From IMG/VR virus record IMGVR_UViG_3300006217_000002: 64,000 bases of DNA; one strand, written 5' to 3'. This document shows positions 1-64,000 of this stretch, in pieces. The number at the start of each line of letters is the position of its first letter. The stretch's first letter is position 1. The notes beneath the pieces are model-generated. The model worked only from the letters and a program-made list of their open reading frames with translations. It had not been told where the DNA came from and searched no databases. This DNA comes from a virus. Its lineage: Duplodnaviria > Heunggongvirae > Uroviricota > Caudoviricetes. A program made the position numbers and the translations under genes.

Positions 1-31
1 TATCCTTTCTCCATTCAAAGGCATTGGTAAA

Positions 32-3000
32 ATGCTTATTAATACTGCTAAATTGCCAATAACATTAGCAGGTGGAGCTGTACGTGGAGGAGCATCTATA
101 GCTGGAGGTCTTACAGGAGGATTCCTAAATAGTATAGCTAACTCTATTGCAGGAAAGAGTACTCATACTGAAATTGATCCTGAGACTGGTGAAGTAATTA
201 CTATGTCTACAAAGGATTGGTTGAAACAGAGGAGAAAAGATAGAAAAGCTGATGTAAAGTCAGATAAGTACGATAGCTACAAGGTATGGAAACAGAAAGA
301 GAATGCCAGAAGAGCTGAACGTATGAAGAAGTTTAAAGGGTATACTGAGGAAGAAGTATCAATTGTTACAGCTGAATCAACAGAACAGATGGCTGAACAA
401 ACTCAGGAAATATCTGATAATATCAGTTCACTAACTGAGCATGCACTTCAAGAAGGATCAATTTATACTCACGATAAAGGTATTCATGATCGTCTAGATG
501 AAATACTTGATTTCTTTAGAGGAATTAAGAAAGATAAGTTAGAAGATAAGAATATTATTGATGGTGAGTTCAGAGAAATAACAGGAGCTTCAGTAGCAGG
601 AATTCCAGGAAAACAAGTACCTTTACTTTCTGGGCCTACTGATCCAGATGCCAATGAGCTCGCAAATAGTGCTGTTATTGCAGCATCAGTTTTCTCAGCA
701 ACAGGAGATGATGTATCCAGTGAAGAGTCTAGACTAGCCGGTTCTATTATGGATGAAGCTGGTAAAGAGAATTCTAATAGAAGAAAAATCATTCCAAAAC
801 TGAAAGAATTGATGGGTATTCAGAAAGCTGGTAAAAAAGAAGGCAAGGAAAAAGAGAAAAGTATCTTTGAGAAGATCATGGACTGGATTGGAAATAGTGG
901 TCTTCTATCTAATCTCGGATTACTTGCTGGAGCAGCAGCTCTTATTGGTGGACTATTAAGTGGAGAACTTGGTAACTGGATTCACAATATATCTGAATTT
1001 CTCGGTAACATATTAGGAGCCAATGATAAATCAGAAGGAAAAGATGCTGTAGATCACGGAGTAAACGCAGCATTAGCTCTTGCTGATAGTAAGGTTAACA
1101 GTAAATGGAGTTTAGCAAATCCTTTTGCTACAGTATATCATACTAGACCTGATGGTTCAGGAGCTGATATTAAGGATCAAGATAAAACATCTGCTAAGTT
1201 TAATTATCAGCTTGGAGTACCATTAGCTCAATCTATTACAACACCTGCTGCATATAATTTACTAGCTTCTTCTCAAGCAAACAGAGCTAACATGTATTCT
1301 TCAATGAGAGATGAAGCTATTCTTTCTGGAAATACAAGTGCAGCTAATAAGTATGGAGCAAAAGCTAACAAAGCATCAGAATTATCAACGCAATATGGAG
1401 AAAAATCAGCAGAATTATCAGAACACGCTGGATCAAGTTTGGCAGCTAATGTTGCTCATAACTATGCTCGTGTTGGAGTTATGAGTGGTATATCAAATAC
1501 AGTTGGAGGTTTAACATCTCTTGGAGCACAACGACTTGGTATGGATGAAGAGAATGCTACTAAAGTTGGAAATATAGCAACAGCAGGAACAACTTCTGCA
1601 TTACTTCTAAATCAGGCTAAGAGTGCTGTAACTCCTGGAAAGACAAGTGTAGTTGATAATATCCTTGGTCTTGTAAAGAAAGCATTTAATGCATTGGCTG
1701 ACAAATTCGCTACTGTAGATAAACTTAAAGGTGTCGCTGGAAAAATTGGTGGTATCTTTGATAAGATTTACAATAAAACAGTTGGAGCAATGACAGAAAA
1801 ATTAGCTACAAAAATTGCTCAAACTATTGCTGCTAGAACAGGACAGGAAGTAACTAAAGAGCTTGTATCTACAGTTACAGTTGGTATTGGTATTGCTGTA
1901 GGTGCTGTATCTGGAATAATTTCTGGTGTTTGTTCTGCAGAACATTTGTTCCAAGTTAAACCTGGAGAAGCAGATGGGTTAATGACTACTATCTCTGCTG
2001 TAATGAAAGGCGTATTTGGAGCACTTGAATGGACACCTGTTGTTGGATTAGTAGTAGCTGCTATTGATATCTTTGATAAGTTCGTTTTCAAAACTCTCTT
2101 CGGAAAGTCATTGGAACAAATTATTGCCGAGGGATTGTATAACTTATTAAAGGGAGATGGCGGAGCTACTCTAAGTGATAAACAGGGAGACATGGTATCA
2201 GAACTTAACTACTATAATGAAACATATGGCACAAATCTTAATATGGATACATTTAATGATTTTGCTAATAATGGTGGTTGGTTAGATAAAGCATGGCGCG
2301 GCGGAATGAAGTATGATGAAAATGGTCATTTCAAAGTCGATGAAGCTGGCGGTCGTATAGACGGCGGAATGAAGAGCTGGTTTGTTGGTGGAGAAAGATC
2401 ATATGCTCATGACGCTAACGGTGCTGTATTAAGAGATGAAAAAGGTAATGCAGTACAAGCAGTTGATAAATATGGTCGAGGACTTAAGAAAGATACTAAA
2501 TGGGGAGATCATGTTGGAAACTGGTTCTCTGATGTAGGCAGATTCTTTGCAGGTGGAGATGAATATGAAGTAGATGCAAATGGTGAAGCTATTAGAGACG
2601 AAAATGGAAATCTTGTAGTAAAAAGTCATGAAGGAAATGTGTTCCAAAAAACCGGTGCAGCTTTATCGTCAGGATGGAACTCAGTCAAAGATTGGTGGGG
2701 TGGAAAGGAAATAACAAATCCTGATGGATCCAAAACAAAGACTACTGGTTTTAAGGATGCAGCAGCAAAAACTCTTGGTAATATAGGAAATACAATTGCT
2801 AAACCATTCAAGGAAGCTGGAGCATCAATATCTGAATGGTGGAGCGGAACTGAAGAACTTGATGAAAATGGTAATCCTATAACAGATGAAGATGGTAAGC
2901 CCATCAAGAAAGGTGGATTCAAAGATCTTGCTTCTAAGACTCTAGGAAAGATTGGTGGTAAAATAGGTCACTTTGCGAAAGGTATAGGAGCAGGTATTAA

Positions 3001-5977
3001 AGATTGGGCCCTAGGCGAATATGAACGAGATGAGAACGGTAATCCAATTTTGGATGACGAAGGAAATCCTGTAAGAAAAGGAGGCCTAGCTGGATTCATT
3101 AAATCTGTTGGAGGAAAGATCAATACATCAATTGTGCAACCAGTAAAAGAAATGGCTCAAGGTGCAAAAGAATGGGTTTTAGATAAGGCTGAATGGGTTA
3201 AGGATAAAGCGATTTCTGCTAAAGATTGGATAATAGAAAAAGCTTCTGCTGGATGGAAAACAATATCAACACCTGTAAAAGATTTTGTATCTGGTGCCAA
3301 GGATTGGGTATCTAATAAAGCAGACTGGATCGGCGAGAAAGCTAAAAATGCAGGTGCATGGATATCCGAGAAAGCAAGTTCAGCTTGGACTACTATTTCT
3401 ACTCCGGTAAAAGATATGGTTTCTGGAGCTAAATCTTGGGTTAAAGAAAAAGCTGGTTGGGTGAAAGATAAGGCAAAAGATGCTGGAGCTTGGATTTCTG
3501 AGAGAGCCGGAAATATCTTTGGAACTATTACTGATAATATCACAAAGATGAAAGATGGAGTGAAAGACTGGGTAGAAAAGAAAGCTGACTGGGTTAAAGA
3601 TGGAGCTAAGAGTGTAGGAGACTGGATCGGCGAGAAAGCTAAAGGAGTATGGGATTGGTTCACTAAACCTTTCAAAGATGCTGAAGAAAGAGGTAAGCAG
3701 GCAGAGAAGGATGAAGCCTATATTGCTGCAGCTAGAAGCGGTGGTCCTTACAGAGTTGGAGGTCCTATATCTGCAATAGCTGGAGGAAATCCGTTATCTA
3801 AGAACTTTGCTATTACAAGTGGATTTGGTTCACGACCTGATATGGGTGACTATCATAAGGGTGTAGACTTAATTCCTCATGATAATTCTGAACAAGCAGA
3901 TGTTATGTCTCGTTTCAATGGTCAAGTATTATCTGTGAAGAATGATGTTCCGAATTCAGATAGTGGAGCTCCTTATTACGGTAATAACTCTGGTGGTAAC
4001 GCTGTAATTATTCAATCTGATGATGGAAGTATTATTAAGAATTACCATCTAAAGGCAGGCAGTATACCATCAAATATCAAACCTGGAAGCAGAGTTGGAT
4101 CTGGTCAAAAGATAGGACAAATGGGTTCAACAGGTCGTTCTACAGGATCTCACTTGCATTATGAAATTGAAGTACCTGGTAAGAATGGACAAATGATTCC
4201 TATAAATCCTATGGGTGGTCCTATAAACAATATCGTTAGAAAATTTAGAAGAGGAGCACCTGCCAATGAAGAATTCACAAGATGGATCAAAGTTATCAAA
4301 GAAGTAAAAGCACAGTTTGCAGCAAAGAAGATGGGGTATAGTCAAAGTAGATGGACCAATATTACTGTAGACGGTTATACCATTAATATGAGGACTGATT
4401 GTTCAGGTTTCGTATCTGCATGTGTATCATGTTTTAGTAAGATAAAAATGATGGAATCTACTCATACGATGGAAAATCCTAATCATTCTATACTGAAACA
4501 AGCTGGATTCATTAAATACGGTTGGCCATCAAATGGATGGAATGGATTGTATCAAGGCGATATTCTTGTCAGAGATGGTCATACTGAAATATTCTCTAAC
4601 AATGAAGGAAGTAGTCATAAGGTATGGAATTGCGGTTCAGATTCATCTTGTAATAGTGCTGTACCTACCGGAAGTTCTAAACCATCATACACAACTGTAT
4701 GGCGACATAAGTCTTCTACAGGAGCATCAGTTGATCCTTCAGTGTCTAGCTATGCTGATATATCAGGAAGCTCTACATCATTTACAAATTCGACTGATTC
4801 AAATAGTAATACTTCAACAGGATTATTAGGAGCTTTATCAAACCTCGGTAATCAATTCTTATACGCTATCACAGGTGGATTGATTGGCAGTAATGGAACA
4901 AGTTCTAACTCTGAAATATCTGCAACAAATGATCAAACTGCTTCAAACGGAGCTTCAGGAAATTATTCTGGAGCATCTAACATAGGTCCTGGAGCGGAAA
5001 ACCTTTGGAAGTATTTTAAATCTCTTGGATATAGTGATAAAGAATGTGCAGGTGTTCTTGGATGTTGGACTGCTGAGTCTGGAAATAATCCAAAACGTGT
5101 TGAATGGGATTATAGTAATACCTTTAAAAATTCCATGACATATGACTCTGTTGCAACAGATAGGAATGCTCTTGATACGTTCACTCAAGCCTTATTCAAC
5201 GCTTATGCAAAACAAGGATTATCAATTAATAGATCTGCATATAAAGCATCCGATGGGCATTTATATCCAGGATTAGGTTATGCTCAATGGACTGGGCCTC
5301 GAGGTAAAGCTTTACTTGATTTTGCTAGATCTAATAATCTTAAATGGTATGACTCTGGAACACAATTAGCATATCTTGATACTGAGTTAAAAGGCGGATA
5401 TTCAAATGTAAGATCTGCTATGCAAGCAACAAATAGTCCAGAAGAAGCTGCAGGAGTTTTCTGTAGTAAATTCGAAGGATATAATGGATCTGGAGTTGCT
5501 AAACGTAAGGCTAATGCACGTTCGCTGATGAATCAATATGGTAGCAGAACTGGAGGTCCAATTGATGAAGAAAGTTATATTTCAAACATTGGTAATACTT
5601 ATGATATTCAAAGAAATATACCAATTACTTCATCTCAAGAAAGTGCCACTGCTAGAACAGTAAGTGGTAAATCTATAGCTACAGCTACAAGTCCTCGTGT
5701 ATTATCAGATACTCTTATCCAGAATAATGGAACAACATCAACTGGAGGTACAGATCTATCTGGAATCGTGTCAGCGTTAGCGACAATCATTGAGCAGCTT
5801 AGATCAATTGCAAGTAATACTGGTTCGTCTTCTGATTTACTTGGTTCTTTGAATGAAAAAGATTTCGTAGATCAAGGTCTAAGAGATACTTTAAATTCAA
5901 TTAAGAGTACTAAACCTCAAAGAAGAACTGGATCATATCCAAGTGCTAAATCAGTAGCTGCAATAGCAAGACCGTAA
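32..5977 (+). CDS. Tail tape-measure-like or tail lysin giant protein (1981 aa) with peptidase M23 and lysozyme-like domains. The 5' end may extend upstream of the window.
   Basis: M23 motifs HKGVDL (~3856) and GSTGRSTGSHLHYEI (~4124-4168). C-terminal GYAQWTGPRG lysozyme-like segment. Repeated DENGNP and KDWV amphipathic repeats. No in-frame stop between nt 2 and 32. Confidence 0.7.
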   Translation: MLINTAKLPITLAGGAVRGGASIAGGLTGGFLNSIANSIAGKSTHTEIDPETGEVITMSTKDWLKQRRKDRKADVKSDKYDSYKVWKQKENARRAERMKKFKGYTEEEVSIVTAESTEQMAEQTQEISDNISSLTEHALQEGSIYTHDKGIHDRLDEILDFFRGIKKDKLEDKNIIDGEFREITGASVAGIPGKQVPLLSGPTDPDANELANSAVIAASVFSATGDDVSSEESRLAGSIMDEAGKENSNRRKIIPKLKELMGIQKAGKKEGKEKEKSIFEKIMDWIGNSGLLSNLGLLAGAAALIGGLLSGELGNWIHNISEFLGNILGANDKSEGKDAVDHGVNAALALADSKVNSKWSLANPFATVYHTRPDGSGADIKDQDKTSAKFNYQLGVPLAQSITTPAAYNLLASSQANRANMYSSMRDEAILSGNTSAANKYGAKANKASELSTQYGEKSAELSEHAGSSLAANVAHNYARVGVMSGISNTVGGLTSLGAQRLGMDEENATKVGNIATAGTTSALLLNQAKSAVTPGKTSVVDNILGLVKKAFNALADKFATVDKLKGVAGKIGGIFDKIYNKTVGAMTEKLATKIAQTIAARTGQEVTKELVSTVTVGIGIAVGAVSGIISGVCSAEHLFQVKPGEADGLMTTISAVMKGVFGALEWTPVVGLVVAAIDIFDKFVFKTLFGKSLEQIIAEGLYNLLKGDGGATLSDKQGDMVSELNYYNETYGTNLNMDTFNDFANNGGWLDKAWRGGMKYDENGHFKVDEAGGRIDGGMKSWFVGGERSYAHDANGAVLRDEKGNAVQAVDKYGRGLKKDTKWGDHVGNWFSDVGRFFAGGDEYEVDANGEAIRDENGNLVVKSHEGNVFQKTGAALSSGWNSVKDWWGGKEITNPDGSKTKTTGFKDAAAKTLGNIGNTIAKPFKEAGASISEWWSGTEELDENGNPITDEDGKPIKKGGFKDLASKTLGKIGGKIGHFAKGIGAGIKDWALGEYERDENGNPILDDEGNPVRKGGLAGFIKSVGGKINTSIVQPVKEMAQGAKEWVLDKAEWVKDKAISAKDWIIEKASAGWKTISTPVKDFVSGAKDWVSNKADWIGEKAKNAGAWISEKASSAWTTISTPVKDMVSGAKSWVKEKAGWVKDKAKDAGAWISERAGNIFGTITDNITKMKDGVKDWVEKKADWVKDGAKSVGDWIGEKAKGVWDWFTKPFKDAEERGKQAEKDEAYIAAARSGGPYRVGGPISAIAGGNPLSKNFAITSGFGSRPDMGDYHKGVDLIPHDNSEQADVMSRFNGQVLSVKNDVPNSDSGAPYYGNNSGGNAVIIQSDDGSIIKNYHLKAGSIPSNIKPGSRVGSGQKIGQMGSTGRSTGSHLHYEIEVPGKNGQMIPINPMGGPINNIVRKFRRGAPANEEFTRWIKVIKEVKAQFAAKKMGYSQSRWTNITVDGYTINMRTDCSGFVSACVSCFSKIKMMESTHTMENPNHSILKQAGFIKYGWPSNGWNGLYQGDILVRDGHTEIFSNNEGSSHKVWNCGSDSSCNSAVPTGSSKPSYTTVWRHKSSTGASVDPSVSSYADISGSSTSFTNSTDSNSNTSTGLLGALSNLGNQFLYAITGGLIGSNGTSSNSEISATNDQTASNGASGNYSGASNIGPGAENLWKYFKSLGYSDKECAGVLGCWTAESGNNPKRVEWDYSNTFKNSMTYDSVATDRNALDTFTQALFNAYAKQGLSINRSAYKASDGHLYPGLGYAQWTGPRGKALLDFARSNNLKWYDSGTQLAYLDTELKGGYSNVRSAMQATNSPEEAAGVFCSKFEGYNGSGVAKRKANARSLMNQYGSRTGGPIDEESYISNIGNTYDIQRNIPITSSQESATARTVSGKSIATATSPRVLSDTLIQNNGTTSTGGTDLSGIVSALATIIEQLRSIASNTGSSSDLLGSLNEKDFVDQGLRDTLNSIKSTKPQRRTGSYPSAKSVAAIARP

Positions 5978-5985
5978 CACAATTA

Positions 5986-6016
5986 AAAGAGAGGAGCAAT
6001 TCGCTCCTCTCTTTTA
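5986..6016 (+). terminator. Intrinsic terminator hairpin
   Basis: aaagagaggagcaattcgctcctctctttt followed by an AT run after the CDS stop. Confidence 0.6.
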
Positions 6017-6145
6017 ATATTTATATATTATTATAATAATATGAATCCTGATTAAGATTCGAAATCCTTAGCCTGATTAAGCTTTAAGGTAAAATTATGG
6101 GCAAATTGTGATATATTAAGTTAAATAAAAAAGGAGGAATGGAAT

Positions 6146-6718
6146 ATGGTATATAGTGCAGATAAATATCTGTATGGATCAGAAGTGCCAATGTACGATG
6201 AGAAAGAACCAGTGCAGATTACAAAGCCTAAAGTCATACCAATGCCGTTCATTAAAGAAGCAAAGGGATCTAAAGATAAAGTAATCGTAACAGAAGATTG
6301 GTATGTAAAAGCTAAGAAAAAGAAATTAGCTAGTATCTCTAAAGATAAAAAAGATATGCAGATTGAAATGATGCAACTGCTTGGTCAGAGAGATATACTT
6401 AAGGGCAAATTAAGTAAGCTTGATTCTAGTAAGAAGAAAGATATGAAGAAGATCATATCTATTAATGTTAGAATAAAAGACATAGATGCAGAGCTTGCTA
6501 TGTTACAAAAAGAATCAGGTATCATTATCGATGAACTTGATAAAGGTAGTAAAGTTGGAAGATTTTTTAATAGATTGAAGAGGTCTGTTAAGAAAAAATT
6601 CAAAAAAGTAAAAAGGTTTTGTAAATATAATAAAGAACTCATTACAGGAATTCTTGGGATTGTAATTCCTGTGTTCGCTGGATTAATCGGCAAAAAGTTA
6701 TTGGCTTTATTAGCATAA
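6146..6718 (+). CDS. Hypothetical lysine-rich coiled-coil protein with a C-terminal hydrophobic segment
   Basis: ORF with GGAGG 8 nt upstream. The C-terminus ITGILGIVIPVFAGLIG is hydrophobic. Confidence 0.5.
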   Translation: MVYSADKYLYGSEVPMYDEKEPVQITKPKVIPMPFIKEAKGSKDKVIVTEDWYVKAKKKKLASISKDKKDMQIEMMQLLGQRDILKGKLSKLDSSKKKDMKKIISINVRIKDIDAELAMLQKESGIIIDELDKGSKVGRFFNRLKRSVKKKFKKVKRFCKYNKELITGILGIVIPVFAGLIGKKLLALLA

Positions 6719-6759
6719 GCCATGTTATGATTCTTTATATAAATAATCATGAGCAAATA

Positions 6760-6796
6760 ATGGTAGCAGGCTACCCCTGCTACCATTATTTTTTAT
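6760..6796. terminator. Bidirectional intrinsic terminator between convergent genes
   Basis: atggtagcaggctacccctgctaccat plus a T-run. Confidence 0.6.
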
Positions 6797-6808
6797 TTAA
6801 TTTTAATT

Positions 6809-8125
6809 TTACTTTCTTAACTCCTGAAGTTCCTTTTCAATATTTTCACCGAAGTTTACCATTTCCTGCAACATATCAGAGAGCAACGGATCAGAAATAT
6901 TAGTATACTTGGTGGCATTCTCCATATTAAGAACAAGGAGAGCTTTGGTTGTATAGATAGATGGAAGCATAGCAAATGTAGATGTGATATCAACAAACTC
7001 ATCATTGCTGTCTAAGATCAGAGTAATACTATTCAAAGTTATTTGATTAGCTTCATTAATTCTCTGATTATAAGCACTGATAGCATTATTGTAGTTTTTG
7101 GTCTTTAATACATCATCCTCATCGGTTGATTCCAAATCCCATACAGGTGAAACAAAATCGTCATATGTTAATCCTCCATCGATAATATCTGACATAGAAG
7201 ATTCATACATGATATCGATTTCGTCTCTAGAGAAATAATTCTCAAGAATCTGCATGTACTCAATAGGAAGCTGAACCATAAATTCCAATTTAAGAGGAGT
7301 TCTGGTACTAGCCATCTGTTTCATTGTCTTAGCTGTAACATCTTTATCAGCATTAAAGAAATTACATCTGAGCTGTCCTCTTCCGATATTATCATACTTA
7401 GTAAATCCTAGCGGACTGAATTTATACAGTCTATTAGTAATACCTTTTTTTAGCGGAGCATATTTAACCAGTTTAAGAAGCTGATTATATCTTTCGTCAT
7501 ACTTAATGATAGACGTAGATCTTACGAACGCCATATCCAGCCTGATCCTTACAGATGACACCTCATTTTCTATGATCTGTTCAGTGAGATTAGATGGATA
7601 AGATTCATTAAATATTTTAGCAGCCTCTGTTTCATCTTTGATAGATAAAACAAAATCCATGAAGCTGATAGGAATTTGAATATCATATCTTCTTGCTAAC
7701 ATCGGCAAGAACATTCTTCCTGCTCCTTCTGTGATGATGTCATTGTCACTGAACATTTGGAGTGCAAGATTATAAAACATACTAGCAGCGTGCTCAGCTA
7801 CTTCGAGTTTAGGAATACTCTTAGTAGTTTCCTCTGATCCTTCTTCTTTGTTATCTATAGTGATAGATCCAGGGAACATTTCTGCGAGTATTTCTCTTGA
7901 AGGAATCTCTGCCTGATTTTCTCTGACAATTTTTAACTTCTCACGATAGATCTGAGTCAACCTGAATAATTCGAACAAATTGACATCTGAGAAAGTTACG
8001 ATGTAAAACAACTCATCATTTATCAATGAACACAACGGTTCATCTCCAAATATGGTTGCTTTATTTTTTAATGCCCATAAAAGTGTATTGTTGCATCCTG
8101 CCTCTTTAATACCAGTAATTTTCAT
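6809..8125 (-). CDS. Hypothetical protein (438 aa)
   Basis: Long ORF. AAGGAGG 7-9 nt upstream on the minus strand. Confidence 0.55.
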   Translation of the reverse strand: MKITGIKEAGCNNTLLWALKNKATIFGDEPLCSLINDELFYIVTFSDVNLFELFRLTQIYREKLKIVRENQAEIPSREILAEMFPGSITIDNKEEGSEETTKSIPKLEVAEHAASMFYNLALQMFSDNDIITEGAGRMFLPMLARRYDIQIPISFMDFVLSIKDETEAAKIFNESYPSNLTEQIIENEVSSVRIRLDMAFVRSTSIIKYDERYNQLLKLVKYAPLKKGITNRLYKFSPLGFTKYDNIGRGQLRCNFFNADKDVTAKTMKQMASTRTPLKLEFMVQLPIEYMQILENYFSRDEIDIMYESSMSDIIDGGLTYDDFVSPVWDLESTDEDDVLKTKNYNNAISAYNQRINEANQITLNSITLILDSNDEFVDITSTFAMLPSIYTTKALLVLNMENATKYTNISDPLLSDMLQEMVNFGENIEKELQELRK

Positions 8126-8220
8126 ATTACTAACCTCCTTGAGTTATTACATTAATGATATATTATAAATATATCGATGGCAAATAATATTTTAATATAA
8201 AAGGAGGATATCAAAATTGT

Positions 8221-8463
8221 ATGAGGAAAGAAACATTTGATCCCAGTGACATTAGTAAAGACGATATGAATAAACTCGCTGATGCCATTGAAGAGTATAA
8301 AGATAGTTTAATGAGCGTCATGGTTATACCTGAGGAAATCGTAAAAGAGTGCGAAGATAAGTTGAAAGAAGGTCTGCGTAGAACCGATAGACTCATTAAG
8401 AAATTAAGGAAAGGAGATAGAAGTGTTTTTAAAGATGATGAAGAGCTAAACGAGTACTTTTAA
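8221..8463 (+). CDS. Small acidic hypothetical protein
   Basis: ORF with AAGGAGG RBS. Confidence 0.45.
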   Translation: MRKETFDPSDISKDDMNKLADAIEEYKDSLMSVMVIPEEIVKECEDKLKEGLRRTDRLIKKLRKGDRSVFKDDEELNEYF

Positions 8464-8490
8464 TTGAATAAATTTATATAGGAGGCAAAT

Positions 8491-9423
8491 ATGGAAAAAA
8501 TTGATTTGAGGATTCATGTGAATCCAAGCGGAGTTAACCCCATGGACCTTGAGGATTTTAATCCTACAAGAGATGGCAAGATTATGTCTACTGCTGATAA
8601 AATTAATGTCAATAAGTCAGCAACTGGATATTCTGTAGTATATGAATCTAATGTATTCAATACTGTAGATAAGGCATTACTTATGGCAAATCTTGTTAAA
8701 ATATTCAAAACTAATCTTCCTAATTGTATTGTGGATCTTGGAATCTGCTATAACTTTGAGACGGAAGAAGAATATGAATTCGATTATGAGACATTCGGTG
8801 CAGTAATGGATTTCAATTCTTTCTGCAAGGATATCGTTAATACCAATAGAGTTGATAATTTAGTTTATACAGAAACGGACTCTATTGAAAATCTTATTGA
8901 ATTCTATGAGACTCATTTTAATAACGAAACTGAGTATGATGACGAAGGTGACGAGGAACCGACGTTCGATGAAAACAGTGATCCGACAGGTATATTGGCA
9001 GCCTTATATGGAATGGAAAGCGATGAAAAGAAGAAAAAGAAACATAAAAAATCCAAAGAATATTATGGACGTTCCAGAGTGTGGAAGAATGCCAAGAATG
9101 CCAAGAGGGCCGTAAAGAGACATGGTGTTGTTATTGCCGATGATAAAGATGATATTAAGAAAGATGAAAAGATTCTTAAAGAATTCTTGAAAGATTTTCT
9201 TCCTGGTAGTGCATCATGGCAGAAAGATTTCAGATCAGACGTTCTTAAGAGGTTCATTAATATGTATGCTGTAAGCAAAAAGAATCTTAAACGTCTTGAG
9301 AAACAACATAAGAAAAATAGACGAAAGAAATACTACAATAATATCGACACAGATAAAGCGTTGGATTTCACAAGACGCCTATTAAATGTTCCCGTTGATC
9401 GTTGGAATGATCCAACAAAATAA
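8491..9423 (+). CDS. Hypothetical protein with a lysine-rich segment
   Basis: ORF with GGAGG RBS. Confidence 0.5.
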   Translation: MEKIDLRIHVNPSGVNPMDLEDFNPTRDGKIMSTADKINVNKSATGYSVVYESNVFNTVDKALLMANLVKIFKTNLPNCIVDLGICYNFETEEEYEFDYETFGAVMDFNSFCKDIVNTNRVDNLVYTETDSIENLIEFYETHFNNETEYDDEGDEEPTFDENSDPTGILAALYGMESDEKKKKKHKKSKEYYGRSRVWKNAKNAKRAVKRHGVVIADDKDDIKKDEKILKEFLKDFLPGSASWQKDFRSDVLKRFINMYAVSKKNLKRLEKQHKKNRRKKYYNNIDTDKALDFTRRLLNVPVDRWNDPTK

Positions 9424-9435
9424 GGAGGTAAAACA

Positions 9436-9711
9436 ATGGCAGAAGAAAAGAATAGTGTACTCATTCAGAATATGTCTGTGCTTGCAACCCCTGAAGGAAT
9501 TCAGAAATATATCTTAGGTTGCAAAAAGAATGGTCAGCCTAGAGCTGTATATGATGTTGTCAAAGATTATACGAAGCCGAAGAAAAAGAAGAAGGGGAAG
9601 AAAGGTAAAGGCAAGGGAGGTTCTAAAAAACCGTCTTCATACTCATTGTATGTAACTGCCAAAAAGAAGAAAAAGAAACATAAAAAGGGCGGTAAGCATT
9701 GGCACATCTGA
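9436..9711 (+). CDS. Small highly basic (K/G-rich) protein, possibly nucleic-acid binding
   Basis: RBS AAGGAGG. KKKKKGKKGKGKGGSKK and KKKKKKHKKGGKHWH tails. Confidence 0.45.
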   Translation: MAEEKNSVLIQNMSVLATPEGIQKYILGCKKNGQPRAVYDVVKDYTKPKKKKKGKKGKGKGGSKKPSSYSLYVTAKKKKKKHKKGGKHWHI

Positions 9712-9780
9712 TATAAAAATTCCATAATGGACTGGTTGAAATATACCAGTCCATAAATTTTTATGAAGGATGGTGATAAA

Positions 9781-11631
9781 ATGATAAAAGGCAAAAACCC
9801 TAACTTACTGAATGTTACGTATATAAGACCTGATAAGAAACGTAATCAGCAAGAATGCTTTCAGGTAATATATAAGACTGAAGATGGGGAAGTTCATTAT
9901 TCAGATGAACCGCCTAATGCGGATATATATATCGTAAAGCCGGAGTATAGAAATTATAATTACAATAAACCTCAAGAGAGAATAGAGCACATGGATAAAA
10001 TAACTGTGCCAATTTCTCAAATTAGAAGAGCTATTGCAGATGCTGCTGGTGAATGGGGAGAGATGGTCGTTAAAAGAGCAGAGCAACAACATAATTTCAG
10101 AATGCTCAATGAGTTATATAAATGGCCATACTGTTATGGATGTGATTTTCAGCCAGAGTATTATTATTACAGAAACTGGTATGAGAAATATAAATTAGGA
10201 ACTCCAAAACTTACGAAGGCATTTCTCGATATCGAGACTGATATGATGGATTATATAGTTGATATGTCTGATATTCCTAATTCAGCATTCTCTCCAGTTA
10301 ACTTGATAACTGTAATTCTTGAGGATACGAGTGATGTATATACATTCGTATTGAAACCATATGAACCACATAGACTTGGTCGTGATGATATAGATTATGC
10401 CAAAAGGTATAAATATTACGAGAAACAAAAAGCTGCTCATGAAAAGATGATGAGCAACATAAGCGGAATGTATAATACACTTCATAAGGAATTCGATGAA
10501 GTGTATGGAGAATTAAATTATCATATCCGTGATTATGATAAAGAGATAGATTTAATTGCAGATGTGTTTAGGTTATTAAATACTAGAAAGCCTAACTATT
10601 GTATGATGTGGAATATGAGATTCGATATTCAATACTTATTCCATAGAATTAAAGCTCTTGGATATGATCCTGCATCCGTGATGTGCCATTGGGATTTTAA
10701 AAATCCTAGATGTAGTTTTAGAGAAGATCGCTCAACATATTTGTTAGAGAAGCAGTTTGACTTCTTCTACTGTTCCTCTTATACTCAGTATATTTGTCAG
10801 ATGCGTTTATATGCATCTATAAGGAAATCGCAACACAAACTTAGATCTGTATCCTTGAATGCCATCGGTGACAGGGAACTCCATGATAGAAAAGTTGAAT
10901 ATCCTGAAGAAACAAATATCATTACATTCCCATATGAAGATTGGATAAGATTCATTATATATAATATCAAAGACGTTTTACTTCAGAAAGGAATCGAACG
11001 AAAGACTTCTGATGTAATGACTTACTATACACGATCTCAAACTAATGTGACTCCATATAATAAAATATTTAGGGAGACACATCTACTTCGAAACGTACGT
11101 GAAAAGTATTTTGAGATTGATGGATGGGTCCAAGGTAATAACCTAAACATCTTAGGCGATTATATGGATGAATCTGAAAAGAGATTCTATGGTGAAGAAG
11201 ATGATGACGATGATGAGAGTGAAGCAACATTTAAGGGAGCTATTAATGCTGAACCTCTTATGAATGATTATGTGGGAGAGCCAGTATTAGGAATTCCTTC
11301 AAATAACGTGTTTGCTAACTCTATGGACTATGACATGGGAGCATTCTACCCATCAATTAAAATAGCTTCCAATATGGATCCTGGAACCCTTCTGTATAAA
11401 GGATCATTTATTAACGAAGAATTCATTTCAGGAGAATATCTCAACCGATCCCTGAACGATAAGTATGAGGAGAAAGATAAGAACGGTAATATCAGACAGC
11501 TGGATATAACTGGAGAGGCAGTGAATACCTATGTGTCTCATAACATGCTGACATTTGGGTTTAATTATTTTGGATTGCCAGACATACCAGACATGTATTC
11601 AGAGGTAATGAGTCGTTTAGCAATTTCCTAA
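9781..11631 (+). CDS. Family B DNA polymerase, N-terminal fragment. It holds the 3'-5' exonuclease domain and palm motif A. The six-frame track starts it at 9763.
   Basis: Exo I FLDIETD (~10219). Exo II WNMRFDIQYLFHRIK. Exo III YNIKDV. Motif A DYDMGAFYPSI (~11330-11355). The ORF ends before motif B and is followed by a terminator. Confidence 0.8.
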   Translation: MIKGKNPNLLNVTYIRPDKKRNQQECFQVIYKTEDGEVHYSDEPPNADIYIVKPEYRNYNYNKPQERIEHMDKITVPISQIRRAIADAAGEWGEMVVKRAEQQHNFRMLNELYKWPYCYGCDFQPEYYYYRNWYEKYKLGTPKLTKAFLDIETDMMDYIVDMSDIPNSAFSPVNLITVILEDTSDVYTFVLKPYEPHRLGRDDIDYAKRYKYYEKQKAAHEKMMSNISGMYNTLHKEFDEVYGELNYHIRDYDKEIDLIADVFRLLNTRKPNYCMMWNMRFDIQYLFHRIKALGYDPASVMCHWDFKNPRCSFREDRSTYLLEKQFDFFYCSSYTQYICQMRLYASIRKSQHKLRSVSLNAIGDRELHDRKVEYPEETNIITFPYEDWIRFIIYNIKDVLLQKGIERKTSDVMTYYTRSQTNVTPYNKIFRETHLLRNVREKYFEIDGWVQGNNLNILGDYMDESEKRFYGEEDDDDDESEATFKGAINAEPLMNDYVGEPVLGIPSNNVFANSMDYDMGAFYPSIKIASNMDPGTLLYKGSFINEEFISGEYLNRSLNDKYEEKDKNGNIRQLDITGEAVNTYVSHNMLTFGFNYFGLPDIPDMYSEVMSRLAIS

Positions 11632-11632
11632 A

Positions 11633-11666
11633 GTAAGGAGGGAGATAATCCCTCCTTACTTTTTTG
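11633..11666 (+). terminator. Intrinsic terminator
   Basis: gtaaggagggagataatccctccttac plus tttttt. Confidence 0.65.
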
Positions 11667-11835
11667 CACTAATACCCACAAGAGAATTAATCGGAACTGC
11701 TCTATCTTAAATATAAAATAAATTATATATTCTTATTAAGTCATAAACTAAAGAGTATACACTCGTAAGAATATGTGAATTTTAACATCAAGATAGAGTG
11801 TATATTTAAAAATAAAGAAAGGAGTTGTTTAAAGT

Positions 11836-14307
11836 ATGGCAAAATATACTGATGATATATTTGATCATTTGAAGTCAGATATACAAAAGATCAGAGTACG
11901 TCATCGCCAGTACATTTCTTACTCAAATGAAGCTGGAGCTAAATCAGTTGTATTCGAAATTCTATACAATGCAGTTGATGAATGTAAAACACCTAAATCT
12001 CCTGCTAACTCGATTCATATTATAATGGATGACAGAGATGGATTCATAACTGTGGAGGATAATGGTAGAGGTATCCCCACTAGTATATTGGAAGAAGTGT
12101 ATACTAGCTTAAACATGGGATCTAATATTAATACCTCCAATAAAGCTAAAGATAAGGTTGAGATTCTTGGACAGAATGGAACTGGTACATTAGCTATTTG
12201 CGGGTTAGCAGAGAGAGTTGAAATTACTTCATATAGAGGCGGTACAGAAAACGTATTCAAAACATTGGTGTTTGAAGAAGGAATTAAAGTAGACGAGATC
12301 GATGGTAAATGTGATCCTAATAAACATGGGATGTGGATCAAATATAAACCATCTAAAGTCATGGGGAAACAAACGAAAATTGTCTGGGAACAGATAAGAT
12401 CTGAACTCCTTAATCTACAATATTTGAATAAGAAGAAGATTAATATCGATTCTGTTTATTATAACAGGAATGGAGAGAAGACTGTAGAGAAATATAAGCA
12501 GGCTCCATTTGAAGATATCTTAACGAGAAATAATAAAGAAGATATCATCAGTAGTAAAATTTGTATCACAATTGATGCAGATGATATTATTGAAGAACTT
12601 GATGGAGAAGATGTTAAGAGATTTTTAAGCATGGATCTTGCGTTTGTTTATACATCTTCACTTAATCCTTATATCGATTCTTTCTCTAACTCTAATAATA
12701 CCGTTGATAATGGTGATCATCTTGATGGAGCTATTGAGGCTTTATGCAGATTCTTACAGTCACAGACTAAGGCAAGTCTTGGAGATAAAGAGAAAGATAG
12801 ATTAGATATCAAATGGGATGATGTGAAGAGTGGATTGTCTGTAGCTGTTGCTCTTAGAACTAACTTCGAAAGAATCTATACAGGGCAGACTAAACACAAA
12901 GTTGTATCAAATGAACTTAAGAGAATTATTGTATCTCTTTATGCGGATGCATTGCAGAATTATTTCAATAAAAATCCTGGTCAGTTAAAAGACCTGATTA
13001 ATATTGTTAAGATGAATGCAAGAGCTAGAAGAGAAGGAGATAAAGTAAAGACAGCGGTTGTTAAAGGAACTCTAAGTAACTGGTCTTCTTACAAGATGAA
13101 AAATTATGATCCTTGTACTAATAAGGGATTGAAGGAGTATAAGGAATTATTCATCATTGAGGGAGATTCTGCAAAGGGTTCTTTGAAACAAGCCAGGGAT
13201 CCAAAGTATCAAGCTCTATTTGCTATTAGGGGAGTATCTGCTAATGTGTTTAAAATGACACTTGATCAAGTAGTAGGACCTAAGGGAAACAAAGAGTTTA
13301 CTGATCTCATTACAGTAATGGGATGTAATGCTGGAGTTAAGTTTGATATTAATAAGCTTCAGTTTAACAAGATCATTATAGCATCTGATGCTGATATTGA
13401 TGGATATTTCATCAGGAGCTTATTAATGGCATTCTACTTTAAACTATTCCCTGAGATCATTAGAGATGGCCGTCTTTATATAGCTGAGCCTCCTTTGTAT
13501 CGGATTGATGATAAGAAAGATCCATTCGTAATCAATAAAGAAGATTACATCAATCGATATGTGAAATCTGCATCTAAAGACTATAAAGTTGGCTATCAGT
13601 CTAAAGACGATGAAGTTAATATAAGATATCTTGGCAAGAGTGAGTTAGCGGATTTCCTTAGTCAGAGCAGCTCATATACTGATGACATGAAGATGCTTGT
13701 TGATCATTATAAAGTATCAGATAGATTACTGGAGATCATCCTTGAAGAAATTGTAATGAACGGATTTGATCCAGATCATCCTAACATCTCTAGTATGATT
13801 AAAAATATCAACATTCAGCATCTAATGAATCGTATTGGAGAAGAATTTCCTGAGCTGTATTTTGACGATAAGGATAAACTTATTAAGGGAGCTCTTGATG
13901 GTAAATATCAACTTATTGAGATCTCAGAACAGTTAATCCGTAAATCAGTTCCACTGCTTGTAGTAATGAGGCAGTGGTTACCGGCAGAAGATACTAACTT
14001 AGTATTGAAAGATAATAAAACAGGAACAGAACACAAATTATCATTACTTGGATTATTGAAAATTCTGAAAAAGTATCAGCCAAATATTCTTCATAGATTT
14101 AAAGGTCTTGGTGAGAATGACGACGATGACATTAAGACAACGATTATGGATCCAAATACTAGAACTCTTATCAGAGTAAATATATCTGATATTGAAAATG
14201 ATATGAAAGTATTTCAAGTTCTAAGGGGTGGATCTCCTGCTGATGCGTTAGCTCGTAAAGAGATGATGAAGAATTACAAGATTCCAAGAGATATGATAGA
14301 CACCTAA
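11836..14307 (+). CDS. Type IIA DNA topoisomerase ATPase + Toprim subunit (GyrB / T4 gp39-like)
   Basis: GHKL motif VEDNGRGIP (~12053). Toprim EGDSAKG (~13160) and IIASDADIDG (~13384). Confidence 0.8.
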   Translation: MAKYTDDIFDHLKSDIQKIRVRHRQYISYSNEAGAKSVVFEILYNAVDECKTPKSPANSIHIIMDDRDGFITVEDNGRGIPTSILEEVYTSLNMGSNINTSNKAKDKVEILGQNGTGTLAICGLAERVEITSYRGGTENVFKTLVFEEGIKVDEIDGKCDPNKHGMWIKYKPSKVMGKQTKIVWEQIRSELLNLQYLNKKKINIDSVYYNRNGEKTVEKYKQAPFEDILTRNNKEDIISSKICITIDADDIIEELDGEDVKRFLSMDLAFVYTSSLNPYIDSFSNSNNTVDNGDHLDGAIEALCRFLQSQTKASLGDKEKDRLDIKWDDVKSGLSVAVALRTNFERIYTGQTKHKVVSNELKRIIVSLYADALQNYFNKNPGQLKDLINIVKMNARARREGDKVKTAVVKGTLSNWSSYKMKNYDPCTNKGLKEYKELFIIEGDSAKGSLKQARDPKYQALFAIRGVSANVFKMTLDQVVGPKGNKEFTDLITVMGCNAGVKFDINKLQFNKIIIASDADIDGYFIRSLLMAFYFKLFPEIIRDGRLYIAEPPLYRIDDKKDPFVINKEDYINRYVKSASKDYKVGYQSKDDEVNIRYLGKSELADFLSQSSSYTDDMKMLVDHYKVSDRLLEIILEEIVMNGFDPDHPNISSMIKNINIQHLMNRIGEEFPELYFDDKDKLIKGALDGKYQLIEISEQLIRKSVPLLVVMRQWLPAEDTNLVLKDNKTGTEHKLSLLGLLKILKKYQPNILHRFKGLGENDDDDIKTTIMDPNTRTLIRVNISDIENDMKVFQVLRGGSPADALARKEMMKNYKIPRDMIDT

Positions 14308-14320
14308 TAAGGAGGGATAT

Positions 14321-14620
14321 ATGTCGTACGGAGGATATGGACATTCAAACAATGAAGGAAGTAGTTGGGTAACTATTATAGTTGGAATTATATTACTTCT
14401 ATTCTTAACATCTGCTACTAAATCCTGCAGTAGAAGTGAATCTCATATGATATATCTGAGTGAAGGATATTGCTATCATGAAGATACTCATATTATTTAC
14501 ATCGAAAGTGAAGTAGGCAGATATGGTGATAGAACATCATATGCTATCTATTATGATGAGAATGGTAAAGTCAACAAATATGATCCTGAGACAGGAGAAT
14601 GGATTCCAGTTGATCAATAA
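14321..14620 (+). CDS. Small protein with an N-terminal transmembrane helix
   Basis: RBS AAGGAGG. WVTIIVGIILLLFLTSA hydrophobic segment. Confidence 0.45.
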   Translation: MSYGGYGHSNNEGSSWVTIIVGIILLLFLTSATKSCSRSESHMIYLSEGYCYHEDTHIIYIESEVGRYGDRTSYAIYYDENGKVNKYDPETGEWIPVDQ

Positions 14621-14656
14621 GATTATATATTCTCTTATCACAAGGAGGTAAAGTAT

Positions 14657-14977
14657 ATGGTTGAATTTATTAAAAGTCCTTTGATAGTAATGGACGCCTG
14701 TAAATTTAATGGGAAATTTACTGATGGTATTACTGTAAAGGAGGCAGTAGAGGAATGTATTGAAAATTCCCCGTCAGAAAATGGTAGCATCAGGCTAGTC
14801 AATTCTAATCCTAAAGGATTGGATTATCAATTTGACTTTAATGAAAAGAATCTCGAAAATAAGTATCATGAATATGAAGATACTATTGGAAATTATAAGG
14901 TGCTATCTATAGAAGCAACTCAATACTACATGTCAATGACATTTCATGTTACGATAATATTTAAGGAGGTAAACTAG
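14657..14977 (+). CDS. Hypothetical protein
   Basis: ORF with AAGGAGG RBS. Confidence 0.45.
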   Translation: MVEFIKSPLIVMDACKFNGKFTDGITVKEAVEECIENSPSENGSIRLVNSNPKGLDYQFDFNEKNLENKYHEYEDTIGNYKVLSIEATQYYMSMTFHVTIIFKEVN

Positions 14978-14978
14978 T

Positions 14979-15761
14979 ATGCCAAGAAAACCTAAGGAAG
15001 TAGAACAGGAGATCGATGTTAATGAAAAGAAGAAACCGGAGACATACGTAACAAGGTGGTTTAAAGAGCATTGTGTTGATAATGTTCGTGAAATTAAGAT
15101 CATCTCCGATTTGACTGCTCGATCTGCAGAAGAACAATTCTCACTCTATATTAGATCTGGGAATAATGAAGTGTTTGCTGTTATATTCTATGCAACCATG
15201 ATGATTATTCTGGAATTCCTGAAGAGCAAAGAGAAGTCTTACAACGAGCTTACAATCGAGATTTGTAATTCTATCAACATCGGTTATTGTAATAACGATA
15301 GCGAGGAGAATGAAAAGGTTGGTAACTTTATGCCTATCCTTGAGTACATTGGTATCAACAGAAACATTGTGAATGATGGATCCGTTCTTGATGCCGATAA
15401 GACTAAACAGAATTACATCCGCTGGAAAGAACTCAACATCAAAAAGAATGTTGAGTATTATAAGGAAATTCAGGAAAAGGCTTATGAGAGGCTGAAGACA
15501 GAGTTTAAGACCAATCTTAGAACATCAGAGGCTGTGATTCCATTATTCTGTATATTCATGGATCATATCTCCAATGTTCTTAAGATGAAATTCAAAGAGG
15601 CTGAAGGAACTGATGTCTCTGAAGTATTCATGGAAGTATTAGGTTTGTTCAAGGTCTTTTATTCATATGACGAGGAAGAAGATCAGGAGATTATTGAATT
15701 CGAGCCTAACATCACGATGAAGCTTGCTCTTAAGGAAGACGGAATCGCCAGCAGAGAATAA
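14979..15761 (+). CDS. Hypothetical protein (260 aa)
   Basis: ORF with AAGGAGG RBS. Confidence 0.5.
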   Translation: MPRKPKEVEQEIDVNEKKKPETYVTRWFKEHCVDNVREIKIISDLTARSAEEQFSLYIRSGNNEVFAVIFYATMMIILEFLKSKEKSYNELTIEICNSINIGYCNNDSEENEKVGNFMPILEYIGINRNIVNDGSVLDADKTKQNYIRWKELNIKKNVEYYKEIQEKAYERLKTEFKTNLRTSEAVIPLFCIFMDHISNVLKMKFKEAEGTDVSEVFMEVLGLFKVFYSYDEEEDQEIIEFEPNITMKLALKEDGIASRE

Positions 15762-15782
15762 AACATATATAATATTGAATAA

Positions 15783-15817
15783 GAAAGGAGGGATTATCTC
15801 CCTCCTTTCTTTTTTTA
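15783..15817. terminator. Bidirectional intrinsic terminator between convergent genes
   Basis: gaaaggagggattatctccctcctttc plus a T-run. Confidence 0.65.
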
Positions 15818-16555
15818 TTACATAAATTGATCCCAATCCATATCAAGGTGAAATTTATCTCTCCAATCATTAAGAAGAGCATTTTTATCAGCTTCAGCTG
15901 ATTGATAGTCTTCAACTTTTAAACTGATTTGACCAAATGCTGTAGGAATTCCTTCATACAATTTCAAGTTATTATAGAGGAACGTTTTCATATCAAGCGT
16001 AGCTAATTCCATAAATGAATCATAGCAACTATCTTCAATTGTTTCTCCACTTGGATCATGTTCAGCTGCTACTTTAAATGTCAATATAGTCTTAGGATAT
16101 CCATATAATTTAATCTTGTTTTCCCCTAAATAATCAAATGTAGGTTCTGATCTCATTTGACCAGCAAGCATCATATATGCTTGACTCGTAATAACGCCTT
16201 GTACTGATCTGTTGATACCATATGCAGGAGCTACATCTCCAAAACTTCCTCTATTATTATACTGAGGAATTCTTACAGATATTACATATTTAATAGGAGT
16301 TATTGTTAAAAATGGATGTAACATATATATTGATTGCCTTTGATCAACTACTTTCATCTTTGACAAATCAGCATCATATTCTCTTATCCATGGAACAAAT
16401 TCCGAATATTCAGGAATAGTTATAGTTGTCAATACATCGTTAATAATTTTTTCAGTAGGTACAGGTTTATTTGTTACATCATCTTTGAATGGTAAAGTTA
16501 TACCATATAAACCAAGTCCCATTTTAAGGCTTGATATTACTTTGCTCATATTCAT
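15818..16555 (-). CDS. Hypothetical protein (245 aa)
   Basis: ORF. AAGGAGG 9 nt upstream on the minus strand. Confidence 0.5.
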   Translation of the reverse strand: MNMSKVISSLKMGLGLYGITLPFKDDVTNKPVPTEKIINDVLTTITIPEYSEFVPWIREYDADLSKMKVVDQRQSIYMLHPFLTITPIKYVISVRIPQYNNRGSFGDVAPAYGINRSVQGVITSQAYMMLAGQMRSEPTFDYLGENKIKLYGYPKTILTFKVAAEHDPSGETIEDSCYDSFMELATLDMKTFLYNNLKLYEGIPTAFGQISLKVEDYQSAEADKNALLNDWRDKFHLDMDWDQFM

Positions 16556-16652
16556 ATCTAGATCCTCCTTTAAAATCGTATATAAGATTATCCCAAAGAT
16601 ATATTATAAAGTTAGTGAACAAAAAGAAATTTCATCTAAGGAGGAATCAAGT

Positions 16653-16994
16653 ATGAAGATTGGAAATGTTATTGGCCCATTAACTGAACTTCAAAATACT
16701 GTTCATAATGCAAAGAATGATATATTTGAAAGTATTAAAGGTATTAATGCGACAGTTGCAATCACCGGACAGTTTCCCTATAATGTAGCAGAAGATCTTA
16801 ATCAAAGAATCAAGGCATACTGCGACAAATTAGAGAATCAATTAGAAGTACTTATCGAAGCCGGCAAAGAGGAGAAACTATATGAACTTCGAAATGTAGT
16901 TGTTAAAGAAGTATTGGTAACTAATCAATTTATCACATATGCTAAGTCAAGTGTTGACAAAATAAGTTCATGGTTAACTGAAAGGAGAGTATGA
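16653..16994 (+). CDS. Hypothetical protein. Start trimmed to the ATG with an RBS; the track lists 16485.
   Basis: taaggaggaatcaagtATG. Confidence 0.45.
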   Translation: MKIGNVIGPLTELQNTVHNAKNDIFESIKGINATVAITGQFPYNVAEDLNQRIKAYCDKLENQLEVLIEAGKEEKLYELRNVVVKEVLVTNQFITYAKSSVDKISSWLTERRV

Positions 16995-16995
16995 T

Positions 16996-17388
16996 ATGGA
17001 ACTTACAAGCAAAAATGTTCAGGAACTGTTTACAAAGTGTCTCTATAATAAGGAGATTAAAGAGGGCGAGACTCCTGAGGATGTTATATTAGTTGAAGGA
17101 ATTGTTCACAACTACGGTCTTGATAAAGCATCTGTAGAAAATGAAAAAGAAAACATTTCTTCAATGCTACATCAGCTTCCTAAAGAGTTTATGGAGGCAA
17201 CTGGGGGTGGGTATTCGTTCCTTGCCGCATGCAATAATGCAGATGGAGTGCAGTGGACAGGCATGCATCTTGTAATGGAAAGCCTGTTTGTACTTGGTAT
17301 GGCGGCTGGAATTGTAAAATGTTTACTGCCACGTGATTTCTGGCCAATGCTTCCTGGATCAGTTCCATACTATGTAGTCACAGATTAA
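16996..17388 (+). CDS. Hypothetical protein
   Basis: ORF. RBS gaaaggag. Confidence 0.45.
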   Translation: MELTSKNVQELFTKCLYNKEIKEGETPEDVILVEGIVHNYGLDKASVENEKENISSMLHQLPKEFMEATGGGYSFLAACNNADGVQWTGMHLVMESLFVLGMAAGIVKCLLPRDFWPMLPGSVPYYVVTD

Positions 17389-17408
17389 AGAAAGAGGGAG
17401 AAGTGAAA

Positions 17409-17798
17409 ATGAAGAAACCAAATAAAGCGATAGAAGTTAAAATCATCAAATCGAAATCTTTCGATGAATATTCAAGTGTGAAATATGATGACAGAGTTCT
17501 GCGGTGGATGGAATTCAAGATGAGGCTGCGCTATAATGAACGGAGGCTATCCCGTTATAAGCTAACAGCTAATGAGATGGAGGTTATCAAGGCTAATTTA
17601 CAAATGATAAAAACTTCCAGTCTTGATCTTGATGTAAATGGATATGAATTTCATATGATTAAAACAATCTATGAAGACATCAAGATGTATTCAGTTCCTA
17701 CTACCGGATATAACAAGAGAGCTATTATTGCCGTTATTAATTTCATTCGTAAAATATGGATTACGAAATATCCTGAATACGTAATCAGAAAGGATTAG
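17409..17798 (+). CDS. Hypothetical protein
   Basis: ORF. gagggagaagtgaaaATG. Confidence 0.45.
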   Translation: MKKPNKAIEVKIIKSKSFDEYSSVKYDDRVLRWMEFKMRLRYNERRLSRYKLTANEMEVIKANLQMIKTSSLDLDVNGYEFHMIKTIYEDIKMYSVPTTGYNKRAIIAVINFIRKIWITKYPEYVIRKD

Positions 17799-18020
17799 AT
17801 ATGGAAAAAGAACACAAATATCAAATGAGCGTATGTTGCTGAGGAGGAACTAGAGAAACATTCGTTATTTCTGCAGCGAATAAACAAGACGCACTTAATA
17901 AAGGTAGATTATACGTTCTTCAGAATCCAAAATATACAAATCAGAAATATGATACAAATGATATCAGATGTGAAAAGAAGCTTAAGAAATGATATACTAA
18001 AATAAGGAGGTCTAGAATTT

Positions 18021-18284
18021 ATGAAACTTGGAATGTATACAAAAGTGGTTAAGTTTTATCCATACAGAACAGCAAGAATGGTACATGATCAGATGTTTTT
18101 AAGACTGGATCGTCACTCTGAAGAGATGCGGGAATTGGAACAGTATCTCAGCAGTAAACTCAATGTTACTGCAGATAACCATACTGCATATAAATTGGAA
18201 AAGAAAGACGGTGGAGAACTTTACATCCAGTTTACAGATTCAGAAGTGAACTTTGGATCCGGCATTATCGAAGAAAGATGGTAA
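18021..18284 (+). CDS. Hypothetical small protein
   Basis: RBS AAGGAGG. Confidence 0.45.
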   Translation: MKLGMYTKVVKFYPYRTARMVHDQMFLRLDRHSEEMRELEQYLSSKLNVTADNHTAYKLEKKDGGELYIQFTDSEVNFGSGIIEERW

Positions 18285-18290
18285 TAACAT

Positions 18291-18321
18291 TAATGGAGGT
18301 CCTTTGATTGGACCTCCATTA
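18291..18321. terminator. Bidirectional terminator hairpin
   Basis: aatggaggtcctttgattggacctccatt. Confidence 0.6.
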
Positions 18322-18330
18322 ACATTCTGA

Positions 18331-18882
18331 TTATGCAAATACGTGTTTTTCTTTTTTATGTTTTCCAAATAATTTTTGAGCAGAGTTATATCCAGATGCC
18401 CATAAAATACGATCCATATCATTCGTAAATGATTCATCTAAACGAGTCATGAATGAATCAACAAAATCATTTACATCTGAAACGGCTTCTGTTACAACTT
18501 CAGCATCACTCATGAATGATTTAATAGAATCTATTGTTTCAAGAATCGTATTAACTCCTTCCACATATGATTGAACGAATTGAGGAAGATCAATATATTT
18601 AACATTTGACTCTTTAAATAATTCATCAGAGATAAATTTGTCAACAGTTTCTCTGATAACTTCCTGTGGAGATGCATTTGGATTCTCCTTATTTTCAACC
18701 ATATACCCTGCATATCCTTTTAAATACTCATTGAACATTTCGAAACTTTCTTTTAGATTAGAGAGCTTCATAGTTGCACCGTTTAGAACCAATCCTTTTT
18801 CTCGAGATATTGTATCGATGCTTGTGATCATATCTCTATTATATCTTTCAGAAAAAGCTTTAATAGCAGAATCAATTTTCAT
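18331..18882 (-). CDS. Hypothetical protein. Start placed at the internal ATG that has an AAGGAG RBS; the track lists 18951.
   Basis: Reverse complement of 18883-18905 reads aagaaaggagatttcacaATG. Confidence 0.45.
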   Translation of the reverse strand: MKIDSAIKAFSERYNRDMITSIDTISREKGLVLNGATMKLSNLKESFEMFNEYLKGYAGYMVENKENPNASPQEVIRETVDKFISDELFKESNVKYIDLPQFVQSYVEGVNTILETIDSIKSFMSDAEVVTEAVSDVNDFVDSFMTRLDESFTNDMDRILWASGYNSAQKLFGKHKKEKHVFA

Positions 18883-18951
18883 TGTGAAATCTCCTTTCTT
18901 ATTATAAATTGCTTCATATAAAATTATATTCACGTTATCTAAAGAAATCAT

Positions 18952-19711
18952 ATATAGAATATCACGTATAAGAAAATCTAAATTATTTAAAATTAAAAGT
19001 TATTATTGGTACTACTATAGTAGTAATCGGCGAAAAAGAATATCCCTTATTTTCAATGATATATTATAAGAGTATAAGAATGGGGATAAACATACCCTTG
19101 AAAAGCTTTCTTTATTGAGACTCATACAGCAATCCAAACTATAAAACAGATTATGAATGTATGAAGAGAAGTACGCCTGGCGCAAGAGGCGCGGCATAAT
19201 AGCGGTGAATTTGTAACGCGCGATACAAAAGATCCGCTTGACGCAATTATGCTATATAGGCGTAACAAAGAATGACCGCCGGCGGCACCCGCTGGGTTGA
19301 AGACCGCGACGGTAAAAAGCGGAGCAAGTAGCTCAAAAGAATTCTGAGTCTCGTAAATATGATTATAGGTGCTTACAGCAATACACAAGTATTCTTTATG
19401 GGAAAAGGAATTATAGCATCTAGAATGATCTTATGACAATAATAGTTACGACTATTATTTAGACACAAACAGCAATATATCTTTCAAATGTATGAAAACA
19501 AAAATTGTGTCTAGTAAATAAAGAAAGCCGAGTAAAGATGTATTTTATCCCCTTCTTCTAAAGACCCGTACAGCAAATCAAAAAAAAATAAAAAGCCTGC
19601 AAATCTTTTTAAAAATTGGGTCTTGATACTATAGACATTTACAGCAACCAAAAAATCTTATATTAAAGAAGACAAAACAATGTCTAGAATATTTTAAGGA
19701 GGAAAAGAATT
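18952..19711. other. 760-bp noncoding region, the longest in the window. It holds a GC-rich structured island (~19160-19340, including the palindrome ccgccggcgg) and AT-rich flanks.
   Basis: No ORF with an RBS. Local GC is far above the genome background. Stops occur in all frames. Confidence 0.6.
19125..19647 (+). repeat. Five dispersed copies of (T)ACAGCAA at 19125, 19374, 19469, 19569 and 19640. Two copies have the extended form TAGACA-N3-ACAGCAA.
   Basis: Direct reading of the sequence. tagacacaaacagcaa at 19461-19475 and tagacatttacagcaa at 19632-19647. Confidence 0.6.
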
Positions 19712-21277
19712 ATGGGATTCTATGAAGCGATGGAGAAAACAGTCAATGGGAATAATAACATTTCTGTGACGGAGAATGGTGCTATTGGATACAGGTCGAC
19801 GGGCAGGAGCCTGTTAGACCTTAATTTTTCCACGTCCTCTTTGAGGAATATGGATCCTGAGAGAATTACTTCGCAATTCTCTCAGGCCTGGGAAGAGGAC
19901 CGTGAGCTGGCGTTGCGCTGGTTATTCTTCCTTCGTGATGTGAGAGAAGGTCTTGGTGAGAGAAGATCGTTCCGAATCATTCTTCATTGGCTCGGAGAGA
20001 ACTATCCTATTCTTACCTGCAAGCTTCTTGTCAATAAAACTGATGAGGGATACGTCATTCCTTTCTACGGTAGGTGGGATGATATCTTCGAACTGATGGA
20101 TATGTTCCCGACACACATCATCAACGTTGTTAAGAAACAGATTAATTCAGATCTTTTTAACGCTGGAAACAATAAACCTGTGTCTCTATTAGCTAAGTGG
20201 ATGCCTTCTAATAATGCTACAAGCAAAGCAACCCTCAAACTCGCTGATCGTTTAGCTAGCGGAATGAGGCTATCTCCGAGGAACTACAGGAAGATGTTAT
20301 CAAAACTTCGTAAGTACATCGATGTCGTCGAGGTAAAGATGAGCGGTGGAGAATGGGACAAGATCAACTACGAGAGTGTTCCATCTAAAGCTAATCTTCT
20401 GTACAATCAGGCTTTCTACAGGCATGATCCTGAAAGACGAAGAGAGTTCCTTGATAAACTTTCTACCGGTGAAGCGAAGATCAATGCTTCTACATCATAT
20501 CCGTATGAGATTTACCATCGGATGAGAGATGCGGATGATGATGAGGTAGCTACGCTTGAAGCTATGTGGAAATCTATTCTGGAAGGAGTGACTATCGAGC
20601 AGAACGTCATTGTAGTATGTGATGGATCTGGTAGTATGGAAAAGCCTATTTCTACCAGTACAAATGCTACTGCATATGATGTAGCAAACTCCCTGGCCCT
20701 ATACTTCTCAGAAACATTGAGGGGTGAGTTCCATGGGAAGTTCATCACTTTCAGTGAATCTCCTAAGCTTGTGGATGTTGGATGTTATGAAACCCTTTCT
20801 GAGAAGATGAGGGAAACATATAGACACAGAGAAGTTGCTAATACCAACATTGAGGCGGTTTTTGACTTAGTCCTTCAGACTGCTGTTGAAAATAACCTGA
20901 GTGCTGGTGATATGCCTGATTCGATCTTAATCATTTCCGACATGGAATTTGATAGATGTTCAGAGGATAATTACGGGAGTTACCTGATGCGTGATGTAGG
21001 AAGATCTAAGACCTTATTCGAACGTATCGCTAAGCGATTTGCTGAGAAAGGGTACAAACTTCCGAGACTTATCTTCTGGAACGTGTGCAGCAGAACGATG
21101 ACAATTCCTGTGAAGGAAAATGAACTCGGGGTTGCACTTGTATCAGGCTTCAGTGTCAACAACATCAACATGATATTGAGCGGAGAAATGGATCCTTATC
21201 TCTGCCTTGTTCATGAGCTTAAGAAAGAACGTTACGATCGTGTGATCGACGTTGTTGGCGAAGAGCTCAACATGTAA
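19712..21277 (+). CDS. vWA-domain protein with a MIDAS motif. It resembles DUF2828 or Ro60/TROVE proteins.
   Basis: VVCDGSGSM (DxSxS MIDAS) at ~20611-20640. Helical N-terminal half. RBS AAGGAGG. Confidence 0.55.
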   Translation: MGFYEAMEKTVNGNNNISVTENGAIGYRSTGRSLLDLNFSTSSLRNMDPERITSQFSQAWEEDRELALRWLFFLRDVREGLGERRSFRIILHWLGENYPILTCKLLVNKTDEGYVIPFYGRWDDIFELMDMFPTHIINVVKKQINSDLFNAGNNKPVSLLAKWMPSNNATSKATLKLADRLASGMRLSPRNYRKMLSKLRKYIDVVEVKMSGGEWDKINYESVPSKANLLYNQAFYRHDPERRREFLDKLSTGEAKINASTSYPYEIYHRMRDADDDEVATLEAMWKSILEGVTIEQNVIVVCDGSGSMEKPISTSTNATAYDVANSLALYFSETLRGEFHGKFITFSESPKLVDVGCYETLSEKMRETYRHREVANTNIEAVFDLVLQTAVENNLSAGDMPDSILIISDMEFDRCSEDNYGSYLMRDVGRSKTLFERIAKRFAEKGYKLPRLIFWNVCSRTMTIPVKENELGVALVSGFSVNNINMILSGEMDPYLCLVHELKKERYDRVIDVVGEELNM

Positions 21278-21340
21278 CAACGACGGGAGGGGGCCATTCG
21301 GTCCTCTCCCTATATTTTTACATTTAAAGGAGGAATGATA

Positions 21341-22846
21341 ATGTCAGCAATACTTAACAAATCCAAAGATCCATTGGTTCAAATTTATCCATTCAGTTTA
21401 ACATATGCGATATTTGAAGATTATGATATGGCCATAAGTATCTATGTTCCTGGGTTAGCTGAAGCAATAAAAACTTTGAATGAGAATGAACAGTTAGCTC
21501 TTAAATTGAGATTCGAAGAAAATAAAACTCTTGATGAAGTGGGAGAAGGATTAGGAGGTAAAAGCAGAGAAAGAGTTCGTCAAATAATTGCTAAAGCATT
21601 ACGTAGACTCAAACATCCATCCAGATCATCAAAATTTATTCCTGTAAGTAAAGAAGAGCTTAGGAATGAAGTGAATAAAGTCAGAGAAGAAAACGATACA
21701 TTGAAAAGAACTATCGGCGGTCTTACTGAGTTATTAGAGAAAGCCGGTGTTATATCTAAAGAAAAGAAACTCGAGATCGATTCAAGAAATGATTTATGGG
21801 AGGACTCCGATGAAATATCGATAGAAGAATTGGAATTATCAGTTAGATCTTATAACTGTCTAAAACGCGCAGGTGTAGAAACATTATTTGATCTCTCTTT
21901 GATGACAGAACAGGATCTCATGAATGTGAGAAATCTTGGAAGATCATCATTTGATGAAATCGTTAAGAAAATGAAAGAACATAACCATACACTTGCCGAT
22001 GGTTTAGATGAAAATAGCATCATTAGTCTTGAATACCATCATCAGATTAAAAGACGATTGATGGAGTTGAATATCAGAACAGTGGATCAGTTAACAGCTA
22101 TGTCAGTAGATGACATAATTAATGCTGGTTTCAATTCGTCCGATATAAAAGCTATAAAGAATGCGTTAATAAGCGTTGGTAAAGAATTATCACATAATGA
22201 AGATGTGATGAAGTTTGATATAGATGATGAAATAAAGGATATACTTCGTCAACACGAATTGCTTACGGTGGCTAGCCTCATAGATAAGTATTACGAAGAC
22301 TATCTGGAAGATGGCGTACTTGATTCATATGGAATGAAAGAGCTTGCTACTTATATGTCTCTAAGAGGTACTCCATTAAATCATAAACCGGATCCATTGA
22401 TTACTAAAACAGAAAAACACATGTACGGTTGTAATGTTACTGATTTAGGCATCACTACTCGTACTGTTGAATTACTAAATGGATCTGGTATATTCACTTT
22501 AGATAGCTTAGTAAGTATCACAGCTAAAAAGGCTAGGAGTATATTGTCGGCAGAAAAAGATCATGTGGATACATTACTGAAAGAACTTATCTACAAAATG
22601 AATGAAAGAGGCCTTCATTTCGCATATACTAAAGAAGACGTCATGAATATCAAGTTGATGAATGCTAACATTTCATTCTATACAAAATCAATACTCAATC
22701 TGTCAATGATATATACTGTTAAAGACTTACTTGAATATGACAGGTTAGATGAGCTTAAAAAGAAAGAGGGTGAGATACATGAAATAGATAGATTAGTTCA
22801 CGATTGTAAAGAATTACTTGAACATGCAGTGGTAGTAGAACCGTAA
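21341..22846 (+). CDS. Fusion of sigma-70 region 4 with RNAP alpha-CTD-like repeats; putative transcription-hijacking factor
   Basis: N-terminal [41 protein letters not shown] matches sigma region 4.1/4.2. [25 protein letters not shown]...[14 protein letters not shown] matches the alpha-CTD HhH. About four more degenerate repeats follow. No sigma region 2. Confidence 0.75.
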
Positions 22847-22894
22847 GGTTTTATTATAGAATCAATATTTTAAAATAAGGAGGAAATATTAATC

Positions 22895-23158
22895 ATGGCT
22901 GAAGTAAAATTTATTCCTATGAACGCATTAGTTGAAGAAGGCAAAGATGCTCCGGAAGGTACTGTAAAGGTGAAGTGCAGCTGCTGCGGCAGAGAGTTCG
23001 CTGTAAGTGGAGAAGATGCAGCATCGTCACTCTTTAACGGAGTACATGTATGTGAGGAATGTAAACCTGCATATGAACAGCAACAGGCACAGGCAAATGT
23101 AAACGAAATGAAAACCAATGATGCTGCTGATACGATCTCGACAGCTCTCGGCAAATAG
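22895..23158 (+). CDS. Small Cys-rich (zinc-ribbon-like) protein
   Basis: CSCCGREF...VCEECK. RBS AAGGAGG. Confidence 0.45.
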   Translation: MAEVKFIPMNALVEEGKDAPEGTVKVKCSCCGREFAVSGEDAASSLFNGVHVCEECKPAYEQQQAQANVNEMKTNDAADTISTALGK

Positions 23159-23248
23159 GATTAACTAAGCAGCGAATATAAAGTTAATGGTGGTGGGGAG
23201 TTTATACCCCACCACTGTAACTATTATTTTTATAGGAGAATTTAAGAT

Positions 23249-23686
23249 TTGGATGATAAATATGGAATATATAAAGTTCCAATAGAGAATGTTAATAACA
23301 ATTTCAAATTCCTCAATCATGTTGATAATATAGAAAAACTTGTTCAAATATGCTGGAGTTATGATATACATGAAGAACTTGAACATGGGGATTACTTGTA
23401 TCAATATATAGAAATTGTTCCAATGGAAGAATATTGGTTGTACATGAAATCTACGCATCCGTGGGGAATCCCTGACAGAATAATCAAATTCACGTTAAAT
23501 TATCAAATGCATCTGGAACGTGATTATGATAAGATAGAAATATACCCTGTTAATATGGATTGGTTTGAAGCATTTCTCATGATAAGATCTCAATGTATAC
23601 AAAGACTCAAAGATCTGTTAATGAAGTCAGATAGACCTAGGTTAATAGATAGAGTTAGAAGGGGTGGTGCAGCATCGAAAGAGTAA
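23249..23686 (+). CDS. Hypothetical protein with a TTG start
   Basis: ORF. taggag 10 nt upstream of TTG. Confidence 0.35.
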   Translation: MDDKYGIYKVPIENVNNNFKFLNHVDNIEKLVQICWSYDIHEELEHGDYLYQYIEIVPMEEYWLYMKSTHPWGIPDRIIKFTLNYQMHLERDYDKIEIYPVNMDWFEAFLMIRSQCIQRLKDLLMKSDRPRLIDRVRRGGAASKE

Positions 23687-23715
23687 AGAAAATTCCATAT
23701 TATATAAACAACAAA

Positions 23716-24006
23716 ATGGATTATCCGTATAATTTAATGGCTAGGCTATTTTGGACCAACGACGTTTGGAGTTTAAAATTTAATTGGGAAGAATTGGAGA
23801 AATGCATATTTAGTCTTCCTGGGGATGAGTTCCATGCTATATATCTACGTTTCAGAAGAAACTATTCTTTCAAAGATATAGGAGAGGAATTCGAAAGTAC
23901 TGCATCATATGGGCGTCACATAGTCGACTACGCATTGCGTCGGTTAAGAAGACCTGAGTACTTATTAAGATATATGAAAGACATGGAAACAGAAGGCTCT
24001 CAATAG
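23716..24006 (+). CDS. Small sigma-70 region-4-like HTH protein
   Basis: FKDIGEEFESTASYGRHIVDYALRRLRRPEY resembles sigma r4 or an ECF sigma C-terminus. Confidence 0.45.
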   Translation: MDYPYNLMARLFWTNDVWSLKFNWEELEKCIFSLPGDEFHAIYLRFRRNYSFKDIGEEFESTASYGRHIVDYALRRLRRPEYLLRYMKDMETEGSQ

Positions 24007-24010
24007 TAGC

Positions 24011-24046
24011 AGTGAAGAGAGGGAGAACCCACTCCCTCTCTTCACT
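24011..24046. terminator. Bidirectional terminator hairpin
   Basis: agtgaagagagggagaacccactccctctcttcact. Confidence 0.6.
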
Positions 24047-24071
24047 TATATTTTATAAATTTATTTTTTAT

Positions 24072-24227
24072 TTAATATCCACTATGTCCAGGCTGGCTAT
24101 TACGAGCATCAGCTAATCTATTATTTATTTCAGCCTGTATTAATGCTTCACGATCTTTATTCAATTCTTTTTGTACAGCTTCATCAATTCGTTTTTGCTC
24201 TTCTGACGTGAACGTAATGTTACTCAT
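24072..24227 (-). CDS. Small hypothetical protein (51 aa from the ATG with an RBS)
   Basis: AAAGGAG 9 nt upstream on the minus strand. Confidence 0.35.
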   Translation of the reverse strand: MSNITFTSEEQKRIDEAVQKELNKDREALIQAEINNRLADARNSQPGHSGY

Positions 24228-24291
24228 AACAGATTTTCTCCTTTCAAGTATTTTCAATTTACTATTATGAGTAATATAAAAATAATATTAT

Positions 24292-24325
24292 AATAGGTAT
24301 GGGGTTAATTAACCCCATACCTATT
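24292..24325. repeat. Perfect 34-bp palindrome (17/17) downstream of the DGR target gene
   Basis: aataggtatggggttaattaaccccatacctatt. Confidence 0.7.
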
Positions 24326-24401
24326 ATCAATCTTTTCGAATCTTTTATAAATCAAATAAGGGGACACACTGCTCGCGTTTCCCCTCTTACTACGCTACGC
24401 T

Positions 24402-24431
24402 GCGTAATTCACCCTTTCTTCGACATTACGC
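24402..24431 (-). other. Short hairpin overlapping the stop codon of the DGR target gene, just beyond the VR end (24443). The target gene stop is at 24423-24425.
   Basis: gcgtaat...attacgc, a 7-bp stem. Confidence 0.45.
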
Positions 24432-26045
24432 TGCAGGCTTACAAGAAACAGCCGCGCCAATGCCCCAGTACGAGTTCGAAACGAGATCGTCCAAGGTGCA
24501 GGCGAACGCGCCGCAGTAAGAACCATCGTCCGAACGACCACCGAACAAAGCGAAACGTTTATCATTATTTCTATACCATAAACGATCACAAAAGTCAGTA
24601 GTAGAACTTCCATTGAGACTATTAGGGAATAGTCCGAATCTATTAACAAGCATATTGTTAATATATCCGTAGAAATAACTAGGATCATCAGGATTAGTAA
24701 TACCAGTTTGTCCAGCAAGACGAATAGTAGTATCAATGTATCCTTCACCTGTCTCGTTATAATCAGTAGCTGTTGATCCATCATGCTTACCTTTGGTCAT
24801 CTTGACTTTCAAGACTCCATTATCAAGAATCATACCATGCGTACGTTTCCATACATTTCCCCAGAAGTTTTCAATACCAAATACCTTAACAGCAAGGTTA
24901 TCTGCTGAATATCCGAAGAACAATCCCTTGTTATCAAGAGTACCGGAATTGAGTACTCCCTGATCACCTGAACCAGGGGCTTTATTATAGTAACCATTCA
25001 TATTACCATTACCAAATACAGCCTGTGTATTAGTACTCTTTCCAATTAATATTAAGAGTAAACTGAGGAGTTGACGATCTGAAAGTACATCAATATCCCA
25101 ACATGTTTTACCACTCGGATTGTTAGCACGGCATTCAGTAATCTGAATAGTTCCAGTTTGAGATCTTGTAGGAGCTTTACCGCTAAGAGATCTAATTTTA
25201 TCTGATACTAACGCTCCATCATATGCAGCTCTGTATAGATAAGGAATAATTTTACCATTTGCGTCAGTATGAGCAAATGCAAAATAGTTCTCATCGATCT
25301 TACTAGCAGCAAAATAAAACTTAGGTTTATTGGAATTAGAAGTATCAATCTTGATATAAACAGTAGGAATACCTACCATTACATTACCAGCAAGAGAATC
25401 ACTAGTAATGTTAGATGCTGATCCATCCTTCTTCTTACTGTAATCATTTGGATTAAGTTCATATGCTACTGTACCATCAAAGTTCAGTACACATGGTTTC
25501 AGATTCTTAATGAACCATGCATCTGCCCAGTCACCATAATCGAATGCTCCTGCTGTGAAATCCATGTGTACAGGTTCATAGTTTGCATTCGCACCAAGAT
25601 AACGAACTTTACAATCAGGGTCTGATTCATTGAGATTAAGCTCAAATCCAAATACATCAGGATTTGTCTCTACGATAGAATCGTCCATAAAGATAGGAGT
25701 TGGGTTTCCATCATCATTGAATCCAACTACCTGACCCTTTGTTCCTGTAATCTTACTCTGTGCTCCAACATCTGATGCACTTAATGAAATATCCTTATCA
25801 AGTGATTTTCCATTAATAGTTCTGGATGTTGGAACTGCTCCTACTTGTTCTGCTGTAACCTCATGAGGGTTATCCTTGTTTGTGGAATGACCGTTGTCAA
25901 CATCTCCATCAAGAGATACGGTAACGGTTGAACCTGACTGGGTAATATCGATATTTTTACCACCTACAAGTTCGATTGCGCTCTGGCCGTTAATTGTGGC
26001 GTCTCTGCCACGTACTGGTCCTAAATCTAATTCTTTAGCAGCCAT
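24426..26045 (-). CDS. DGR target protein. Tail-fibre or receptor-binding-like, with a C-terminal CLec-type variable region.
   Basis: The C-terminus ...ALFGGRSDDGSYCGAFACTLDDLVSNSYWGIGAAVS contains the VR. The N-terminus is paralogous to the ORF at 63445. Confidence 0.8.
   Translation of the reverse strand: MAAKELDLGPVRGRDATINGQSAIELVGGKNIDITQSGSTVTVSLDGDVDNGHSTNKDNPHEVTAEQVGAVPTSRTINGKSLDKDISLSASDVGAQSKITGTKGQVVGFNDDGNPTPIFMDDSIVETNPDVFGFELNLNESDPDCKVRYLGANANYEPVHMDFTAGAFDYGDWADAWFIKNLKPCVLNFDGTVAYELNPNDYSKKKDGSASNITSDSLAGNVMVGIPTVYIKIDTSNSNKPKFYFAASKIDENYFAFAHTDANGKIIPYLYRAAYDGALVSDKIRSLSGKAPTRSQTGTIQITECRANNPSGKTCWDIDVLSDRQLLSLLLILIGKSTNTQAVFGNGNMNGYYNKAPGSGDQGVLNSGTLDNKGLFFGYSADNLAVKVFGIENFWGNVWKRTHGMILDNGVLKVKMTKGKHDGSTATDYNETGEGYIDTTIRLAGQTGITNPDDPSYFYGYINNMLVNRFGLFPNSLNGSSTTDFCDRLWYRNNDKRFALFGGRSDDGSYCGAFACTLDDLVSNSYWGIGAAVSCKPAA
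24443..24552 (-). repeat. DGR variable repeat (VR) encoding the C-terminal ~36 aa of the target protein
   Basis: The reverse complement aligns over 110 nt with the TR at 31166-31275. All 11 mismatches are at TR adenines. Confidence 0.9.
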
Positions 26046-26143
26046 AAATTAATACCGTCCTTTCTTATTTTCTTTCCTAATATATTAGAAAATAGAATAC
26101 CAATATATTAGTTTACATTAATTTGTTCTTTTTAAAAACGGAA

Positions 26144-26422
26144 TCATTCCAATGTTGCAATAAGATGCCCATCAGAATTGATATGCATATTTGGAGCTTC
26201 ATCACCGGTATATGTTGCAATAAGATGCCCATCACTTTCTCTAATATCAAAAGCAATGAATCCAGTCCCTCCACCACCAATTTTCTTAATAATTTCGGCA
26301 ACTTTCTCTTCGAACGTATTCTGACTAACATAAGCTCCTTTAAGTGCGGAAAAAACAGCTTCAAGCAATGCGTCAAGACCATTTTCGTCAATAACACTAA
26401 TCTTATTAGTTGTATCAGCCAT
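26144..26422 (-). CDS. Small acidic protein containing a tandem SDGHLIAT repeat
   Basis: AGGAGG RBS on the minus strand. A 23-bp direct repeat atgttgcaataagatgcccatca lies at 26151-26173 and 26209-26231. Confidence 0.5.
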   Translation of the reverse strand: MADTTNKISVIDENGLDALLEAVFSALKGAYVSQNTFEEKVAEIIKKIGGGGTGFIAFDIRESDGHLIATYTGDEAPNMHINSDGHLIATLE

Positions 26423-26575
26423 TTTAATCTACCTCCTTAATTATATTTTTTGAGAGATGAAATTAAGTTCCATCAGATTATATCCTGGTTTAAATAAAAG
26501 AGCACCATTAATACTATAATTTTCAGTACAGCTTCTTAATTTATAATCTCTATATAGAAAGGTGAGTGTTTTAAT

Positions 26576-29500
26576 ATGGATGAAATGAGATTTGAAGACA
26601 TCGGATATGGATCACATATATTAGAATATCCCAAAGATTTATCATTTTCTGAAAATGTTAAGTACGCAAGCGCTGAATTCAATAAACTTCATACAAGAAA
26701 AGTGAGACTTCCTGATGGTAAAGGAAATGTAATTTATCTATTAACTAATACATTCGATTCTGCTATTAGGATGATTAATTCCAATCACTTTATCATTCCT
26801 CCTTCATATACAAAAATTTTTTATCCTCAGTTTTCTGCAGGATCATTTATGGGAAAACGATATAAAGTTAATACTGGTAAATTGAAAAAGGATAGAGATG
26901 TGGTTATCAAATCGAAGACTAGGTTAAAACCATATCCTACAAAGAAACTTCAGAAGAGTATCGAAAATATTTTGTTTTCTACATCTGATATTTATGAAAC
27001 ATTCAAGCCTATAATGGATAGATATTCTATTAAACGTTGCTATGAAGAGTTCATGTCTAATTTCGTAGATGTGTTAACAAAACTAACTCCTGAAGTTACC
27101 CAACAGAAAGATGATCCTAACTGGAATAACAGGCTGATCATCATTGATGCAGATTCATTTAGCTTTAAAAAAGATGCTAAGTTAAATGATAATAAAACCA
27201 ATCCTCTATATCTAATATATCTTGCATTTCTGAGAAATAGAGATTTAAGTAATATGAATGTAGATATAGATATGATGATTTGTTCAAAGAATATGTTTCT
27301 GAAGTTCAATCCAGCAAAGACAACTATGAAGACTTGGAGCGTATTTAGACAAGGATTATTCAGAATCATAAATGCAAATTTGGATGATTATACAGAAAAA
27401 CTTTCTGAAGAGGAGAAGAACGAATTAGCAGAAACTGCAAACGATAAAATTGTAACAAATATAGTCAAGGATGCTACTGATCCTTATACTAAGAATGTAT
27501 CAGCATCTACTAAAGCTGTAGTAAATAATGCAGTTGAGAATAAACTTCGTAAACAAGTTGCGGTTGTTGTGGCTCAGGATCAGGAGATAAAAAAGACAAT
27601 AGGTGATGAAGAACCTAAACCTGACTTATTCAAGCAGAGCTTACAAAAACAATCTGCTGGATCTTCATTAATAAATCGAAATCCTATATCTAATCCTCTT
27701 GATAAGAAACATGAGAAATTATTTAAGAATATAGCAGGATATCAATCACTTGGATCTGATACTGGGCAGTATATTGACGATGACGATGAAGACTTCGATT
27801 ATCCTTATGAAGATGAGGATGAAGAAGGAGTGGAAGAATTCGAGGATGGTATCAAGACTGATGCTCAAGATCTTCTTATTAATGATGCTGACATTGCTGA
27901 AGAGATACTAGATGAAATTCAGGATAAGGTAGTTCCTTTGAAGAATGATAAGAATTCTCCTGTTAATTCAGCAAGAGATAAGAAGTTACGTGAAGAGCAA
28001 AAGAAAGTAGTAGTTCAAAATGAAACTATCGAACAGATACTTGAAAGAGATACATCGAATGTAAAAATTCAGGAAGAAGATAAATCTAGTGTAATGCATA
28101 CTACCAATCAGAATATGCATAAGATTAGATTTGCTAATTTTGATAAGACATACATCGATGAGATATACATGAGAGATATTGTGAAATGTTTCGATATGTT
28201 GAAAGATCAGGAGAGTCCTTTCTATATTACAAATATAGATATCAAAGATACATCTACTACACTTGATTTCAAAGATACCTGGACTGTTTCATTGAAAGAT
28301 GAATTAGGTAAGAAGCATACAATTAGAGTAGATATACCTAAGTTCCAAAATGACCGATTTATGTTAATCAACGGAACAAGGTTTATGATCTTAAAACAGA
28401 ACTTCTACAATCCTCTTGTCAAAGATACACCCGATACTGTTATCCTTACTACGAATTACAATAAGATTACTATACAGCGTAGATCCACTAAGTCTCTTGG
28501 TACTATAGAAAGAATCTTTAGCTTGATAAAGAAGAGCGGAGATTCTGATATGTTTATGACTGGAGATTCTAGCAAGGGAAACATGAAGTATATTTCTTCT
28601 CTTGAATACGATGAATTATCAAGAAGACTTTTCAGATTTAAGTCTGATAATTGTTTATTATGTTTCTCTAGAGACTATATTAAGGATAATATGGAAGATC
28701 AAATTCCTTCTGATATAAAAGGTAACGAGTTCTTTATAGGAATGGAAGGTAAAACTCCTGTACTGATAGATGAAGATACTGGATTGGATAGAACTGGAAG
28801 AACTATAGTCGATATTATAGAAGCTAATCTACCAGATCAATACAAAAAGATCTTTGATTCAATTAAAGGACCTAAACAGTCTATGTTTGTCGAGGGTAAA
28901 CTTGCAGGGGAATTTATTCCTATTATTTCTACATTGATAGTATGGATTGGATTAACAAAAGCTCTTGATAAAATGAATATTACTTGGAGATTTGATCCAA
29001 ATGCTAAACGAGTTCCTCAATCTACATCAAGTAAGAGGTATATAAGATTTGCTGATGGAGTACTTGAATATGAAGCTAAGACGTATGCAGAATTGATTCT
29101 TAATGGATTAGCTAAAATGAAACCAGAACAGTTCAAGTTTGAAGATTTCAACAGCGAAGTGGGATATGATGATTTCATTTACTCTCAATGGGGTAGTTAT
29201 AATGGAATTACAGAGTTGAAAAACTTTAAAGAATTCCTTATTGATCCTATAACAAAGAGAGTATGTCAGGATATGATGCTACCTGATGATCCAGCTGGAT
29301 TGTTAATAAGAGCAGTACAGTTATTATCTGACAATGCATATACCTCAAAAGCTTCTGATAAATCATACAGAACTAGATCTGTTGAAATTATTGCAGCAAT
29401 ACTTTATTCATGCTTAGCAACTCAATACAGAGCATACGTTAAATCAGGACGAAGAATACCTATGACACTGAATCAACGATGTGTAATATCTAAACTTATT

Positions 29501-31030
29501 GCTGAGAAGACTGTTGAACCTTATTCTACTCTTAATCCTGTAACTGAAGTTAGTAAAACGCATACTATATCTACGAAGGGATATAAAGGATCTAACTCAG
29601 AACATTCATATGATGAAGAGAAAAGATCTTATGATCCTTCAGCAATTGGAAAGTTGGCCATACAAACTTCTCCTGATAAGAATGTAGGTATAAATAGAGT
29701 GCTAGTTGTAGAACCTACAATTTCGAATGTAAGAGGATACAGGGAACCTGTTGATGATATTGAAGAACTCAAAGATGTTAATATCTTCTCTCCTGTAGAA
29801 ATGTTAACACCTGCAACAGCTAGAGTAGAAGATCCTATTCGTGTGTCCATTGGTGGTAAACAGTCAGGTCACGTTGTTCCTGTAGCAAATGCTTCCCCAT
29901 CATTAGTTTCTAATGGTTTTGATGAAGCATTACAGTTCCATTTATCTGATGACTTCGTAGTGAATGCTGAAGAAGATGGGAAGATAATTGAAATAAATGA
30001 AGAAGTTGGATTCATGGTAGTTCAGTATAAATCGGGTAAGAATAAAGCCATCAATATCAAACCTGAGGTTGTAAAGAACAGCGGTGGAGGATTCTATATC
30101 TCTAATAAGTTGAGACCAACTAAGACTAAAGTTGGAGAGACGTTTAAGAAAGACGAACCTCTCGCATATCATGATAAGTATTTCCAATATTCTAAGATTA
30201 ATGGTCTTAGATATGCTATTGGTCCATTAGCGAAGATAGCATTCATGTCAACATATAATACATATGAAGATGCAGGTATATGTACAGAAAGTTTGGCAGA
30301 ACGTATGAAGACTAGCGTTGTATATCAGGAACTTGGTAAGTTTAAGAAAAATAACAATATCATCTCTATGGTAGAAGTTGGGGACCATGTTAACATTGGA
30401 GATGTCTTAATCAAGTTTGATGTTTCTGTTGAAGATAATGAGTTAGCGAAATATTTATCAAAACTTTCAGATGATAATGCTGCTTTATTAGAAGAGGAAA
30501 CAAAAAATGATATCAAGACAATGCATGCTGGTAAAGTTATTGCTATTAAGGTATATACGTTATTAGCACCTGAACAACTATCTGAATCATTAGGAAGAGT
30601 AGTAAAGAAATATTTTGATAAGAGTACTACTAAGAAAGAATTCCTTGAGAAGTATGATCAAACTCCAGGAATTATGAAAGCTGGATATCTACTAACTGAT
30701 TCTACTGAACCTGTTAAGAGTAGATATAATTCAATAAAGGGTATTAAAGGAATAGATGTACTTATTGAAATTTATATCGAGCATGATGACGTTATGGGTG
30801 TTGGCGATAAGATCGCATTGTATTCAGCTAATAAACAGATCGTATCTGAAGTAATCCCTAAAGGTTGGGAACCGTACTCTGAGTTTAGGCCTGAGGAGGA
30901 AATATCTGCTTTCTCATCTCCTGGTACTATTGCAAGACGAATGACTCCAGGTTCATTATCTGTATCAGCATGTATGAAGTGTTTGATAGAGCTAAAGAGA
31001 AAAATAAAAAGTGAAATAAAGTATAGGTAA
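26576..31030 (+). CDS. Highly divergent RNA polymerase beta-like subunit (1484 aa)
   Basis: VGDKIALYSANKQIVSEVIPKGWEPY...PGTIARRMTPGSL (~30803-30960) resembles the rpoB motif GDKxAGRHGNKGV.SKI.P..DMPY...PSRMN.GQ. Confidence 0.5.
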   Translation: MDEMRFEDIGYGSHILEYPKDLSFSENVKYASAEFNKLHTRKVRLPDGKGNVIYLLTNTFDSAIRMINSNHFIIPPSYTKIFYPQFSAGSFMGKRYKVNTGKLKKDRDVVIKSKTRLKPYPTKKLQKSIENILFSTSDIYETFKPIMDRYSIKRCYEEFMSNFVDVLTKLTPEVTQQKDDPNWNNRLIIIDADSFSFKKDAKLNDNKTNPLYLIYLAFLRNRDLSNMNVDIDMMICSKNMFLKFNPAKTTMKTWSVFRQGLFRIINANLDDYTEKLSEEEKNELAETANDKIVTNIVKDATDPYTKNVSASTKAVVNNAVENKLRKQVAVVVAQDQEIKKTIGDEEPKPDLFKQSLQKQSAGSSLINRNPISNPLDKKHEKLFKNIAGYQSLGSDTGQYIDDDDEDFDYPYEDEDEEGVEEFEDGIKTDAQDLLINDADIAEEILDEIQDKVVPLKNDKNSPVNSARDKKLREEQKKVVVQNETIEQILERDTSNVKIQEEDKSSVMHTTNQNMHKIRFANFDKTYIDEIYMRDIVKCFDMLKDQESPFYITNIDIKDTSTTLDFKDTWTVSLKDELGKKHTIRVDIPKFQNDRFMLINGTRFMILKQNFYNPLVKDTPDTVILTTNYNKITIQRRSTKSLGTIERIFSLIKKSGDSDMFMTGDSSKGNMKYISSLEYDELSRRLFRFKSDNCLLCFSRDYIKDNMEDQIPSDIKGNEFFIGMEGKTPVLIDEDTGLDRTGRTIVDIIEANLPDQYKKIFDSIKGPKQSMFVEGKLAGEFIPIISTLIVWIGLTKALDKMNITWRFDPNAKRVPQSTSSKRYIRFADGVLEYEAKTYAELILNGLAKMKPEQFKFEDFNSEVGYDDFIYSQWGSYNGITELKNFKEFLIDPITKRVCQDMMLPDDPAGLLIRAVQLLSDNAYTSKASDKSYRTRSVEIIAAILYSCLATQYRAYVKSGRRIPMTLNQRCVISKLIAEKTVEPYSTLNPVTEVSKTHTISTKGYKGSNSEHSYDEEKRSYDPSAIGKLAIQTSPDKNVGINRVLVVEPTISNVRGYREPVDDIEELKDVNIFSPVEMLTPATARVEDPIRVSIGGKQSGHVVPVANASPSLVSNGFDEALQFHLSDDFVVNAEEDGKIIEINEEVGFMVVQYKSGKNKAINIKPEVVKNSGGGFYISNKLRPTKTKVGETFKKDEPLAYHDKYFQYSKINGLRYAIGPLAKIAFMSTYNTYEDAGICTESLAERMKTSVVYQELGKFKKNNNIISMVEVGDHVNIGDVLIKFDVSVEDNELAKYLSKLSDDNAALLEEETKNDIKTMHAGKVIAIKVYTLLAPEQLSESLGRVVKKYFDKSTTKKEFLEKYDQTPGIMKAGYLLTDSTEPVKSRYNSIKGIKGIDVLIEIYIEHDDVMGVGDKIALYSANKQIVSEVIPKGWEPYSEFRPEEEISAFSSPGTIARRMTPGSLSVSACMKCLIELKRKIKSEIKYR

Positions 31031-31034
31031 CATT

Positions 31035-31064
31035 AAAGCGGTGGGATTTACGTCCCACCGCTTG
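31035..31064 (+). terminator. Hairpin after the beta-like gene
   Basis: aaagcggtgggatttacgtcccaccgcttg. Confidence 0.5.
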
Positions 31065-31165
31065 ATGTATTTAAGAGAGTTTGTCAATGAATTATTTTAT
31101 TTATCGAACGCGCCAACATATATTTATTGTTCACAGAACAATAAGGGATTTGGAGTGCGTGTTCC

Positions 31166-31275
31166 CGCTTTGTTCGGTGGTAATTCGAACAATGGTTCTA
31201 ACTGCGGCGCGTTCGCCTGCAACTTGAACAATCTCGTTTCGAACTCGAACTGGAACATTGGCGCGGCTGTTTCTT
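31166..31275 (+). repeat. DGR template repeat (TR)
   Basis: 110 nt identical to the VR except at 11 adenines. Adenine-rich AAC/AAT codons in the VR reading frame. Confidence 0.9.
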
Positions 31276-31427
31276 TTATCCTCGTCGGGGCGTAAAACCC
31301 TTTTTGAATGCACTCTATCTTCCTCACCTCTTGGTGAAAATTTGCCCCATGCGTTGTTCGTTAGTAGCCTGTCGAAAGCGAAATAAGGGGATAAAAAGAG
31401 AGAACAGGCTATATCTAAAATGGAGGT

Positions 31428-32543
31428 TTGAATATGAAATCTTATAAAAATCTCTGGAAAATATTTATTTCAGAGAACACTATAAGGTATTCTATTTCAA
31501 AAGGTGCCATTGGGAAAAAGAAAAGGCGTGAAGTTAGAAAAATCATGAAAGATGTTGACGGTTACGTCGATGTCATTCATGATTACGCCTTGAATTTCCA
31601 TAATTATCATCATGAACCAGTCAAAATCCGTGATGGATGTAGTGGTAAGGAGCGAGAGATAATCGTTCCTAAATTTAATGAACACGTAATCCATCATATG
31701 GTGGTTTACGCGATGATGCCTTTGCTTACTAAAGGCATGTATAAACATACTTATTCTTCAATTCCTGGAAGAGGTCTTCATAAAGGAATGAAAAGAATCA
31801 GAACGTGGATTGACAATGATCCTAAAAATGTAAAGTATTGTCTTAAACTGGACATAAAAAAGTTCTTTAACTCGATTGATCATGAAATATTAATGAATAA
31901 ATTTAGAAAATATATTCATGACAATAAATTCTTGAAAATACTTCAAGAAATAGTTGATGCATCTCCTAATGGAATTCCTTTGGGATTTTATACTTCCCAT
32001 TGGTTTGCTAATTGGCTACTTCAACCTTTAGACCATTTTATCAAAGAAGAACTTCATATTGTTCACTATATAAGATATATGGATGATATGATTTTATTCG
32101 GGTCTAATAAGAGGCAATTGCATAAAGCTCGTAAAAAGATAGAAGAGTTTTTAAGTAATCTTAAATTAAAGATTAAAGATAATTGGCAATTGTTTAGATT
32201 CGATTATATCAAAAATGGAAAACATCATGGTCGTCCACTTGATTTCATAGGATTCAAATTCTATAGGGATAGAACTATTTTAAGGAAGAATATTATGTTA
32301 AGACTTACAAAGAAAGCGAGGAAAATCGAAAAGAAAGGTAAGTTTACAATTCATGACGCTCACCAAATGATGTCCTATTTAGGATGGATAGACTGGACTG
32401 ATACGTACAAAGTGTATACAAAGTACGTAGCTCCCTACATTAACTTTAAGAAGTGTAGAAAGTACATTTCACAGTATGATAAGAAACAGAGAAGACTTTT
32501 AAAAGAATTAAAGGAGGAATATAATTATGGAGCTGAATTTTAA
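31428..32543 (+). CDS. DGR reverse transcriptase
   Basis: IPGRGLHKGM, LDIKKFFNSIDHEIL, and YIRYMDDMILFG (YMDD, ~32076-32090). Sits 150 bp downstream of the TR. Confidence 0.9.
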   Translation: MNMKSYKNLWKIFISENTIRYSISKGAIGKKKRREVRKIMKDVDGYVDVIHDYALNFHNYHHEPVKIRDGCSGKEREIIVPKFNEHVIHHMVVYAMMPLLTKGMYKHTYSSIPGRGLHKGMKRIRTWIDNDPKNVKYCLKLDIKKFFNSIDHEILMNKFRKYIHDNKFLKILQEIVDASPNGIPLGFYTSHWFANWLLQPLDHFIKEELHIVHYIRYMDDMILFGSNKRQLHKARKKIEEFLSNLKLKIKDNWQLFRFDYIKNGKHHGRPLDFIGFKFYRDRTILRKNIMLRLTKKARKIEKKGKFTIHDAHQMMSYLGWIDWTDTYKVYTKYVAPYINFKKCRKYISQYDKKQRRLLKELKEEYNYGAEF

Positions 32544-32874
32544 GAAATCCCAGTCTCTAACTGAACCTGCATTGGTTGATAATACGTCTTCTAAGTATAC
32601 AACTTATATTAGACGTAATATTGAACTTGTAGAGAAGACAGAGAACAATTCAGAAGGTGGAGAGCCTACAACTGTTTCTGTATATGAATACGAAGAGGCT
32701 AAACTCACGAAACAGGAATATCTCATCTACCTTGCTGAACAGGCATCCGAGAGTAACAATACTGAGGCTCAGATGGCCATCGCTGAGCTTGCAGAATCTC
32801 TGGAAACTAACTACACAGAGCTTCAGTTAGCTCTTGCAGAGATGGCTGAAACAGTAACTACTATGATTAATTAA
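32527..32874 (+). CDS. Acidic hypothetical protein downstream of the RT
   Basis: ORF with AAGGAGG RBS. Confidence 0.45.
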   Translation: MELNFKKSQSLTEPALVDNTSSKYTTYIRRNIELVEKTENNSEGGEPTTVSVYEYEEAKLTKQEYLIYLAEQASESNNTEAQMAIAELAESLETNYTELQLALAEMAETVTTMIN

Positions 32875-32898
32875 AATATTTTAAGGAGGATAATTAAA

Positions 32899-33012
32899 AT
32901 GGTTAAACTTTACGTCGATCTTATTAGAAAAGGCCTTAGAACTGTCGATCAGGTTCCACCGAAGTGGAGAGAAGATGTAAGAGCTGAGTGTGAGAAACAG
33001 GGACTCATTTAA
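32899..33012 (+). CDS. Unlisted 37-aa micro-ORF, XkdX-like small phage protein
   Basis: ttaaggagga...ATG. Encodes MVKLYVDLIRKGLRTVDQVPPKWREDVRAECEKQGLI. Confidence 0.4.
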   Translation: MVKLYVDLIRKGLRTVDQVPPKWREDVRAECEKQGLI

Positions 33013-33041
33013 CAGCGGAATCAATAAGGGGGTGAGACATT

Positions 33042-33272
33042 ATGGTATGCCCCAGATGTTTTGGTAATGATGTGACACCTATAGGTACGACTCATTATGT
33101 GTGTAATAATCCTGATTGTAAACAAGAAGATGGATCACACGTTCAATTCAGAATGGTTCAGGATGATAAAGTTCATTTTCCTTATAACCAGATATTCGTA
33201 AACAGAGGAGTACATGAATTCTATAGATTGCCATATTTGACATTGCCATCAGTAGGAGTGAAAACTGTATAG
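33042..33272 (+). CDS. Zinc-ribbon small protein
   Basis: CPRCFGND...CNNPDCKQ. Confidence 0.45.
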   Translation: MVCPRCFGNDVTPIGTTHYVCNNPDCKQEDGSHVQFRMVQDDKVHFPYNQIFVNRGVHEFYRLPYLTLPSVGVKTV

Positions 33273-33281
33273 AACAAGTAA

Positions 33282-33312
33282 ATATCAGGGGAGGATGATC
33301 CTCCCCTGATAT
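33282..33312 (+). terminator. Intrinsic terminator
   Basis: atatcaggggaggatgatcctcccctgatat plus a T-run. Confidence 0.65.
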
Positions 33313-33363
33313 TTTTATTTATATATTATTACTATATAAAAATAATGAAGGAGGAATATATAT

Positions 33364-33783
33364 ATGAAAGCTGAAGCAACATTACAATGGATGGCTGATT
33401 TCTATCCTAGAATATTCCCTACAAGAAAACATGCATTGAATCATTTATTTTGTGTTTTGGGAAATGGTATGGAATGGAAAAATGGAGAACTTGTAGAGAA
33501 AGATTCTAAATATCTTCGAAGATACAGAATGATTGAGGATATTGAAAAAGCTGAATTTCCTAATGAAGATCAGTGGAATGAAATGCATGAGTTTTATACT
33601 GATATGTATAAAAGTTGCGATAAAGAAGAAAAGATACCATTTGAATATCAGTTTGAATGGTATCCATTAGCTGGAGATTATGAAAAACTTTATAACTATC
33701 CTAAGGATATTAAACCTGATTGGAAAGCACTTCTTGAAGAGTGTAAAGAGTTATTACGACAAGATGGTATACATGTAGAGTAG
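33364..33783 (+). CDS. Hypothetical protein
   Basis: RBS GAAGGAGG. Confidence 0.45.
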   Translation: MKAEATLQWMADFYPRIFPTRKHALNHLFCVLGNGMEWKNGELVEKDSKYLRRYRMIEDIEKAEFPNEDQWNEMHEFYTDMYKSCDKEEKIPFEYQFEWYPLAGDYEKLYNYPKDIKPDWKALLEECKELLRQDGIHVE

Positions 33784-33795
33784 AGGAGGTAAACT

Positions 33796-33999
33796 ATGGC
33801 TGCGAATAAGGAAATTGCTGAAGCTAAATCATTAAGATGGTTAGCTAATAATTTTCAGTATATTGAAAATCCAAAGGATGAATTAGATAAGATGAATAAT
33901 GCTATACATATTTATTGTACAGCAGGAGCAGATAAAATTGATTCACTCAATGATGAATTGACGGAACTGAAAGAGCTTTTAAATAGAAAGGAGAAATGA
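33796..33999 (+). CDS. Small hypothetical protein
   Basis: RBS GAGGAGG. Confidence 0.4.
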   Translation: MAANKEIAEAKSLRWLANNFQYIENPKDELDKMNNAIHIYCTAGADKIDSLNDELTELKELLNRKEK

Positions 34000-34003
34000 T
34001 ATT

Positions 34004-34153
34004 ATGACAAAGAAAAAGAAAAGTTTTAAAGGATCTAAAAAATATGGGATTAAGCATACAGAGAATCCTACAGGTAAAGTATTAACATCTACTGCTTATG
34101 GAGTAATGGGCGGAAAGATAAAGAACTATTCAAGGAACACAAGAGGAAAATAA
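34004..34153 (+). CDS. Unlisted 49-aa lysine-rich micro-ORF
   Basis: AAGGAG 10 nt upstream. Encodes MTKKKKSFKGSKKYGIKH... Confidence 0.3.
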   Translation: MTKKKKSFKGSKKYGIKHTENPTGKVLTSTAYGVMGGKIKNYSRNTRGK

Positions 34154-34155
34154 TA

Positions 34156-34401
34156 ATGATAGATTTATTAGGTAATATTATATTGGCTATATTTTGTTTA
34201 GGAGTAATCTTCATGTTAGGTTTATTATTCATTGCAGTTTTAATACCTGACGATGTTGAAGAAATTGATAATTCTGACGGTAGTATAGAATGTTGCTATA
34301 TCGACCGAAAGTGTATAAAGACTAAATTATATACAAAATGTAACAATTGTTCTGATTGTCCCATATATGAAGATATGGTAGAAAGGAATGAAAATGATTA
34401 G
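34156..34401 (+). CDS. Small membrane protein with a Cys-rich tail
   Basis: LLGNIILAIFCLGVIFMLGLLFIAVLI hydrophobic segment. Confidence 0.4.
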   Translation: MIDLLGNIILAIFCLGVIFMLGLLFIAVLIPDDVEEIDNSDGSIECCYIDRKCIKTKLYTKCNNCSDCPIYEDMVERNEND

Positions 34402-34756
34402 TTTAAAAGGTCCTTATGTTACAAGAAGAAAAATCGTTAAAATATTAAGATGGTTAAAAAATAGAGAATTCAGTGTAAAAGTTATATATGAATATAATAA
34501 TAGTATGGGAGGACATCAAGTAAGACAACATTCAGGTGTTATAGAAAAATTCTCTATTAAAGATGAGGATGGAGAATACAAAGTAAATATTATATTTAAC
34601 GATGGATATGAAATGTGTGAATGGTTGAATAGTGATTATGAATTTTATTATAAATTTCATCCTAAACATATGGAGCTTGTATACAATAATAGCGGACCAT
34701 TTTGTTATTTCATTATTGATGTATTAAATGATGAGATAACAAAAGAACACAAATAA
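34388..34756 (+). CDS. Hypothetical protein
   Basis: ORF. RBS gaaaggaa. Confidence 0.4.
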   Translation: MKMISLKGPYVTRRKIVKILRWLKNREFSVKVIYEYNNSMGGHQVRQHSGVIEKFSIKDEDGEYKVNIIFNDGYEMCEWLNSDYEFYYKFHPKHMELVYNNSGPFCYFIIDVLNDEITKEHK

Positions 34757-34771
34757 AGGAGGACATAAACA

Positions 34772-35107
34772 ATGAACATTGCACAAATTAAAGAAATGCT
34801 TAAAACTCCTCAATATGGGTTTTTAAAAGAGAATCAGCATCTTGGTTCAAATGTTATTTTGCTGACTCTTGGAGGTAGTCATGCATATGGAATGAATAAC
34901 GAAAATTCAGATCTTGATGTGAGAGGAATATCTTTAAATTCAAAAGAGGAAGTTTTACTTGGAAGAGACTTTGAGCAGGTAGTAAACGTAGAGACGGATA
35001 CAACTGTGTATTCATTCAATAAAATGATTCAGCTTCTTACATCCAATAACCCTAATACGATTGAAATACTTGGATGCAGAAATGATCATTATGTCTACCT
35101 AACTTAG
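34772..35107 (+). CDS. Minimal nucleotidyltransferase (MNT, Pol-beta fold). It ends at an in-frame TAG.
   Basis: LGGSHAYGMNNENSDLDVRGI (GS...DxD) at ~34871-34920. RBS AAGGAGG. Confidence 0.7.
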   Translation: MNIAQIKEMLKTPQYGFLKENQHLGSNVILLTLGGSHAYGMNNENSDLDVRGISLNSKEEVLLGRDFEQVVNVETDTTVYSFNKMIQLLTSNNPNTIEILGCRNDHYVYLT

Positions 35108-35254
35108 TTAGGTAGACAATTAATCGAAAAGAGGAAAATATTTCTATCTAAAATTTGTATTCATACATTTGCAGGATATGCTGGTTCACAGCTGAGGAGA
35201 TTGGAAAATAAATCAAATCGATTGGTTGGGCAAGCTCAACAGGAGCAGTATATC

Positions 35255-35800
35255 ATGAAGAGCGTCGCAAATGCACGATATGATTTTAAACATAGATATT
35301 ATCCTCACAATGAAGGCGGCATTAAGCTTTATATAGACGAAGCTGTACAGGAAGGATTCGAAACAGAGATATTTATTGATTGTAACTTGGAACATTATCC
35401 TTTACGTGATTATGCTGGAATGATTAATGAAATGAAATCTATTGTTAATCATTATGGCAAGATAGGTAAGCGAAACGAGAACGCAATTAGTCATAATAAG
35501 TTAGGCAAACATATGGCTCATTTGATCAGACTATATATGATGGCTATCGATATACTGGAAAAAGAGGAGATAATCACATATCGTGAAAACGAGCATGATC
35601 TATTAATGAGCATAAGGAATGGAGAGTATTTAGATTCAAATCGTCAACCTACTTCAGTATTCTATGATATTCTGAATGAATATGAGAAGAGATTTGATTA
35701 TGCTGTAGAAAATACTTCATTACCTGATAAGCCTAACATGAAAGAGATCGATGAGTTCAGAGCTTATGTAAATGAAATGATCGTGAAAGGAGAAATATAA
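35255..35800 (+). CDS. HEPN-like or NTase-associated helical domain protein. It lies in the same frame as the MNT; the track starts it at TTG 35201.
   Basis: Rx6H motif KRNENAISHN (~35470-35495). AGGAG 9 nt upstream of ATG 35255. No stop between 35108 and 35254 in the MNT frame. Confidence 0.55.
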   Translation: MKSVANARYDFKHRYYPHNEGGIKLYIDEAVQEGFETEIFIDCNLEHYPLRDYAGMINEMKSIVNHYGKIGKRNENAISHNKLGKHMAHLIRLYMMAIDILEKEEIITYRENEHDLLMSIRNGEYLDSNRQPTSVFYDILNEYEKRFDYAVENTSLPDKPNMKEIDEFRAYVNEMIVKGEI

Positions 35801-35802
35801 TC

Positions 35803-36732
35803 ATGGATATCTCTGTAAAATTAAAAGAAAGATTCTGTAAGGATTATAAGATTCCAATTAACTTATTTCAGGAGCCGTACTTTACTGAGCGAATCAATCT
35901 ATATGATAAAGTATATGGTACAATTAGTAAGTACGAAAGATTTATAAATGCGATGAAGAAATACTCCACAGAGCAAGATTATTTTGAAGAATATAATAGA
36001 ACTAAAGACGTAGCCATTGACTTTATCAAAGGAACAGAAGCATATCAACGATTTAATACAGAAGATATGAATAAGTTTGCTGTTGATAATAGAGGTATTT
36101 CTAAACACGATATTTTCAAACCATCTAATGATGGTAAGTTGTTTATCAGTATAGATATGGTCAAGGCTAACTTTTCTGCTTTATCGCATTATGATAGTTC
36201 TATATTTGGTGGAGCTGAAACTTGGGAGGAATTCATATCTAGATTTACAAACAATGATCATATTATCAATAGCAAATATATCCGTCAGGTCATTCTTGGA
36301 AATTGCAATCCAAAGAGACATGTTACTTACGAACGATATCTTATGTCGAAAGTTCTATATATTCTTGAAAATTGCAAATATATAGACAACGTCGTATTTT
36401 ACAGCGATGATGAAATTGTTCTAGATATGTCTAATAACTTTCTTAGTAGATATGAATTTGAAAAATTTTGTAGAATGTTTGGTCTTGTGTTTCCATTAAG
36501 ATTCGAATATTTTACGCTTCATAAAATAGGTGGAATTGATGGATATGCAAAATGCTTTCGCAGTGACTGTGGAGCACCAAGGGTAGAATTTAAGTGTATT
36601 GATGGATATTCTCTGCCTTTTATCATGAGAAAATATCTTGGTGAAGTTATCACTGAAAACGATAAAGTGTTTTATCATAATGGATATTTAGCAAAATATA
36701 TAGAAATTCCTAATGTAGAATTGAGGTGGTAA
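35803..36732 (+). CDS. Hypothetical protein (309 aa) within the nucleotidyltransferase/CCA operon
   Basis: ORF with AAAGGAG RBS. Confidence 0.5.
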   Translation: MDISVKLKERFCKDYKIPINLFQEPYFTERINLYDKVYGTISKYERFINAMKKYSTEQDYFEEYNRTKDVAIDFIKGTEAYQRFNTEDMNKFAVDNRGISKHDIFKPSNDGKLFISIDMVKANFSALSHYDSSIFGGAETWEEFISRFTNNDHIINSKYIRQVILGNCNPKRHVTYERYLMSKVLYILENCKYIDNVVFYSDDEIVLDMSNNFLSRYEFEKFCRMFGLVFPLRFEYFTLHKIGGIDGYAKCFRSDCGAPRVEFKCIDGYSLPFIMRKYLGEVITENDKVFYHNGYLAKYIEIPNVELRW

Positions 36733-38108
36733 ATTTGGCTATTAGTAAAATCATTGGGGAAATGAAAGCTATTTCTCGAATTTGTATACCTGATGAAGTA
36801 AGAAGCATCATTAATATGCTAAATGATTCAAATTACAAAGCATACGTTGTTGGAGGTGCAGTGAGGGATAGCATTCTTGGAAGAGAAGTACATGATTGGG
36901 ATATATGTACATCTGCAACTCCTTATGAAATGATGACTGTCTTTAAAGATTTGAGAGTTATAGAAACAGGTCTTCAACATGGTACTATCACTGTACTTAT
37001 TAATGATATGCCAATTGAAGTAACAACGTTCAGAATCGATGGTAAATATTCTGATAACAGAAGACCTGATAACGTTACATTCACTGACGATCTTACAGAA
37101 GATTTACGAAGAAGAGACTTCACTATGAATGCAATTGCTTACAATCCTACAACCGGTATTGTTGACCCATTTGATGGGATTGGTGATATCGAAGAAAAAG
37201 TAATTGTATGTGTAGGATCTGCAAAAGATCGTTTTGAAGAAGATGCCCTGAGAATTCTCAGGGCATTGAGGTTTGCTGGACAATTAAACTTTGCATTGGA
37301 TAGTGATATAACTAAAGAGATTAGGAATTTATATAAGTTATTATCTAATATATCAATGGAAAGAATAAACAGTGAATTTTGCAAAATTATGCAAACAGAT
37401 ATGATCAATGTTATTGTCTTACAATACCCTGAATTGTCCAAATTGCTTATTCCTGAACTTGAAGATATGAGAGACTTTAATCAAAATAATCCATACCATG
37501 AGTTTGATGTTTTATATCATACTATGATGGCGTTGAGACGAAGTGGAACTAAAGATCTGATCATTCGCCTAGCAATTTTATTTCATGATATTGGTAAACC
37601 TTTTTCATATCAGGACGGTGATGACGGTCATAGACATTTTAAAGGTCATGGAAGAATAAGTGCAGAAATAGCTGGTAAGATAATGACCCGTATGAAATTT
37701 GACAACGATACGAGGGATAAAGTTGTTGAATTAATATATTACCATGATGCAACATTTCAGGTAGGAAAGAAATATGTAAAACGGTGGCTGAATAAAATAG
37801 GAGAAGATCAGCTCAGGAGATTACTAATTCTTAGAAGAGCCGATATCATGGGACAGAAACTCAATTATGAAAAATCAAGAATTGACAAAGTTAGCAAAAT
37901 GGAATTAGTGCTTGATGAAGTTAAGAAAGATAACGAATGCTTTACACTGAAAGACTTAGCTGTCAATGGTAATGATCTTATTCAGTTAGAATATAAACCT
38001 GGAAAAGAACTTGGAAATGTATTGCACAAATTACTTGATGAGGTAATAGATGGTAATGTAAACAATGACAAAGATGAGCTATTAAAATTATCAGAATCTT
38101 TTCACTAA
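36726..38108 (+). CDS. cca: CCA-adding tRNA nucleotidyltransferase with an HD domain; GTG start
   Basis: YVVGGAVRDSILGREVHDWDICT (~36851-36920). HD region LFHDIGKP...HFKGHGRISAEIA. Confidence 0.85.
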   Translation: MVNLAISKIIGEMKAISRICIPDEVRSIINMLNDSNYKAYVVGGAVRDSILGREVHDWDICTSATPYEMMTVFKDLRVIETGLQHGTITVLINDMPIEVTTFRIDGKYSDNRRPDNVTFTDDLTEDLRRRDFTMNAIAYNPTTGIVDPFDGIGDIEEKVIVCVGSAKDRFEEDALRILRALRFAGQLNFALDSDITKEIRNLYKLLSNISMERINSEFCKIMQTDMINVIVLQYPELSKLLIPELEDMRDFNQNNPYHEFDVLYHTMMALRRSGTKDLIIRLAILFHDIGKPFSYQDGDDGHRHFKGHGRISAEIAGKIMTRMKFDNDTRDKVVELIYYHDATFQVGKKYVKRWLNKIGEDQLRRLLILRRADIMGQKLNYEKSRIDKVSKMELVLDEVKKDNECFTLKDLAVNGNDLIQLEYKPGKELGNVLHKLLDEVIDGNVNNDKDELLKLSESFH

Positions 38109-38148
38109 ATAGTTATATATTATACTACAAATAGAAAGGAGAAAAGAT

Positions 38149-38313
38149 ATGGTAGTATTAGTTATACTTGTGCTTTTAGGAGCAGTAGTTTTGTGGTTTT
38201 TATTATCACCGTTATTTGGCAAAATTGGAGATTCAGTTTCCAAGAAAAGCCAGAAAATGTTTAGTGATGATGAAGATAAAAATACTGGAGAGGAGGGAGA
38301 AGAACATGAATAG
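38149..38313 (+). CDS. Unlisted 54-aa single-TM protein with an acidic tail
   Basis: AAAGGAG 6 nt upstream. Encodes MVVLVILVLLGAVVLWFLLSPLFGK... Confidence 0.45.
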   Translation: MVVLVILVLLGAVVLWFLLSPLFGKIGDSVSKKSQKMFSDDEDKNTGEEGEEHE

Positions 38314-38387
38314 TGGATAAAATATAACATAAATATCACACTTTGAAACTAATAACAAAGCACCTTTAAAAAGGAGAATAAAGAATA

Positions 38388-39341
38388 ATGAGTAAAGCAA
38401 AGAAAGTCACTGGAGGTATTGTAGCAGCTGTTGTAATCGTGGTAGCTCTCGTGTTAGTTGCACTGAGTCTGAGGAAGATCGACGCAGGCTATTCAGGAGT
38501 AGTCTATTCCATGAACGGTGGAATTGAGGATCGTGTGCTTGGTCAGGGTTGGCATTGGATTAAGCCTGGTCAGAAGTTGATTCCATATAGTATCGGTATC
38601 GAACAGTCATATCTTACGGCTACCAAGGATGGTGACTCTCCTGACGATGATAGTTTCTCAGCTCCTTCCAGCGATGGTAAAGGGTTGACAATGGAGCTTA
38701 CTTTCACATATCGCTTTGATGAAGACAGGCTTCCTGAGATCTTTACGAGATTTAAAGGAAGAAGCGGTAAGGAAGTACTGAATACATTCATTAAACCTAA
38801 TATCATTAGCTGGTCTAAGGAAGTAACGGCTAAATATCCCGTTACTGAAATCTTAGGAGAAAAGAGATCAGAACTCAATAACGTACTGTCTGATTATCTC
38901 GCTGAGAAGTTCTCTCCTTACGGTATTATCATCGAAAATGCATCCCTTATCAATATTGAAACTGATGATGAAACCAGAGCATCTATCACTCGTAAGGTAA
39001 CAGCTCAGCAGGAGCTTGAATTAGCAAATATCGAAGCAAAAACAGCTAAGATTCAGGCAGAGAAAGATAAAGAAGTAGCCCTTATTGAGGCAGAAAAGAA
39101 TAAGGAAACTGCAGCTCTTAAGGCAGAACAGATGGCAATTGAAGCTCAGGGTAAAGCAGATGCTTTGAAGATCGCGGCAGAAGCAGAGGCAGAAGCAAAC
39201 CGTAAGATTGCTCAGTCTCTTACACCTGAATTGATCGAGAAGATCAAGTATGAGCAGTGGAATGGAGAACTTCCACAGGTTCAGGGTTCGTCTACACCGA
39301 TCATCGATTTCAGAGAAGACGGTGTGGCAACTACGGAATAA
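38388..39341 (+). CDS. SPFH/band-7 domain membrane protein (prohibitin/HflK-like)
   Basis: N-terminal TM helix. Band-7 core. A/E/K-rich coiled coil QQELELANIEAKTAKIQAEKDKE... Confidence 0.7.
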   Translation: MSKAKKVTGGIVAAVVIVVALVLVALSLRKIDAGYSGVVYSMNGGIEDRVLGQGWHWIKPGQKLIPYSIGIEQSYLTATKDGDSPDDDSFSAPSSDGKGLTMELTFTYRFDEDRLPEIFTRFKGRSGKEVLNTFIKPNIISWSKEVTAKYPVTEILGEKRSELNNVLSDYLAEKFSPYGIIIENASLINIETDDETRASITRKVTAQQELELANIEAKTAKIQAEKDKEVALIEAEKNKETAALKAEQMAIEAQGKADALKIAAEAEAEANRKIAQSLTPELIEKIKYEQWNGELPQVQGSSTPIIDFREDGVATTE

Positions 39342-39558
39342 TACATAAAGTAATAACAGGGATAATTGGAGCAATACATTGCTCCAATTATTTTTTTGCT
39401 AAACTAAGCGCAATTGTGGTAAATAAGATTATGGGATATAATACGGATATACTCCAATGTACAGAGTGTAATTTGGATTATTATCTTTCTTTTAATAATA
39501 ATATATAATAATATATAAAATACAGATGTATAAACTATACGGGAAGGAGGAAGTTATT

Positions 39559-39903
39559 ATGTTCGATATCACACCATTAGTGCTATTGGTTATTGCAGCA
39601 GGGGTAACAGCCATTGCATATTTCGGGAGGAAATATGTAGCTCCGGTTCTTAAAGATCAGATGACAATTGAGGAAAGAAGAAACCTCTATGATGCTGTTG
39701 TAATCGGAGTAGCAGCTGCTGAACAGCTGTGCAAGACAGGTGTAATCAAGAAAGATGAACGAATTCAGCATGTATTCGATTTTCTCGAAGCTAACAATAT
39801 CACATATGACAGAGATGTTGTTAATGACATGATCGAAGCCGCTGTTCTTGATTTACCTAAATCTTTTCTTGGTCTTGAAGACGAAGAGAAAAAGAAAGAA
39901 TAA
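39559..39903 (+). CDS. Putative holin-like small membrane protein. Start trimmed; the track lists 39526.
   Basis: GGAAGGAGG then ATG. TM helix PLVLLVIAAGVTAIAYF. Confidence 0.4.
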   Translation: MFDITPLVLLVIAAGVTAIAYFGRKYVAPVLKDQMTIEERRNLYDAVVIGVAAAEQLCKTGVIKKDERIQHVFDFLEANNITYDRDVVNDMIEAAVLDLPKSFLGLEDEEKKKE

Positions 39904-39916
39904 CTGAAAAGATCAT

Positions 39917-39951
39917 AATAAGGAAGGGAGGATGATCCTCCCTTCCTTATT
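39917..39951. terminator. Bidirectional terminator
   Basis: aataaggaagggaggatgatcctcccttccttatt. Confidence 0.65.
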
Positions 39952-39956
39952 ATTGT

Positions 39957-41573
39957 TTATGATGTACTTCTAACGAATTCTACATCTTTCTTAGGAATAT
40001 CTTTAATTTCAGGATAACTCTTAGATCTTGCTCTATGAGTTCTAACGTAATAGCCGTTTTTATCCTTAGCTAAAGAGCAAGCAGTTGATTTCCCGAATAA
40101 CTTATAAAATTCATTTCTCTCAGATGAAGTAATCGCATTTATTTCTTTCTTCATCTTTTCATACGCCTTTTTACTTTCAGTTATCGGTTCCTCTTTCTTA
40201 GGATCTTCTTTCTTCTCTTCCTTTGGAGTAGTTTCTTTCTTAGGTTTATTGACAGCAGCTTTCTTTTCATCAACTACTTCAATCTTGGAAAGTTCTTCGT
40301 TGATGATCTTATTTACTCTATTCTGGAATTCTCCAAAGTTTGTAAGATATTCATCTAAGATCTTCTCAAGTTCTGTTAAGTCTTCCTGTAACTGTTTCTT
40401 TACGATTGTAGATGTATTAGGATCTGCTATATCAGATTTATATTCCTTAATTAATGCACGAGCCCTGTGAATGTTTGTTTTATGAACATCATTAATAGAA
40501 TCTTGAACGATCATAACAATTATATCCTGTCTTGTTCTTTCTTTTTTAAAACGAGAATTAATCATCTTTTCAGATTCTTTATCAAGTTTCTTAAGGCCGT
40601 TTAAAAGCTGAGGACCAAATCCATACATACGAGCAAAGTTATCTGCAAATGCTTCTGAAAATTCTTGTCTTGTAAACTTATCTTTGTCAGATTCAATCAT
40701 CCTTCTAACTTTTTCCAGCTTCTTCTGTTGAACTTTTTCTTTACCTAAGATTTTATCTCTAATGGCATTGAATATAGAACTTACAAGAGTTCCTACCAAT
40801 AATACTCCAAAAATACAAAAGATAACAATAAAATTGTTTTTATGCTTATCTATAAATTTCTTTTCATTTTTATTGATAGCATGCTTTCTATCTGTAAGAT
40901 ATTTAGATAGAATATTCACTTCTGTGTATTTAATATCTACTAAAGCAGGATCGATAGAATGACCAAATTCATGTAACATAACTGCCATGATTTCTTCTTC
41001 ACTCAATGCTCTTATTAAGCCGAGAGAAAGATATACATTCATTCTTACTGATTTACTCTTGTCATAGAATCCTTTATCTGTCACAAGACCTTCAATGGGA
41101 AATCTATCTGCATGATAAATTTCTGCGTTTAGAATTCTACTCTCAAACATCTTCTCTTTGGAATTATATTTCTCAATATAAGGTTCTATAGAAACATCTC
41201 TAAAACCAAATACTTTTGAGAATTCATCTTCGAGTTGTTTGAATAGTTGATTCTTCCAGAAAGCTTTTGGATCAAAGTATTTAACTTTGGTTTTAGTTAC
41301 AGGCTCTCCTTTCTTTCTTTTATTATCAGCATCCTTATTATTTTCAATTCCTTTATCCTGCTCGGCAATTTGAGATTCCAATAGATCTTTGATCTTTTTG
41401 ATAGTTTCTACAATTGGCATCACACTTTCTTTACCGTTAGCAAATACTGCCTCTGTATAAAACTGATCAATAGACTTCTCGACTTCTACAGATTCATCAA
41501 ACAAATTTAAAGAGAAATTAGAAGATGGATCTGATTTCTTTTCAGGGATGGTTAGATTAATAACGTCATACAT
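39957..41573 (-). CDS. Membrane zinc metalloprotease (HExxH) with a lysine-rich C-terminal tail
   Basis: IMAVMLHEFGHSIDP. TM helix FIVIFCIFGVLLVGTLVSSIF. AAGGAG RBS on the minus strand. Confidence 0.6.
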   Translation of the reverse strand: MYDVINLTIPEKKSDPSSNFSLNLFDESVEVEKSIDQFYTEAVFANGKESVMPIVETIKKIKDLLESQIAEQDKGIENNKDADNKRKKGEPVTKTKVKYFDPKAFWKNQLFKQLEDEFSKVFGFRDVSIEPYIEKYNSKEKMFESRILNAEIYHADRFPIEGLVTDKGFYDKSKSVRMNVYLSLGLIRALSEEEIMAVMLHEFGHSIDPALVDIKYTEVNILSKYLTDRKHAINKNEKKFIDKHKNNFIVIFCIFGVLLVGTLVSSIFNAIRDKILGKEKVQQKKLEKVRRMIESDKDKFTRQEFSEAFADNFARMYGFGPQLLNGLKKLDKESEKMINSRFKKERTRQDIIVMIVQDSINDVHKTNIHRARALIKEYKSDIADPNTSTIVKKQLQEDLTELEKILDEYLTNFGEFQNRVNKIINEELSKIEVVDEKKAAVNKPKKETTPKEEKKEDPKKEEPITESKKAYEKMKKEINAITSSERNEFYKLFGKSTACSLAKDKNGYYVRTHRARSKSYPEIKDIPKKDVEFVRSTS

Positions 41574-41640
41574 TTATTCTCTCTCCTTTACTATTAATAA
41601 TAAATTTCTATATAAGATTAAAGAAAGGTGGATGGTAGCT

Positions 41641-42468
41641 ATGGCTATTAACGAAATTGTAAAAAATGCATTGAAAACTCATAAGAGTAAGATTGAAGTA
41701 ACTCAGTGGGCGATAATTGATGGGGTGGCTTCATTGATATATTCTGAATACATATATAATATGAAGAATAAGGTCACGCCAGGTAGAACAATATTGATGG
41801 TTCCTAAAATATCGGCTGTACAAGAATTACTTTCTGAAGAAAGTCAATTGATTACATGGATTTCAGATAATCTCATAGATAAAATGTTGGATGATCTTCT
41901 GTTTAAACAGTTTATTGAATCTCCTGAGTTGGAAATGTTTAAAGAAAATAATGTAGAGATTATGAAGACTATTTTAGATCTTTATATAATTCCAAACATT
42001 AGTAGATGTATTCCAAATACAATAGCAAAGAAATTTGCTATAGGAGATCCAAAGAATCAGGATATTAGAGAATCGAATGAAATAGATTTATTCTCTAGAA
42101 AACCTATTCCTGATGATTATTTAAACTATCTATCCCATGAGATTGTTTTAAACCTATTGACTCTATTGCCAACTATTAAGAAGGATATCACTGTTCCTGA
42201 AAGTAATGCATCTATTCAGATGTCTGCATCAGAAATACTTACAATAAAAAATGTGAATGCAATATGTCCAGTGTTAATTGATAATGTAATATTTCATAAT
42301 ACTATAATGAATTTATTATCGTTTGTAACAAATACTACAATTAAAGCGTTGGATAATACAGAAAATGTTGGTCTTAAGAATAATAAATTATCAATCGACT
42401 ATATAGTTTCTACTGGAGCTTTCAATAATGTATCTCTGACTCACCTTAATAAGGAGGAATGTATATGA
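41641..42468 (+). CDS. Hypothetical protein. Start trimmed to the ATG with an RBS.
   Basis: aaagaaaggtggatggtagctATGG. Confidence 0.45.
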   Translation: MAINEIVKNALKTHKSKIEVTQWAIIDGVASLIYSEYIYNMKNKVTPGRTILMVPKISAVQELLSEESQLITWISDNLIDKMLDDLLFKQFIESPELEMFKENNVEIMKTILDLYIIPNISRCIPNTIAKKFAIGDPKNQDIRESNEIDLFSRKPIPDDYLNYLSHEIVLNLLTLLPTIKKDITVPESNASIQMSASEILTIKNVNAICPVLIDNVIFHNTIMNLLSFVTNTTIKALDNTENVGLKNNKLSIDYIVSTGAFNNVSLTHLNKEECI

Positions 42469-42680
42469 AAGCTAAATTTATAGGTAAAAATGGTTCAATG
42501 GGATTTAAGAGGGGTAAAGTTTATGATTTAAGATGTGAGATAAAACCAGGTACATGGAATGGGAGGTAGACGCATTGTATTTATATACTTATATAGTAAA
42601 TGTGATAATTCCTAGTGTCCGTATGAATCGCTTGAATCAGTGTTAGCAAATTGGGAAATCCTTGGGTAGAATAAGTGAAT

Positions 42681-42712
42681 AATAGAGAGGTGGGATATCC
42701 CACCTCTCTATT
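42681..42712 (+). terminator. Intrinsic terminator
   Basis: aatagagaggtgggatatcccacctctctatt. Confidence 0.6.
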
Positions 42713-42786
42713 ATGTTTATCCTAATAATTATTTTGAAGATATATTATCTAAATAATAATAGAAAATATTTTGGAGGTTTATATAG

Positions 42787-44832
42787 ATGGGATTTAGAAA
42801 AGACTACGTAGAAGAAGTTACTAAAACTATCATGATGATGAATCCTAAATTGAATAAATTAGAGGTTGAGGATATAGTTCATCAGATAGTAAAAGAACGA
42901 ATATGTGATCCTAGTATAGTTATGGATAATAACGTGACTGGAGATAATCATACCATCAAGCTGAGTGAAATGTGTAACTGGATAGAAAAAAGAAACCCAG
43001 TAGTATCAGGTAATGCAACGTTTTATTGCCAACCGTCTGAACTGTTGTCACCTACATCAAATATGTTGAGAAGTTTGAAGAAAGGTAGAAAGAAAGTTAA
43101 GAAAGAGATGTTTTCACTGAAAGCTGGATCTGATGAATATGCAATGAAAGATTTGGAGCAGCAGAATATCAAGGTTGTAATGAATGCGGAATATGGTGGA
43201 TCTGGTGCACCTACAGCAGCATTCTATACTAAGTATTCGCCAGCAGCAACTACCCTAATGGCACAATCTATCATTACTACTATGGCTGCATTCTTCGAAT
43301 CTTATGTAGGTGATAATCAGAAGTTCTTTAACAACAATGAGTGTTTCGACTGGTTGAATCATGTATGTAAGAAAGATGAAAAGATACCTAAGTGGGTAAA
43401 ACGTCCAACGGCTGAAGATGTATATAGAAGAATAACTAAGCACTTCTATATTTTAGATAAGAATATTCTTCCTTGTCTAAAAGATTATATTGATAACAGA
43501 ACTTCAGATCAGCTTGTTTATCTATATTATGCGAATAACATAAAAGAATTCGTCCGTAATCATGGTAATATCCAGCAGCTGTTGATCAATGTATTATCTA
43601 AACTTCCTAACTATGAAGCTGCTATTAAAGATATTCCTGAGCAGTTCAGAACTAAGTTTCCATGGGATTCTGAAGGGAAATATATCGTCGACTATAATAA
43701 ATGGATTTCTAAAGAGATGTTTCTTAATCCATATGATATTCCTGATGTTATAAAAGACGATATGGAGGAGTTTATTTCTCTAATGACTCAATTTATCTAT
43801 GTTGAATATATAACTCCTGATAGCATAGTTAAATTGAATAATCATAAAAGAAATACAGTATTACTTGTTGATACAGATTCTAATATGATCAACGCAGATT
43901 TATTTGTATCATTTGTATTGAACGAGATCGTTGCGGGAGATACATTTGGAAGAAAGAAAATGTATAACGAGATGATACTTGTTAACGTATTAGCAGCATC
44001 ATTGGATAGATCTGTAGCTAAGATACTTGATTATTATGGAAGATGTCATAGGATGGATGAAGAGTCTAGAGCTGAATTAACAATGAAGAATGAGTTCATG
44101 TTTAGACGTTTCTTCTTGATGAGAACTAAGAAGAGATATGCTGCATCAATCGTTCTAAGAGAAGGAAATATCATCATTCCGTTTAAGCCGGAAATTAAAG
44201 GTGTAGATTTTATTAAAGCTGGAGTTACAGACGAGGTAGAATCGAAGTTTAAAAATATGCTACAGAACCACATCTTGTATTCAGACGACTTGGAATTACA
44301 TGAATTGATGACTGAGTTGAAACAGTTTGAAAGAGAGATATTCGATGATCTAAAGAATGGAGGAGTTACATTCTTAAAGCAGCAACAATTTAAAGCAGAA
44401 GGAGGCTATAAGAATATTGCTAAAGCATGGAGTTTACCAGTATTTCGTGGGTCTATGGTATGGAATGAATTATTTCCTGATAAGAAAATATATTCGCTGG
44501 ATAGGGTTCGTATTCTAAAGACTATAGTAACTGATCAGAAGGATTTGGAGAGAGTAAAAGAAAAATATCCTGAAGACTATAATGAGGTTATTGCTAAAAT
44601 CTATATGTCTGACTATGATGAAATTCGTAGATCTGGACTGAAATATATTTGTATACCGAATTCAGTTAAAGAAATTCCTAAATGGATGATTCAAATTACT
44701 GATTTTGATGTAATTATTTCTGACGTGATTTCATCGTTCAAGTCTGTTCTTGAAGCATTAAGGATAGAAGATATAGATTTTAAGACTCCAAATGGTAAAG
44801 CAAGTTTGACGTCATGTTTGATAAGTATGTAA
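42787..44832 (+). CDS. Family B DNA polymerase, C-terminal fragment (palm motifs B and C, thumb)
   Basis: Motif B KVVMNAEYGGSG (~43171-43206). Motif C LLVDTDSNM (~43861-43887). KKRY in RTKKRYAASIV (~44121-44153). Confidence 0.85.
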   Translation: MGFRKDYVEEVTKTIMMMNPKLNKLEVEDIVHQIVKERICDPSIVMDNNVTGDNHTIKLSEMCNWIEKRNPVVSGNATFYCQPSELLSPTSNMLRSLKKGRKKVKKEMFSLKAGSDEYAMKDLEQQNIKVVMNAEYGGSGAPTAAFYTKYSPAATTLMAQSIITTMAAFFESYVGDNQKFFNNNECFDWLNHVCKKDEKIPKWVKRPTAEDVYRRITKHFYILDKNILPCLKDYIDNRTSDQLVYLYYANNIKEFVRNHGNIQQLLINVLSKLPNYEAAIKDIPEQFRTKFPWDSEGKYIVDYNKWISKEMFLNPYDIPDVIKDDMEEFISLMTQFIYVEYITPDSIVKLNNHKRNTVLLVDTDSNMINADLFVSFVLNEIVAGDTFGRKKMYNEMILVNVLAASLDRSVAKILDYYGRCHRMDEESRAELTMKNEFMFRRFFLMRTKKRYAASIVLREGNIIIPFKPEIKGVDFIKAGVTDEVESKFKNMLQNHILYSDDLELHELMTELKQFEREIFDDLKNGGVTFLKQQQFKAEGGYKNIAKAWSLPVFRGSMVWNELFPDKKIYSLDRVRILKTIVTDQKDLERVKEKYPEDYNEVIAKIYMSDYDEIRRSGLKYICIPNSVKEIPKWMIQITDFDVIISDVISSFKSVLEALRIEDIDFKTPNGKASLTSCLISM

Positions 44833-44900
44833 TAAAATTAAATACAAACAAGAACAATTAATGTATTAAATGCAATATAATAAGGAGGATAATATAAGTT

Positions 44901-45713
44901 ATGGCATTGATACCAAGTCTTGATGATAAATTACCACCAACTGATTGGAAACCTGAACCTGTTCCAGAGGGTTCAGACTTTGCCCAATCATATATGGATG
45001 ATCAAAGTAGTGCGGATGAAACTGTTGACTATAGTGAATTGATAGCCGAATCTGCATTCTTAGGAGATTATCCATTAGCAACTATTCTTGAAGGAATTGA
45101 GACACAATTTTCTGATTATATAAATATGGAGGATAAAAGTAATTACGTAGACATATTTTATGATCAGCTTCATTATTCTTATGAAGAGGCACATAAAGAT
45201 CTGGAACATCCTCAGGAACTTAAAGAGGCGCTCGATAAGATCCTCGATACGTTCGTTGATAAACTTAATCAGTTATTCAATAAGCGTTTAACAATTTCGA
45301 TTAATGGTATTGAAGGAGAGGATATCGACGAAAACGAATTAGAATTCATCTTAAGGCGTTTATATGAGTTCTTCATACTTGGAGCTCGTAATAACTTTAA
45401 GGTTGTTATTTCATCTGACGTAAACTACAAGACTGCCAACATTAAAGTCGAAGATGATGACGTAGCATTCTTTAATAAGATTGATGAATTACTAAGTCAT
45501 TATAGTCCTCTCATTCTTGAAATAGGACCGATGGAGTTCCTTAAATACAGAGGAGATCAGGAAATATATGAACTCTTCGCAAGTGGAAAAGTTAATGGTA
45601 ATTTCCTGAGGAAATATACACCAAAGTTATATCAGAATGAAGAGTTCAGAGTAGAACTAATTAACCATATCATACTGACTAAGGAAGTTAAGGAGGAATT
45701 ATTAAATGAGTAA
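44901..45713 (+). CDS. Acidic hypothetical protein
   Basis: RBS AAGGAGG. Confidence 0.45.
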   Translation: MALIPSLDDKLPPTDWKPEPVPEGSDFAQSYMDDQSSADETVDYSELIAESAFLGDYPLATILEGIETQFSDYINMEDKSNYVDIFYDQLHYSYEEAHKDLEHPQELKEALDKILDTFVDKLNQLFNKRLTISINGIEGEDIDENELEFILRRLYEFFILGARNNFKVVISSDVNYKTANIKVEDDDVAFFNKIDELLSHYSPLILEIGPMEFLKYRGDQEIYELFASGKVNGNFLRKYTPKLYQNEEFRVELINHIILTKEVKEELLNE

Positions 45714-46398
45714 TCCAAATAATAGAACACAGACATCTACACAGATCAGGAATTTCTATTCAGAAGGAATGTCTTATTTGAATATGAAGTTTTATAACAC
45801 TAATCTTTCATTTCAGTTCTATCCATTCACAGGTAAAGATCAGAATGGAAGATCTACCTATGATACAAAGAATGGTGAAACTACGACAGTTAATTTTGAA
45901 GGTGCATTCACTCTATGGAAAGCAGCTAAAGATATCATTGACGGGAAAGTTACAGAGACTGATCTTCCTATTCCTTGTGCATCTGGAGCATCTCTGAAGC
46001 TTGAAAGAAAATTAAATCCTAATGGACAGTATGATACAATTCTTTCTATCAGTAAGAATAATCGTACAATTCCTTTCAAGTTTAACGTTATGCAGCAGCA
46101 GGTTAAAGAGAATAACCAGATTGTTACTAAGGTGATTGAATCTGGTCTTGGTGCTGTAATGATGACAATCGAAGGATATCTCACTGGTATTAATGCTGAT
46201 AGGCATCTTAATAAGTTAACTGATGATTTTGCTAAGATTCAGGAAGGTAACAATGGAAACGGTTACAATGGTCAGAATAATTATAAGAAACCTGTTAACA
46301 ATAATAATTACAGGAAGAATTATAATAATCAGGCATCATGGCAGCCTGCTCAGCCGAGCCAACAGCAGAATCTCAGTACTTATTCGCTCCCGAATTAA
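45706..46398 (+). CDS. Hypothetical protein with an N/Q/Y-rich low-complexity tail. It may be an SSB-like protein, but that is unsupported.
   Basis: RBS AAGGAGG. Tail NGNGYNGQNNYKKPVNNNNYRKNYNNQ. Confidence 0.35.
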   Translation: MSNPNNRTQTSTQIRNFYSEGMSYLNMKFYNTNLSFQFYPFTGKDQNGRSTYDTKNGETTTVNFEGAFTLWKAAKDIIDGKVTETDLPIPCASGASLKLERKLNPNGQYDTILSISKNNRTIPFKFNVMQQQVKENNQIVTKVIESGLGAVMMTIEGYLTGINADRHLNKLTDDFAKIQEGNNGNGYNGQNNYKKPVNNNNYRKNYNNQASWQPAQPSQQQNLSTYSLPN

Positions 46399-46430
46399 CC
46401 CTGTCTTTGTAATGTAAAGAACGGGTAAAT

Positions 46431-46466
46431 AGGATGAGGGATTGCCGCCCTCATCCTATTTTTTTT
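46431..46466 (+). terminator. Intrinsic terminator
   Basis: aggatgagggattgccgccctcatcct plus attttttttg. Confidence 0.7.
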
Positions 46467-46492
46467 GCTTGAAATAGATGGAGGTGATACTA

Positions 46493-47227
46493 ATGGGTTT
46501 TGAATCTAAATTTGATACGAATGCTTTCTTTCCTGGTGGTGCAGGAATGTTCATTCAGTATCATGATGTGTTGAAACCTGCATATTTATATGCAATTGTT
46601 AAAATGATAATTACTGATCAAACTTATGGTCTTCCTCTTTTTTTGATAAAAGATTTTTCAATTCTTTCCATAATAGAATGGTACATCAAAAGAAGATATT
46701 TAAATCCATTACAACAACTGGATTTTATGCATAAGTTAGATCCTGATGAATTAAATAATTTGATGCAATATATTTTACTCAACGACGATTCTATTTACAA
46801 GTTAAGTCCTCCATTAAATATTTGCAGGCTATTTGATGTATATAGACAACAGCATATGTCATTTCCAGTATACGTCTACAGCAAAGAAGAGGAGCGTTAT
46901 ATTCCAAAAGATTGTGAAAATATTCTTAGTGGAATTGATTATACTTATCTCCATGGAGATCTTAAAACTGCTATAAGCAAGTGCAATCAAAATTTCACTT
47001 ATATATTTTCTGATATAGAAATGGTCAATTTGGCTTCAAAAATTTTGAGAGGCACATATTCTCATATCCTATTAACACGAGATTATCGATATAATTACAT
47101 CGATAACTGTAAAACATTTAAATATGATTTGCAAAGTTTAGCTTCTGCAAATCCAGTAATACGGATTGGTACTACTATTGCAATGGATATAAGATTGATG
47201 CCTAATGCTTTTTCAAATATTATTTAG
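46493..47227 (+). CDS. Hypothetical protein
   Basis: gatggaggtgatactaATGG. Confidence 0.45.
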   Translation: MGFESKFDTNAFFPGGAGMFIQYHDVLKPAYLYAIVKMIITDQTYGLPLFLIKDFSILSIIEWYIKRRYLNPLQQLDFMHKLDPDELNNLMQYILLNDDSIYKLSPPLNICRLFDVYRQQHMSFPVYVYSKEEERYIPKDCENILSGIDYTYLHGDLKTAISKCNQNFTYIFSDIEMVNLASKILRGTYSHILLTRDYRYNYIDNCKTFKYDLQSLASANPVIRIGTTIAMDIRLMPNAFSNII

Positions 47228-47239
47228 GAGGATGGATAC

Positions 47240-48946
47240 ATGTTACAAATCAATTCACTTAAGCCTATAGAAAAGGCTCAAGAAATACCTAGATGGAAGT
47301 ATAAGAAACACGCATTTCCTAATGGGGCTGCATCATATTGGATTAAATGGAAGCTATATCCAGATGATGCACGATTCTTTTCATTACCAAAAACAATGAT
47401 TATCAAGTTTGATAAAGAGCTTGATCATATAGACAATGAGAACATTTCAGCTCTTAATGAATGGAAAGTTACAAAAATCTCATATTCTTCATATCTTCCT
47501 CGTATGTGTGAAGAATTAAATTTCTTCGAAACAATGTATGATGAAGAAGGAGAATTGATCACATCATTATTCAGAATAAAATATCTGATCGATGTTGATA
47601 ACATTTCCTATACAATGGCCAACTTTGCAGCATTCAAAGATTTGGTATATAAGACAATTTTTACCAATTCTATGAAGGAAAAAATTATCAGGATGATTGA
47701 AGAGAATTATGTTGATGACATAGAAGCAGAGAATATGAAGAACATGCAGAATCCTGATATGCTTTCAATCATGCAAAGAAAGAAGAAATCATTGGAATTC
47801 TTAAACGTACATGTGAAAGCTATGCTCCAGATTTCATTTGGTATAAAGATCTTGTCATTCATTATTAATCACTTTGCTGTTATGAGAAATATTAACATTC
47901 AAAAGAATATTGATATCTTCTATGATTTCTACATAGATATGTTTAATGTATTTGAGTTTGACTTTAATATCTACAATAAGATCTATGCATATGTAGAAAA
48001 TAAAGTTAATAGCTCATATAACTTTAACAAGTCTATCTTTGAACAGCAAGAGATAGAAGGAAAGGACAAATCTATCATTATAAATCAGCTTATGTCCAGG
48101 AACGTTATCATTGACAACTTCATCAAGTTCCAGATGCCTCAGACATGGAATTCAGTTAAGGAACAACCTAAAGAAAGAGTGTTATCTTTCTTAGCAAGTA
48201 TTATCAATACTCATATCTCTATCTTTATAATGCAGGTATTCAGACGTAATTTGATAGAGACATCTATAGTTCCAGATGCAGACGGTAATTCTAAAAATGA
48301 TCGTTATCGTGCATCAAAAATGAAGATCAATGAAGAGTATATCACAACTTGTTCTATGGATATGAGACAGCTTACAGATAAACTCTTTAAGAAATATGAG
48401 AATGAAATTACTCCTGAGGAAATTGAATACTACAGGAAAAACTTGAAACCGAATAGATTACATCAATTGATGATTGAAATCTATTTCTTCAATTACACTG
48501 CATCGTCACAAGAATTTGCTTTATTGAAAAACATAGATTGGTACAAGCTTCTTTTGATAATGAGAAAAGACATCATGAAGAGATTTAATATTACAAAGGA
48601 TTCTTTACTCGATGCTAGTCTGTGTTTGATTATGACAGCAAATATTGAAGAAACTCCTGTTGGAGAAAAGATGTATGTAAAAGATACAAAATACTTCAAT
48701 GACGATCCTGGTTATAATATGCTTATTGATAAATTCTACAGTACAATCGTGGAAATCAATGAGGATATAATTAAGAAGTTCTTAATAACATTTACCAATA
48801 GCAAGTACAGATTTGTACTGTATGAAGAACAGGATATACTCGGTGAAGAGATATCAATAAATAAGAGAGAGCTGATGTCAGAACTTATCAACTTCTTGAT
48901 TATGGCTAATACTAACATCTCACTGGAAAATATGTTTGATGATTAA
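47240..48946 (+). CDS. Hypothetical protein (568 aa)
   Basis: RBS TAGGAGG. Confidence 0.5.
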   Translation: MLQINSLKPIEKAQEIPRWKYKKHAFPNGAASYWIKWKLYPDDARFFSLPKTMIIKFDKELDHIDNENISALNEWKVTKISYSSYLPRMCEELNFFETMYDEEGELITSLFRIKYLIDVDNISYTMANFAAFKDLVYKTIFTNSMKEKIIRMIEENYVDDIEAENMKNMQNPDMLSIMQRKKKSLEFLNVHVKAMLQISFGIKILSFIINHFAVMRNINIQKNIDIFYDFYIDMFNVFEFDFNIYNKIYAYVENKVNSSYNFNKSIFEQQEIEGKDKSIIINQLMSRNVIIDNFIKFQMPQTWNSVKEQPKERVLSFLASIINTHISIFIMQVFRRNLIETSIVPDADGNSKNDRYRASKMKINEEYITTCSMDMRQLTDKLFKKYENEITPEEIEYYRKNLKPNRLHQLMIEIYFFNYTASSQEFALLKNIDWYKLLLIMRKDIMKRFNITKDSLLDASLCLIMTANIEETPVGEKMYVKDTKYFNDDPGYNMLIDKFYSTIVEINEDIIKKFLITFTNSKYRFVLYEEQDILGEEISINKRELMSELINFLIMANTNISLENMFDD

Positions 48947-48959
48947 AGAAAGGAGTAAT

Positions 48960-49340
48960 ATGATTAAAATATTTGATACACGCCAAACTGGAAAGACTAC
49001 AAAGATAATTAAACTTTCTTCAGAAAATAACTGGCCAATTATTGTTACAGATATGAACAGACTTAATTATGTGCTAAAATTAGCAAGAGATAAAGGAGTT
49101 AATATTCCTACTCCTATAACAGTAAATGATATGTTGAATAATAATGCAAAGTTTTTTAGAATTGATCAGGGTGTTATTATTGACGATGCTGATCAGATGT
49201 TAAGTATGATTATTCGTATGAAAATATCTCCTATGTCTGATATAAAAGCAATATCTATGGATATGTCTAATAAGACAGTAGAAAAATCTAATATCTTCGA
49301 TAAAATTTATGAATTATTCAAAGGAGGTAAAGAAAAATGA
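48960..49340 (+). CDS. Small protein, paralogue A of a tandem pair
   Basis: aaagaaaggagtaatATG. Its N-terminus MIKIFDTRQTGKTTKIIKLSSENNWPIIVT resembles the next ORF. Confidence 0.45.
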   Translation: MIKIFDTRQTGKTTKIIKLSSENNWPIIVTDMNRLNYVLKLARDKGVNIPTPITVNDMLNNNAKFFRIDQGVIIDDADQMLSMIIRMKISPMSDIKAISMDMSNKTVEKSNIFDKIYELFKGGKEK

Positions 49341-49666
49341 AGAAAGCAATTTCTGGAAGGCAGACTGGTAAAACTGAGAAACTTATTAAGTTATCTGCTG
49401 AGAAACAGATTCCAATTCTTGTTACAAGCATTGCTTCTGTAAGACAACTTCAGAAACGTGCAAAGAGAATGGAACTATCAATCCCTGAACCTATTTCAGT
49501 TTCTCAATTAATGAGTGATGCATATTTAAATAATATTAGTGAAATTCCTAATATTATTGTAGATGATGCAGAGTTTGTTCTTAGGGAGATTTTATCAACT
49601 CGTAAGGTTCGATCAGTAGAAGCAATCGCAATTTGTACTGATGATCCATGTGATGAGATGATATAG
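49337..49666 (+). CDS. Small protein, paralogue B of the tandem pair
   Basis: MKKAISGRQTGKTEKLIKLSAEKQIPILVT. RBS AAAGGAGG. Confidence 0.45.
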   Translation: MKKAISGRQTGKTEKLIKLSAEKQIPILVTSIASVRQLQKRAKRMELSIPEPISVSQLMSDAYLNNISEIPNIIVDDAEFVLREILSTRKVRSVEAIAICTDDPCDEMI

Positions 49667-49676
49667 GAGGATTCAT

Positions 49677-50312
49677 ATGGCAGTACTAAATAAAACAAAA
49701 ATCTATTATGATGCAGAATTCACAGGTTTGACAAAAGACACGTCGCTAATTAGCATAAGTTTCGTTACTGACACTAATGATTATTTCTATGCTGAATTTA
49801 CTGATTACGATCAGAGTAAAGTAGACGGGTGGTTAAGACAACATGTAATCGATAATCTTCTATTTAGACCTGATGATGAAGAGTATCAGAGATATGTTGA
49901 CGATAATAGAAGTATTGTAATGATGACAGGTAATTCAAACTTTATCAGAACAAAGCTTCTTCAGTGGTTATCAGGAATATCAGAACTCACAGGAAAACAG
50001 ATTCAGATTTATACCGATTGCTATGCATATGATTGGGTTCTTCTTAATGATCTAATATGTAATGGAGCTCCTGCTATCAATATTCCTAAGTTCTTATACT
50101 ACATACCTGTTGATCTTTGTACTTTGATGCAGTATAAAGCTATAGATCCTGATATGAACAGGGAAGAATTTATAGGAGCAGAGAAAGTAAGAACTTTAAT
50201 GGCAATTGATCCTTTTGGTGAATTATCTCAAAATAAGAATATTAAACATAATTCTTTATGGGATGCATTTGTTGCCAGAGAATGTTTTCGTAAAGTTAAC
50301 TTGATGAACTAG
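49677..50312 (+). CDS. DEDDh 3'-5' exonuclease (DnaQ/RNase T-like)
   Basis: Exo I IYYDAEFTGL (~49704-49730). C-terminal HNSLWDAF (H-x4-D). Confidence 0.65.
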   Translation: MAVLNKTKIYYDAEFTGLTKDTSLISISFVTDTNDYFYAEFTDYDQSKVDGWLRQHVIDNLLFRPDDEEYQRYVDDNRSIVMMTGNSNFIRTKLLQWLSGISELTGKQIQIYTDCYAYDWVLLNDLICNGAPAINIPKFLYYIPVDLCTLMQYKAIDPDMNREEFIGAEKVRTLMAIDPFGELSQNKNIKHNSLWDAFVARECFRKVNLMN

Positions 50313-50319
50313 TACCAAC

Positions 50320-50351
50320 AGAGGTTGGGAGCATTTCTCCCAACCTCTTTT
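50320..50351 (+). terminator. Intrinsic terminator
   Basis: agaggttgggagcatttctcccaacctctttt. Confidence 0.65.
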
Positions 50352-50373
50352 AACATTTTAAGGAGGTAAAACA

Positions 50374-51225
50374 ATGGCAGATCGTAGTGATTTAGCAAAA
50401 AGAATGAAGGAAAATTATGAGAATCGTGCAAAGCATTCATTAATTAGGAGGATGCCAGTTGCAATCAGAATTGATGGTAAAGCTTTCCATAGTTTTACAA
50501 GAGGATTTAAGATTCCATTTGATGAAGTATTGATTCAGTCGATGCAGGAGACAATGAAATATCTTTGTGAACATGTACAGGGATGCGTATTAGGATATCA
50601 TCAATCAGATGAGATCACCCTTATTCTTGTTGATTATCAAAATTTACATTCTGATGCCTGGTTCGATTATAAACAAAGCAAAGTAGAATCAATTTCTGCG
50701 TCCATGGCAACAATGGCATTCAATAAGTCGTTTGAAATCAATGCTAACAACTACATCGCTAATGTGCATGTGGGAGGGGGCGTTCCTACAGATGGCAAGT
50801 ATATAGAATCGCTTAAAGCTGCGATTGAAAATAAAGCGATGTTTGATTCAAGGTCGTTCAATATTCCTAAGGAAGAAGTAACAAACTTGATCTTATGGAG
50901 ACAACAAGATGCAACAAGAAATTCTATTGAGATGGTTGGTAGAACATATTTCTCTGATAAGAGATTATATAAGATAAACACCAATGGTATTCAGGATCTT
51001 TTATTTACAGAAAAAGGAGTAAATTGGAATGATTTTCCTACTCATCAAAAGAGAGGTTCTTGTTGTATTAAAGAAAATTACCTGGTAGATACAGAAGGAA
51101 ATGAACATCCATTATCAGAGGATAAACCTGAAATGTCTCTACGTAGTCGTTGGGTTATAGATAAGGAAATTCCTATCTTTACAGGAGATGGAAGAGAATA
51201 TATTGAGAAACTTATCAATATTTAA
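50374..51225 (+). CDS. Thg1-like protein (tRNA-His guanylyltransferase family 3'-5' nucleotidyltransferase) with a C-terminal extension
   Basis: VAIRIDGKAFHSFT. GYHQSDEITLIL (the GQSDE-type motif, ~50596-50631). LILWRQQDATRN (WRQxD). Confidence 0.75.
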   Translation: MADRSDLAKRMKENYENRAKHSLIRRMPVAIRIDGKAFHSFTRGFKIPFDEVLIQSMQETMKYLCEHVQGCVLGYHQSDEITLILVDYQNLHSDAWFDYKQSKVESISASMATMAFNKSFEINANNYIANVHVGGGVPTDGKYIESLKAAIENKAMFDSRSFNIPKEEVTNLILWRQQDATRNSIEMVGRTYFSDKRLYKINTNGIQDLLFTEKGVNWNDFPTHQKRGSCCIKENYLVDTEGNEHPLSEDKPEMSLRSRWVIDKEIPIFTGDGREYIEKLINI

Positions 51226-51242
51226 ATTGGAGGAAAATAAAA

Positions 51243-51452
51243 GTGTCTAAAATTAGAGGAAAGAAATTAACCCGTCAACAGTATGGCATTCTAAATCGTA
51301 ATGGTATTACTGATACAGAGAATTGGCTTTATCTTAAAACTGAAACAACTAAGCCTGACGGAGATAAATCCCCCGCAAGAAATTCTGATAAGATCACATA
51401 CATGGTGTTTCAGAATAGAGATAACGGCGAAACAATGAAAATTGAAGTATAG
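51243..51452 (+). CDS. Small hypothetical protein with a GTG start
   Basis: ttggagg RBS. Confidence 0.4.
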   Translation: MSKIRGKKLTRQQYGILNRNGITDTENWLYLKTETTKPDGDKSPARNSDKITYMVFQNRDNGETMKIEV

Positions 51453-51461
51453 GAGGTAAGA

Positions 51462-51728
51462 ATGACTATAGAACAAAAATTTCTTAAAAGTAGAGGTATT
51501 GTGAATTTTACAAATCATCATTTTGTTGGAATTGAAAATTCTCCAATTAAAGAAACTGATTTGGCAGGTCATGAAGTTTTACGCCTTCATTTTAAGAAAC
51601 ATGATCCATTTAATAATAAACCAGCAGAAGATGTGTATTATCCAATTATAAAATTGGACAAACCATATCATGCTCTTAATAGTGGATTCTATATTATTAA
51701 TGGAGAAATCACTGAAATATTAGTTTAG
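51462..51728 (+). CDS. Small hypothetical protein
   Basis: RBS TAGGAGG. Confidence 0.45.
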   Translation: MTIEQKFLKSRGIVNFTNHHFVGIENSPIKETDLAGHEVLRLHFKKHDPFNNKPAEDVYYPIIKLDKPYHALNSGFYIINGEITEILV

Positions 51729-51745
51729 ATAGGAGGTATTAATAC

Positions 51746-53128
51746 ATGCGAATAAAATTTTCACGATTGAATTTTGAATCAGAATGCATGTATGATTGCA
51801 TAAACGGAAAAGGATTCCTTATTTCAGATACTCCGTTTTCAGATGTAGATAAGTCCGTTAGAAATATGGATGGTCCTAGATCTCCTAGATATGGTACTAC
51901 ATACGGTGATACTAATGAGTTTATGGATAGATATCACTGTAAATGTGGTAAATATATAGGAGCTGCATTTGAAGGAGAAGTGTGTCCGGAATGTGGAACT
52001 AAGATTGAATATAAGGACGTAGACATTCTATATACAGGATGGCTTAACTTCTATCCTTATAAAATTATTAATCCTTTATTCTATCAACGTTTACAATCAG
52101 CATTATCAAAGAAGAACTTAGAGAATATCATCTCTAATGAAAATATAATAACATCTCAAGGTATCATAAGAAAACATACTGATACGATTGAAGTTAAGAA
52201 ATCTATGCTTACATATCATAATATTGGTATGAAAGAGTTCTATGATAACTATGAAGAGATCATGCTTTATTATAAGAGCAAAAGAAAACAGAAGGCTGAA
52301 TTGATAGATTCACTTATAAGAGATAAAGATCTTGTATGGACTGACAAGTTACCAGTATATTCTACAGTATTGCGTCCTCAAGGAATTACAGTTGAATCAT
52401 ATTACTTCTCTCCTATTGATAAACAGATTCATCCTTTAACAAACATCACGTTGAACTTAAAGAAAGCATCTGCTATTGAAGTTCCACTGTACTTATATCA
52501 AGCTCAGATGAGAGCTAATGAACTGTGGAATTTGAATTTCTCGTTGATTGATGGTAAACATGGATGGACAAGAGCTAATGTGCTTGGTGGAGAATTTAAC
52601 TTCTCAGGTAGATCAGTTATTGTCCTTGATCCTACATTACACATCGATGAAGTTGACATTTCATACAAAGCCTTCATCGTACAGTATAGGGGATTAATAC
52701 TCCGAAGAATCATTAAAGATAAAGGATGGACTATTACACGTGCTGCGAATTTCTTATCATCTAAATTCGAATATGATGATTATGTGTACAAGATAATGTG
52801 TGATGTGATAGAAGAGGACAAGCCTAAGCTTATACTTAATAGAAATCCTACAATCACATTCGGAAGTATTTTATTAATGTCAATACGAAGCGTCAAGAAA
52901 GATTCCGGAGATGTAACTTTAGCAATTCCTAGTGCCATACTTCCTGGTCTAAACGCTGATTTTGACGGTGATGTTTTAAATACATTAGCATTAGAAATGG
53001 AAGAGTTCTGGGAGTTGTTTGATGGATTTACTCCTACTAATATGCTGATTAATCGTACTAATAGCTCTATCAAGTATGATATATCGGCGTTGGAGAATAT
53101 TACTATTGCTATTCTTAGTGATAAATAA
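51746..53128 (+). CDS. RNA polymerase beta-prime-like subunit fragment (zinc-ribbon plus catalytic DFDGD region)
   Basis: NADFDGDVLNTLA (~52952-52990) matches the universal beta-prime NADFDGD. N-terminal CKCGKY...CPECGTKI zinc motif. Confidence 0.7.
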   Translation: MRIKFSRLNFESECMYDCINGKGFLISDTPFSDVDKSVRNMDGPRSPRYGTTYGDTNEFMDRYHCKCGKYIGAAFEGEVCPECGTKIEYKDVDILYTGWLNFYPYKIINPLFYQRLQSALSKKNLENIISNENIITSQGIIRKHTDTIEVKKSMLTYHNIGMKEFYDNYEEIMLYYKSKRKQKAELIDSLIRDKDLVWTDKLPVYSTVLRPQGITVESYYFSPIDKQIHPLTNITLNLKKASAIEVPLYLYQAQMRANELWNLNFSLIDGKHGWTRANVLGGEFNFSGRSVIVLDPTLHIDEVDISYKAFIVQYRGLILRRIIKDKGWTITRAANFLSSKFEYDDYVYKIMCDVIEEDKPKLILNRNPTITFGSILLMSIRSVKKDSGDVTLAIPSAILPGLNADFDGDVLNTLALEMEEFWELFDGFTPTNMLINRTNSSIKYDISALENITIAILSDK

Positions 53129-53299
53129 ATTTTCCTGAGCATTTTGGTTTATAGGATCTTTTCACTAATTAGTTATATATTATAAAAATATAGAAAGGAG
53201 GTGATCAATTGGTCACATTACGTGAGACCTAATTATAATACTGATAGAAATATTTGTTAGAGAGAATGGATATATGATAACAGAAAGAAGTGAATAATA

Positions 53300-53779
53300 A
53301 TGCCAACAGAAATTGAAAGAAAATGGTTATTAAAAACATTCCCAGCTATGGAAGGAGCATCTCATAGTGAGGTGGAGATAATATATCTTTCTACAGAACC
53401 TGAAATTAGAGTAAGGAAAAAAGTAGATTTACATAATGAAAAATGCAAATATATTATTACATTAAAATCAGATGGTTCTGTTTCACGTAAAGAATATGAG
53501 AGTAAAGTAAATAAAGAAATATTTGAAGGTGCTAAGATTTTGGTTCCAACGCCTCCTATCAATAAAGAACAATATAAACTTCAAGTTGATGAGCATATGA
53601 TTGTATTTAATAATGTCAATAACAATACATTCTTGTATGCAGAAGTAGAGTTTAAGACAGAAGATGAGGCTAATAAATATATTTTTCCATTCGACGATAT
53701 TGTGATTAAAGAAGTGACATACGATCCTAAATATAAAATGAAAAATTACTGGAAAGAAACCGTTAAACTTCATTCATAA
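53300..53779 (+). CDS. CYTH-domain (triphosphate tunnel metalloenzyme) protein
   Basis: N-terminal PTEIERKWLLK (ExExK). Repeated ExE strands EVEIIYL, EPEIRVRKK and YAEVEFK. Confidence 0.55.
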   Translation: MPTEIERKWLLKTFPAMEGASHSEVEIIYLSTEPEIRVRKKVDLHNEKCKYIITLKSDGSVSRKEYESKVNKEIFEGAKILVPTPPINKEQYKLQVDEHMIVFNNVNNNTFLYAEVEFKTEDEANKYIFPFDDIVIKEVTYDPKYKMKNYWKETVKLHS

Positions 53780-53796
53780 TATGATTCATCAGATAT

Positions 53797-53837
53797 AATA
53801 AAGGAGGGGTATTGATACCCCTCCTTTATTTTTTTAT
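53797..53837 (+). terminator. Intrinsic terminator
   Basis: aataaaggaggggtattgatacccctcctttatt plus a T-run. Confidence 0.7.
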
Positions 53838-53874
53838 TCGAACTCGTCATTAATTAAAAATTGGAGGTGTTATT

Positions 53875-55677
53875 ATGAATATTAATAGATCGTCATTAAT
53901 TGAGTTTGAAATATATAGAAAAACAGTAAACTATATTCCTCCTGAAGGATCTAACTCATTTTATGGTATAGGAGATGGAAATATAAATATACTTTGTATT
54001 TCTGATGATCCTGATAATATTGTATTCAATTTATTTACTAATACCGGAACTATTAAAACAGGTAATGGAAACTTTATTATTTCTTCTAATAAGGATAATC
54101 CATATCAAAAGATGACAGTAATTACTAATACTGGCGTTATGATAGATAAATCTCTTACCGTTGATAACGGAGTATTAGAAGTACATGGAGATATTTCATT
54201 TGAACCTAGTTCTGTACTTAATGTTATTAATGGATCTACTGTAATATTTTATATGGATTCCACATTGAATCTATTAGATATATCATCTATTAATGTTGAC
54301 GAAACGTCAGAAGTCAAAATATATGGTACAATTAATATAGATTTAGTAAATATTGATATTTTATCTAATGAGAGAATAAACATTGACAGTGCTGCAATTA
54401 TTAATGTACGTGGAATAGATCTTGGTAAAAGGGCTATAAGTTTAACAGATTACGAGGCAATCTTAAGAGATGAGATTATAAATGTTAATACCCAAGGAGA
54501 GAGTAATTCTGAATATGGGAGGTTAGGATATAATTGGATTGGAGGATCTCCGACAAAATCTTCTCAAATAATTAAAATGATTCTTTTATGGGGAGAAGCT
54601 GTATTGGGAGATTTTAAACTTCCAGTATTAGGAATACAAAGCAAGGAAATTGATGTTAAACAAATTGTATCAGATCTTTTAATAAAGAAAGGATGTACTC
54701 TTTATATTAGTAACGAATTTAAAGGTTTCACATATCTTCATCCTGAATTATATTTAGGAGTAGTTTTAGGAAATACAAAACGAGCGGCTGAATGCGTTAT
54801 TGAAGGAACTATCGTAGTTGATGGGCCATCTTCTAGAATTACAGTTGATAGAGGAGCTTCTATTCATCTTAAAGAAGGAGCAGAGTTGTATCTTCAGAAT
54901 GGAGCTTATATAAGATCTACTAATAACGATAAAGAATCAAAATTATTTTTTATTGATGGGACTTTAATAATCGATTCAATTGATCAAATAAACACGTTCC
55001 ATTCTAGTAATATCGTTTTTGGAGATAATGGCAAAGTTAAAATATTGAATCCTGATACAGGAGAAAGAAAATTATTATTTACTACTCCTAATGGTATTTT
55101 GGATTCAGACCTATATCGACTATTTAGAGATGAAATAGATCATATCGAATATCATATTTCAAATAATAATGGCATAGGTATAGATCAATATTATGAGTTT
55201 TATGCAAAAGATATGAAGAAATGGTTTGGAGATAGAAGAATCGAAAGAGCTATATACGATGGTATACTTGTATGGCATGATGGAGCTTTTATAGAAATCT
55301 ATAAAAATATAACTCCATGGGCTAGTACAAGTTGTACATTATTGGAAGCATCAAGATTATTTAAGTCATTTGGATCATATGACAATGAAAAGTTACAAGA
55401 AGTTGTAGAAAGATTGACATATGCTGGATGTGGAAATATAACATTCAGATTCATTGATGGAGATAAGTTCAGTGAAGTAACATTAGTTTTAGAAAAAGTA
55501 AAAATGACTAATGTTATTAATAAACCAATGACTGACATGTATGTATTATACACAGATAATGATGGGGATTTATTTATCAAAGATAAAGTAGAAAAGACTA
55601 TTCCGAAACATATTATATCTGAAAGAGCAAAAAATGTGAAACTCAATAATGGGAAAACAGAATTTCAAATTCCATAA
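53875..55677 (+). CDS. Hypothetical 600-aa protein with repetitive beta-strand-rich segments, possibly a beta-helix
   Basis: RBS TTGGAGG. Repetitive I/V/N/D-rich periodic sequence. Confidence 0.4.
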   Translation: MNINRSSLIEFEIYRKTVNYIPPEGSNSFYGIGDGNINILCISDDPDNIVFNLFTNTGTIKTGNGNFIISSNKDNPYQKMTVITNTGVMIDKSLTVDNGVLEVHGDISFEPSSVLNVINGSTVIFYMDSTLNLLDISSINVDETSEVKIYGTINIDLVNIDILSNERINIDSAAIINVRGIDLGKRAISLTDYEAILRDEIINVNTQGESNSEYGRLGYNWIGGSPTKSSQIIKMILLWGEAVLGDFKLPVLGIQSKEIDVKQIVSDLLIKKGCTLYISNEFKGFTYLHPELYLGVVLGNTKRAAECVIEGTIVVDGPSSRITVDRGASIHLKEGAELYLQNGAYIRSTNNDKESKLFFIDGTLIIDSIDQINTFHSSNIVFGDNGKVKILNPDTGERKLLFTTPNGILDSDLYRLFRDEIDHIEYHISNNNGIGIDQYYEFYAKDMKKWFGDRRIERAIYDGILVWHDGAFIEIYKNITPWASTSCTLLEASRLFKSFGSYDNEKLQEVVERLTYAGCGNITFRFIDGDKFSEVTLVLEKVKMTNVINKPMTDMYVLYTDNDGDLFIKDKVEKTIPKHIISERAKNVKLNNGKTEFQIP

Positions 55678-55687
55678 CAATATTGAA

Positions 55688-55718
55688 ATATACGGTGGGA
55701 TTGAATCCCACCGTATAT
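55688..55718 (+). terminator. Intrinsic terminator
   Basis: atatacggtgggattgaatcccaccgtatat. Confidence 0.6.
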
Positions 55719-55824
55719 CGTTATTTTATCTATATATATTATAAAAGTGAATACAGATAAAGAATATCTAGTATTTTACATAGTTATTTATTAAATTACA
55801 TATATAAGAAAGGATGGTATAACC

Positions 55825-56304
55825 ATGAATAAGATTATCAATAACGTATTAGAAGGAAATTTGGAAGTATTTATCATTCCGAATAAAGGCGGCCTTGTAA
55901 CAAAATATCTCAGTGAATCTACTCAGAAGAATATGATCAAGAATATTACAGAGATTGCTGATCTTAGCGGCAAAGAATTTGATCCGGAGAAAGATCCTGT
56001 AGTTCAACTCTGGTTTACAGGGATGGGATGTGATAATCTTGTTGATCATTATCTTCATGCTGAGACAGAAGACAGCAAGAGAATTTACATGAGAGCTAAC
56101 AACCTTGGTCATCTGCCGGCATCGTTCTTTAAAGGAAAGAAAGAGGGAGACGAGATAGATCTGGTGTTCCCTGCTACATGTGAAGTAGCTGGTACAGATG
56201 ATGAAATCAATATCACTGTAAAGGCAAATGTAACTCTGGCGCAGACAAAATATCGTTACAGAAACTTCGGTAACTTTGAAGATGTTCTGAGGCAGGTGAT
56301 ATAA
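55825..56304 (+). CDS. Hypothetical protein
   Basis: RBS AAAGGATGG. Confidence 0.45.
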   Translation: MNKIINNVLEGNLEVFIIPNKGGLVTKYLSESTQKNMIKNITEIADLSGKEFDPEKDPVVQLWFTGMGCDNLVDHYLHAETEDSKRIYMRANNLGHLPASFFKGKKEGDEIDLVFPATCEVAGTDDEINITVKANVTLAQTKYRYRNFGNFEDVLRQVI

Positions 56305-56489
56305 TGACATTTAACATTCCAGGAATAATATGCACTCTGATAGTAGCTCCATTAATAGCTCAATTATTAAAGTGGCTAGATAATAGGCGAGTTTCTAAAA
56401 TCAGGAGACAAGAACAAGATGCAATAGGAGAAATATTCAAGTTCTTTGATGATTTAGAAAAAGCGCAGAAAAAGGAGAATGAGAGATGA
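56304..56489 (+). CDS. Small membrane protein
   Basis: Overlapping ATGA start. GIICTLIVAPLIAQLL hydrophobic segment. Confidence 0.4.
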   Translation: MTFNIPGIICTLIVAPLIAQLLKWLDNRRVSKIRRQEQDAIGEIFKFFDDLEKAQKKENER

Positions 56490-56746
56490 GTAAAGAAGAA
56501 TTAATAAAGAAATGCAACAAAGTAAAAGAGACAGCCGGAAATACTATTCCGTTTCATTCACCGGAAGTTGCCCCTGCACTTGCAAATGAATTACTTGCAA
56601 TCAAATTCGAAGCTATAAGAACATTTGTAAATGAAGAAGATGATTTCATCCAGTCATTCAATAATGCTAAAGAGACGCTGGAGAGTTTGGTGGAATATTA
56701 CAGTATGTATTTCTATGTATTTCTTCCAGGGAAAGTTTCAGAATAG
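56486..56746 (+). CDS. Small hypothetical protein
   Basis: RBS AAAGGAG. Confidence 0.4.
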   Translation: MSKEELIKKCNKVKETAGNTIPFHSPEVAPALANELLAIKFEAIRTFVNEEDDFIQSFNNAKETLESLVEYYSMYFYVFLPGKVSE

Positions 56747-56846
56747 ATAGAGGCGGAATTTAAGGACATTACCAGATACAGTGAACAAACATTGTGTCTG
56801 GTAATTTTTTAAATAAAAAATTACCAGAAGGAAAGAGGATTAAATA

Positions 56847-57546
56847 ATGAATAAGAAGTTTTACAAAGAAGAGGTTGTTATGGCTTGTGATTGGTTCAGT
56901 GATTTATATACAAATAAAAGGCTTCCAAGTCATGATTGTATATCTAAATGGTTCAATGAGTATTATGTTGAATCATTTCCTGTAAGAAATGCATATGTAA
57001 CTACTTTCGGTTTTCCTCTGTTAACGAAAGAAGTTATTGCTGAGATTACGTCGGCCATTAACAGCCTTGTGCATGTGGGAGGGGGCGTTCCTACAGTGCT
57101 GGAACTTTGTTGTGGTTCCGGTTATTTAGGAAGTCTTCTGAAAGGAAAATGGACTGAATGTTATCTGTACAGATAGCAATGCGTGGAAGAACGACGATCC
57201 TGTTCATGGTCATGGAAATTTCTTTCAGAAACCATATACAGAAATTGAAGAAATTGATGCTCTTGAAGCCATTGAAAAATACAAAGATAAAGCAGATGTC
57301 ATTATTCTGTCATGGCCGGAATATGAATCAGAACTTGCAGCAAGAGTTCTTGAGAAGTGTCTGAAGTACAATATTTCTATGATCTACATTGGCGAAAGAT
57401 ATGGTGGATGTACAGGAGATGATGAGTTCTTTGACATCATGGAAGAAAGGTGCAATGAAAGATTTATCAGTGACTCATATATACCGTTTCCTGGTATACA
57501 TGATAACATATATCTTGTGACAAAGAAACCTGAGTTAGTTAAATAA
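56847..57546 (+). pseudogene. SAM-dependent methyltransferase interrupted by a +1 frameshift near 57140-57176
   Basis: Frame 0 reads ...VLELCCGSGYLGSLLKGKW (motif I) and ends at TAG 57174. Frame +1 continues KENGLNVICTDSNAW...ADVIILSWPEYES... to TAA 57544 with no start codon. Confidence 0.55.
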
Positions 57547-57558
57547 GGAGGTACGATA

Positions 57559-58023
57559 ATGAAAGTTATTACAATAACAGCTGGTAATATTAACTATGTT
57601 TATGGGAGACTTAAGAAATTCTTCTATAACAGAAACAGAACAGGTTTCTTGTCATGGCATAACTTTGACTGCGGATTCAAGAAACATATTGATCCTAATA
57701 TTTATTTAGAAACTGACGGGAACAAAATTCCAACGTTTCATGAATATCCATCTCCAGATGACGTTAAACTAGTTAAGAATGGAGAGTACAGTTACATTGT
57801 GATGAATCTGATACCTGGTTATGGTTCAAGCCTTAAATGTGGTGATAAAATTGCATTCTGTGGTAATCGAATAATAACTAGATCAGAATTCTTCTTCGAT
57901 CACAAGTATATTTATAGCGTGATGCAGGTACTTCCAATGAACGAAAGCAAGCAGAGAAAGATGAGATCATATGCCGAAATGGAAGAGGCTGCATACGAAG
58001 AAGATTATTATAATAATTATTAA
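57559..58023 (+). CDS. Hypothetical protein
   Basis: RBS AAGGAGG. Confidence 0.45.
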   Translation: MKVITITAGNINYVYGRLKKFFYNRNRTGFLSWHNFDCGFKKHIDPNIYLETDGNKIPTFHEYPSPDDVKLVKNGEYSYIVMNLIPGYGSSLKCGDKIAFCGNRIITRSEFFFDHKYIYSVMQVLPMNESKQRKMRSYAEMEEAAYEEDYYNNY

Positions 58024-58040
58024 TTAAGGAGGATATAGAT

Positions 58041-58625
58041 ATGGCTAATAAATACGATATGAGAATTTGTAAATGTGGACATATTCATATGATTCCATGG
58101 GATAAAATAGATTCATCTGTAAAGGCTAATAAAAATCTTGTGCTGATATGTGCCAGATGCGGAGCTGGTACCATAATTGGTGCTGATATAGAACCAGATG
58201 AATTCAGTGATAAACCTGATGCAGTATGTTACATGATGTACGCAGGGGATTTATCTCCATATGAAGATAAGATCATCACAGAAGAATTCTTCAAAGGTAA
58301 TGATAAAGAAAAAGCCGTGACCGAAATATTATATAGTCATGGTTTGAGAGTTCCTATGATGACAGGTAATTATGCGGATAACTATTTCGATGGTAAATTC
58401 GCTGATATGTGGTATCCTGATTTCTATAAGATTCAGAGAAAAGATATCACTGTTCCTGAAATCATGGACTTTATCAAAACATGGACTGAGGAAAGAACAA
58501 CTGTCAACATGAGCAGATTTATAAATGAGAATCCGGAAGATATGATTGAAGAGATTTCTCATTACTGGATCAAAGGCTTTAACTGGGCCGGTACCAAATT
58601 TGAAAATGAATGGAATAAAAACTAA
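58041..58625 (+). CDS. Hypothetical protein with a zinc-ribbon motif
   Basis: CKCGHIH...CARCGAG. RBS AAGGAGG. Confidence 0.45.
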   Translation: MANKYDMRICKCGHIHMIPWDKIDSSVKANKNLVLICARCGAGTIIGADIEPDEFSDKPDAVCYMMYAGDLSPYEDKIITEEFFKGNDKEKAVTEILYSHGLRVPMMTGNYADNYFDGKFADMWYPDFYKIQRKDITVPEIMDFIKTWTEERTTVNMSRFINENPEDMIEEISHYWIKGFNWAGTKFENEWNKN

Positions 58626-58973
58626 ATAACACAACACATCTTAGGAGGTAAATGATATGAGTAGAATCAAAATCACTGACAATGGTATGGAAGTTTTAAT
58701 GAAAATGAGCGACGGAAATCCTGGCTGCCTTACATTCCTTATGCAGCTCTTTGATGATGACTTAAGCAAAGCATAAATGCTTTGCTTAAGGTTCGATACT
58801 ATGGAATTGTATGGAAGCAGACTTTATCAGCTGTGGAATGACTGCTGTGATAGAGATCTCGGAACCGTTTACAAAGTACTTGATCAATATAGCGATTCTG
58901 ATATTCTCCGTCACATCGACAATGGAAAAGGGTATGCCGATAGATTTGATCTAAAATAATATCGGAGGTGTTT

Positions 58974-59171
58974 ATGTTTAAAGACGATATTCATATAGAA
59001 CTTAACGGTTATGGAGATGCAGATGATTTTATTCTGCTCTCCATAGATCCTATAAATCCTAGTATTTTCAGAGATGCTAGACAGAAGAATTTTCCTCTGG
59101 AACATGCAACTCCGGAGTCAGTAGGAAATGCAATTGCTAAATACCTAAGAGAATATCTATGGAAGGAGTAA
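58974..59171 (+). CDS. Small hypothetical protein
   Basis: cggaggtgtttATG. Confidence 0.4.
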   Translation: MFKDDIHIELNGYGDADDFILLSIDPINPSIFRDARQKNFPLEHATPESVGNAIAKYLREYLWKE

Positions 59172-59175
59172 GTAT

Positions 59176-59370
59176 ATGTTAAGGGGGAAACCTTGCAATG
59201 AAGTAAAACATGATGACGTATTGGAAACGTTTAAAGAATTTACTAAAGCTGAAAAGATAATAACAGTTGTAGATGAAGAACCTTTAAGCCATATTGAACG
59301 TTTAGAATTACAAGCGTTGCAAATTTTATTCGAAAATAAGGAGGAATGTGCAGGATGTCTAAAGGAATGA
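59176..59370 (+). CDS. Small hypothetical protein
   Basis: RBS GGAAGGAG. Confidence 0.4.
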   Translation: MLRGKPCNEVKHDDVLETFKEFTKAEKIITVVDEEPLSHIERLELQALQILFENKEECAGCLKE

Positions 59371-59762
59371 GTATGGAAGAATTTCGTGCTGGTTTAGCTA
59401 GCGAAGCAACAAAAGAAAATGAGAAGCTCAAGGAAGAGATCTCAAATCTTAAAGCTGCACTTAAAAAGAAGAATGAAGAAATATCTGCTCTCCAACAAGA
59501 ACTGAAGGAAGTTAAACATCATTGTCAGAGTCTCGGCAATAGATGCTTTGTATTTTCAAGAGGCGTGATGTGTACTTATTGTGGTTGCGGAGAACTCTGT
59601 CCTCATGGCTTAACTGATGAAGAATACCATGCAATAGCGGTATTTATGAAAAAGAATCATCTTTCTCATACTGATGAAAACAGAGAGAAAGTTAATGAAT
59701 TCATTATTAATAGAAGACTGGAAGCTGCTAAACGAGAATTTGAAGAAAGGAATAAGAAATGA
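59355..59762 (+). CDS. Coiled-coil protein with a Cys-rich segment
   Basis: RBS AAGGAGG. HCQSLGNRCFVFSRGVMCTYCGCGELCPHG. Confidence 0.4.
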   Translation: MSKGMSMEEFRAGLASEATKENEKLKEEISNLKAALKKKNEEISALQQELKEVKHHCQSLGNRCFVFSRGVMCTYCGCGELCPHGLTDEEYHAIAVFMKKNHLSHTDENREKVNEFIINRRLEAAKREFEERNKK

Positions 59763-60397
59763 GAAAGGTATTGGATTATATAGTAACCCAAGGAAGATAT
59801 GGTAATATCGTATATCTTGATGAAGGTATTGATTGGTTTCCTTACAGAGATGACGAAAAGATTGAAGATCTTCCTGCGGTAGGGGCATGGTGTAAGAGAT
59901 GTGCTAAAGAAAGTGCTAAACCTATGATGCCTGTTTACATGAATTACAAACCTGCTTACGCATTACATTGCGAGAAATGTGGAAGTGAATATGCGATGTA
60001 TAAGAGCATGTTTATACAAAGATACGTTGGTTATGATACAGCTCACGGTGGCCATATTAATCCTACTCATGGATTAATATCTCATGTAGCAGCTATGGAT
60101 AGAAAAGCCCGTGAATATCATGACAGTATTCCTGACAGAGTTGCAGAAGATATGTGCAAGTTATTTCATTGCACTCGTGAGGAATATGACCATATGAAGA
60201 AAGGATGGGATGAGGAAAACAAGAAAGCTCATAAGAGGATAGAACGAGAAGCTGCGGAACGCCACGCTCGTTATCAGGATGAAGAGATCAAAAGAGAATC
60301 TGAAACAAGAAGAGACCTGATTGCGAGAGGAGTTCTGAAATATGTAAAGAACATCGGCCTTGTTAACACTGAAACTGGTCAGGTTGTCAAATTATAA
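59759..60397 (+). CDS. Hypothetical protein with a zinc-ribbon (CxxC...CxxC)
   Basis: CKRCAKES...CEKCGSEY. Overlapping start. Confidence 0.4.
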   Translation: MRKVLDYIVTQGRYGNIVYLDEGIDWFPYRDDEKIEDLPAVGAWCKRCAKESAKPMMPVYMNYKPAYALHCEKCGSEYAMYKSMFIQRYVGYDTAHGGHINPTHGLISHVAAMDRKAREYHDSIPDRVAEDMCKLFHCTREEYDHMKKGWDEENKKAHKRIEREAAERHARYQDEEIKRESETRRDLIARGVLKYVKNIGLVNTETGQVVKL

Positions 60398-60409
60398 GGA
60401 GATAATGAT

Positions 60410-61147
60410 ATGAAAGAGTTCAGAATTGCACCGTGCTTAACCAAAGATGGAACGAAGGACTTTGCCATATTTAAAGATGGTTCCAGAAAGAAGCTTATAA
60501 AAACCAGCGATAAATATGGAAAATATTTTGAGGTCGATAATGATCTTAATCCTGACGGAAAACCATTACTGAAATATAGTTTTACCGGAAGGATTAAGGA
60601 TGCTGTGGAAACAATAAGAAATGGTGGCGGAGACGTTATTTCAACATACAACATATTCGGAGAACACATAGTAGTTGAGTACTTCATAGATCGTTTTGTC
60701 GGAGATGAACTCAGAGCGAAAAGTATCGATGGTTGGAAAGATGCTAAGTTCGCATGGATTATTAAATGCGGAAATAAGAACAGTTTTTCTGGATATGCTC
60801 CTATTAATGATAAGGGAGAAAGAACATCGATGTTTGATGAAAATCGGAAACCTAAAATCTTTAATACGGAGGAAGAAGCAAAGAAGTTTATTGATGATTT
60901 ATTATCAAAAGCTTCTGAATATGCAAAGAATATATCCAGTGCTGTCGAAAGTGCCAAGAATGAGTATGAATCAAGTGATGCAATATCAAAAGGTATATCA
61001 GACATAGAGGAAGGCACCGGAACTAAATTCAGCGTAATAATGGATTTTGTATATGATATGCTTACTGGAGATGGAAAGCTAAAATCTAGCGAGTGTACCC
61101 TTGACGAATGGGGATATCATATTGAGCAGTGGGTTATTCAGTATTAA
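60410..61147 (+). CDS. Hypothetical protein
   Basis: RBS AAGGAG. Confidence 0.45.
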   Translation: MKEFRIAPCLTKDGTKDFAIFKDGSRKKLIKTSDKYGKYFEVDNDLNPDGKPLLKYSFTGRIKDAVETIRNGGGDVISTYNIFGEHIVVEYFIDRFVGDELRAKSIDGWKDAKFAWIIKCGNKNSFSGYAPINDKGERTSMFDENRKPKIFNTEEEAKKFIDDLLSKASEYAKNISSAVESAKNEYESSDAISKGISDIEEGTGTKFSVIMDFVYDMLTGDGKLKSSECTLDEWGYHIEQWVIQY

Positions 61148-61172
61148 ATAATGATCCTAAACATCGGGGGCT

Positions 61173-61206
61173 ATGAAACGCCCCCCCCCCGATGTTTAAA
61201 TATAGC
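61173..61206 (+). terminator. Terminator hairpin containing a C10 homopolymer
   Basis: aaacatcggggggctatgaaacgcccccccccgatgttt. Confidence 0.55.
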
Positions 61207-61225
61207 ATTTTAAGGAGGAAACAAG

Positions 61226-62368
61226 ATGAATTACTTGTATCAAGAACCATTAAGGTTCGACAAAGGAGTAGGTGTAGTTTTAGGATCTTTTTCACCTCTC
61301 CACAAAGGCCACTTAGATTTGATATATCAGGCCAAAAAAGAGTGTATGGGTGGGGCACTCGTTATTGTATGCGGCTATAATCAGGATAAGGGATGGCCGA
61401 AGATGACGTTGAAAGAAAGATATCAGATGGTCAGAGAATATTTTAAGTCAGACCCGCTCGTAGCAGTATATTGTCTCTCAGATGATGAAATGGGAATTGC
61501 TGAATATGCAACTAGACAGGATGAGTGGAAATGGGATATCTGGCTTGACCATCTGGAGAAAGATATAATTGCATTAAATTGTAAATCCGATGTTAGCCAA
61601 AAGGAAAATATTACGTTCTATACAGGTGAGTATGCATATTCAAGAGATCTCTCTGTATTAGGCTATAATACAAGATTGGTTGATCGCAAAATCCATCTCA
61701 TCAGCGGTACTATGATCCGTAATAATGTCATTAAGTACTGGGATGAAATCGCTTGGACATATCATCGAAAATTCAGTCACAACATTCTTATCACAGGTAC
61801 AGCTTCAGAAGGTAAGACAACTCTGGTTGAAGATATCGGGAAATATTTCAACCTTCCATATTCATATGAGTGGCCTCGCACATATATGGATGATCATAAT
61901 GTGTGCGATTGGGAGCTTGACGGAAGAGACTTCGTATCATTCTTGGAAGGTCAATATACCTATAACAGAAGCTGCATTGAAAGTAAGCATAATAACGGTA
62001 TATTTCTTTCTGATACAGATACTATCGTGACTAAAATGTATGCCAAATATTATGCAATGGATCCGGAAATGGATATGACCATGGAGGAATATGAAAAGGT
62101 TGTTGAGCCGGTAGCTGATATGTTTATCAAGAGATCCAACTGGGATAAGATCTTTGTGGTCCTTCCTAAGTCAGAAGAGTTTGTTGATGATCATACCCGT
62201 TATATGAAACATGGCACAATGGAGGCAAGAAACGAGTTGGCTGGAATTCTTCTTGATGAAATTTCTAAAGCCGGATGGAGCGATAAAATTGAACTCCTTA
62301 CAGGAGGGTATCTTAAGAACTTTGAAACTGTAAAGAATTATATCAATAGCATCGGAGGAACAGAGTAA
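61226..62368 (+). CDS. nadR: NadR-like bifunctional NMN adenylyltransferase / ribosylnicotinamide kinase, with no HTH
   Basis: GVVLGSFSPLHKGHLDLI (GxFxPxHxGH, ~61281-61330). P-loop ITGTASEGKTTLVEDIG. Confidence 0.8.
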   Translation: MNYLYQEPLRFDKGVGVVLGSFSPLHKGHLDLIYQAKKECMGGALVIVCGYNQDKGWPKMTLKERYQMVREYFKSDPLVAVYCLSDDEMGIAEYATRQDEWKWDIWLDHLEKDIIALNCKSDVSQKENITFYTGEYAYSRDLSVLGYNTRLVDRKIHLISGTMIRNNVIKYWDEIAWTYHRKFSHNILITGTASEGKTTLVEDIGKYFNLPYSYEWPRTYMDDHNVCDWELDGRDFVSFLEGQYTYNRSCIESKHNNGIFLSDTDTIVTKMYAKYYAMDPEMDMTMEEYEKVVEPVADMFIKRSNWDKIFVVLPKSEEFVDDHTRYMKHGTMEARNELAGILLDEISKAGWSDKIELLTGGYLKNFETVKNYINSIGGTE

Positions 62369-63084
62369 TGGATAAAATTAAGAATGTATTGAGAGATGAG
62401 TTTATCAGCGGGAAGAAATGGTATGATTTTGCATTTATGGGAGTCGGATTGATTCTCCAGGCTATCGCAATTGCAATGGGATTTATCAGTGGAGAACCGG
62501 AAAGTATTGGATTGATCATTTCCGGAATAATGGGAGTTGTATCAGTTGTATTATGCAGTCAAGGAAAGATTTCTTTCTATATATTTGGCTTCATTCAGTT
62601 GTTCACATACGTGTTCTGTTTCACTATTCCTAACAGACTCCATGGTGAAACTATTGAGAATGGTATGTATTTCCTGTCAATGCTGTATGGAATATATGTA
62701 TGGGCTAAACTATATGGACGAAACAACACAAATCAATCTACGGAAATTAAATCCAAGAAACTGACCATAAAAGGAAATATTATTACGGCAATCATATTCG
62801 TTGTTGGAACCTATCTGTATTATTTATTCTTGAAAAATGTTCCTATGTTTGGTGTTATGGATTCTGATCCATTTGTAGATTCTATTACATCTATTCCGGC
62901 ATATATTGCACAGCTTCTGATGATATTAGGTTTCAGAGAACAATGGATATACTGGTTCATTCTTGATGTAGGAAGTGTTGTATTGGCAGCAAGAGCAGGA
63001 TCGATGATAATGGTAGCACAGTTTGTATTCTGGACTATCAACTGTATATATGGATATTACAATTGGACTAAAATGTCAAAATAA
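62368..63084 (+). CDS. pnuC: PnuC-family nicotinamide riboside transporter
   Basis: 238 aa with multiple TM helices. Translationally coupled to the nadR-like gene (ATGG overlap). Confidence 0.65.
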   Translation: MDKIKNVLRDEFISGKKWYDFAFMGVGLILQAIAIAMGFISGEPESIGLIISGIMGVVSVVLCSQGKISFYIFGFIQLFTYVFCFTIPNRLHGETIENGMYFLSMLYGIYVWAKLYGRNNTNQSTEIKSKKLTIKGNIITAIIFVVGTYLYYLFLKNVPMFGVMDSDPFVDSITSIPAYIAQLLMILGFREQWIYWFILDVGSVVLAARAGSMIMVAQFVFWTINCIYGYYNWTKMSK

Positions 63085-63101
63085 ACAGAAAGGAGAAACA
63101 A

Positions 63102-63280
63102 ATGAGAATATGTATCAATGGGGGGGGGTAAATAAAAACCCCTCTTGTAAATTTAACGGCGGTGTTGATTGCCCAATTAAAGATCGTAAATGTGATAAAT
63201 GTGGTTGGAACCCTGAAGTATATGAAAGACGTAAGGAATTAAATCGTAAATATCCATCGAGAGTGAAGATACATAATTAG
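63102..63280 (+). CDS. Small zinc-ribbon protein whose 5' end contains a G9 tract. As sequenced, ATG 63102 with a good RBS terminates after 9 codons. The long frame starts at ATG 63110.
   Basis: aggag-6nt-ATG aga ata tgt atc aat ggg ggg ggg taa. A +1 G would fuse it to ...VNKNPSCKFNGGVDCPIKDRKCDKCGW. Confidence 0.4.
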
Positions 63281-63300
63281 TATCACTAAAAAGTTATAAT

Positions 63301-63330
63301 ATTAGCAGGGAGAAATTTCTCCCTGCTAAT
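63301..63330 (+). terminator. Intrinsic terminator
   Basis: attagcagggagaaatttctccctgctaat. Confidence 0.6.
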
Positions 63331-63392
63331 CATGTATATCTATAATCATTATTTTTTCTTTATTTTTAATATTATAATACATCGTGTTAATT

Positions 63393-63421
63393 ACTTGACA
63401 TACTTACTAGTTTTATATACA
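63393..63421 (+). promoter_or_regulatory. Sigma-70-like promoter candidate upstream of the tail-fibre paralogue
   Basis: TTGACA at 63393, a ~15-17 nt spacer, then TATATAC. Confidence 0.35.
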
Positions 63422-63444
63422 GAAATGAGAGGATGATTATATTA

Positions 63445-64000
63445 TGAGTAAAGAATTAGATCTTGGAAGAGTAGTTGGTAAAGATGCTACTATAAATGGA
63501 CAGAATGCTATTAACATCGTTGCTGGTAATAGCATTGATATTCAGCAACAGGATGGTACACTCACTATTGGTGTTGATGATACTCACTTCAATGATAAGA
63601 GTAATCCACATGAAGTGACTGCAGATCAAGTTGGTGCAGTACCAGTCAGTAGAACTGTAAATGGAAAACAACTTAATGAGAATATTTCTCTAAGTGCAGC
63701 CGATGTTGGAGCAGCATCTACTGATCATAGTCACGATGATAAACAAGATAAGATCAGCGGTATAAAAGGTCAGGTAGCATGTTTTGATGATAGCGGTAAT
63801 ATTATTGCTAAAACATTATCAATGGATGAATTGGGTTACGCATTATTCGGATTTCAAATAAATCCAGACGAGTCAGATCCTAGTAAAATTATTAAATACA
63901 TTGCACAGAATACCAGTTATGATCCAGCATTTATGGATTATGAAAAAGACGAGTTTAATTATGGTGATTGGGCTAATGCATGGTTTATTAAGAATATTAA
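63445..64000 (+). CDS. Tail-fibre-like protein, N-terminal paralogue of the DGR target. 3' truncated by the window end.
   Basis: MSKELDLGRVVGKDATINGQNAINIVAGNSIDI aligns with the target-protein N-terminus MAAKELDLGPVRGRDATINGQSAIELVGGKNIDI. A later shared segment is NYGDWANAWFIKN. Confidence 0.6.

Follow-up and report, generated by a model that had tools for sequence, protein, structure and literature searches.

We found that two ORFs of the window, the whole 64,000-nucleotide stretch of viral DNA that was analysed, encode the subunits DNAP-N and DNAP-C of a split family-B replicative polymerase of the phiKZ/AR9 type, an enzyme made of two non-covalently associated proteins. We place the probability of this reading at about 90%, based on the gene structure, motif content and homology observed in the window, the break point of its relatives, and conservation. 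The source of the window is an uncultured jumbo phage of the mouse gut, which has multisubunit RNA polymerases and is kin to AR9/PBS1, Staphylococcus phage S6, and phiR1-37. A preliminary description of the sequence had proposed a polymerase assembled in trans from two polypeptides and had considered the arrangement unusual; the first part stands and the second does not. The split is real, but its kind is already known, having been documented in the literature since 2011-2016 (PMC3201878, PMC5105663), and the wide spacing of the halves is not unusual.

The DNAP-N gene encodes an N-terminal domain, a 3'-5' exonuclease, the first strand of the palm, on which motif A lies, and a C-terminal tail (Table 1). 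As initially described, the ORF carries Exo I to Exo III and motif A and then ends with a stop codon (TAA, 11629-11631) and a strong terminator, which consists of an 11-bp GC-rich hairpin (11633-11659) followed by a run of six T. The first ATG, at 9763, was taken as the start by the gene callers (622 aa). No Shine-Dalgarno sequence is present there and AAGGATGGTGA is found just 5' of the ATG at 9781; therefore, the protein starts at either 9781 (616 aa) or 9763 (622 aa), and the motif A residue D524 becomes D518 when numbered from the ATG at 9781. The ORF matched PHROG 3011, annotated as DNA polymerase (2.9e-49). In the comparison with RB69 gp43 that the preliminary description had suggested, a profile built from the N protein and four relatives matched gp43 (2.2e-28) over the exonuclease domain (91-355) and the motif A segment (404-436). 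With phiKZ gp82 as the query, DNAP-N was the sole match among the window ORFs (2e-8). Residues D156, E158, D288, D404, and D524 are invariant in the alignment of N proteins (A1).

The remaining palm, the fingers, the thumb, and a large helical insert are encoded by the DNAP-C gene, where motif B, motif C, and KKRY were located behind a separate ribosome-binding site, as had been claimed. DNAP-C matched the Pfam family PF20286 (divDNApol) with an E-value of 2.5e-42 and 145.4 bits (cut-off 25.7) over positions 35-690 of a 705-position profile, and also matched PF00136 (9e-12). It was the sole match of phiKZ gp50 among the window ORFs (1.6e-16). Residues K129/N133/G137, D362-T-D364-S, and K449/Y451 are invariant in the alignment of C proteins (A2), and an AF2 model predicted aa 175-357 to be all-helical, with pLDDT mostly >90. 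The two genes are separated by 31,155 nt containing about 37 non-overlapping ORFs, in agreement with the earlier statement that the halves lie some 31 kb and dozens of genes apart and that the break falls between motifs A and B.

Table 1. Features of the two polymerase genes and their surroundings (positions in the window; residues of DNAP-N numbered from the ATG at 9763).
Feature	Position	Strand	Evidence or remark
DNAP-N subunit gene	9781..11631	+	PHROG 3011, RB69 gp43 profile match, phiKZ gp82 match
Exo I FLDIETD	10222..10242	+	D156/E158 = phiKZ D151/E153
Exo II WNMRFDIQYLFHRIK	10609..10653	+	D288 = phiKZ D251
Exo III YNIKDV	10960..10977	+	D404 = phiKZ D452
Polymerase motif A DYDMGAFYPSI	11326..11358	+	catalytic D524 = phiKZ DNAP-N D562 = RB69 D411
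DNAP-N C-terminal tail, aa 551-622	11413..11628	+	aligns with phiKZ DNAP-N 589-638
Intrinsic terminator, stem GTAAGGAGGGA/TCCCTCCTTAC, loop GATAA, six T	11633..11665	+	3' of DNAP-N stop
Small gene directly 5' of DNAP-C	42465..42669	+	broken by a 1-nt insertion and TGG>TAG
16-bp terminator-like hairpin	42679..42714	+	closes unit 5' of DNAP-C
ATATATTAT, candidate DNAP-C promoter	42740..42748	+	same as AR9 early promoter core
Shine-Dalgarno GGAGG	42773..42777	+	9 nt 5' of DNAP-C ATG at 42787
DNAP-C subunit gene	42787..44832	+	PF20286 at 145 bits; phiKZ gp50 match
DNAP-C aa 1-68	42787..42990	+	aligns with phiKZ DNAP-C 1-98, palm insertion segment 2
Motif B KVVMNAEYGG, fingers helix	43171..43200	+	motif scan, alignment
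DNAP-C aa 175-357, helical insert between motifs B and C	43309..43857	+	aligns with phiKZ DNAP-C 221-419
Motif C VDTDS	43867..43881	+	D364 = phiKZ DNAP-C D426
KKRY primer-binding motif	44128..44139	+	motif scan, alignment

In phiKZ, gp82 (DNAP-N) and gp50 (DNAP-C) form a stable, interdigitated 1:1 active polymerase, as demonstrated by cryo-EM at 2.1 A and by primer-extension assays (Basu et al. 2026 preprint, PMC13648687). The motif A aspartate D562 resides on DNAP-N and the motif C aspartate D426 on DNAP-C, the D562A mutation abolishes polymerisation, and the split falls within a "palm insertion" domain composed of three segments (PMC13648687). phiKZ and the window share the two-protein architecture, a break that follows motif A within the palm insertion, the same catalytic residues on each subunit, and a long helical insert that separates motif B from motif C, in jumbo phages with multisubunit RNA polymerases. 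Alignment A1 maps phiKZ D151/E153/D251/D452/D562 to D156/E158/D288/D404/D524 of the window, and A2 maps D426 to D364; every catalytic residue named in PMC13648687 has an aligned counterpart in the window proteins. By the same alignments, and with the domain definition of PMC13648687, the palm insertion segments correspond to aa 551-622 of the N protein (the first segment) and to aa 1-68 and 175-357 of the C protein (the second and third). The break position in the window, AR9, and S6 agrees within 4 alignment columns, and the window and phiKZ N proteins end 1-2 residues apart in A1, a figure to be read with a phiKZ alignment that moves by about 30 columns near the break in a second alignment and with a window-phiKZ identity of only 20-23%. 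In an AF2 model of a chimera joining the last 183 aa of the N protein to the C protein, the C part was of high confidence and the N-derived segment had pLDDT <50, so the model did not show the two parts folding together. Compared to the window, where N precedes C at 31 kb, the phiKZ genes are about 35 kb apart with C preceding N. The phiKZ "little finger" insert is missing from the window N protein (opposite phiKZ 350-415 the alignment has about 8 window residues), and most non-Pseudomonas members also have no "little finger" (PMC13648687). Judging from the assays on the homologous gp82/gp50 pair and from the residue-for-residue alignment, the window subunits would likewise assemble in trans, as first proposed, probably into a stable 1:1 complex with polymerase activity.

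An earlier view in the literature would instead have the two proteins as independent enzymes, a stand-alone exonuclease and a self-sufficient polymerase loosely associated at the fork. Kazlauskas and Venclovas (2011) assigned both catalytic aspartates of phage EL to the polymerase protein (PMC3201878), and Iyer (2021) described a polymerase without a fused exonuclease together with a stand-alone exonuclease encoded elsewhere (PMC7824862). However, regular expressions applied to all six frames gave a single occurrence each of motifs A, B, and C in the 64-kb window (genome about 285 kb), and the only motif A match, at 11332, lies in DNAP-N. This motif is invariant across five N proteins and aligned to RB69 404-436, while a pattern scan of DNAP-C gave no DxxSLYPS-type motif A. 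The phiKZ structure and the D562A mutant demonstrate that the N aspartate is catalytic (PMC13648687), and the annotation of AR9 g132 reads "exonuclease and partial catalytic domain". With motif A on DNAP-N and motifs B and C on DNAP-C, the polymerase active site would exist only in the heterodimer, and we regard two independent enzymes as improbable.

The N protein had about 260 homologues; each of the 120 listed is 605-631 aa long, with 59-70% identity, on contigs of up to 297 kb, and among these listed matches the closest N proteins (59-70% identity) occur only in metagenomes. The C protein had 1196 homologues among representative sequences. The conservation of the N and C proteins across many homologues indicates that both genes are under selection. 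The homologues listed, N and C alike, are complete ORFs with ends and starts at the same places. Many independent contigs, obtained from different samples, encode identical N and C proteins, and the DNAP-C gene is present on a 285-kb contig. Since both gene structures recur in independent metagenome assemblies, the split is not an assembly artefact. Three natural single-chain proteins from metagenomes (1224-1279 aa) read through the break, which indicates that the N tail and the C head constitute one continuous fold.

The best database matches (25-29% identity) were AR9/PBS1 g132 and g152, S6/SA1/PALS_2, and phiR1-37 g170, a group with multisubunit RNA polymerases and no chimallin in which the halves are 13-21 kb apart; the window phage represents a separate, uncultured gut lineage, and its gene order is opposite to that of AR9 and S6. 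From record coordinates, the distance between the halves is 15 kb in AR9, 18.6 kb in S6, and 13-26 kb in other records, and across phiKZ, AR9/PBS1, and Staphylococcus and Fusobacterium jumbo phages these two genes are spaced by 13-35 kb. A spacing of 13-35 kb is thus the rule in the phiKZ/AR9 group, contrary to the view of a wide separation as exceptional, and this group is the right comparison rather than the T4-like gene 43 invoked in the preliminary description.

We also considered a split intein joining the two polypeptides after translation. A putative split intein has been reported in the PolB of Pseudomonas phage MIJ3 (PMC6892783), and split inteins are also reported in metagenomic "fractured genes" (PMC2677866); the roughly 100 aa after motif A in the N protein and 70 aa before the fingers in the C protein could superficially fit intein halves. 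MIJ3 resembles the window in having a jumbo-phage PolB in two pieces, but there an HNH gene sits between the pieces and these contain intein blocks, whereas the window has neither. Consistent with the initial failure to find intein motifs, no Hint/intein family was detected in the N or C protein (Pfam, E<=0.1), and HN followed by C, S, or T is absent from the whole N protein and the first 250 aa of the C protein. The junction-proximal segments are homologous to phiKZ palm-insertion segments, which are kept in the mature non-covalent complex, and the natural fused proteins keep them as ordinary sequence, making protein trans-splicing extremely improbable.

There is similarly next to no chance that the halves are joined as RNA by a fragmented intron, of group I or group II, that splices in trans. 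A reverse-transcriptase ORF (RVT_1) lies between the halves at 31428-32543 and counts for this alternative, as do the group II introns that have been reported in phages (PMC12350094); yet about 20 kb separate that ORF from the N break and about 10 kb from the DNAP-C start. Rfam gave no match at the gathering threshold in the whole window and, at E<=1 around both junctions, no intron families, only sub-threshold hairpin- or small-RNA-like matches, which agrees with the lack of intron-like structure noted at first. An in-frame stop and a terminator close the N ORF, a separate Shine-Dalgarno sequence and ATG open the C ORF, and the listed homologues are complete ORFs with common end and start points. 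Pseudogene fragments left by rearrangement or mis-assembly, brought to mind by the heavily rearranged phiKZ-related genomes (PMC5105663) and by the broken small gene directly 5' of the C half, are already refuted by conservation, given the identical proteins on independent contigs, the intact catalytic residues, and the normal replication of cultured phages with the same split.

Other family-B polymerases made from two pieces differ from the phiKZ/AR9-type enzyme of the window. The T4-like genes 43A/43B of Aeromonas phages 25 and 44RR likewise form a family-B replicase from two cistrons, and their products are active and can be purified together (PMC2988022), but what lies between those adjacent cistrons is an untranslated spacer or a seg homing-endonuclease gene, and not 31 kb. 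The 43A/43B proteins are canonical gp43 without a palm insertion, whereas those of the window fall in the divergent PF20286 clade and have a palm insertion; among solved structures, that of RB69/T4 gp43 is the nearest to each of the window proteins. A split PolB of Methanothermobacter was reportedly described by Kelman et al. in 1999. This enzyme and an engineered split Pfu polymerase resemble the window in having two non-covalent fragments with the break in the catalytic half; however, that break is in the fingers (at the fingertip for Pfu, PMC3061061) and not in a palm insertion, and these enzymes have neither a phage context nor a dedicated interface domain.

Upstream of DNAP-C, the small gene that is broken in the window is intact in another locus (L002, 67 aa), and its position matches that of a small SH3-fold gene (Iyer 2021, PMC7824862). 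The hairpin that follows it looks like a terminator and would set DNAP-C apart from transcription of the upstream unit. The ATATATTAT motif at 42740-42748 is a candidate DNAP-C promoter judging from its sequence; it occurs 13 times compared to 5.9 expected, and early promoters with this core are annotated 5' of both polymerase genes in AR9. The DNAP-N gene also sits behind a terminator-like hairpin, in an operon other than that of DNAP-C.

RNAP beta-type genes are present in the context of the window. The third phiKZ subunit, the accessory RNase H-clamp protein Rhc (gp155), had no phmmer match in the window ORFs (64 kb of about 285 kb); a loose RNase H N-terminal pattern, [FYVILCWA][TSVCF]DG[SGA], matched once, at position 310 of the ORF at 19688-21274, which is not N-terminal, unlike in RNase H. 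Chimallin (ChmA, phiKZ gp54), which the nucleus-forming Chimalliviridae encode, also had no match in the same ORFs, and the nearest cultured relatives, PBS1, PALS_2, and phiR1-37, are chimallin-less phages with multisubunit RNA polymerases (PMC10299810).

We propose that DNAP-N and DNAP-C would be translated separately, from distant transcription units, and would fold into one polymerase/exonuclease without covalent joining. The N-terminal domain, the exonuclease that proofreads, and the first strand of the palm, which bears the motif A aspartate, would come from DNAP-N; the fingers with motif B, the aspartates of motif C, KKRY, and the thumb would come from DNAP-C. The helical palm insertion would serve as the interface, made of the C-terminal tail of the N protein, the first ~70 aa of the C protein, and the ~180 aa inserted between its motifs B and C. 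In this probably chimallin-less lineage, the subunits lie in different transcription units, with DNAP-C behind an AR9-type early-promoter core and DNAP-N behind a terminator-like hairpin in another operon, an arrangement from which the idea of timed assembly arises. The halves appear to have been re-fused into a single chain in three independent lineages. The split may, though this is rather doubtful, be a maintained and reversible design and not a frozen accident, in which assembly would be timed and free DNAP-N would first act as a stand-alone exonuclease.

The two polymerase ORFs, DNAP-N and DNAP-C, are present as the preliminary description had them, and pattern scans in six frames found motifs A, B and C once each in the window (see table). 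Two ATG codons, at 9763 and 9781, could start the N gene. The Shine-Dalgarno sequence AAGGATGGTGA precedes only the second, despite which gene callers chose 9763, and residues of the N protein are numbered here from that ATG. The N ORF stops at 11629-11631, and a hairpin of 11 bp with six T residues comes directly after it, in agreement with the intrinsic terminator claimed there. The C gene has its own ribosome-binding site (GGAGG, 9 nt before the start) and is preceded by a 16-bp hairpin and an AT-rich stretch. The stated separation of 31 kb is likewise accurate, the interval measuring 31,155 nt and holding about 37 non-overlapping ORFs that cover 91% of it. A near-identical stem, AAGGAGGG...CCCTCCTT, is common to three intrinsic terminators and contains an SD-like sequence.

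Positions of the polymerase genes, their motifs and other features of the window
Feature	Position	Strand or protein
DNAP-N gene	9781 (9763)-11631	+
DNAP-C gene	42787-44832	+
Exo I	D156, E158	N protein
Exo II	N284, D288	N protein
Exo III	Y400, D404	N protein
Motif A	D522-Y-D524-MGAFYPS	N protein
Motif B	K129...N133..YG137	C protein
Motif C	D362-T-D364-S	C protein
KKRY	448-451	C protein
Terminators sharing AAGGAGGG...CCCTCCTT	11619-11669, 15769-15819, 53788-53838	
Terminator-like hairpin before N gene	9727-9754	
16-bp hairpin before C gene	42679-42714	
ATATATTAT copies	6023, 8158, 16599, 19059, 33321, 38115, 42740, 53175, 53449, 55734	+
Small gene before C gene	42465-42669	+
Reverse-transcriptase ORF	31428-32543	+
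1981-aa ORF	32-5977	+

The C protein matched the Pfam family PF20286, "divergent family B DNA polymerase" (2.5e-42), and PF00136 (9e-12). The N protein matched PHROG 3011, "DNA polymerase" (2.9e-49); in Pfam nothing rose above the cut-off, the sole match being a sub-threshold DUF4124. Because the single N sequence found no match among PDB sequences by phmmer, a five-sequence profile (window and four relatives) was needed, and this matched RB69 gp43 at 2.2e-28 over residues 91-355 (exonuclease domain) and 404-436 (the motif A segment, FDLTSLYPSII). The C-protein profile matched archaeal, eukaryotic and RB69 family B polymerases over the fingers/motif B and KKRY regions. These two sets of profile matches therefore place the break between the first palm strand and the fingers, where it had been proposed.

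The phiKZ enzyme provides the structural reference, a stable 1:1 complex of gp82 (DNAP-N) and gp50 (DNAP-C) having been purified and solved at 2.1 A (Basu et al., bioRxiv 2026, PMC13648687). According to that report, phiKZ DNAP-C supplies the remaining palm, the fingers, the thumb and motif C (D426), and the chain is broken within a helical "palm insertion" domain, whose three segments are N 589-638, C 1-98 and C 221-419; D562A abolished polymerisation and D151A/E153A proofreading, and activity was boosted by a third protein, the RNase H-clamp Rhc (PMC13648687). In our alignments, D151, E153, D251, D452 and D562 of phiKZ correspond to D156, E158, D288, D404 and D524 of the window N protein, and D426 of phiKZ DNAP-C to D364 of the window DNAP-C; every phiKZ residue named in PMC13648687 is kept. 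The counterparts of the three palm-insertion segments are N 551-622, C 1-68 and C 175-357. The window N protein lacks the "little finger" insert of phiKZ (350-415), in agreement with the reported restriction of this insert to some Pseudomonas phages (PMC13648687). Among all window ORFs, gp82 matched only the N ORF (2e-8) and gp50 only the C ORF (1.6e-16). On the strength of the conserved residues, the mapped segments and these counterpart-only matches, we assign the two window genes as DNAP-N and DNAP-C. Their products would form the same non-covalent heterodimer as in phiKZ, and we judge the earlier mechanistic reading, a polymerase assembled in trans from two polypeptides, to be correct in that it matches the gp82/gp50 architecture.

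An AlphaFold2 model of a chimera joining the last 183 N residues (440-622) to the C protein had a mean pLDDT of 81, with the C part mostly above 90, its 175-357 insert all-helical, and the N-derived segment below 50. In a Foldseek search the model matched RB69 and T4 gp43 alone, with TM-scores that are low (~0.25) because of the inserts; this is in line with RB69 being the closest solved relative according to PMC13648687. The phiKZ cryo-EM chains were absent from the matches in the PDB sequence and fold searches.

We considered whether the halves might be joined after transcription or translation. Joining through RNA trans-splicing has no support: Rfam was empty at the gathering threshold across the window, no intron family appeared at E<=1 near the junctions, where permissive searches gave only hairpin-driven sub-threshold matches, and the translational and transcriptional punctuation of both ORFs is complete. 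To the extent that sequence allows, ligation by protein splicing through a split intein can also be excluded, since no Pfam intein family and no HN-nucleophile motif was found and the segments next to the junction have their homologues in parts that the mature phiKZ complex keeps. Both the lack of intein motifs and that of intron-like structure at either break had been noted in the preliminary description, and the Pfam and Rfam searches bear this out. The older idea of an independent exonuclease working beside a self-sufficient polymerase fails because the sole motif A of the window sits on the N protein. Nor are these fragments of a pseudogene or products of misassembly, because they recur on independent contigs and their catalytic residues are intact.

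The position of motif A conflicts with an earlier assignment. Kazlauskas and Venclovas (2011) placed both catalytic aspartates (D229 and D398 of phage EL) on the polymerase subunit (PMC3201878), which is at odds with the phiKZ structure and with the presence of motif A on the N protein in the window phage, phiKZ, AR9, S6 and phiR1-37 (N-protein alignment A1). The D229 "motif A" of EL is probably located in the helical insert, and the 2011 placement fails for the window proteins too.

Single-chain versions of the enzyme also occur in nature. A full HMMER pass with the C protein over 1.84 billion representatives gave 1196 homologues, and three of the best 150 were 1224-1279 aa long (P0163, P0232 and P0254; L014, L015 and L016). 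These are single ORFs in which Exo I-III and motif A are followed by a short linker and motifs B and C; one lies on a 68-kb phage-like contig. From the fused proteins it is evident that a single continuous fold contains both the N tail and the C head. They fell at three separate places, each beside split-type proteins of ~650 aa, in a quick neighbour-joining tree that is not robust, which suggests recurrent re-fusion of the halves. Metagenomic fused versions go unmentioned in PMC13648687.

Regarding expression, both AR9 polymerase genes have annotated early promoters upstream, with ATATATTAT as the core. The window has 13 copies of this core where 5.9 are expected, the majority of copies lying 30-70 nt 5' of plus-strand genes with SD sequences, and it is a candidate virion-RNAP early promoter of the window phage. 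The C gene has a copy 39 nt before its start (42740). For the N gene, the closest upstream copy (8158) is two genes off, a terminator-like hairpin lies directly 5' of the gene, and no promoter could be assigned to it. Sigma-70 promoter scans did no better than shuffled controls. In the window, a 1-nt insertion and a TGG>TAG change disrupt the small gene adjoining DNAP-C upstream; its counterpart at L002:9678-9881, on a related contig, is an intact 67-aa ORF, and a truncated 34-aa call was seen in 4 of the 5 related contigs covering the region (L001, L003, L004 and L005). It has no Pfam match and occupies the site of the small SH3-fold gene beside the polymerase in Iyer et al. 2021 (PMC7824862).

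Other genes of the window specify two beta-like proteins of phage-type multisubunit RNA polymerases, the large subunit of a topoisomerase II, an RtcB-like protein, a CCA-adding enzyme and a tape-measure-like protein of very large size. The 1981-aa ORF combines segments resembling a tape measure with others of metallo-endopeptidase/endolysin type, and its product is probably a giant protein of the tail or for ejection. Directly 3' of the 1484-aa RNAP beta-like gene is a 371-aa ORF with a reverse-transcriptase domain (RVT_1, 8e-21 in Pfam; PHROG 1423, 3e-102), for which no Rfam group II intron match and no nearby DGR-type template/variable repeats were found; it may be an intron remnant, a defence RT or something else. 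Rhc and chimallin were both sought in the window and neither was found.

Identical C proteins occur on many metagenome contigs, the longest being 285,144 bp from a mouse gut metagenome, and the identical N protein on nine further contigs with unchanged neighbours. A comparison with 50,697 deposited phage records gave no close relatives, the best matches (only 25-29% identity) being to Bacillus AR9/PBS1, Staphylococcus S6/SA1/PALS_2, Yersinia phiR1-37 and Fusobacterium JD-Fnp phages. In Prichard et al. 2023 (PMC10299810), PBS1, PALS_2 and phiR1-37 are the reference phages with "multisubunit RNAP but no chimallin". At E<=1e-5 the N protein had 260 homologues, of which the 120 listed all measure 605-631 aa, with 59-70% identity, and come from contigs of up to 297 kb, one of them labelled a Lachnospiraceae MAG; the window phage is thus a member of a large uncultured gut clade in which, among the matches listed, the N-gene end position is constant.

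The preliminary description regarded such distant halves as unusual, a view that does not hold for these relatives, all of which carry two separate, far-apart genes. By record coordinates, the halves are ~15 kb apart in AR9 (g132 and g152), 18.6 kb in S6, 13-21 kb in PBS1, Internexus, SA1, PALS_2 and MarsHill, ~26 kb and on opposite strands in the Fusobacterium JD-Fnp phages, and 35 kb in phiKZ (gp50 and gp82). In AR9, the annotation of g132 reads [quoted passage not shown] and that of g152 "DNA-polymerase catalytic subunit". The split has been in the literature from 2011 onward, with exonuclease and polymerase on two chains (Kazlauskas and Venclovas, PMC3201878); Thomas et al. 2016 named the phiKZ "split subunit DNA polymerase" (PMC5105663), and Iyer et al. 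2021 (PMC7824862) remarked on the lack of a fused exonuclease, on the long insert of helices and on a small gene lying upstream. As a separate observation, the DNAP-C match falls in two pieces in Staphylococcus jumbo phages Madawaska, MarsHill, PB50, Machias and AH12 (matches H41-H43, H47 and H48), extending over two or three annotated CDSs in PB50 and AH12; the C gene of these five seems further interrupted, whether by an intron, by a homing endonuclease or through an additional split.

The window pair is an uncultured new example of a known, now structurally characterised split polymerase. Striking as it looks in raw sequence, a polymerase with its active site shared between the products of genes 31 kb apart is what phiKZ/AR9-type jumbo phages normally use as their replicase, and what is added here is that the same break point reaches a large uncultured gut-phage clade and chimallin-less relatives, with the natural single chains as possible comparators for asking why the split persists.

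Follow-up and report, generated by a model that had tools for sequence, protein, structure and literature searches.

The locus analyzed here lies in a window of 64 kb (the whole stretch of DNA that was studied) and consists of a minus-strand island of three genes, a plus-strand gene for an RNA polymerase (RNAP) beta-like subunit and a plus-strand unit that includes a reverse transcriptase (RT). The central gene of the island (24426..26045, minus strand) encodes a 539-aa tail-fiber or receptor-binding protein with a predicted C-terminal variable domain that has a C-type-lectin (CLec) fold. This protein, hereafter the target, matches the phrog_5302 tail protein (5.6e-84) and, in its N-terminal part, also tail-fiber PHROGs. 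Its AlphaFold model has a mean pLDDT of 87, with low confidence in the N-terminal anchoring region of ~130 residues. The best Foldseek matches of the model in the PDB are TaqVP (5vf4; E 1.2e-12, probability 1.0, ~390 aligned columns), followed by Mtd (1yu0-1yu4) and TvpA (2y3c). By these best matches, the modeled fold is closest to the solved variable proteins of diversity-generating retroelements (DGRs), as expected from the CLec fold that had been proposed for the C-terminus. The two other genes of the island are small minus-strand ORFs without a match in family searches: p92 (26144..26422), directly upstream of the target, and p51 (24072..24227), downstream of it. Gene calls exist for the former in all 10 other assemblies and for the latter likewise in independent assemblies; both are conserved in two closer, diverged relatives, L119 and L120 (p51 at 94% and 78%, respectively).

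The RNAP beta-like subunit gene (26576..31030, plus strand; 1484 aa) matches PF00562 (1.6e-5) and phrog_14872 (1.3e-141), and the best phage matches of its product come from the jumbo phages SA1, PBS1 and phiR1-37 (~30-32% identity). As originally noted, this gene separates the template repeat (TR) from the variable repeat (VR); it is no part of the DGR but a marker of a rearranged block. A terminator-like hairpin after it (31036..31063, plus strand) marks the left boundary of the transcription unit that comprises the TR, the RT, orf115 and p76 and is closed by a terminator hairpin (33280-33314, plus strand). The p76 gene (33042-33272, plus strand) encodes a Cys-rich small protein with no family match, the position of which is kept in L119 (97%), L120 (85%) and the less closely related loci L085/L086 (57%).

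The RT (31434..32543, plus strand; 369 aa) starts with an ATG 158 nt past the end of the TR and contains the DGR-type motif LDIKKFFNSIDH and the YMDD active site, both of which had been predicted. It matches RVT_1 (8e-21) and phrog_1423 (3e-102), whereas none of the group II, retron and DRT models reaches the cut-off, and its profile of model matches resembles that of Brt from phage BPP-1. In the alignment with Brt, motif 4 reads LGFYTSH instead of the usual LGxxxSQ. Phage relatives include the RTs of Butyrivibrio phage Arawn, Faecalibacterium phage FP_Epona, Lactobacillus phage LBR48 and crAss-like phages. A scan for adenine-biased mismatches detected a TR/VR pair in 64 of the 80 IMG/VR loci that encode relatives of the RT; the VR is on the TR-RT strand in all 64, in most of them ~100-350 nt upstream. 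The RT belongs to an Avd-less DGR lineage.

The spacer that separates the TR from the RT gene contains a structured RNA (31325..31398, plus strand) that resembles RT-18 (Rfam RF03021): in a local search, it scores 40.3 bits (E 9.6e-6), the gathering score being 41.3. The RT-18 scores in L119 (40.3 bits) and L120 (36.6 bits) are also under the threshold. At the equivalent spacer position, Rfam RT models pass their own gathering thresholds in other loci, RT-18 in L024, L016 and L009, RT-4 in FP_Epona and RT-17 in L095. In BPP-1, RT-10 has been located between TR and brt by Weinberg et al. (PMC5737381). The spacer RNA is a candidate DGR RNA element that might serve in RT recruitment or priming.

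Neither an Avd nor an HRDC gene was found, nor any protein that belongs to a known accessory class, in agreement with the lack of an Avd-like gene pointed out originally; bRT is inactive without Avd (PMC6182149). The conserved, small acidic orf115 (32527..32874, plus strand), which overlaps the RT stop codon by 17 nt, shows no similarity to Avd (hhalign of its family against bAvd, probability 0.05) and no match in Pfam, NCBIfam, PADLOC or the PDB. Its model, a beta-hairpin with a long helix (pLDDT 77), produced no match in a fold search either. Homologs are located at, or overlap, the 3' end of the RT gene in most of the related loci and in 4 of the 4 further protein clusters sampled; in L087, a homolog is encoded right after a tail-fiber gene, with no RT nearby. 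The orf115 gene is a candidate for a lineage-specific accessory gene or for a tail-module gene.

Template and variable repeats

The TR (31166..31275, plus strand) is non-coding and invariant, and no gene call overlaps it in the 10 other assemblies. Aligned with the reverse complement of 24443-24552, the VR (minus strand; codons ~499-535 of the target), it shows 11 mismatches over 110 ungapped nucleotides. All 11 fall on TR adenines (A to G in seven cases, to C in two and to T in two) and the 89 non-A positions are all identical, precisely the pattern that the original prediction had claimed. Given the 21 adenines in the TR, the probability that 11 random mismatch positions all hit A is 8.3e-10. 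In the target frame, the 21 adenines are all contained in ten AAC/AAT codons and one ATT codon, which correspond to 10 Asn-templated and one Ile-templated hypervariable codons of the VR; each of the 11 mismatches occupies the first or second position of a codon in the target ORF, at AAC/AAT template codons.

The 3' end of the VR is an 18-nt, A-free, GC-rich segment, TTGGCGCGGCTGTTTCTT (24443..24460, minus strand), that is identical to TR positions 31258-31275, and the similarity between the two repeats stops right after it. By analogy with IMH/IMH* of BPP-1 (PMC5758913), this segment probably has an IMH-like role. Downstream of the VR, there is a conserved element (24358..24414, minus strand) that consists of the GGGTGAAT motif (24414-24407), hairpin 1 (24408-24389) and hairpin 2 (24386-24358), the latter with G-rich and C-rich arms (GAGGGGAAAC...GTCCCCTT). 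The same order of motifs is repeated after the VR in L007, L005, L008, L011, L014, L015, L017, L018 and L031, and, averaged over 29 loci, the 70-nt stretch that follows the VR has an MFE of -23.8 kcal/mol, as against -11.2 kcal/mol for the one that follows the TR. This element is a candidate target-recognition and/or terminator structure. The 7-bp hairpin originally proposed next to the VR exists (GCGTAAT, 24431-24425, with ATTACGC, 24408-24402), but the relatives favor the two hairpins of the conserved element. The perfect palindrome between the target and p51, previously given as 34 bp, measures 38 bp (24290..24327), with arms of 19+19 nt that are 100% complementary. It is terminator-like on either strand, one of the roles originally suggested for it, and not specific to the DGR: the window contains ~25 long perfect intergenic hairpins of this kind, several of them with the same ATAATA...TATTAT arms. 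Seen among these, it is just one more terminator-type hairpin of the genome, of the bidirectional sort.

Variation among genomes and activity of the system

Together with 10 further independent assemblies, the window yields 11 genomes with identical RT, identical TR and the same layout, in every one of which RT, orf115 and TR are intact. As anticipated for a functional DGR, the VR varies in this population, with 11 distinct VRs in the 11 genomes. Of the 22 variable VR columns, 21 correspond to TR adenines; none of the 21 adenines is constant, and the sites are multi-allelic. The sole variable non-A column is a G-to-T change in one genome (L108), the other 88 of the 89 non-A positions being unchanged. 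The rest of the 9.6 kb contains ~83 variable columns (~1%) outside one mosaic segment; mosaic recombination in the N-terminal part of the target is found in L101. In protein cluster P0001, the VR peptides differ in 16 of the 16 members read, nearly always at A-templated residues. In L104, the VR is identical to the TR; the cause is a non-mutagenic event, unless the assembly is at fault.

The TR/VR pattern, the relatives of the RT, the target fold and the population VRs all agree with the original reading of the core elements as a DGR. Very probably, this is a complete, currently active Avd-less DGR of the 'TR-RT' type in an uncultivated jumbo phage (contigs with an identical RT reach 227 kb, and the contig of a close relative 282 kb), the inverted remote layout of which probably derives from a secondary inversion.

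It seems very unlikely that the VR variation stems from another DGR elsewhere in the >200-kb genome, or from recombination of tail-fiber alleles, rather than from the RT at 31434-32543. The genome measures at least 205-282 kb, of which the window covers 64 kb, and recombination did affect the N-terminal part of the target in L101. Nevertheless, the sites that vary are exactly those of the adenines in the invariant TR, which directly precedes this RT; the 64-kb window contains neither another TR-like copy nor another RT, and recombination cannot confine changes to A-templated positions or yield 3-4 alleles per site. A relic DGR, inactive today, that altered the VR only formerly, perhaps at a time when the inversion had not yet occurred, the alleles being old standing variation, would be compatible with the unmutated VR of L104, with SH in place of SQ in RT motif 4 and with the fact that the VR variation is seen here among assembled genomes. 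Such a relic is extremely improbable: each VR is unique in genomes that are near-identical elsewhere, the non-A positions of the VR show no decay apart from the single column mentioned above, and RT, orf115 and TR have all been preserved. Furthermore, the inversion predates the split from L119/L120, and this split goes much further back than the strain-level divergence of the 11 genomes, which implies that diversification continued after the flip.

Origin of the inverted layout

In the window, the VR and the TR are separated by 6.6 kb and reside on opposite strands, with the RNAP beta-like gene in between. The loci L085/L086 have the order RNAPbeta(-)|target-VR-TR-RT-orf115-p76(+), that is, a compact target-TR-RT cassette, directly upstream of which the RNAP beta ortholog is encoded on the strand opposite to that in the window. 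By contrast, L119 and L120, with RTs 99.5% and 83% identical to that of the window, respectively, have the flipped layout, and the mismatches of their TR/VR pairs are A-biased (12/14 and 16/19). Because the flipped layout common to L119/L120 still diversifies, retrohoming in this lineage appears to work in trans, without a co-oriented or adjacent target.

Most simply, the RNAP-beta/target block was probably inverted secondarily, which gave rise to the flipped layout; one of the breakpoints would separate the VR-flanking hairpins from the TR. Separate acquisition of TR-RT-orf115 beside RNAP beta, followed by adoption of the remote tail-fiber gene, or rearrangement in L085/L086 instead, is a less probable but not negligible explanation. 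A single inversion leaves unexplained the position and orientation of p51, which is present in L085/L086 in another placement, and at least two rearrangements must therefore separate the lineages; in addition, no p92 homolog was detected in L085/L086, p503, p145 and p96 were not found there, and tail-fiber genes are mosaic, with the L119 target only 71% identical to that of the window compared with 92-99% for its neighbors. However, all the RT-relative loci with a TR/VR pair carry the VR on the TR-RT strand, mostly close upstream, and the neighbors in L085/L086 are the same (RNAP beta, RT, orf115 and p76), with the RNAP-beta/target pair exactly reversed in order and strand. Moreover, each repeat kept its own flank, the lineage-typical element being still found beside the VR and the TR-upstream flank beside the TR. 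These observations argue for the inversion.

Proposed mechanism and comparison with known DGRs

In the proposed mechanism, the plus-strand unit between the terminators at 31036-31063 and 33280-33314 would be transcribed and, by extension from the biochemistry of BPP-1, the RT would bind the RT-18-like spacer RNA (31325-31398) and copy the TR into cDNA with misincorporation at the 21 adenines; the adenine-specific outcome of this last step is what is observed here. The cDNA would then take the place of the VR (24443-24552) in the tail-fiber gene, at its 3' end, 6.6 kb off and on the other strand, possibly guided by the 18-nt A-free 3' homology and the conserved GGTGAAT-plus-two-hairpin element beside the VR. 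As a result, 10 Asn-templated codons and one Ile-templated codon would be randomized on the CLec-fold domain, where the population data reveal hypervariability; 11 randomized codons allow up to ~2e12 peptides.

Compared with the BPP-1 system (mtd-VR / avd / TR / brt), the window DGR shares adenine-specific transfer from TR to VR with AAC/AAT template codons and changes at codon positions 1-2, a VR in the last codons of a tail-fiber receptor-binding protein of the CLec fold (Mtd being among the structural matches), a 3' homology that is GC-rich and A-free, with hairpins after it in the VR but not in the TR, and an RT with YxDD that aligns with Brt through the conserved motifs. The differences are the lack of Avd, the target 6.6 kb off on the opposite strand beyond the RNAP beta gene, an RT only 25% identical to Brt with SH for SQ in motif 4, and the phage itself, a jumbo phage that has a multisubunit RNAP of its own as opposed to a 42-kb temperate podovirus. 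In TaqVP of Thermus aquaticus, as in the target, the CLec fold carries the variable residues at its C-terminal end, but the sequence identity is just 13-15% and the window target has an additional ~130-residue N-terminal tail-fiber anchoring region.

The closest RTs from isolates (37-41% identity) are those of FP_Epona, Arawn and LBR48, which serve here as examples of architecture A, a TR-RT core with no accessory gene (Wu et al. 2018, PMC5758913). In these phages, as in the window, the TR immediately precedes the RT and leaves no space for avd, the RT stop is overlapped or followed by a small acidic ORF, and the target is an Mtd-like tail fiber; FP_Epona also has a structured RNA of the RT family (RT-4) in the spacer. 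Their target, however, is immediately upstream on the same strand, unlike the inverted, remote target of the window. By description, orf115 is reminiscent of CH1 of Bacteroides DGRs, a small, acidic, motif-less protein found only in DGRs without avd, HRDC and MSL (PMC5758913): both are small and acidic and belong to Avd-less cassettes, but CH1 has 160-169 aa, whereas the orf115 family mostly has 81-116 aa.

The features originally singled out as unusual, the inverted remote target and the lack of Avd, are indeed present but fall within documented variants of DGRs, for which remote and opposite-strand targets, the Avd-less architecture A and action in trans have already been described (Wu et al. 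2018, PMC5758913). In the same study, 45 of 372 DGRs had non-adjacent targets and, in two phage-associated DGRs, the only target was ~20 kb away. Similarly to the window, in DGRs of Treponema, Legionella and phages a single TR acts on a non-adjacent VR, and components on different strands need separate transcription units. The kind of system described here is thus already known and its layout is uncommon; comparison with a related lineage traces the separation of its parts to a rearrangement, and population data document its continued activity thereafter.

The repeat pair and its variation in phage populations

The reverse complement of the variable repeat (VR, 24443-24552, minus strand) aligns without gaps to the template repeat (TR, 31166-31275, plus strand) over 110 nt, and all 11 mismatches are located at plus-strand adenines, exactly as the original prediction had claimed. 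With 21 adenines among the 110 nt of the TR, the probability that 11 random mismatches all fall on A is 8.3e-10. Each of the changes affects codon position 1 or 2 of the target, a 539-aa tail-fibre-like gene (24426-26045, minus strand) in which the VR occupies approximately codons 499-535. Read in the target frame, the TR is ALFGGNSNNGSNCGAFACNLNNLVSNSNWNIGAAVS, with all 21 adenines contained in ten AAC/AAT codons and one ATT codon, so that the predicted run of asparagine codons is borne out. This is the classic design of a diversity-generating retroelement (DGR) and, as calculated from the genetic code, ~15^10 x 4, or roughly 2e12, peptides are possible from the TR codons. No second copy of the repeat was detected in the 64-kb window. 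An 84-aa ORF that overlaps the TR (31041-31295) was rejected as a gene: its match to a tail-protein PHROG arises solely from reading the TR in the frame of the target, and the respective gene call is absent in the 10 other assemblies fetched. At the 3' end, the VR and the TR share an identical, A-free segment of 18 nt, beyond which the sequences diverge. Judging from the sequence, this end of the VR is a putative IMH/IMH*-like boundary that is GC-rich and A-free; an inverted repeat follows at the VR and is missing at the TR. Averaged over 29 loci, the MFE is -23.8 kcal/mol after VRs vs -11.2 kcal/mol after TRs.

In the assembly index, the exact RT protein of this element appears in 72 blocks; ten places were fetched and compared with the window (11 genomes altogether). 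The gene order of the window is kept in all ten assemblies, in contigs of up to 227 kb. The TR is represented by a single allele across the 11 genomes and the VR by 11 alleles. Among the 22 variable columns of the VR, 21 correspond to TR adenines, and each of the 21 TR adenines varies, with three or four alleles at most sites; in individual genomes, 8-17 of the 21 adenines are changed in the VR (L104, one of the fetched assemblies, left out). Outside the VR, there are about 83 variable columns in the 9.6-kb alignment, and 64 more come from the mosaic N-terminal segment of one genome. The same pattern is apparent in the proteins. The 90%-identity cluster of the target includes 43 members, and in the 16 that were read, all VR peptides are distinct; the hypervariable residues (504, 506, 507, 510, 517, 519, 520, 524, 526, 528 and 529) are exactly those encoded by A-templated codons. 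The DGR is active at the population level represented by these assemblies: the VR keeps diversifying while the TR remains constant. The variation at A-templated positions that had been proposed as a population test is thus present, and the interpretation of the locus as a DGR is supported.

Several individual features of these genomes deserve mention. In L104 (positions 3012-3121 of ERZ15121602 NODE_68, equivalent to 24443-24552 of the window), the core of the VR reproduces the TR exactly (0 of 21 adenines changed), and the VR flanks are normal; the cause is either an assembly artefact arising at a hypervariable site or a homing or gene-conversion event free of mutagenesis. In L101, the N-terminal anchoring region of the target (window 25881-26024) contains a block of 64 substitutions that does not extend beyond this region, a recombinational mosaic; the divergent target of L119, set among much more similar flanking genes (see below), is a comparable case. 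Finally, residue 488 of the target (window 24582-24584), which is encoded ~30 nt upstream of the VR, beyond the TR homology, is R, Y or C among members of the 90% cluster and may belong to the second shell of the binding site and be under selection.

Reverse transcriptase, target protein and the host phage

The RT ORF (31434-32543, plus strand) carries LDIKKFFNSIDH and YMDD; its probable start is the ATG at 31434, which is preceded by GGAGG and located 158 nt after the end of the TR. The protein matches Pfam RVT_1 and phrog_1423 (3e-102), scores far below every curated cut-off of the group II intron, retron and defence-RT (DRT) models, and shows a profile of weak matches that mirrors that of Brt, the RT of Bordetella phage BPP-1 that was run as a control. 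Motif 4 of DGR-type RTs has the signature [LIV]GxxxSQ. The RT of the window and that of its diverged relative L085 have LGFYTSH, with H for Q, and SQ is present in Arawn, Epona, cr55_1 and Brt; evidently, activity is retained despite the SH variant. The nearest RTs from isolates, with 35-41% identity, are those of Butyrivibrio phage Arawn, Faecalibacterium phage FP_Epona, Lactobacillus phage LBR48 and crAss-like phages. A nucleotide search with the 8.6-kb locus against 50,697 phage records yielded no match and, therefore, this phage has no sequenced close relative among isolates.

A simple, purpose-written scan for A-biased repeats, run on the 80 closest IMG/VR loci, detected a TR/VR pair in 64; the loci without a pair (16) are mostly contigs that end just upstream of the RT. 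Together with the YMDD motif and the phrog_1423 match, these pairs substantiate the proposed DGR-type RT next to the TR. The VRs are co-stranded with the TR and RT in all 64 loci that have a pair, and in most of these, the VR is located 100-350 nt upstream of the TR, a space too small for avd. Two loci deviate from this pattern: L023 has its two VRs at 3-5 kb downstream of the RT, and in L082 there is an additional VR ~9.6 kb upstream; in the scan of relatives, only the window has an inverted VR. L023 is a 244-kb contig of a very large phage (IMGVR_UViG_3300033463_000006) that encodes a 49% identical RT of the same clade (L023:9653-14853); its VRs (12902-13006 and 14749-14853) are on the RT strand, downstream of the RT, in two tandem target genes.

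The target matches a PHROG 'tail protein' family at 5.6e-84, and its N-terminal segments are tail-fibre-like. The AlphaFold model, built with 48 homologs, has a mean pLDDT of 87 and, among solved structures, is closest to three variable proteins of DGRs, TaqVP (E 1.2e-12), Mtd and TvpA. Because the model best matches these three proteins, the prediction of a C-type-lectin fold at the C-terminus of the target holds; in DGR targets, this fold, like the Ig fold, tolerates variation. A minus-strand gene for a 538-aa protein (39957-41573), considered as a second, paralogous target, was rejected given that it has no similarity to the target and no match to the TR.

The RNAP beta-like subunit (26576-31030, plus strand) has its closest relatives in PBS1/AR9-like and other jumbo phages, with ~30-32% identity, and the window additionally encodes a sigma/alpha-CTD fusion, a divergent PolB, topoisomerase II, a CCA-adding enzyme, Thg1 and other genes of the large-phage type. 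The fusion is a 503-aa protein (21335-22846) that combines Pfam sigma-70 region 4 with the RNA polymerase alpha C-terminal domain (phrog_351), and a separate 96-aa protein containing sigma region 4 is encoded at 23716-24006; these are unusual transcription factors near the RNAP beta gene. GC skew tracks the gene strand in the window. Scans for sigma-70 promoters around the TR and the target found no more sites than shuffled controls, a result that says little about a phage with its own RNAP. Another variable gene of this population codes for an RlaP-like nucleotidyltransferase (34772-35107 and 35201-35800), which is split into ORFs of 111 aa and 181/199 aa in the window, L100, L103, L106 and L108 and is a single 342-aa ORF in L101, L102, L105 and L107; the split is a polymorphic disruption inside one phage population.

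A cassette probably split by an inversion

The gene order in the window, with the target on the minus strand followed by the RNAP beta-like gene and the TR-RT-orf115-p76 block (p76, 33042-33272), all on the plus strand, confirms the prediction that the VR is located ~6.6 kb away from the TR, on the opposite strand and beyond the RNAP beta-like gene. In two IMG/VR contigs, L085 and L086, the RNAP beta gene is on the minus strand and is followed by a compact, plus-strand arrangement of target, VR, TR, RT, orf115 and p76. The identity between these contigs and the window is 55-71% for RNAP beta, 58-60% for the RT, 50% for the target and 57% for p76. The RNAP-beta/target pair is exactly reversed between the two arrangements, in both order and strand, with one breakpoint between the VR and the TR. 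Because the rest of the RT clade has the compact form, the window layout is best explained by an old rearrangement, namely, inversion of the RNAP-beta/target block next to a compact cassette's TR-RT unit, and separate acquisition of the TR-RT unit, as opposed to inversion of an ancestral cassette, appears improbable. The position and orientation of p51 (24072-24227, minus strand in the window) in L085/L086 are not explicable by one inversion and, therefore, at least two events separate the two lineages.

The VR retains its flanking element (24414-24358), which consists of a GGGTGAAT motif followed by hairpin 1 and then by a G-rich/C-rich hairpin 2, and the TR retains its upstream flank. The arrangement of the VR-flank element is almost identical in the relative L007 and recognisable in at least nine relatives. 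The conservation of the hairpins was judged from per-sequence folds and inspection because the MAFFT alignment of the VR-downstream regions is too gappy, and RNAalifold found no consensus structure in it.

The flipped layout is also present in L119, a 282.5-kb contig with a 99.5% identical RT, a target that is only 71% identical and flanking genes with 92-99% identity, and in L120, with an 83% identical RT. Both have A-biased TR/VR pairs (12 of 14 and 16 of 19 mismatches at adenines, respectively). Since the flipped layout is shared with these two genomes and accompanied by A-biased pairs, the flip is older than the strain-level divergence of the 11 genomes, and diversification went on afterwards. 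In L085/L086, the RNAP beta gene is split by ~1.3 kb between residues 1073 and 1093 (L085:3793-9478); possible explanations for the interruption are an intron, an intein and the insertion of a homing endonuclease, as in PBS1. A tRNA gene is present at 2181-2265 of L085.

A perfect palindrome between the target and p51 had been noted as a candidate cruciform or terminator. It measures 38 bp (24290-24327) rather than the 34 bp originally stated, and resembles a terminator when read from either strand. The window contains about 25 long, perfect intergenic hairpins with arms of 11-19 bp, several of which have ATAATA...TATTAT outer arms (e.g., 5982-6018, 33280-33314, 39915-39953, 42679-42714 and 53797-53830), and the TR-RT-orf115-p76 block is bracketed by two hairpins, at 31036-31063 and 33280-33314. 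These hairpins are probably bidirectional terminators recognised in the transcription programme of the phage. As one among about 25 similar elements, the palindrome is an ordinary terminator that is irrelevant to the DGR; the terminator reading stands and the DGR cruciform is rejected.

Accessory functions and comparison with known DGRs

Neither Avd (PF05635) nor HRDC was matched in about 50 window ORFs scanned individually or among the top 25 families of a 77-ORF scan. The absence of an Avd-like gene, which had been noted before, is in agreement with the lack of space between the VR and the TR in related loci. Accordingly, the locus does not have the BPP-1-type architecture B (avd-TR-RT) and, as far as Avd and HRDC are concerned, fits architecture A of Wu et al. 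(2018), a TR-RT core that lacks avd, HRDC, MSL and CH1; here, the TR directly precedes the RT.

A conserved small acidic ORF, orf115 (32527-32874, plus strand), shares 17 nt with the end of the RT gene, including the stop codon. Homologs are found at the same RT-adjacent position in most related loci and in all four further protein clusters sampled from the 98 obtained in a profile search; in L023, no homolog directly follows the RT. The family has no match in Pfam, NCBIfam, PADLOC or PDB sequences, so that assignment to XkdW or any other family in these collections was rejected. In the model (pLDDT 77), a long beta-hairpin leads into a single long helix, and the fold search gave no significant match. 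Avd proteins (PF05635) are basic four-helix-bundle pentamers. With an hhalign probability of 0.05 against the BPP-1 Avd, a different predicted fold and an acidic composition, orf115 is not a divergent Avd. It is, at best, doubtfully a functional replacement for Avd, in which case it would represent a new class of DGR accessory factors for cDNA synthesis or homing. Such a role would explain why, upon splitting of the cassette, orf115 remained beside the TR-RT unit instead of following the tail-fibre gene, and why it is intact in L119 and L120, where it is conserved in the flipped layout. These observations favour a DGR function, whereas the L087 homolog directly follows a tail-fibre gene and has neither an RT nor a TR within 21 kb, and Firmicutes-type phages place homologs at tail-module gene sites (XkdW/XkdX), which argues against it. 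The L087 tail fibre (L087:8891-11731) is an 847-aa protein whose C-terminal domain is 43% identical to the target; L087 is a DGR-less relative that helps assign orf115 to either the DGR or the tail module. In L018 (4419-4934) and L019 (1264-1779), an orf115-like N-terminus is fused to a W/Y/D-rich C-terminal domain of ~100 aa. The resulting 171-aa protein is close to the reported size of the CH1 accessory gene, a small acidic accessory candidate (Wu et al., PMC5758913).

The TR-RT spacer encodes another potential component. The RNA at 31325-31398 scores 40.3 bits against Rfam RT-18 (RF03021), slightly under the gathering threshold of 41.3 (E 9.6e-6 locally). At the same spacer, L024 (51.7), L016 (44.4) and L009 (43.2) pass the threshold, and L119 and L120 score 40.3 and 36.6, respectively; overall, RT-18, RT-17 or RT-4 are detected above threshold at this position in relatives. 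In BPP-1, RT-10 is located between the TR and brt, and a priming role has been proposed (Weinberg et al., PMC5737381); the BPP-1 spacer supplies the priming 2'-OH and binds Avd (PMC6182149). The orphan Rfam motifs RT-18 and RT-17 and the conserved RT-adjacent ORF are hereby linked to an Avd-less DGR lineage, and are concrete candidates for components that enable RT function without Avd.

Altogether, the element is a textbook DGR that leaves the known mechanism unchanged. DGRs are very common in gut phages (PMC8241571), and the catalogue of Wu et al. includes the TR-RT core without an accessory gene (architecture A), a lineage without avd, non-adjacent targets in 45 of 372 DGRs, components on opposite strands, and two phage-associated DGRs with the sole target ~20 kb away (PMC5758913). 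Because remote or opposite-strand targets and Avd-less cassettes are already catalogued, this locus is a further example of a known DGR type: the inverted, remote target and the lack of Avd are both present as predicted, but they do not qualify as unusual. Two features are less common, namely, the presence in a jumbo phage that has an RNAP of its own and the clean record of a cassette that was split and flipped and is still active. In a survey of jumbo phages, none of the 224 genomes was reported to have DGR-type lectin (FGS) domains (PMC7824862); with the present locus, a DGR is placed in a jumbo phage that encodes a multisubunit RNA polymerase of its own. In a 2026 study of the BPP-1 DGR in E. 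coli, editing differed up to 44-fold between target orientations, and orientation relative to the replication fork dictated the preferred target orientation (PMC12875486). The locus described here amounts to a natural experiment on target orientation, in which an ancestral compact cassette was probably split, the target was flipped and diversification lasted through speciation; comparison of the flipped lineage with the related unflipped one could test the replication-orientation effect in nature.

What the first reader, a model, noticed from the sequence alone, without database searches (positions are those of the whole stretch)
26576..53128. Phage-encoded divergent multisubunit RNA polymerase genes (beta-like 1484 aa; beta-prime-like with NADFDGD)
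The ORF at 51746-53128 carries an N-terminal Cys4 zinc element and the invariant NADFDGD catalytic loop of beta-prime. The 1484-aa ORF at 26576-31030 carries VGDKIALYSANKQIVSEVIP..WEPY...PGTIARRMTPGSL. This resembles the conserved rpoB C-terminal segment GDKMAGRHGNKGVISKINP..DMPY...PSRMNIGQ. Split, highly divergent beta and beta-prime genes are typical of jumbo-phage non-virion and virion RNAPs such as phiKZ and AR9. Further fragments of both subunits are likely among the unassigned large ORFs, for example 47240-48946. The beta-like gene sits exactly between the DGR VR and the TR/RT.
Basis: partly seen in the sequence, partly recalled or inferred. Interest (0 to 1): 0.6.

Follow-up and report, generated by a model that had tools for sequence, protein, structure and literature searches.

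The report
Jumbo-phage RNA polymerase subunit genes
This stretch of an uncultivated ~285-kb mouse-gut phage carries three genes for the phage's own two bacterial-type RNA polymerases (one packaged in the virus particle, one made after infection), a known AR9/phiKZ-type arrangement, so it is a new member of a known kind.

Summary
ORF 26576-31030 (1484 aa) is a beta-like RNA polymerase subunit. ORF 51746-53128 (460 aa) is a beta-prime N-terminal subunit with a Zn ribbon and NADFDGD.

Two corrections:
- **Two enzymes, not one.** The 1484-aa protein is the ortholog of AR9 gp189, the large beta piece of the virion-packaged RNAP. It covers bacterial beta from its N-terminal conserved region through the second double-psi barrel and stops there. 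The 460-aa protein is the ortholog of AR9 gp270 / phiKZ gp55, the non-virion RNAP beta-prime N-terminal piece.
- **ORF 47240-48946 is an RNAP subunit, but not a beta or beta-prime fragment.** It is a very divergent homolog of AR9 gp226, the sigma-like promoter-specificity subunit. Only structure prediction and profile-profile comparison detected this.

The 600-aa ORF 53875-55677 is not an RNAP part. No other beta or beta-prime fragment was detected in the window; the beta-prime C-terminal piece lies elsewhere in relatives.

An intergenic motif, ATATATTAT-N6-A, matches the core of the AR9 early (virion RNAP) promoter and is strongly enriched. The DGR flanking the beta gene is real.

Verdict: a new member of a known kind, of moderate-to-low interest.

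The parts
26576..31030 (+). Large beta-like subunit of the virion RNA polymerase (vRNAP 'N-beta'; ortholog of AR9 gp189, phiR1-37 g099, Moabite gp178). Residues 1 to ~518 are a family-specific N-terminal extension, with an acidic stretch at aa 400-470. Residues ~519-1484 are collinear with bacterial beta residues ~117-885 (T. aquaticus numbering). The protein ends ~25 aa after the SPxxIxxRMT motif.
   Evidence: PHROG 14872 and 3148, E=1e-141 and 3e-134, and Pfam Rpb2_6. tblastn to AR9 g189, annotated 'virion RNAP subunit'. Family profile against PDB bacterial beta, E=8e-21 in 4 collinear segments, and against AR9 nvRNAP beta-C 7S00_C, E=5e-15. All 6 aligned family members end at the same point.
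28331..28384 (+). DIPKFQNDRFMLINGTRF, the counterpart of the bacterial beta N-terminal conserved block (hLPLMTedGsFIINGadRV, Taq beta 117-151). It suggests that the N-terminal half of beta is part of this polypeptide.
   Evidence: segment 1; weak on its own but collinear with the others; for coordinates.
30263..30274 (+). YEDA, which aligns with the bacterial beta 'NFEDA' block. E1231 and D1232 are invariant in the family alignment.
30803..30835 (+). GDKIALYSANK, the beta double-psi-barrel motif carrying the two catalytic lysines (K1412, K1420). D1411, K1412 and K1420 are invariant in the family.
   Evidence: The role of the two lysines is described in PMC7824862.
26528..26539 (+). ACAGCTTCTTAA, a block conserved 37-48 nt upstream of the vRNAP beta start codon in the window and four relatives, amid otherwise unconserved sequence. 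Its geometry xACA-N6-TA resembles the AR9 late (nvRNAP) promoter AACA-N6-TA/G. It is a candidate late promoter or regulatory element (inferred).
   Evidence: Alignment A5. The block is unique in the window and is found upstream of the beta gene in each of the four relatives; the only other hit is in the unrelated Fusobacterium-phage locus L022. AR9 g189 has AACAaatagaTA about 30 nt upstream of its start. Consensus from PMC5312081.
31036..31063 (+). 12-bp G+C-rich hairpin 6 nt after the beta stop codon, terminator-like with a weak T tail. It would close the beta transcription unit before the DGR template repeat.
51746..53128 (+). Beta-prime N-terminal subunit of the non-virion RNA polymerase (ortholog of AR9 gp270 and phiKZ gp55). 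It ends ~50 aa after the catalytic loop, at the split site typical of jumbo phages.
   Evidence: PDB 7S00_d/7S01_d E=1e-41 over aa 91-447; phiKZ 7OGP_A E=1.5e-13; bacterial beta-prime and cyanobacterial gamma about 1e-12 to 1e-14. AR9 g270 is annotated 'non-virion RNAP subunit'. PHROG 2987 E=1.7e-58.
51938..51994 (+). CxC-x13-CxxC zinc ribbon (CKCGKYIGAAFEGEVCPEC). In jumbo phages this element is reported for nvRNAP beta-prime.
   Evidence: PMC7824862 states that nvRNAPs, like bacterial beta-prime, carry the Zn ribbon.
52952..52972 (+). NADFDGD, the Mg-binding catalytic loop of the beta-prime double-psi barrel. It is the only such motif in the window.
47240..48946 (+). [quoted passage not shown] The gp226 2.1bis helix V205-V206-I207-W208-T209-Y210 aligns to K264-S265-I266-F267-E268-Q269.
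   Evidence: AF2 model, pLDDT 76. Foldseek against PDB hits only 7S01_A and 7UM0_A (E=4.6e-12 and 4e-10, prob 1.0); the next hit has E>1. hhalign of the family against a gp226 family alignment gives prob 100%, E=2.2e-51 over 473 columns. Distant relatives hit phrog_25005 (E to 6.6e-44) and 7S01_A by phmmer (3.2e-34). Direct searches with the window protein found nothing.
42740..42748 (+). ATATATTAT, the early-promoter-like motif (core of the AR9 vRNAP promoter AAATATATATTAT-N6-G). It lies 47 nt upstream of the PolB gene, which heads a same-strand run that includes the gp226-like gene. It follows a 16-bp hairpin at 42679-42714. Other forward intergenic copies are at 6023, 8158, 16599, 19059, 33321, 38115, 53175 and 55734.
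   Evidence: 13 copies against 5.85+/-2.35 expected. On the intergenic forward strand there are 9 copies against 0.92+/-0.93 expected, and 0 of 500 shuffles reached 9. The seventh base after the motif is A in 8 and G in 1 of the 9 forward intergenic copies. The motif is conserved upstream of PolB in L011 and L016. Terminator-then-motif pairs appear. Consensus from PMC5312081.
51689..51697 (+). CTATATTAT-N6-A, a one-mismatch copy of the motif 57 nt upstream of the beta-prime N start. It is a possible early promoter for the nvRNAP gene (weak).
   Evidence: AR9 vRNAP is reported to be sensitive to single deviations (PMC5312081), so this site is uncertain.
24426..26045 (-). Context, not part of the RNAP: tail-protein gene that is the DGR target. 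The variable repeat is at 24440-24552, at its 3' end.
   Evidence: PHROG 5302 tail protein, E=5.6e-84.
31166..32543 (+). Context, not part of the RNAP: DGR template repeat (31166-31278) and reverse transcriptase (31428-32543).
   Evidence: Pfam RVT_1 E=8e-21 and PHROG 1423 E=3e-102. TR/VR are 89% complementary and all mismatches fall at TR adenines.

Best explanation
The window comes from a ~285-kb jumbo phage of the mouse gut, probably infecting Clostridia/Lachnospiraceae. It belongs to the RNAP-encoding ('group 1', phiKZ/AR9-like) jumbo phages. It carries three genes for two separate phage multisubunit RNA polymerases.

**The three genes**
1. 26576-31030 encodes the large beta-like subunit of the virion RNAP. 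After a ~520-aa family-specific N-terminal extension it contains bacterial beta from its N-terminal conserved region through the flap-bearing double-psi barrel with the two catalytic lysines. It ends there, so the beta C-terminal module must be a separate protein.
2. [quoted passage not shown]
3. [quoted passage not shown]

The remaining subunits are not in the window. They are the vRNAP beta-prime pieces and beta C-terminal piece, and the nvRNAP beta N-terminal, beta C-terminal and beta-prime C-terminal pieces.

**Inferred mechanism, by analogy with AR9 and phiKZ**
- The virion enzyme is packaged, injected with the DNA, and transcribes early genes from ATATATTAT-N6-A promoters.
- Those early genes would include the replication genes headed by PolB. 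The gp226-like gene lies further along the same strand, although a strong hairpin at 46427-46461 intervenes. Early expression of beta-prime N is also possible but rests only on a one-mismatch motif.
- The non-virion holoenzyme then transcribes late genes, including the virion RNAP beta gene, which has its own conserved upstream element and a downstream hairpin.

**Shown:** gene identities, orthology, intact catalytic motifs, motif enrichment.
**Inferred:** packaging, timing, promoter function.
For: - **Beta-like subunit.** PHROG E=1e-141 and Pfam Rpb2_6. The best phage matches are vRNAP beta genes of AR9/PBS1, Staphylococcus SA1/S6, phiR1-37 ('phage structural protein') and Moabite ('virion-associated'). 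The family profile matches bacterial beta at E=8e-21 in four collinear segments spanning Taq beta 117-885. It matches AR9 nvRNAP beta-C only at 5e-15. E1231, D1232, D1411, K1412 and K1420 are invariant, and all family members share the same C-terminal end.
- **Beta-prime N.** PDB 7S00_d E=1.6e-41. AR9 g270 is annotated as non-virion. There is only one match place in AR9.
- **Fifth subunit.** Foldseek finds only AR9 gp226 chains (E=4.6e-12). hhalign gives 100%, E=2.2e-51. Transitive PHROG and PDB hits support this. The protein is 65-85% identical across relatives, more conserved than PolB.
- **Selection for function.** In relatives all three genes are interrupted by insertions at conserved sites. 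One is a confirmed group I intron just before the NADFDGD codons. This mirrors AR9.
- **Promoters.** ATATATTAT is enriched, strand-biased (9 forward, 2 reverse), followed by a purine at +7, placed right after terminator hairpins and conserved upstream of PolB in relatives. AR9 early and late consensus sequences, and g189 being a late gene, come from PMC5312081. Sigma-70-type promoter matches are not enriched.
- **Genome context.** Split divergent PolB, RNase H, and 285-kb contigs from mouse gut. The nvRNAP beta-prime C piece is present elsewhere in relatives.
Against: - Nothing here is experimental. Virion versus non-virion assignment rests on orthology at ~30% identity to characterised phages.
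- The other seven or so subunits were not seen, because they lie outside the window, so completeness of both enzymes in this phage is assumed. It is supported for beta-prime C only in relatives.
- The DPBB fold of the 1484-aa protein was not checked by structure prediction.
- The promoter assignments are pattern-based. The motif lacks the upstream AAAT of the AR9 consensus. The copy before beta-prime N has a mismatch.
- A strong hairpin (46427-46461) lies between PolB and the gp226-like gene, so co-transcription is uncertain.
- The conserved block upstream of the beta gene is unique to that gene. It may be a gene-specific regulatory element rather than a general late promoter.
- The uracil-discriminating Val206 and the G-stacking Tyr210 of gp226 are not conserved (Ser/variable and Gln). 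Promoter recognition cannot simply be copied from AR9.
Confidence: 0.82

Rival explanations
1. The 1484-aa beta-like and 460-aa beta-prime-like proteins are partners in one and the same phage RNA polymerase. This is the simplest reading of the finding.
For: Both lie on the same strand within 27 kb. Together they would supply both double-psi barrels.
Against: - Each has a clear ortholog in a different AR9 enzyme: g189 virion and g270 non-virion.
- The 1484-aa protein has the vRNAP-type split after the barrel. AR9 nvRNAP beta is split before it (7S00_C aligns only to aa 1072-1466).
- The Zn ribbon is reported as an nvRNAP beta-prime feature.
- The review PMC7598289 describes different split sites in the two enzymes.
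Confidence: 0.06
2. The RNAP genes, at least the non-virion set embedded in the PolB / RNase H cluster, mainly serve DNA replication as the primer-synthesising enzyme rather than gene expression.
For: - The gp226-like and beta-prime N genes sit on the same strand as the divergent PolB and RNase H.
- No primase was seen in the window.
- Iyer et al. 2021 raise this possibility for group 1 jumbo phages, which lack primases (PMC7824862).
Against: - In AR9 and phiKZ the nvRNAP is a demonstrated late-gene transcriptase (PMC7598289, PMC5312081).
- The window covers only about a fifth of the genome, so the absence of a primase is not established.
- The two roles are not mutually exclusive.
Confidence: 0.07
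3. ORF 47240-48946 is an unrelated all-helical protein, for example a structural or phage-nucleus shell protein, and its match to gp226 is a helical-repeat artefact.
For: - No direct Pfam, PHROG, PDB or tblastn hit.
- Foldseek TM-scores are low (0.39/0.47) with large rmsd.
- Model pLDDT is only 76.
- In phiKZ the nucleus-shell gene gp54 neighbours gp55 (from memory).
Against: - hhalign reaches E=2.2e-51 across 473 collinear columns, nearly end to end.
- Intermediate relatives hit both the window family (E~1e-11) and gp226 (E=3e-34).
- The only significant PDB fold hits are the two gp226 chains, and no chimallin entry appears.
- Low TM is expected for a two-domain protein whose N-terminal domain is mobile (PMC9209446).
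Confidence: 0.03

Closest known systems
Bacillus phage AR9/PBS1 (Takahashivirus): virion RNAP beta gp189; non-virion RNAP beta-prime N gp270 and promoter-specificity subunit gp226 (PDB 7S00, 7S01, 7UM0, 7UM1)
   Same: - One-to-one orthologs of all three window genes.
- The same split points: beta after the barrel, beta-prime after NADFDGD-type loop.
- The core of the early promoter, ATATATTAT followed by N6 and a purine start.
- A late-promoter-like ACA-N6-TA element before the vRNAP beta gene.
- Homing introns in these genes within the lineage.
   Different: - Only ~30% identity for beta and beta-prime N, and ~18-20% for the sigma-like subunit.
- The window genes are intron-free, whereas AR9 g189 has 6 exons.
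- The window protein has NADFDGD where gp270 has SGDYDGD.
- The gp226-like protein is 568 aa against 464 aa.
- It lacks the conserved Val206 and Tyr210 of dU-phage gp226.
- The host is a gut anaerobe rather than Bacillus.
- The vRNAP beta gene is flanked by a DGR.
Pseudomonas phage phiKZ and relatives: nvRNAP gp55 (beta-prime N) and gp68; vRNAP beta family (PHROG 3148)
   Same: - Same dual-RNAP strategy and same subunit families.
- The gp68 C-terminal domain is the only other structure resembling gp226 (PMC9209446).
   Different: - More distant: 7OGP_A E=1.5e-13 against 1e-41 for AR9.
- phiKZ late promoters (TATG) and its nucleus-forming biology are not indicated here.
- No chimallin-like fold was found for the ORF tested.
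Yersinia phage phiR1-37 (g099, g274) and Staphylococcus jumbo phages SA1/S6
   Same: - These are the best database matches for beta (SA1, 32% over aa 436-1483) and beta-prime N (phiR1-37, 31%).
- g099 is annotated as a structural (virion) protein.
- Protein lengths are similar, 1393-1418 aa.
   Different: phiR1-37 and S6 are reported as uracil-DNA phages (PMC7598289). Whether the window phage is one is unknown, and the gp226 Val marker is not kept.
Bacterial RNA polymerase beta (RpoB) and beta-prime (RpoC)
   Same: - The catalytic architecture is shared: beta-prime NADFDGD and Zn ribbon, the beta ED pair, and GDK..NK with two lysines.
- The conserved beta blocks are collinear.
   Different: - The subunits are split into several polypeptides.
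- Beta carries a ~520-aa N-terminal extension.
- No alpha or omega subunit is expected (PMC7598289).
- The specificity factor is sigma-like only in structure.

Membership tests
Jumbo-phage virion RNAP large beta-like subunit (AR9 gp189 / phiR1-37 g099 / PHROG 3148, 14872) | Near-full-length, significant similarity to the family profile and to characterised members | tested here: met
   PHROG 14872 E=1.3e-141 (aa 416-1478) and PHROG 3148 E=3.1e-134 (aa 260-1477). tblastn to AR9, PBS1, SA1 and phiR1-37 down to E=3e-137.
Jumbo-phage virion RNAP large beta-like subunit (AR9 gp189 / phiR1-37 g099 / PHROG 3148, 14872) | Beta double-psi barrel with the two catalytic lysines, and the ED pair | tested here: met
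   GDKIALYSANK (K1412, K1420) and YEDA (E1231, D1232) are invariant in the 6-member alignment and aligned to bacterial beta. This is a sequence-level test only.
Jumbo-phage virion RNAP large beta-like subunit (AR9 gp189 / phiR1-37 g099 / PHROG 3148, 14872) | vRNAP-type split: the polypeptide ends just after the barrel, and the beta C-terminal module is encoded separately | tested here: met
   Homology to Taq beta stops at residue ~885 of 1119. All family members end at the same column. The separate beta C-terminal gene was not located because it is not in the window.
Jumbo-phage virion RNAP large beta-like subunit (AR9 gp189 / phiR1-37 g099 / PHROG 3148, 14872) | DPBB fold seen in a 3-D model | not tested
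In addition, the protein exceeds the 1200-aa limit and would have needed to be cut.
Jumbo-phage virion RNAP large beta-like subunit (AR9 gp189 / phiR1-37 g099 / PHROG 3148, 14872) | Physically present in virions and injected | not testable with these tools
   Known only for orthologs, from the annotations of phiR1-37 g099, Moabite gp178 and AR9 g189.
Jumbo-phage non-virion RNAP beta-prime N subunit (AR9 gp270 / phiKZ gp55) | Beta-prime double-psi barrel with the DxDGD Mg-binding loop; the protein ends shortly after it | tested here: met
   NADFDGD at aa 403-409 of 460. Pfam Rpb1_2 E=1.5e-9. Aligned end to end with gp270 (7S00_d, aa 91-447 to 73-434).
Jumbo-phage non-virion RNAP beta-prime N subunit (AR9 gp270 / phiKZ gp55) | N-terminal Zn ribbon (reported for nvRNAP and bacterial beta-prime) | tested here: met
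   CKCGKY-x10-CPEC at aa 65-83. The literature basis is PMC7824862.
Jumbo-phage non-virion RNAP beta-prime N subunit (AR9 gp270 / phiKZ gp55) | Closer to nvRNAP than to vRNAP beta-prime N paralogs | tested here: met
   The only AR9 match at E<1e-5 is g270 (1 place in the record). The phiKZ-group hits fall at the gp55 position (PhiPA3 054). The phiKZ PDB match is PHIKZ055 (7OGP_A).
Jumbo-phage non-virion RNAP beta-prime N subunit (AR9 gp270 / phiKZ gp55) | Early gene transcribed by the virion RNAP | tested here: inconclusive
   Only a one-mismatch motif copy lies 57 nt upstream (51689). AR9 g270 has an exact early promoter.
gp226/gp68 sigma-like promoter-specificity subunit of nvRNAP | Fold and profile homology to gp226 over both domains | tested here: met
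   Foldseek 7S01_A E=4.6e-12, prob 1.0, 540 columns. hhalign prob 100%, E=2.2e-51, 473 columns.
gp226/gp68 sigma-like promoter-specificity subunit of nvRNAP | 2.1bis helix residues that read the template-strand UUGU motif (V206, I207, Y210 in gp226) | tested here: not met
   V206 aligns to S265, a position that varies in the clade (S, I, T, P, A, V). Y210 aligns to the invariant Q269. I207 and W208 are kept as I266 and F267. This bears on U-specific recognition, not on membership of the wider family. The distant relatives in alignment A4 also vary at this position.
gp226/gp68 sigma-like promoter-specificity subunit of nvRNAP | Binds the nvRNAP core and confers promoter-specific initiation | not testable with these tools
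   This requires biochemistry, or at least a complex prediction with the missing subunits.
Uracil-DNA jumbo phages (AR9/PBS1, phiR1-37, S6) | dU replaces dT in the genome, with no thymidylate synthase or dUTPase, and an absolutely conserved Val in the gp226 2.1bis helix | tested here: inconclusive
   The closest cultured relatives include the reported dU phages AR9/PBS1, phiR1-37 and S6. However, the Val is not conserved. The nucleotide-metabolism gene set cannot be judged from a 64-kb window.

The most novel reading that the evidence does not exclude
This gut-Clostridia clade is an AR9-like dual-RNAP jumbo-phage lineage whose sigma-like subunit has naturally lost the uracil-discriminating valine. 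The position is Ser or variable, while its neighbours are invariant. The lineage may therefore use template-strand promoter recognition on thymine DNA, or recognise a different motif (ACAG..TCTTAA).

The same phage also carries a captured host sigma region 4 plus alpha-CTD fusion, which might interfere with host RNAP. That would be a second, host-directed layer of transcription control, not previously reported for RNAP-encoding jumbo phages.
Probability: 0.15. Interest if true: 0.55.

Novelty: new member of a known kind. Interest (0 to 1): 0.3.

Why it matters
The result extends the AR9/phiKZ-type two-polymerase transcription strategy to an abundant, uncultivated group of ~250-300-kb phages of the mammalian gut. 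The identical gp226-like protein occurs on contigs in 103 blocks of the public collection.

- **Detection of the fifth subunit.** The sigma-like subunit escapes ordinary annotation. It can be recovered by structure and profile-profile comparison.
- **Conservation of the early promoter.** The core of the virion-RNAP early promoter appears conserved between a Bacillus phage and gut phages whose polymerases are only ~30% identical. This gives a concrete, testable promoter for an enzyme that, as of the 2020 review, had not been purified from any phage.
- **Natural variation at gp226 Val206.** The variation at this position is a ready-made test set for the published model of uracil versus thymine discrimination.

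None of this changes the known picture of jumbo-phage transcription.

Tried and rejected
- **600-aa ORF 53875-55677 as the missing beta-prime C-terminal piece.** Rejected. There is no Pfam, PHROG, PDB or tblastn hit. A confident AF2 model (pLDDT 88.5) is beta-rich with no significant PDB fold match and only weak beta-helix adhesin or tailspike likeness. The true beta-prime C homolog of relatives (L004:11982-14087, PHROG 3015 E=2.7e-54) has no counterpart in the window (tblastn E>0.1).
- **568-aa ORF as a phage-nucleus shell (chimallin) protein.** I considered this because the phiKZ shell gene neighbours gp55 (from memory). Rejected because the fold search returned only gp226 chains.
- **Direct sequence searches for the 568-aa ORF.** Pfam, PHROG, PDB phmmer and a family profile, and tblastn against phages all returned nothing. 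The word-indexed protein search found only relatives at 65% identity or more. The exhaustive profile search was needed to go further.
- **Other large unassigned ORFs as RNAP fragments.** These were 6809-8125, 8491-9423, 14979-15761, 35803-36732, 39957-41573, 41548-42468, 44901-45713, 45706-46398 and 46478-47227. None gave an RNAP hit.
- **ACAGCTTCTTAA as a general late promoter.** It occurs only before the vRNAP beta gene in the window and its relatives, plus one hit in the unrelated locus L022.
- **Host sigma-70 promoters.** They are not enriched.
- **Rfam scan of the window.** No family reached threshold.
- **Extending the contig beyond the window ends by exact-protein look-up.** This failed.

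Full report
**1. Observation**

- The two ORFs are at the stated coordinates: 26576-31030 (1484 aa) and 51746-53128 (460 aa).
- Every quoted motif is present.
  - In the 1484-aa protein: GDKIALYSANK at aa 1410-1420 and PGTIARRMT at aa 1449-1457.
  - In the 460-aa protein: CKCGKY-x10-CPEC at aa 65-83 and NADFDGD at aa 403-409.
- A six-frame scan finds no other DxDGD-type loop in the window.
- The window is AT-rich (about 33% G+C), with nearly all genes on the plus strand.

**2. The 1484-aa protein**

- Family matches: Pfam RNA_pol_Rpb2_6 above its curated cut-off (E=1.6e-5, aa 1172-1459). Two ~1400-position PHROG 'RNAP beta' families match at E=1.3e-141 and 3.1e-134.
- Best matches among 50,697 phage records are at ~30% identity over aa ~440-1480. 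They are Staphylococcus jumbo phages (SA1, S6), Bacillus PBS1/AR9, Yersinia phiR1-37, Listeria LPJP1, Fusobacterium JD-Fnp phages and Serratia Moabite.
- The matched genes carry virion annotations.
  - AR9 g189: 'virion RNAP subunit, beta N-terminus, Rpb2 domain 6'.
  - phiR1-37 g099: 'phage structural protein'.
  - Moabite gp178: 'virion-associated'.
- All family members are 1393-1503 aa and end at the same alignment column, just after an SPxSIxxRMT motif.
- A profile of six members hits solved bacterial beta subunits at E=8e-21, in four collinear segments:

| Window protein (aa) | T. aquaticus beta (aa) | Conserved block |
|---|---|---|
| 573-607 | 117-151 | PLMT..G.FIINGxxRV |
| 986-1053 | 397-464 | NPL...GPGGL / fork region |
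| 1059-1244 | 526-697 | ends in ..YEDA |
| 1395-1460 | 822-885 | GDK..NKG ... PSRMN |

- The protein therefore holds beta from near its N-terminus through the flap-bearing double-psi barrel.
  - It lacks the last ~230 residues of beta.
  - It carries an extra ~520-aa N-terminal extension, with an acidic stretch at aa 400-470.
- The same profile matches AR9 non-virion beta-C (7S00_C) only over aa 1072-1466, at 5e-15. The two enzymes are split at different places, as the review PMC7598289 states.
- E1231, D1232, D1411, K1412 and K1420 are invariant, so the subunit is probably catalytically competent.

**3. The 460-aa protein**

- Family matches: Pfam RNA_pol_Rpb1_2 (E=1.5e-9) and PHROG 2987 (E=1.7e-58).
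- Against solved structures the top hits are AR9 non-virion beta-prime N, 7S00_d and 7S01_d (E~1e-41, aa 91-447). These are followed by cyanobacterial gamma, phiKZ gp55 (7OGP_A, 1.5e-13) and bacterial beta-prime.
- AR9 g270 is annotated 'non-virion RNAP subunit, beta-prime N-terminus' and is the only AR9 locus matched.
- The Zn ribbon is described as a feature shared by bacterial beta-prime and jumbo-phage non-virion enzymes (PMC7824862).
- The two ORFs of the finding therefore belong to two different polymerases.

**4. ORF 47240-48946**

- Direct searches gave nothing.
- Even so, it is the most conserved protein of the neighbourhood across related viral contigs. It is 65-85% identical, against 52-64% for PolB. 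In several relatives it is interrupted by ~350-nt insertions, as the RNAP genes are.
- An exhaustive profile search found 257 relatives of ~500-560 aa.
  - The distant ones hit phrog_25005 'RNA polymerase' (E down to 6.6e-44).
  - They also hit PDB 7S01_A (E=3.2e-34).
  - 7S01_A is AR9 gp226, annotated 'non-virion RNAP subunit'.
- An AlphaFold model (pLDDT 76) matches only 7S01_A and 7UM0_A in the PDB (E=4.6e-12 and 4e-10). The next hit has E>1.
- hhalign of the window family against a gp226-centred alignment gives probability 100%, E=2.2e-51 over 473 columns.
- gp226 is the sigma-like, promoter-specificity subunit of the AR9 non-virion holoenzyme (PMC9209446).
- In that alignment the gp226 2.1bis helix V205-V206-I207-W208-T209-Y210 corresponds to K264-S265-I266-F267-E268-Q269.
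  - The uracil-discriminating Val206 is reported as absolutely conserved in dU phages. Here it is Ser, and the position varies in the clade.
  - The neighbouring positions are invariant.
  - Whether this phage has uracil DNA or U-specific promoters therefore stays open.

**5. Other candidates**

- The 600-aa ORF downstream of beta-prime N gives a confident, mostly beta model with no significant fold match and no RNAP similarity.
- In a more distant group of relatives the gene after beta-prime N is a 701-aa PHROG 3015 'RNAP beta subunit' protein. This is probably beta-prime C, given its GDAGYLARNL bridge-helix-like and CxxxxCCHVC motifs.
  - It has 56-59% identical homologs on 246-289-kb contigs of the clade.
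  - It has no counterpart in the window.
- No other large ORF in the window hits an RNAP family.

**6. How it probably works**

- AR9 early promoters, used by the injected virion enzyme, read AAATATATATTAT-N6-G. Late promoters, used by the non-virion holoenzyme, read AACA-N6-TA/G. g189 is a late gene, and g226 and g270 have early promoters (PMC5312081).
- In the window, apart from the ribosome-binding site, the most enriched intergenic word is ATATATTAT.
  - It occurs 13 times against 5.85+/-2.35 expected.
  - On the forward strand of intergenic DNA it occurs 9 times against 0.92+/-0.93 expected. None of 500 shuffles reached 9.
  - The seventh base after the motif is A in 8 and G in 1 of those 9 forward intergenic copies.
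  - Three sites follow strong hairpin terminators directly.
- One site lies 47 nt before PolB and is conserved there in relatives.
  - The same-strand gene run is PolB, three ORFs, gp226-like, RNase H and Thg1.
  - A strong hairpin (46427-46461) lies between PolB and the gp226-like gene, so co-transcription is uncertain.
- A one-mismatch copy lies 57 nt before beta-prime N.
- Upstream of the virion beta gene, a 12-nt block ACAGCTTCTTAA is conserved in five relatives amid unconserved sequence.
  - It has the ACA-N6-TA geometry of the AR9 late promoter. AR9 g189 itself has AACAaatagaTA in the same place.
  - It is specific to this gene apart from one hit in the unrelated locus L022.
- A hairpin follows the beta stop codon.
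- These patterns fit the AR9 cascade: virion enzyme, then early genes including non-virion subunits, then late genes including virion subunits. They are inference, not proof.

**7. Context and origin**

- The DGR is genuine.
  - TR is at 31166-31278 and VR at 24440-24552, at the 3' end of a tail gene on the minus strand.
  - All 12 differences are at TR adenines.
  - The RT is at 31428-32543.
- The beta gene sits between VR and TR here and in relative L017. The target and RT genes were not detected in the fetched flanks around the beta gene in L012, L018 or L019. The arrangement therefore looks like local gene order, not a functional link.
- The identical gp226-like protein lies on mouse-gut contigs of up to 285 kb. 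Metagenome bins label relatives as Lachnospiraceae or Roseburia.
- The split divergent PolB and RNase H are the 'group 1' jumbo-phage core (PMC7598289, PMC7824862).

**8. Verdict**

- This is a correct and well-observed finding of a known system in a new, uncultivated host range.
- The added value is threefold: the assignment of the genes to two enzymes, the recovery of the hidden sigma-like subunit, and a candidate early promoter.
- Novelty: new member of a known kind. Interest: 0.3.

Noticed in passing
window 21335-22846 (+): A 503-aa protein combines sigma-70 region 4 (aa 44-94, E=8.5e-15) with an RNA polymerase alpha C-terminal domain. The alpha-CTD (aa 156-215, E=2.2e-27) is about 60% identical to Firmicutes alpha-CTD (PDB 8I23_A, 3GFK_B). 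RNAP-encoding jumbo phages are reported to lack sigma factors and alpha (PMC7824862, PMC7598289). It may be a decoy or modulator of host RNAP, and it also points to a Firmicutes host. A 37%-identical homolog exists in L010.
   Followed up: partly
window 19059-19711 (+), upstream of 19712-21277: The 760-nt gap before a Ro60/TROVE-like vWA 'RNA-binding protein' gene (PHROG 850, E=1.6e-125) starts with an ATATATTAT site. It holds at least five copies of (T)AGACnnnnACAGCAA, at 19112, 19364, 19455, 19556 and 19629. Four of these (19112, 19455, 19556, 19629) have a complementary arm downstream. This looks like an array of stem-loop ncRNAs, possibly Y-RNA-like partners. Rfam gives no hit at threshold.
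   Followed up: partly
L004-L016, L018, L019 (relatives); L015 6811-7142: In related phages the beta-prime N gene is broken into up to five pieces. The vRNAP beta and gp226-like genes are also interrupted, by inserts of 200-3000 nt at conserved sites. One insert is a confirmed group I intron (RF00028, 60 bits) immediately before the NADFDGD codons. Several inserts carry their own ATATATTAT motif. The window copies of all three genes are uninterrupted.
   Followed up: partly
window 53875-55677 (+): This 600-aa protein is conserved at 46-94% identity in the clade. It gives a confident AF2 model (pLDDT 88.5) that is mostly beta strands, with no significant match in the PDB and only weak likeness to beta-helix adhesins and tailspikes. 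One homolog is labelled 'flagellin' by NCBI. It sits between a terminator (53797-53830) and another terminator (55688-55718).
   Followed up: partly
window 24290-24327 and 24440-24552 (-); 31166-32874 (+): DGR details. An extended perfect 17-bp hairpin lies just downstream of the VR on the target strand. A conserved 115-aa ORF (32527-32874) follows the RT and has no Pfam hit. The target-beta-TR-RT order is shared with L017 only.
   Followed up: partly
window 42679-42748, 33280-33329, 55688-55742 (+): There is a recurrent 'strong hairpin terminator, then ATATATTAT within 5-25 nt' architecture. It suggests tightly insulated early transcription units.
   Followed up: partly
window 34772-38108 and 50374-51225 (+): This is a cluster of tRNA and RNA end-processing enzymes. 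It includes an RlaP-like nucleotidyltransferase (34772-35107, plus 35201-35800), a CCA-adding enzyme with an HD domain (36726-38108) and a Thg1 tRNA-His guanylyltransferase (50374-51225). No tRNA gene is found in the window.
   Followed up: no
window 9763-11631 and 42787-44832 (+): The divergent family B DNA polymerase appears to be split into two genes 31 kb apart (PHROG 3011 and PF20286/PHROG 2927). This matches the 'split PolB' core of RNAP-encoding jumbo phages.
   Followed up: no
window 61226-63084 (+): An NAD salvage pair is present: a NadR-like NMN adenylyltransferase/kinase (61226-62368) and a PnuC-like NMN transporter (62368-63084).
   Followed up: no
L004 11982-14087 versus window 53129-55677: In the more distant (human-microbiome) relatives the nvRNAP beta-prime C gene directly follows beta-prime N. 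In the window that position is occupied by a CYTH-domain gene (53300-53779) and the 600-aa ORF. The two halves of beta-prime have therefore been separated by rearrangement in this lineage.
   Followed up: partly
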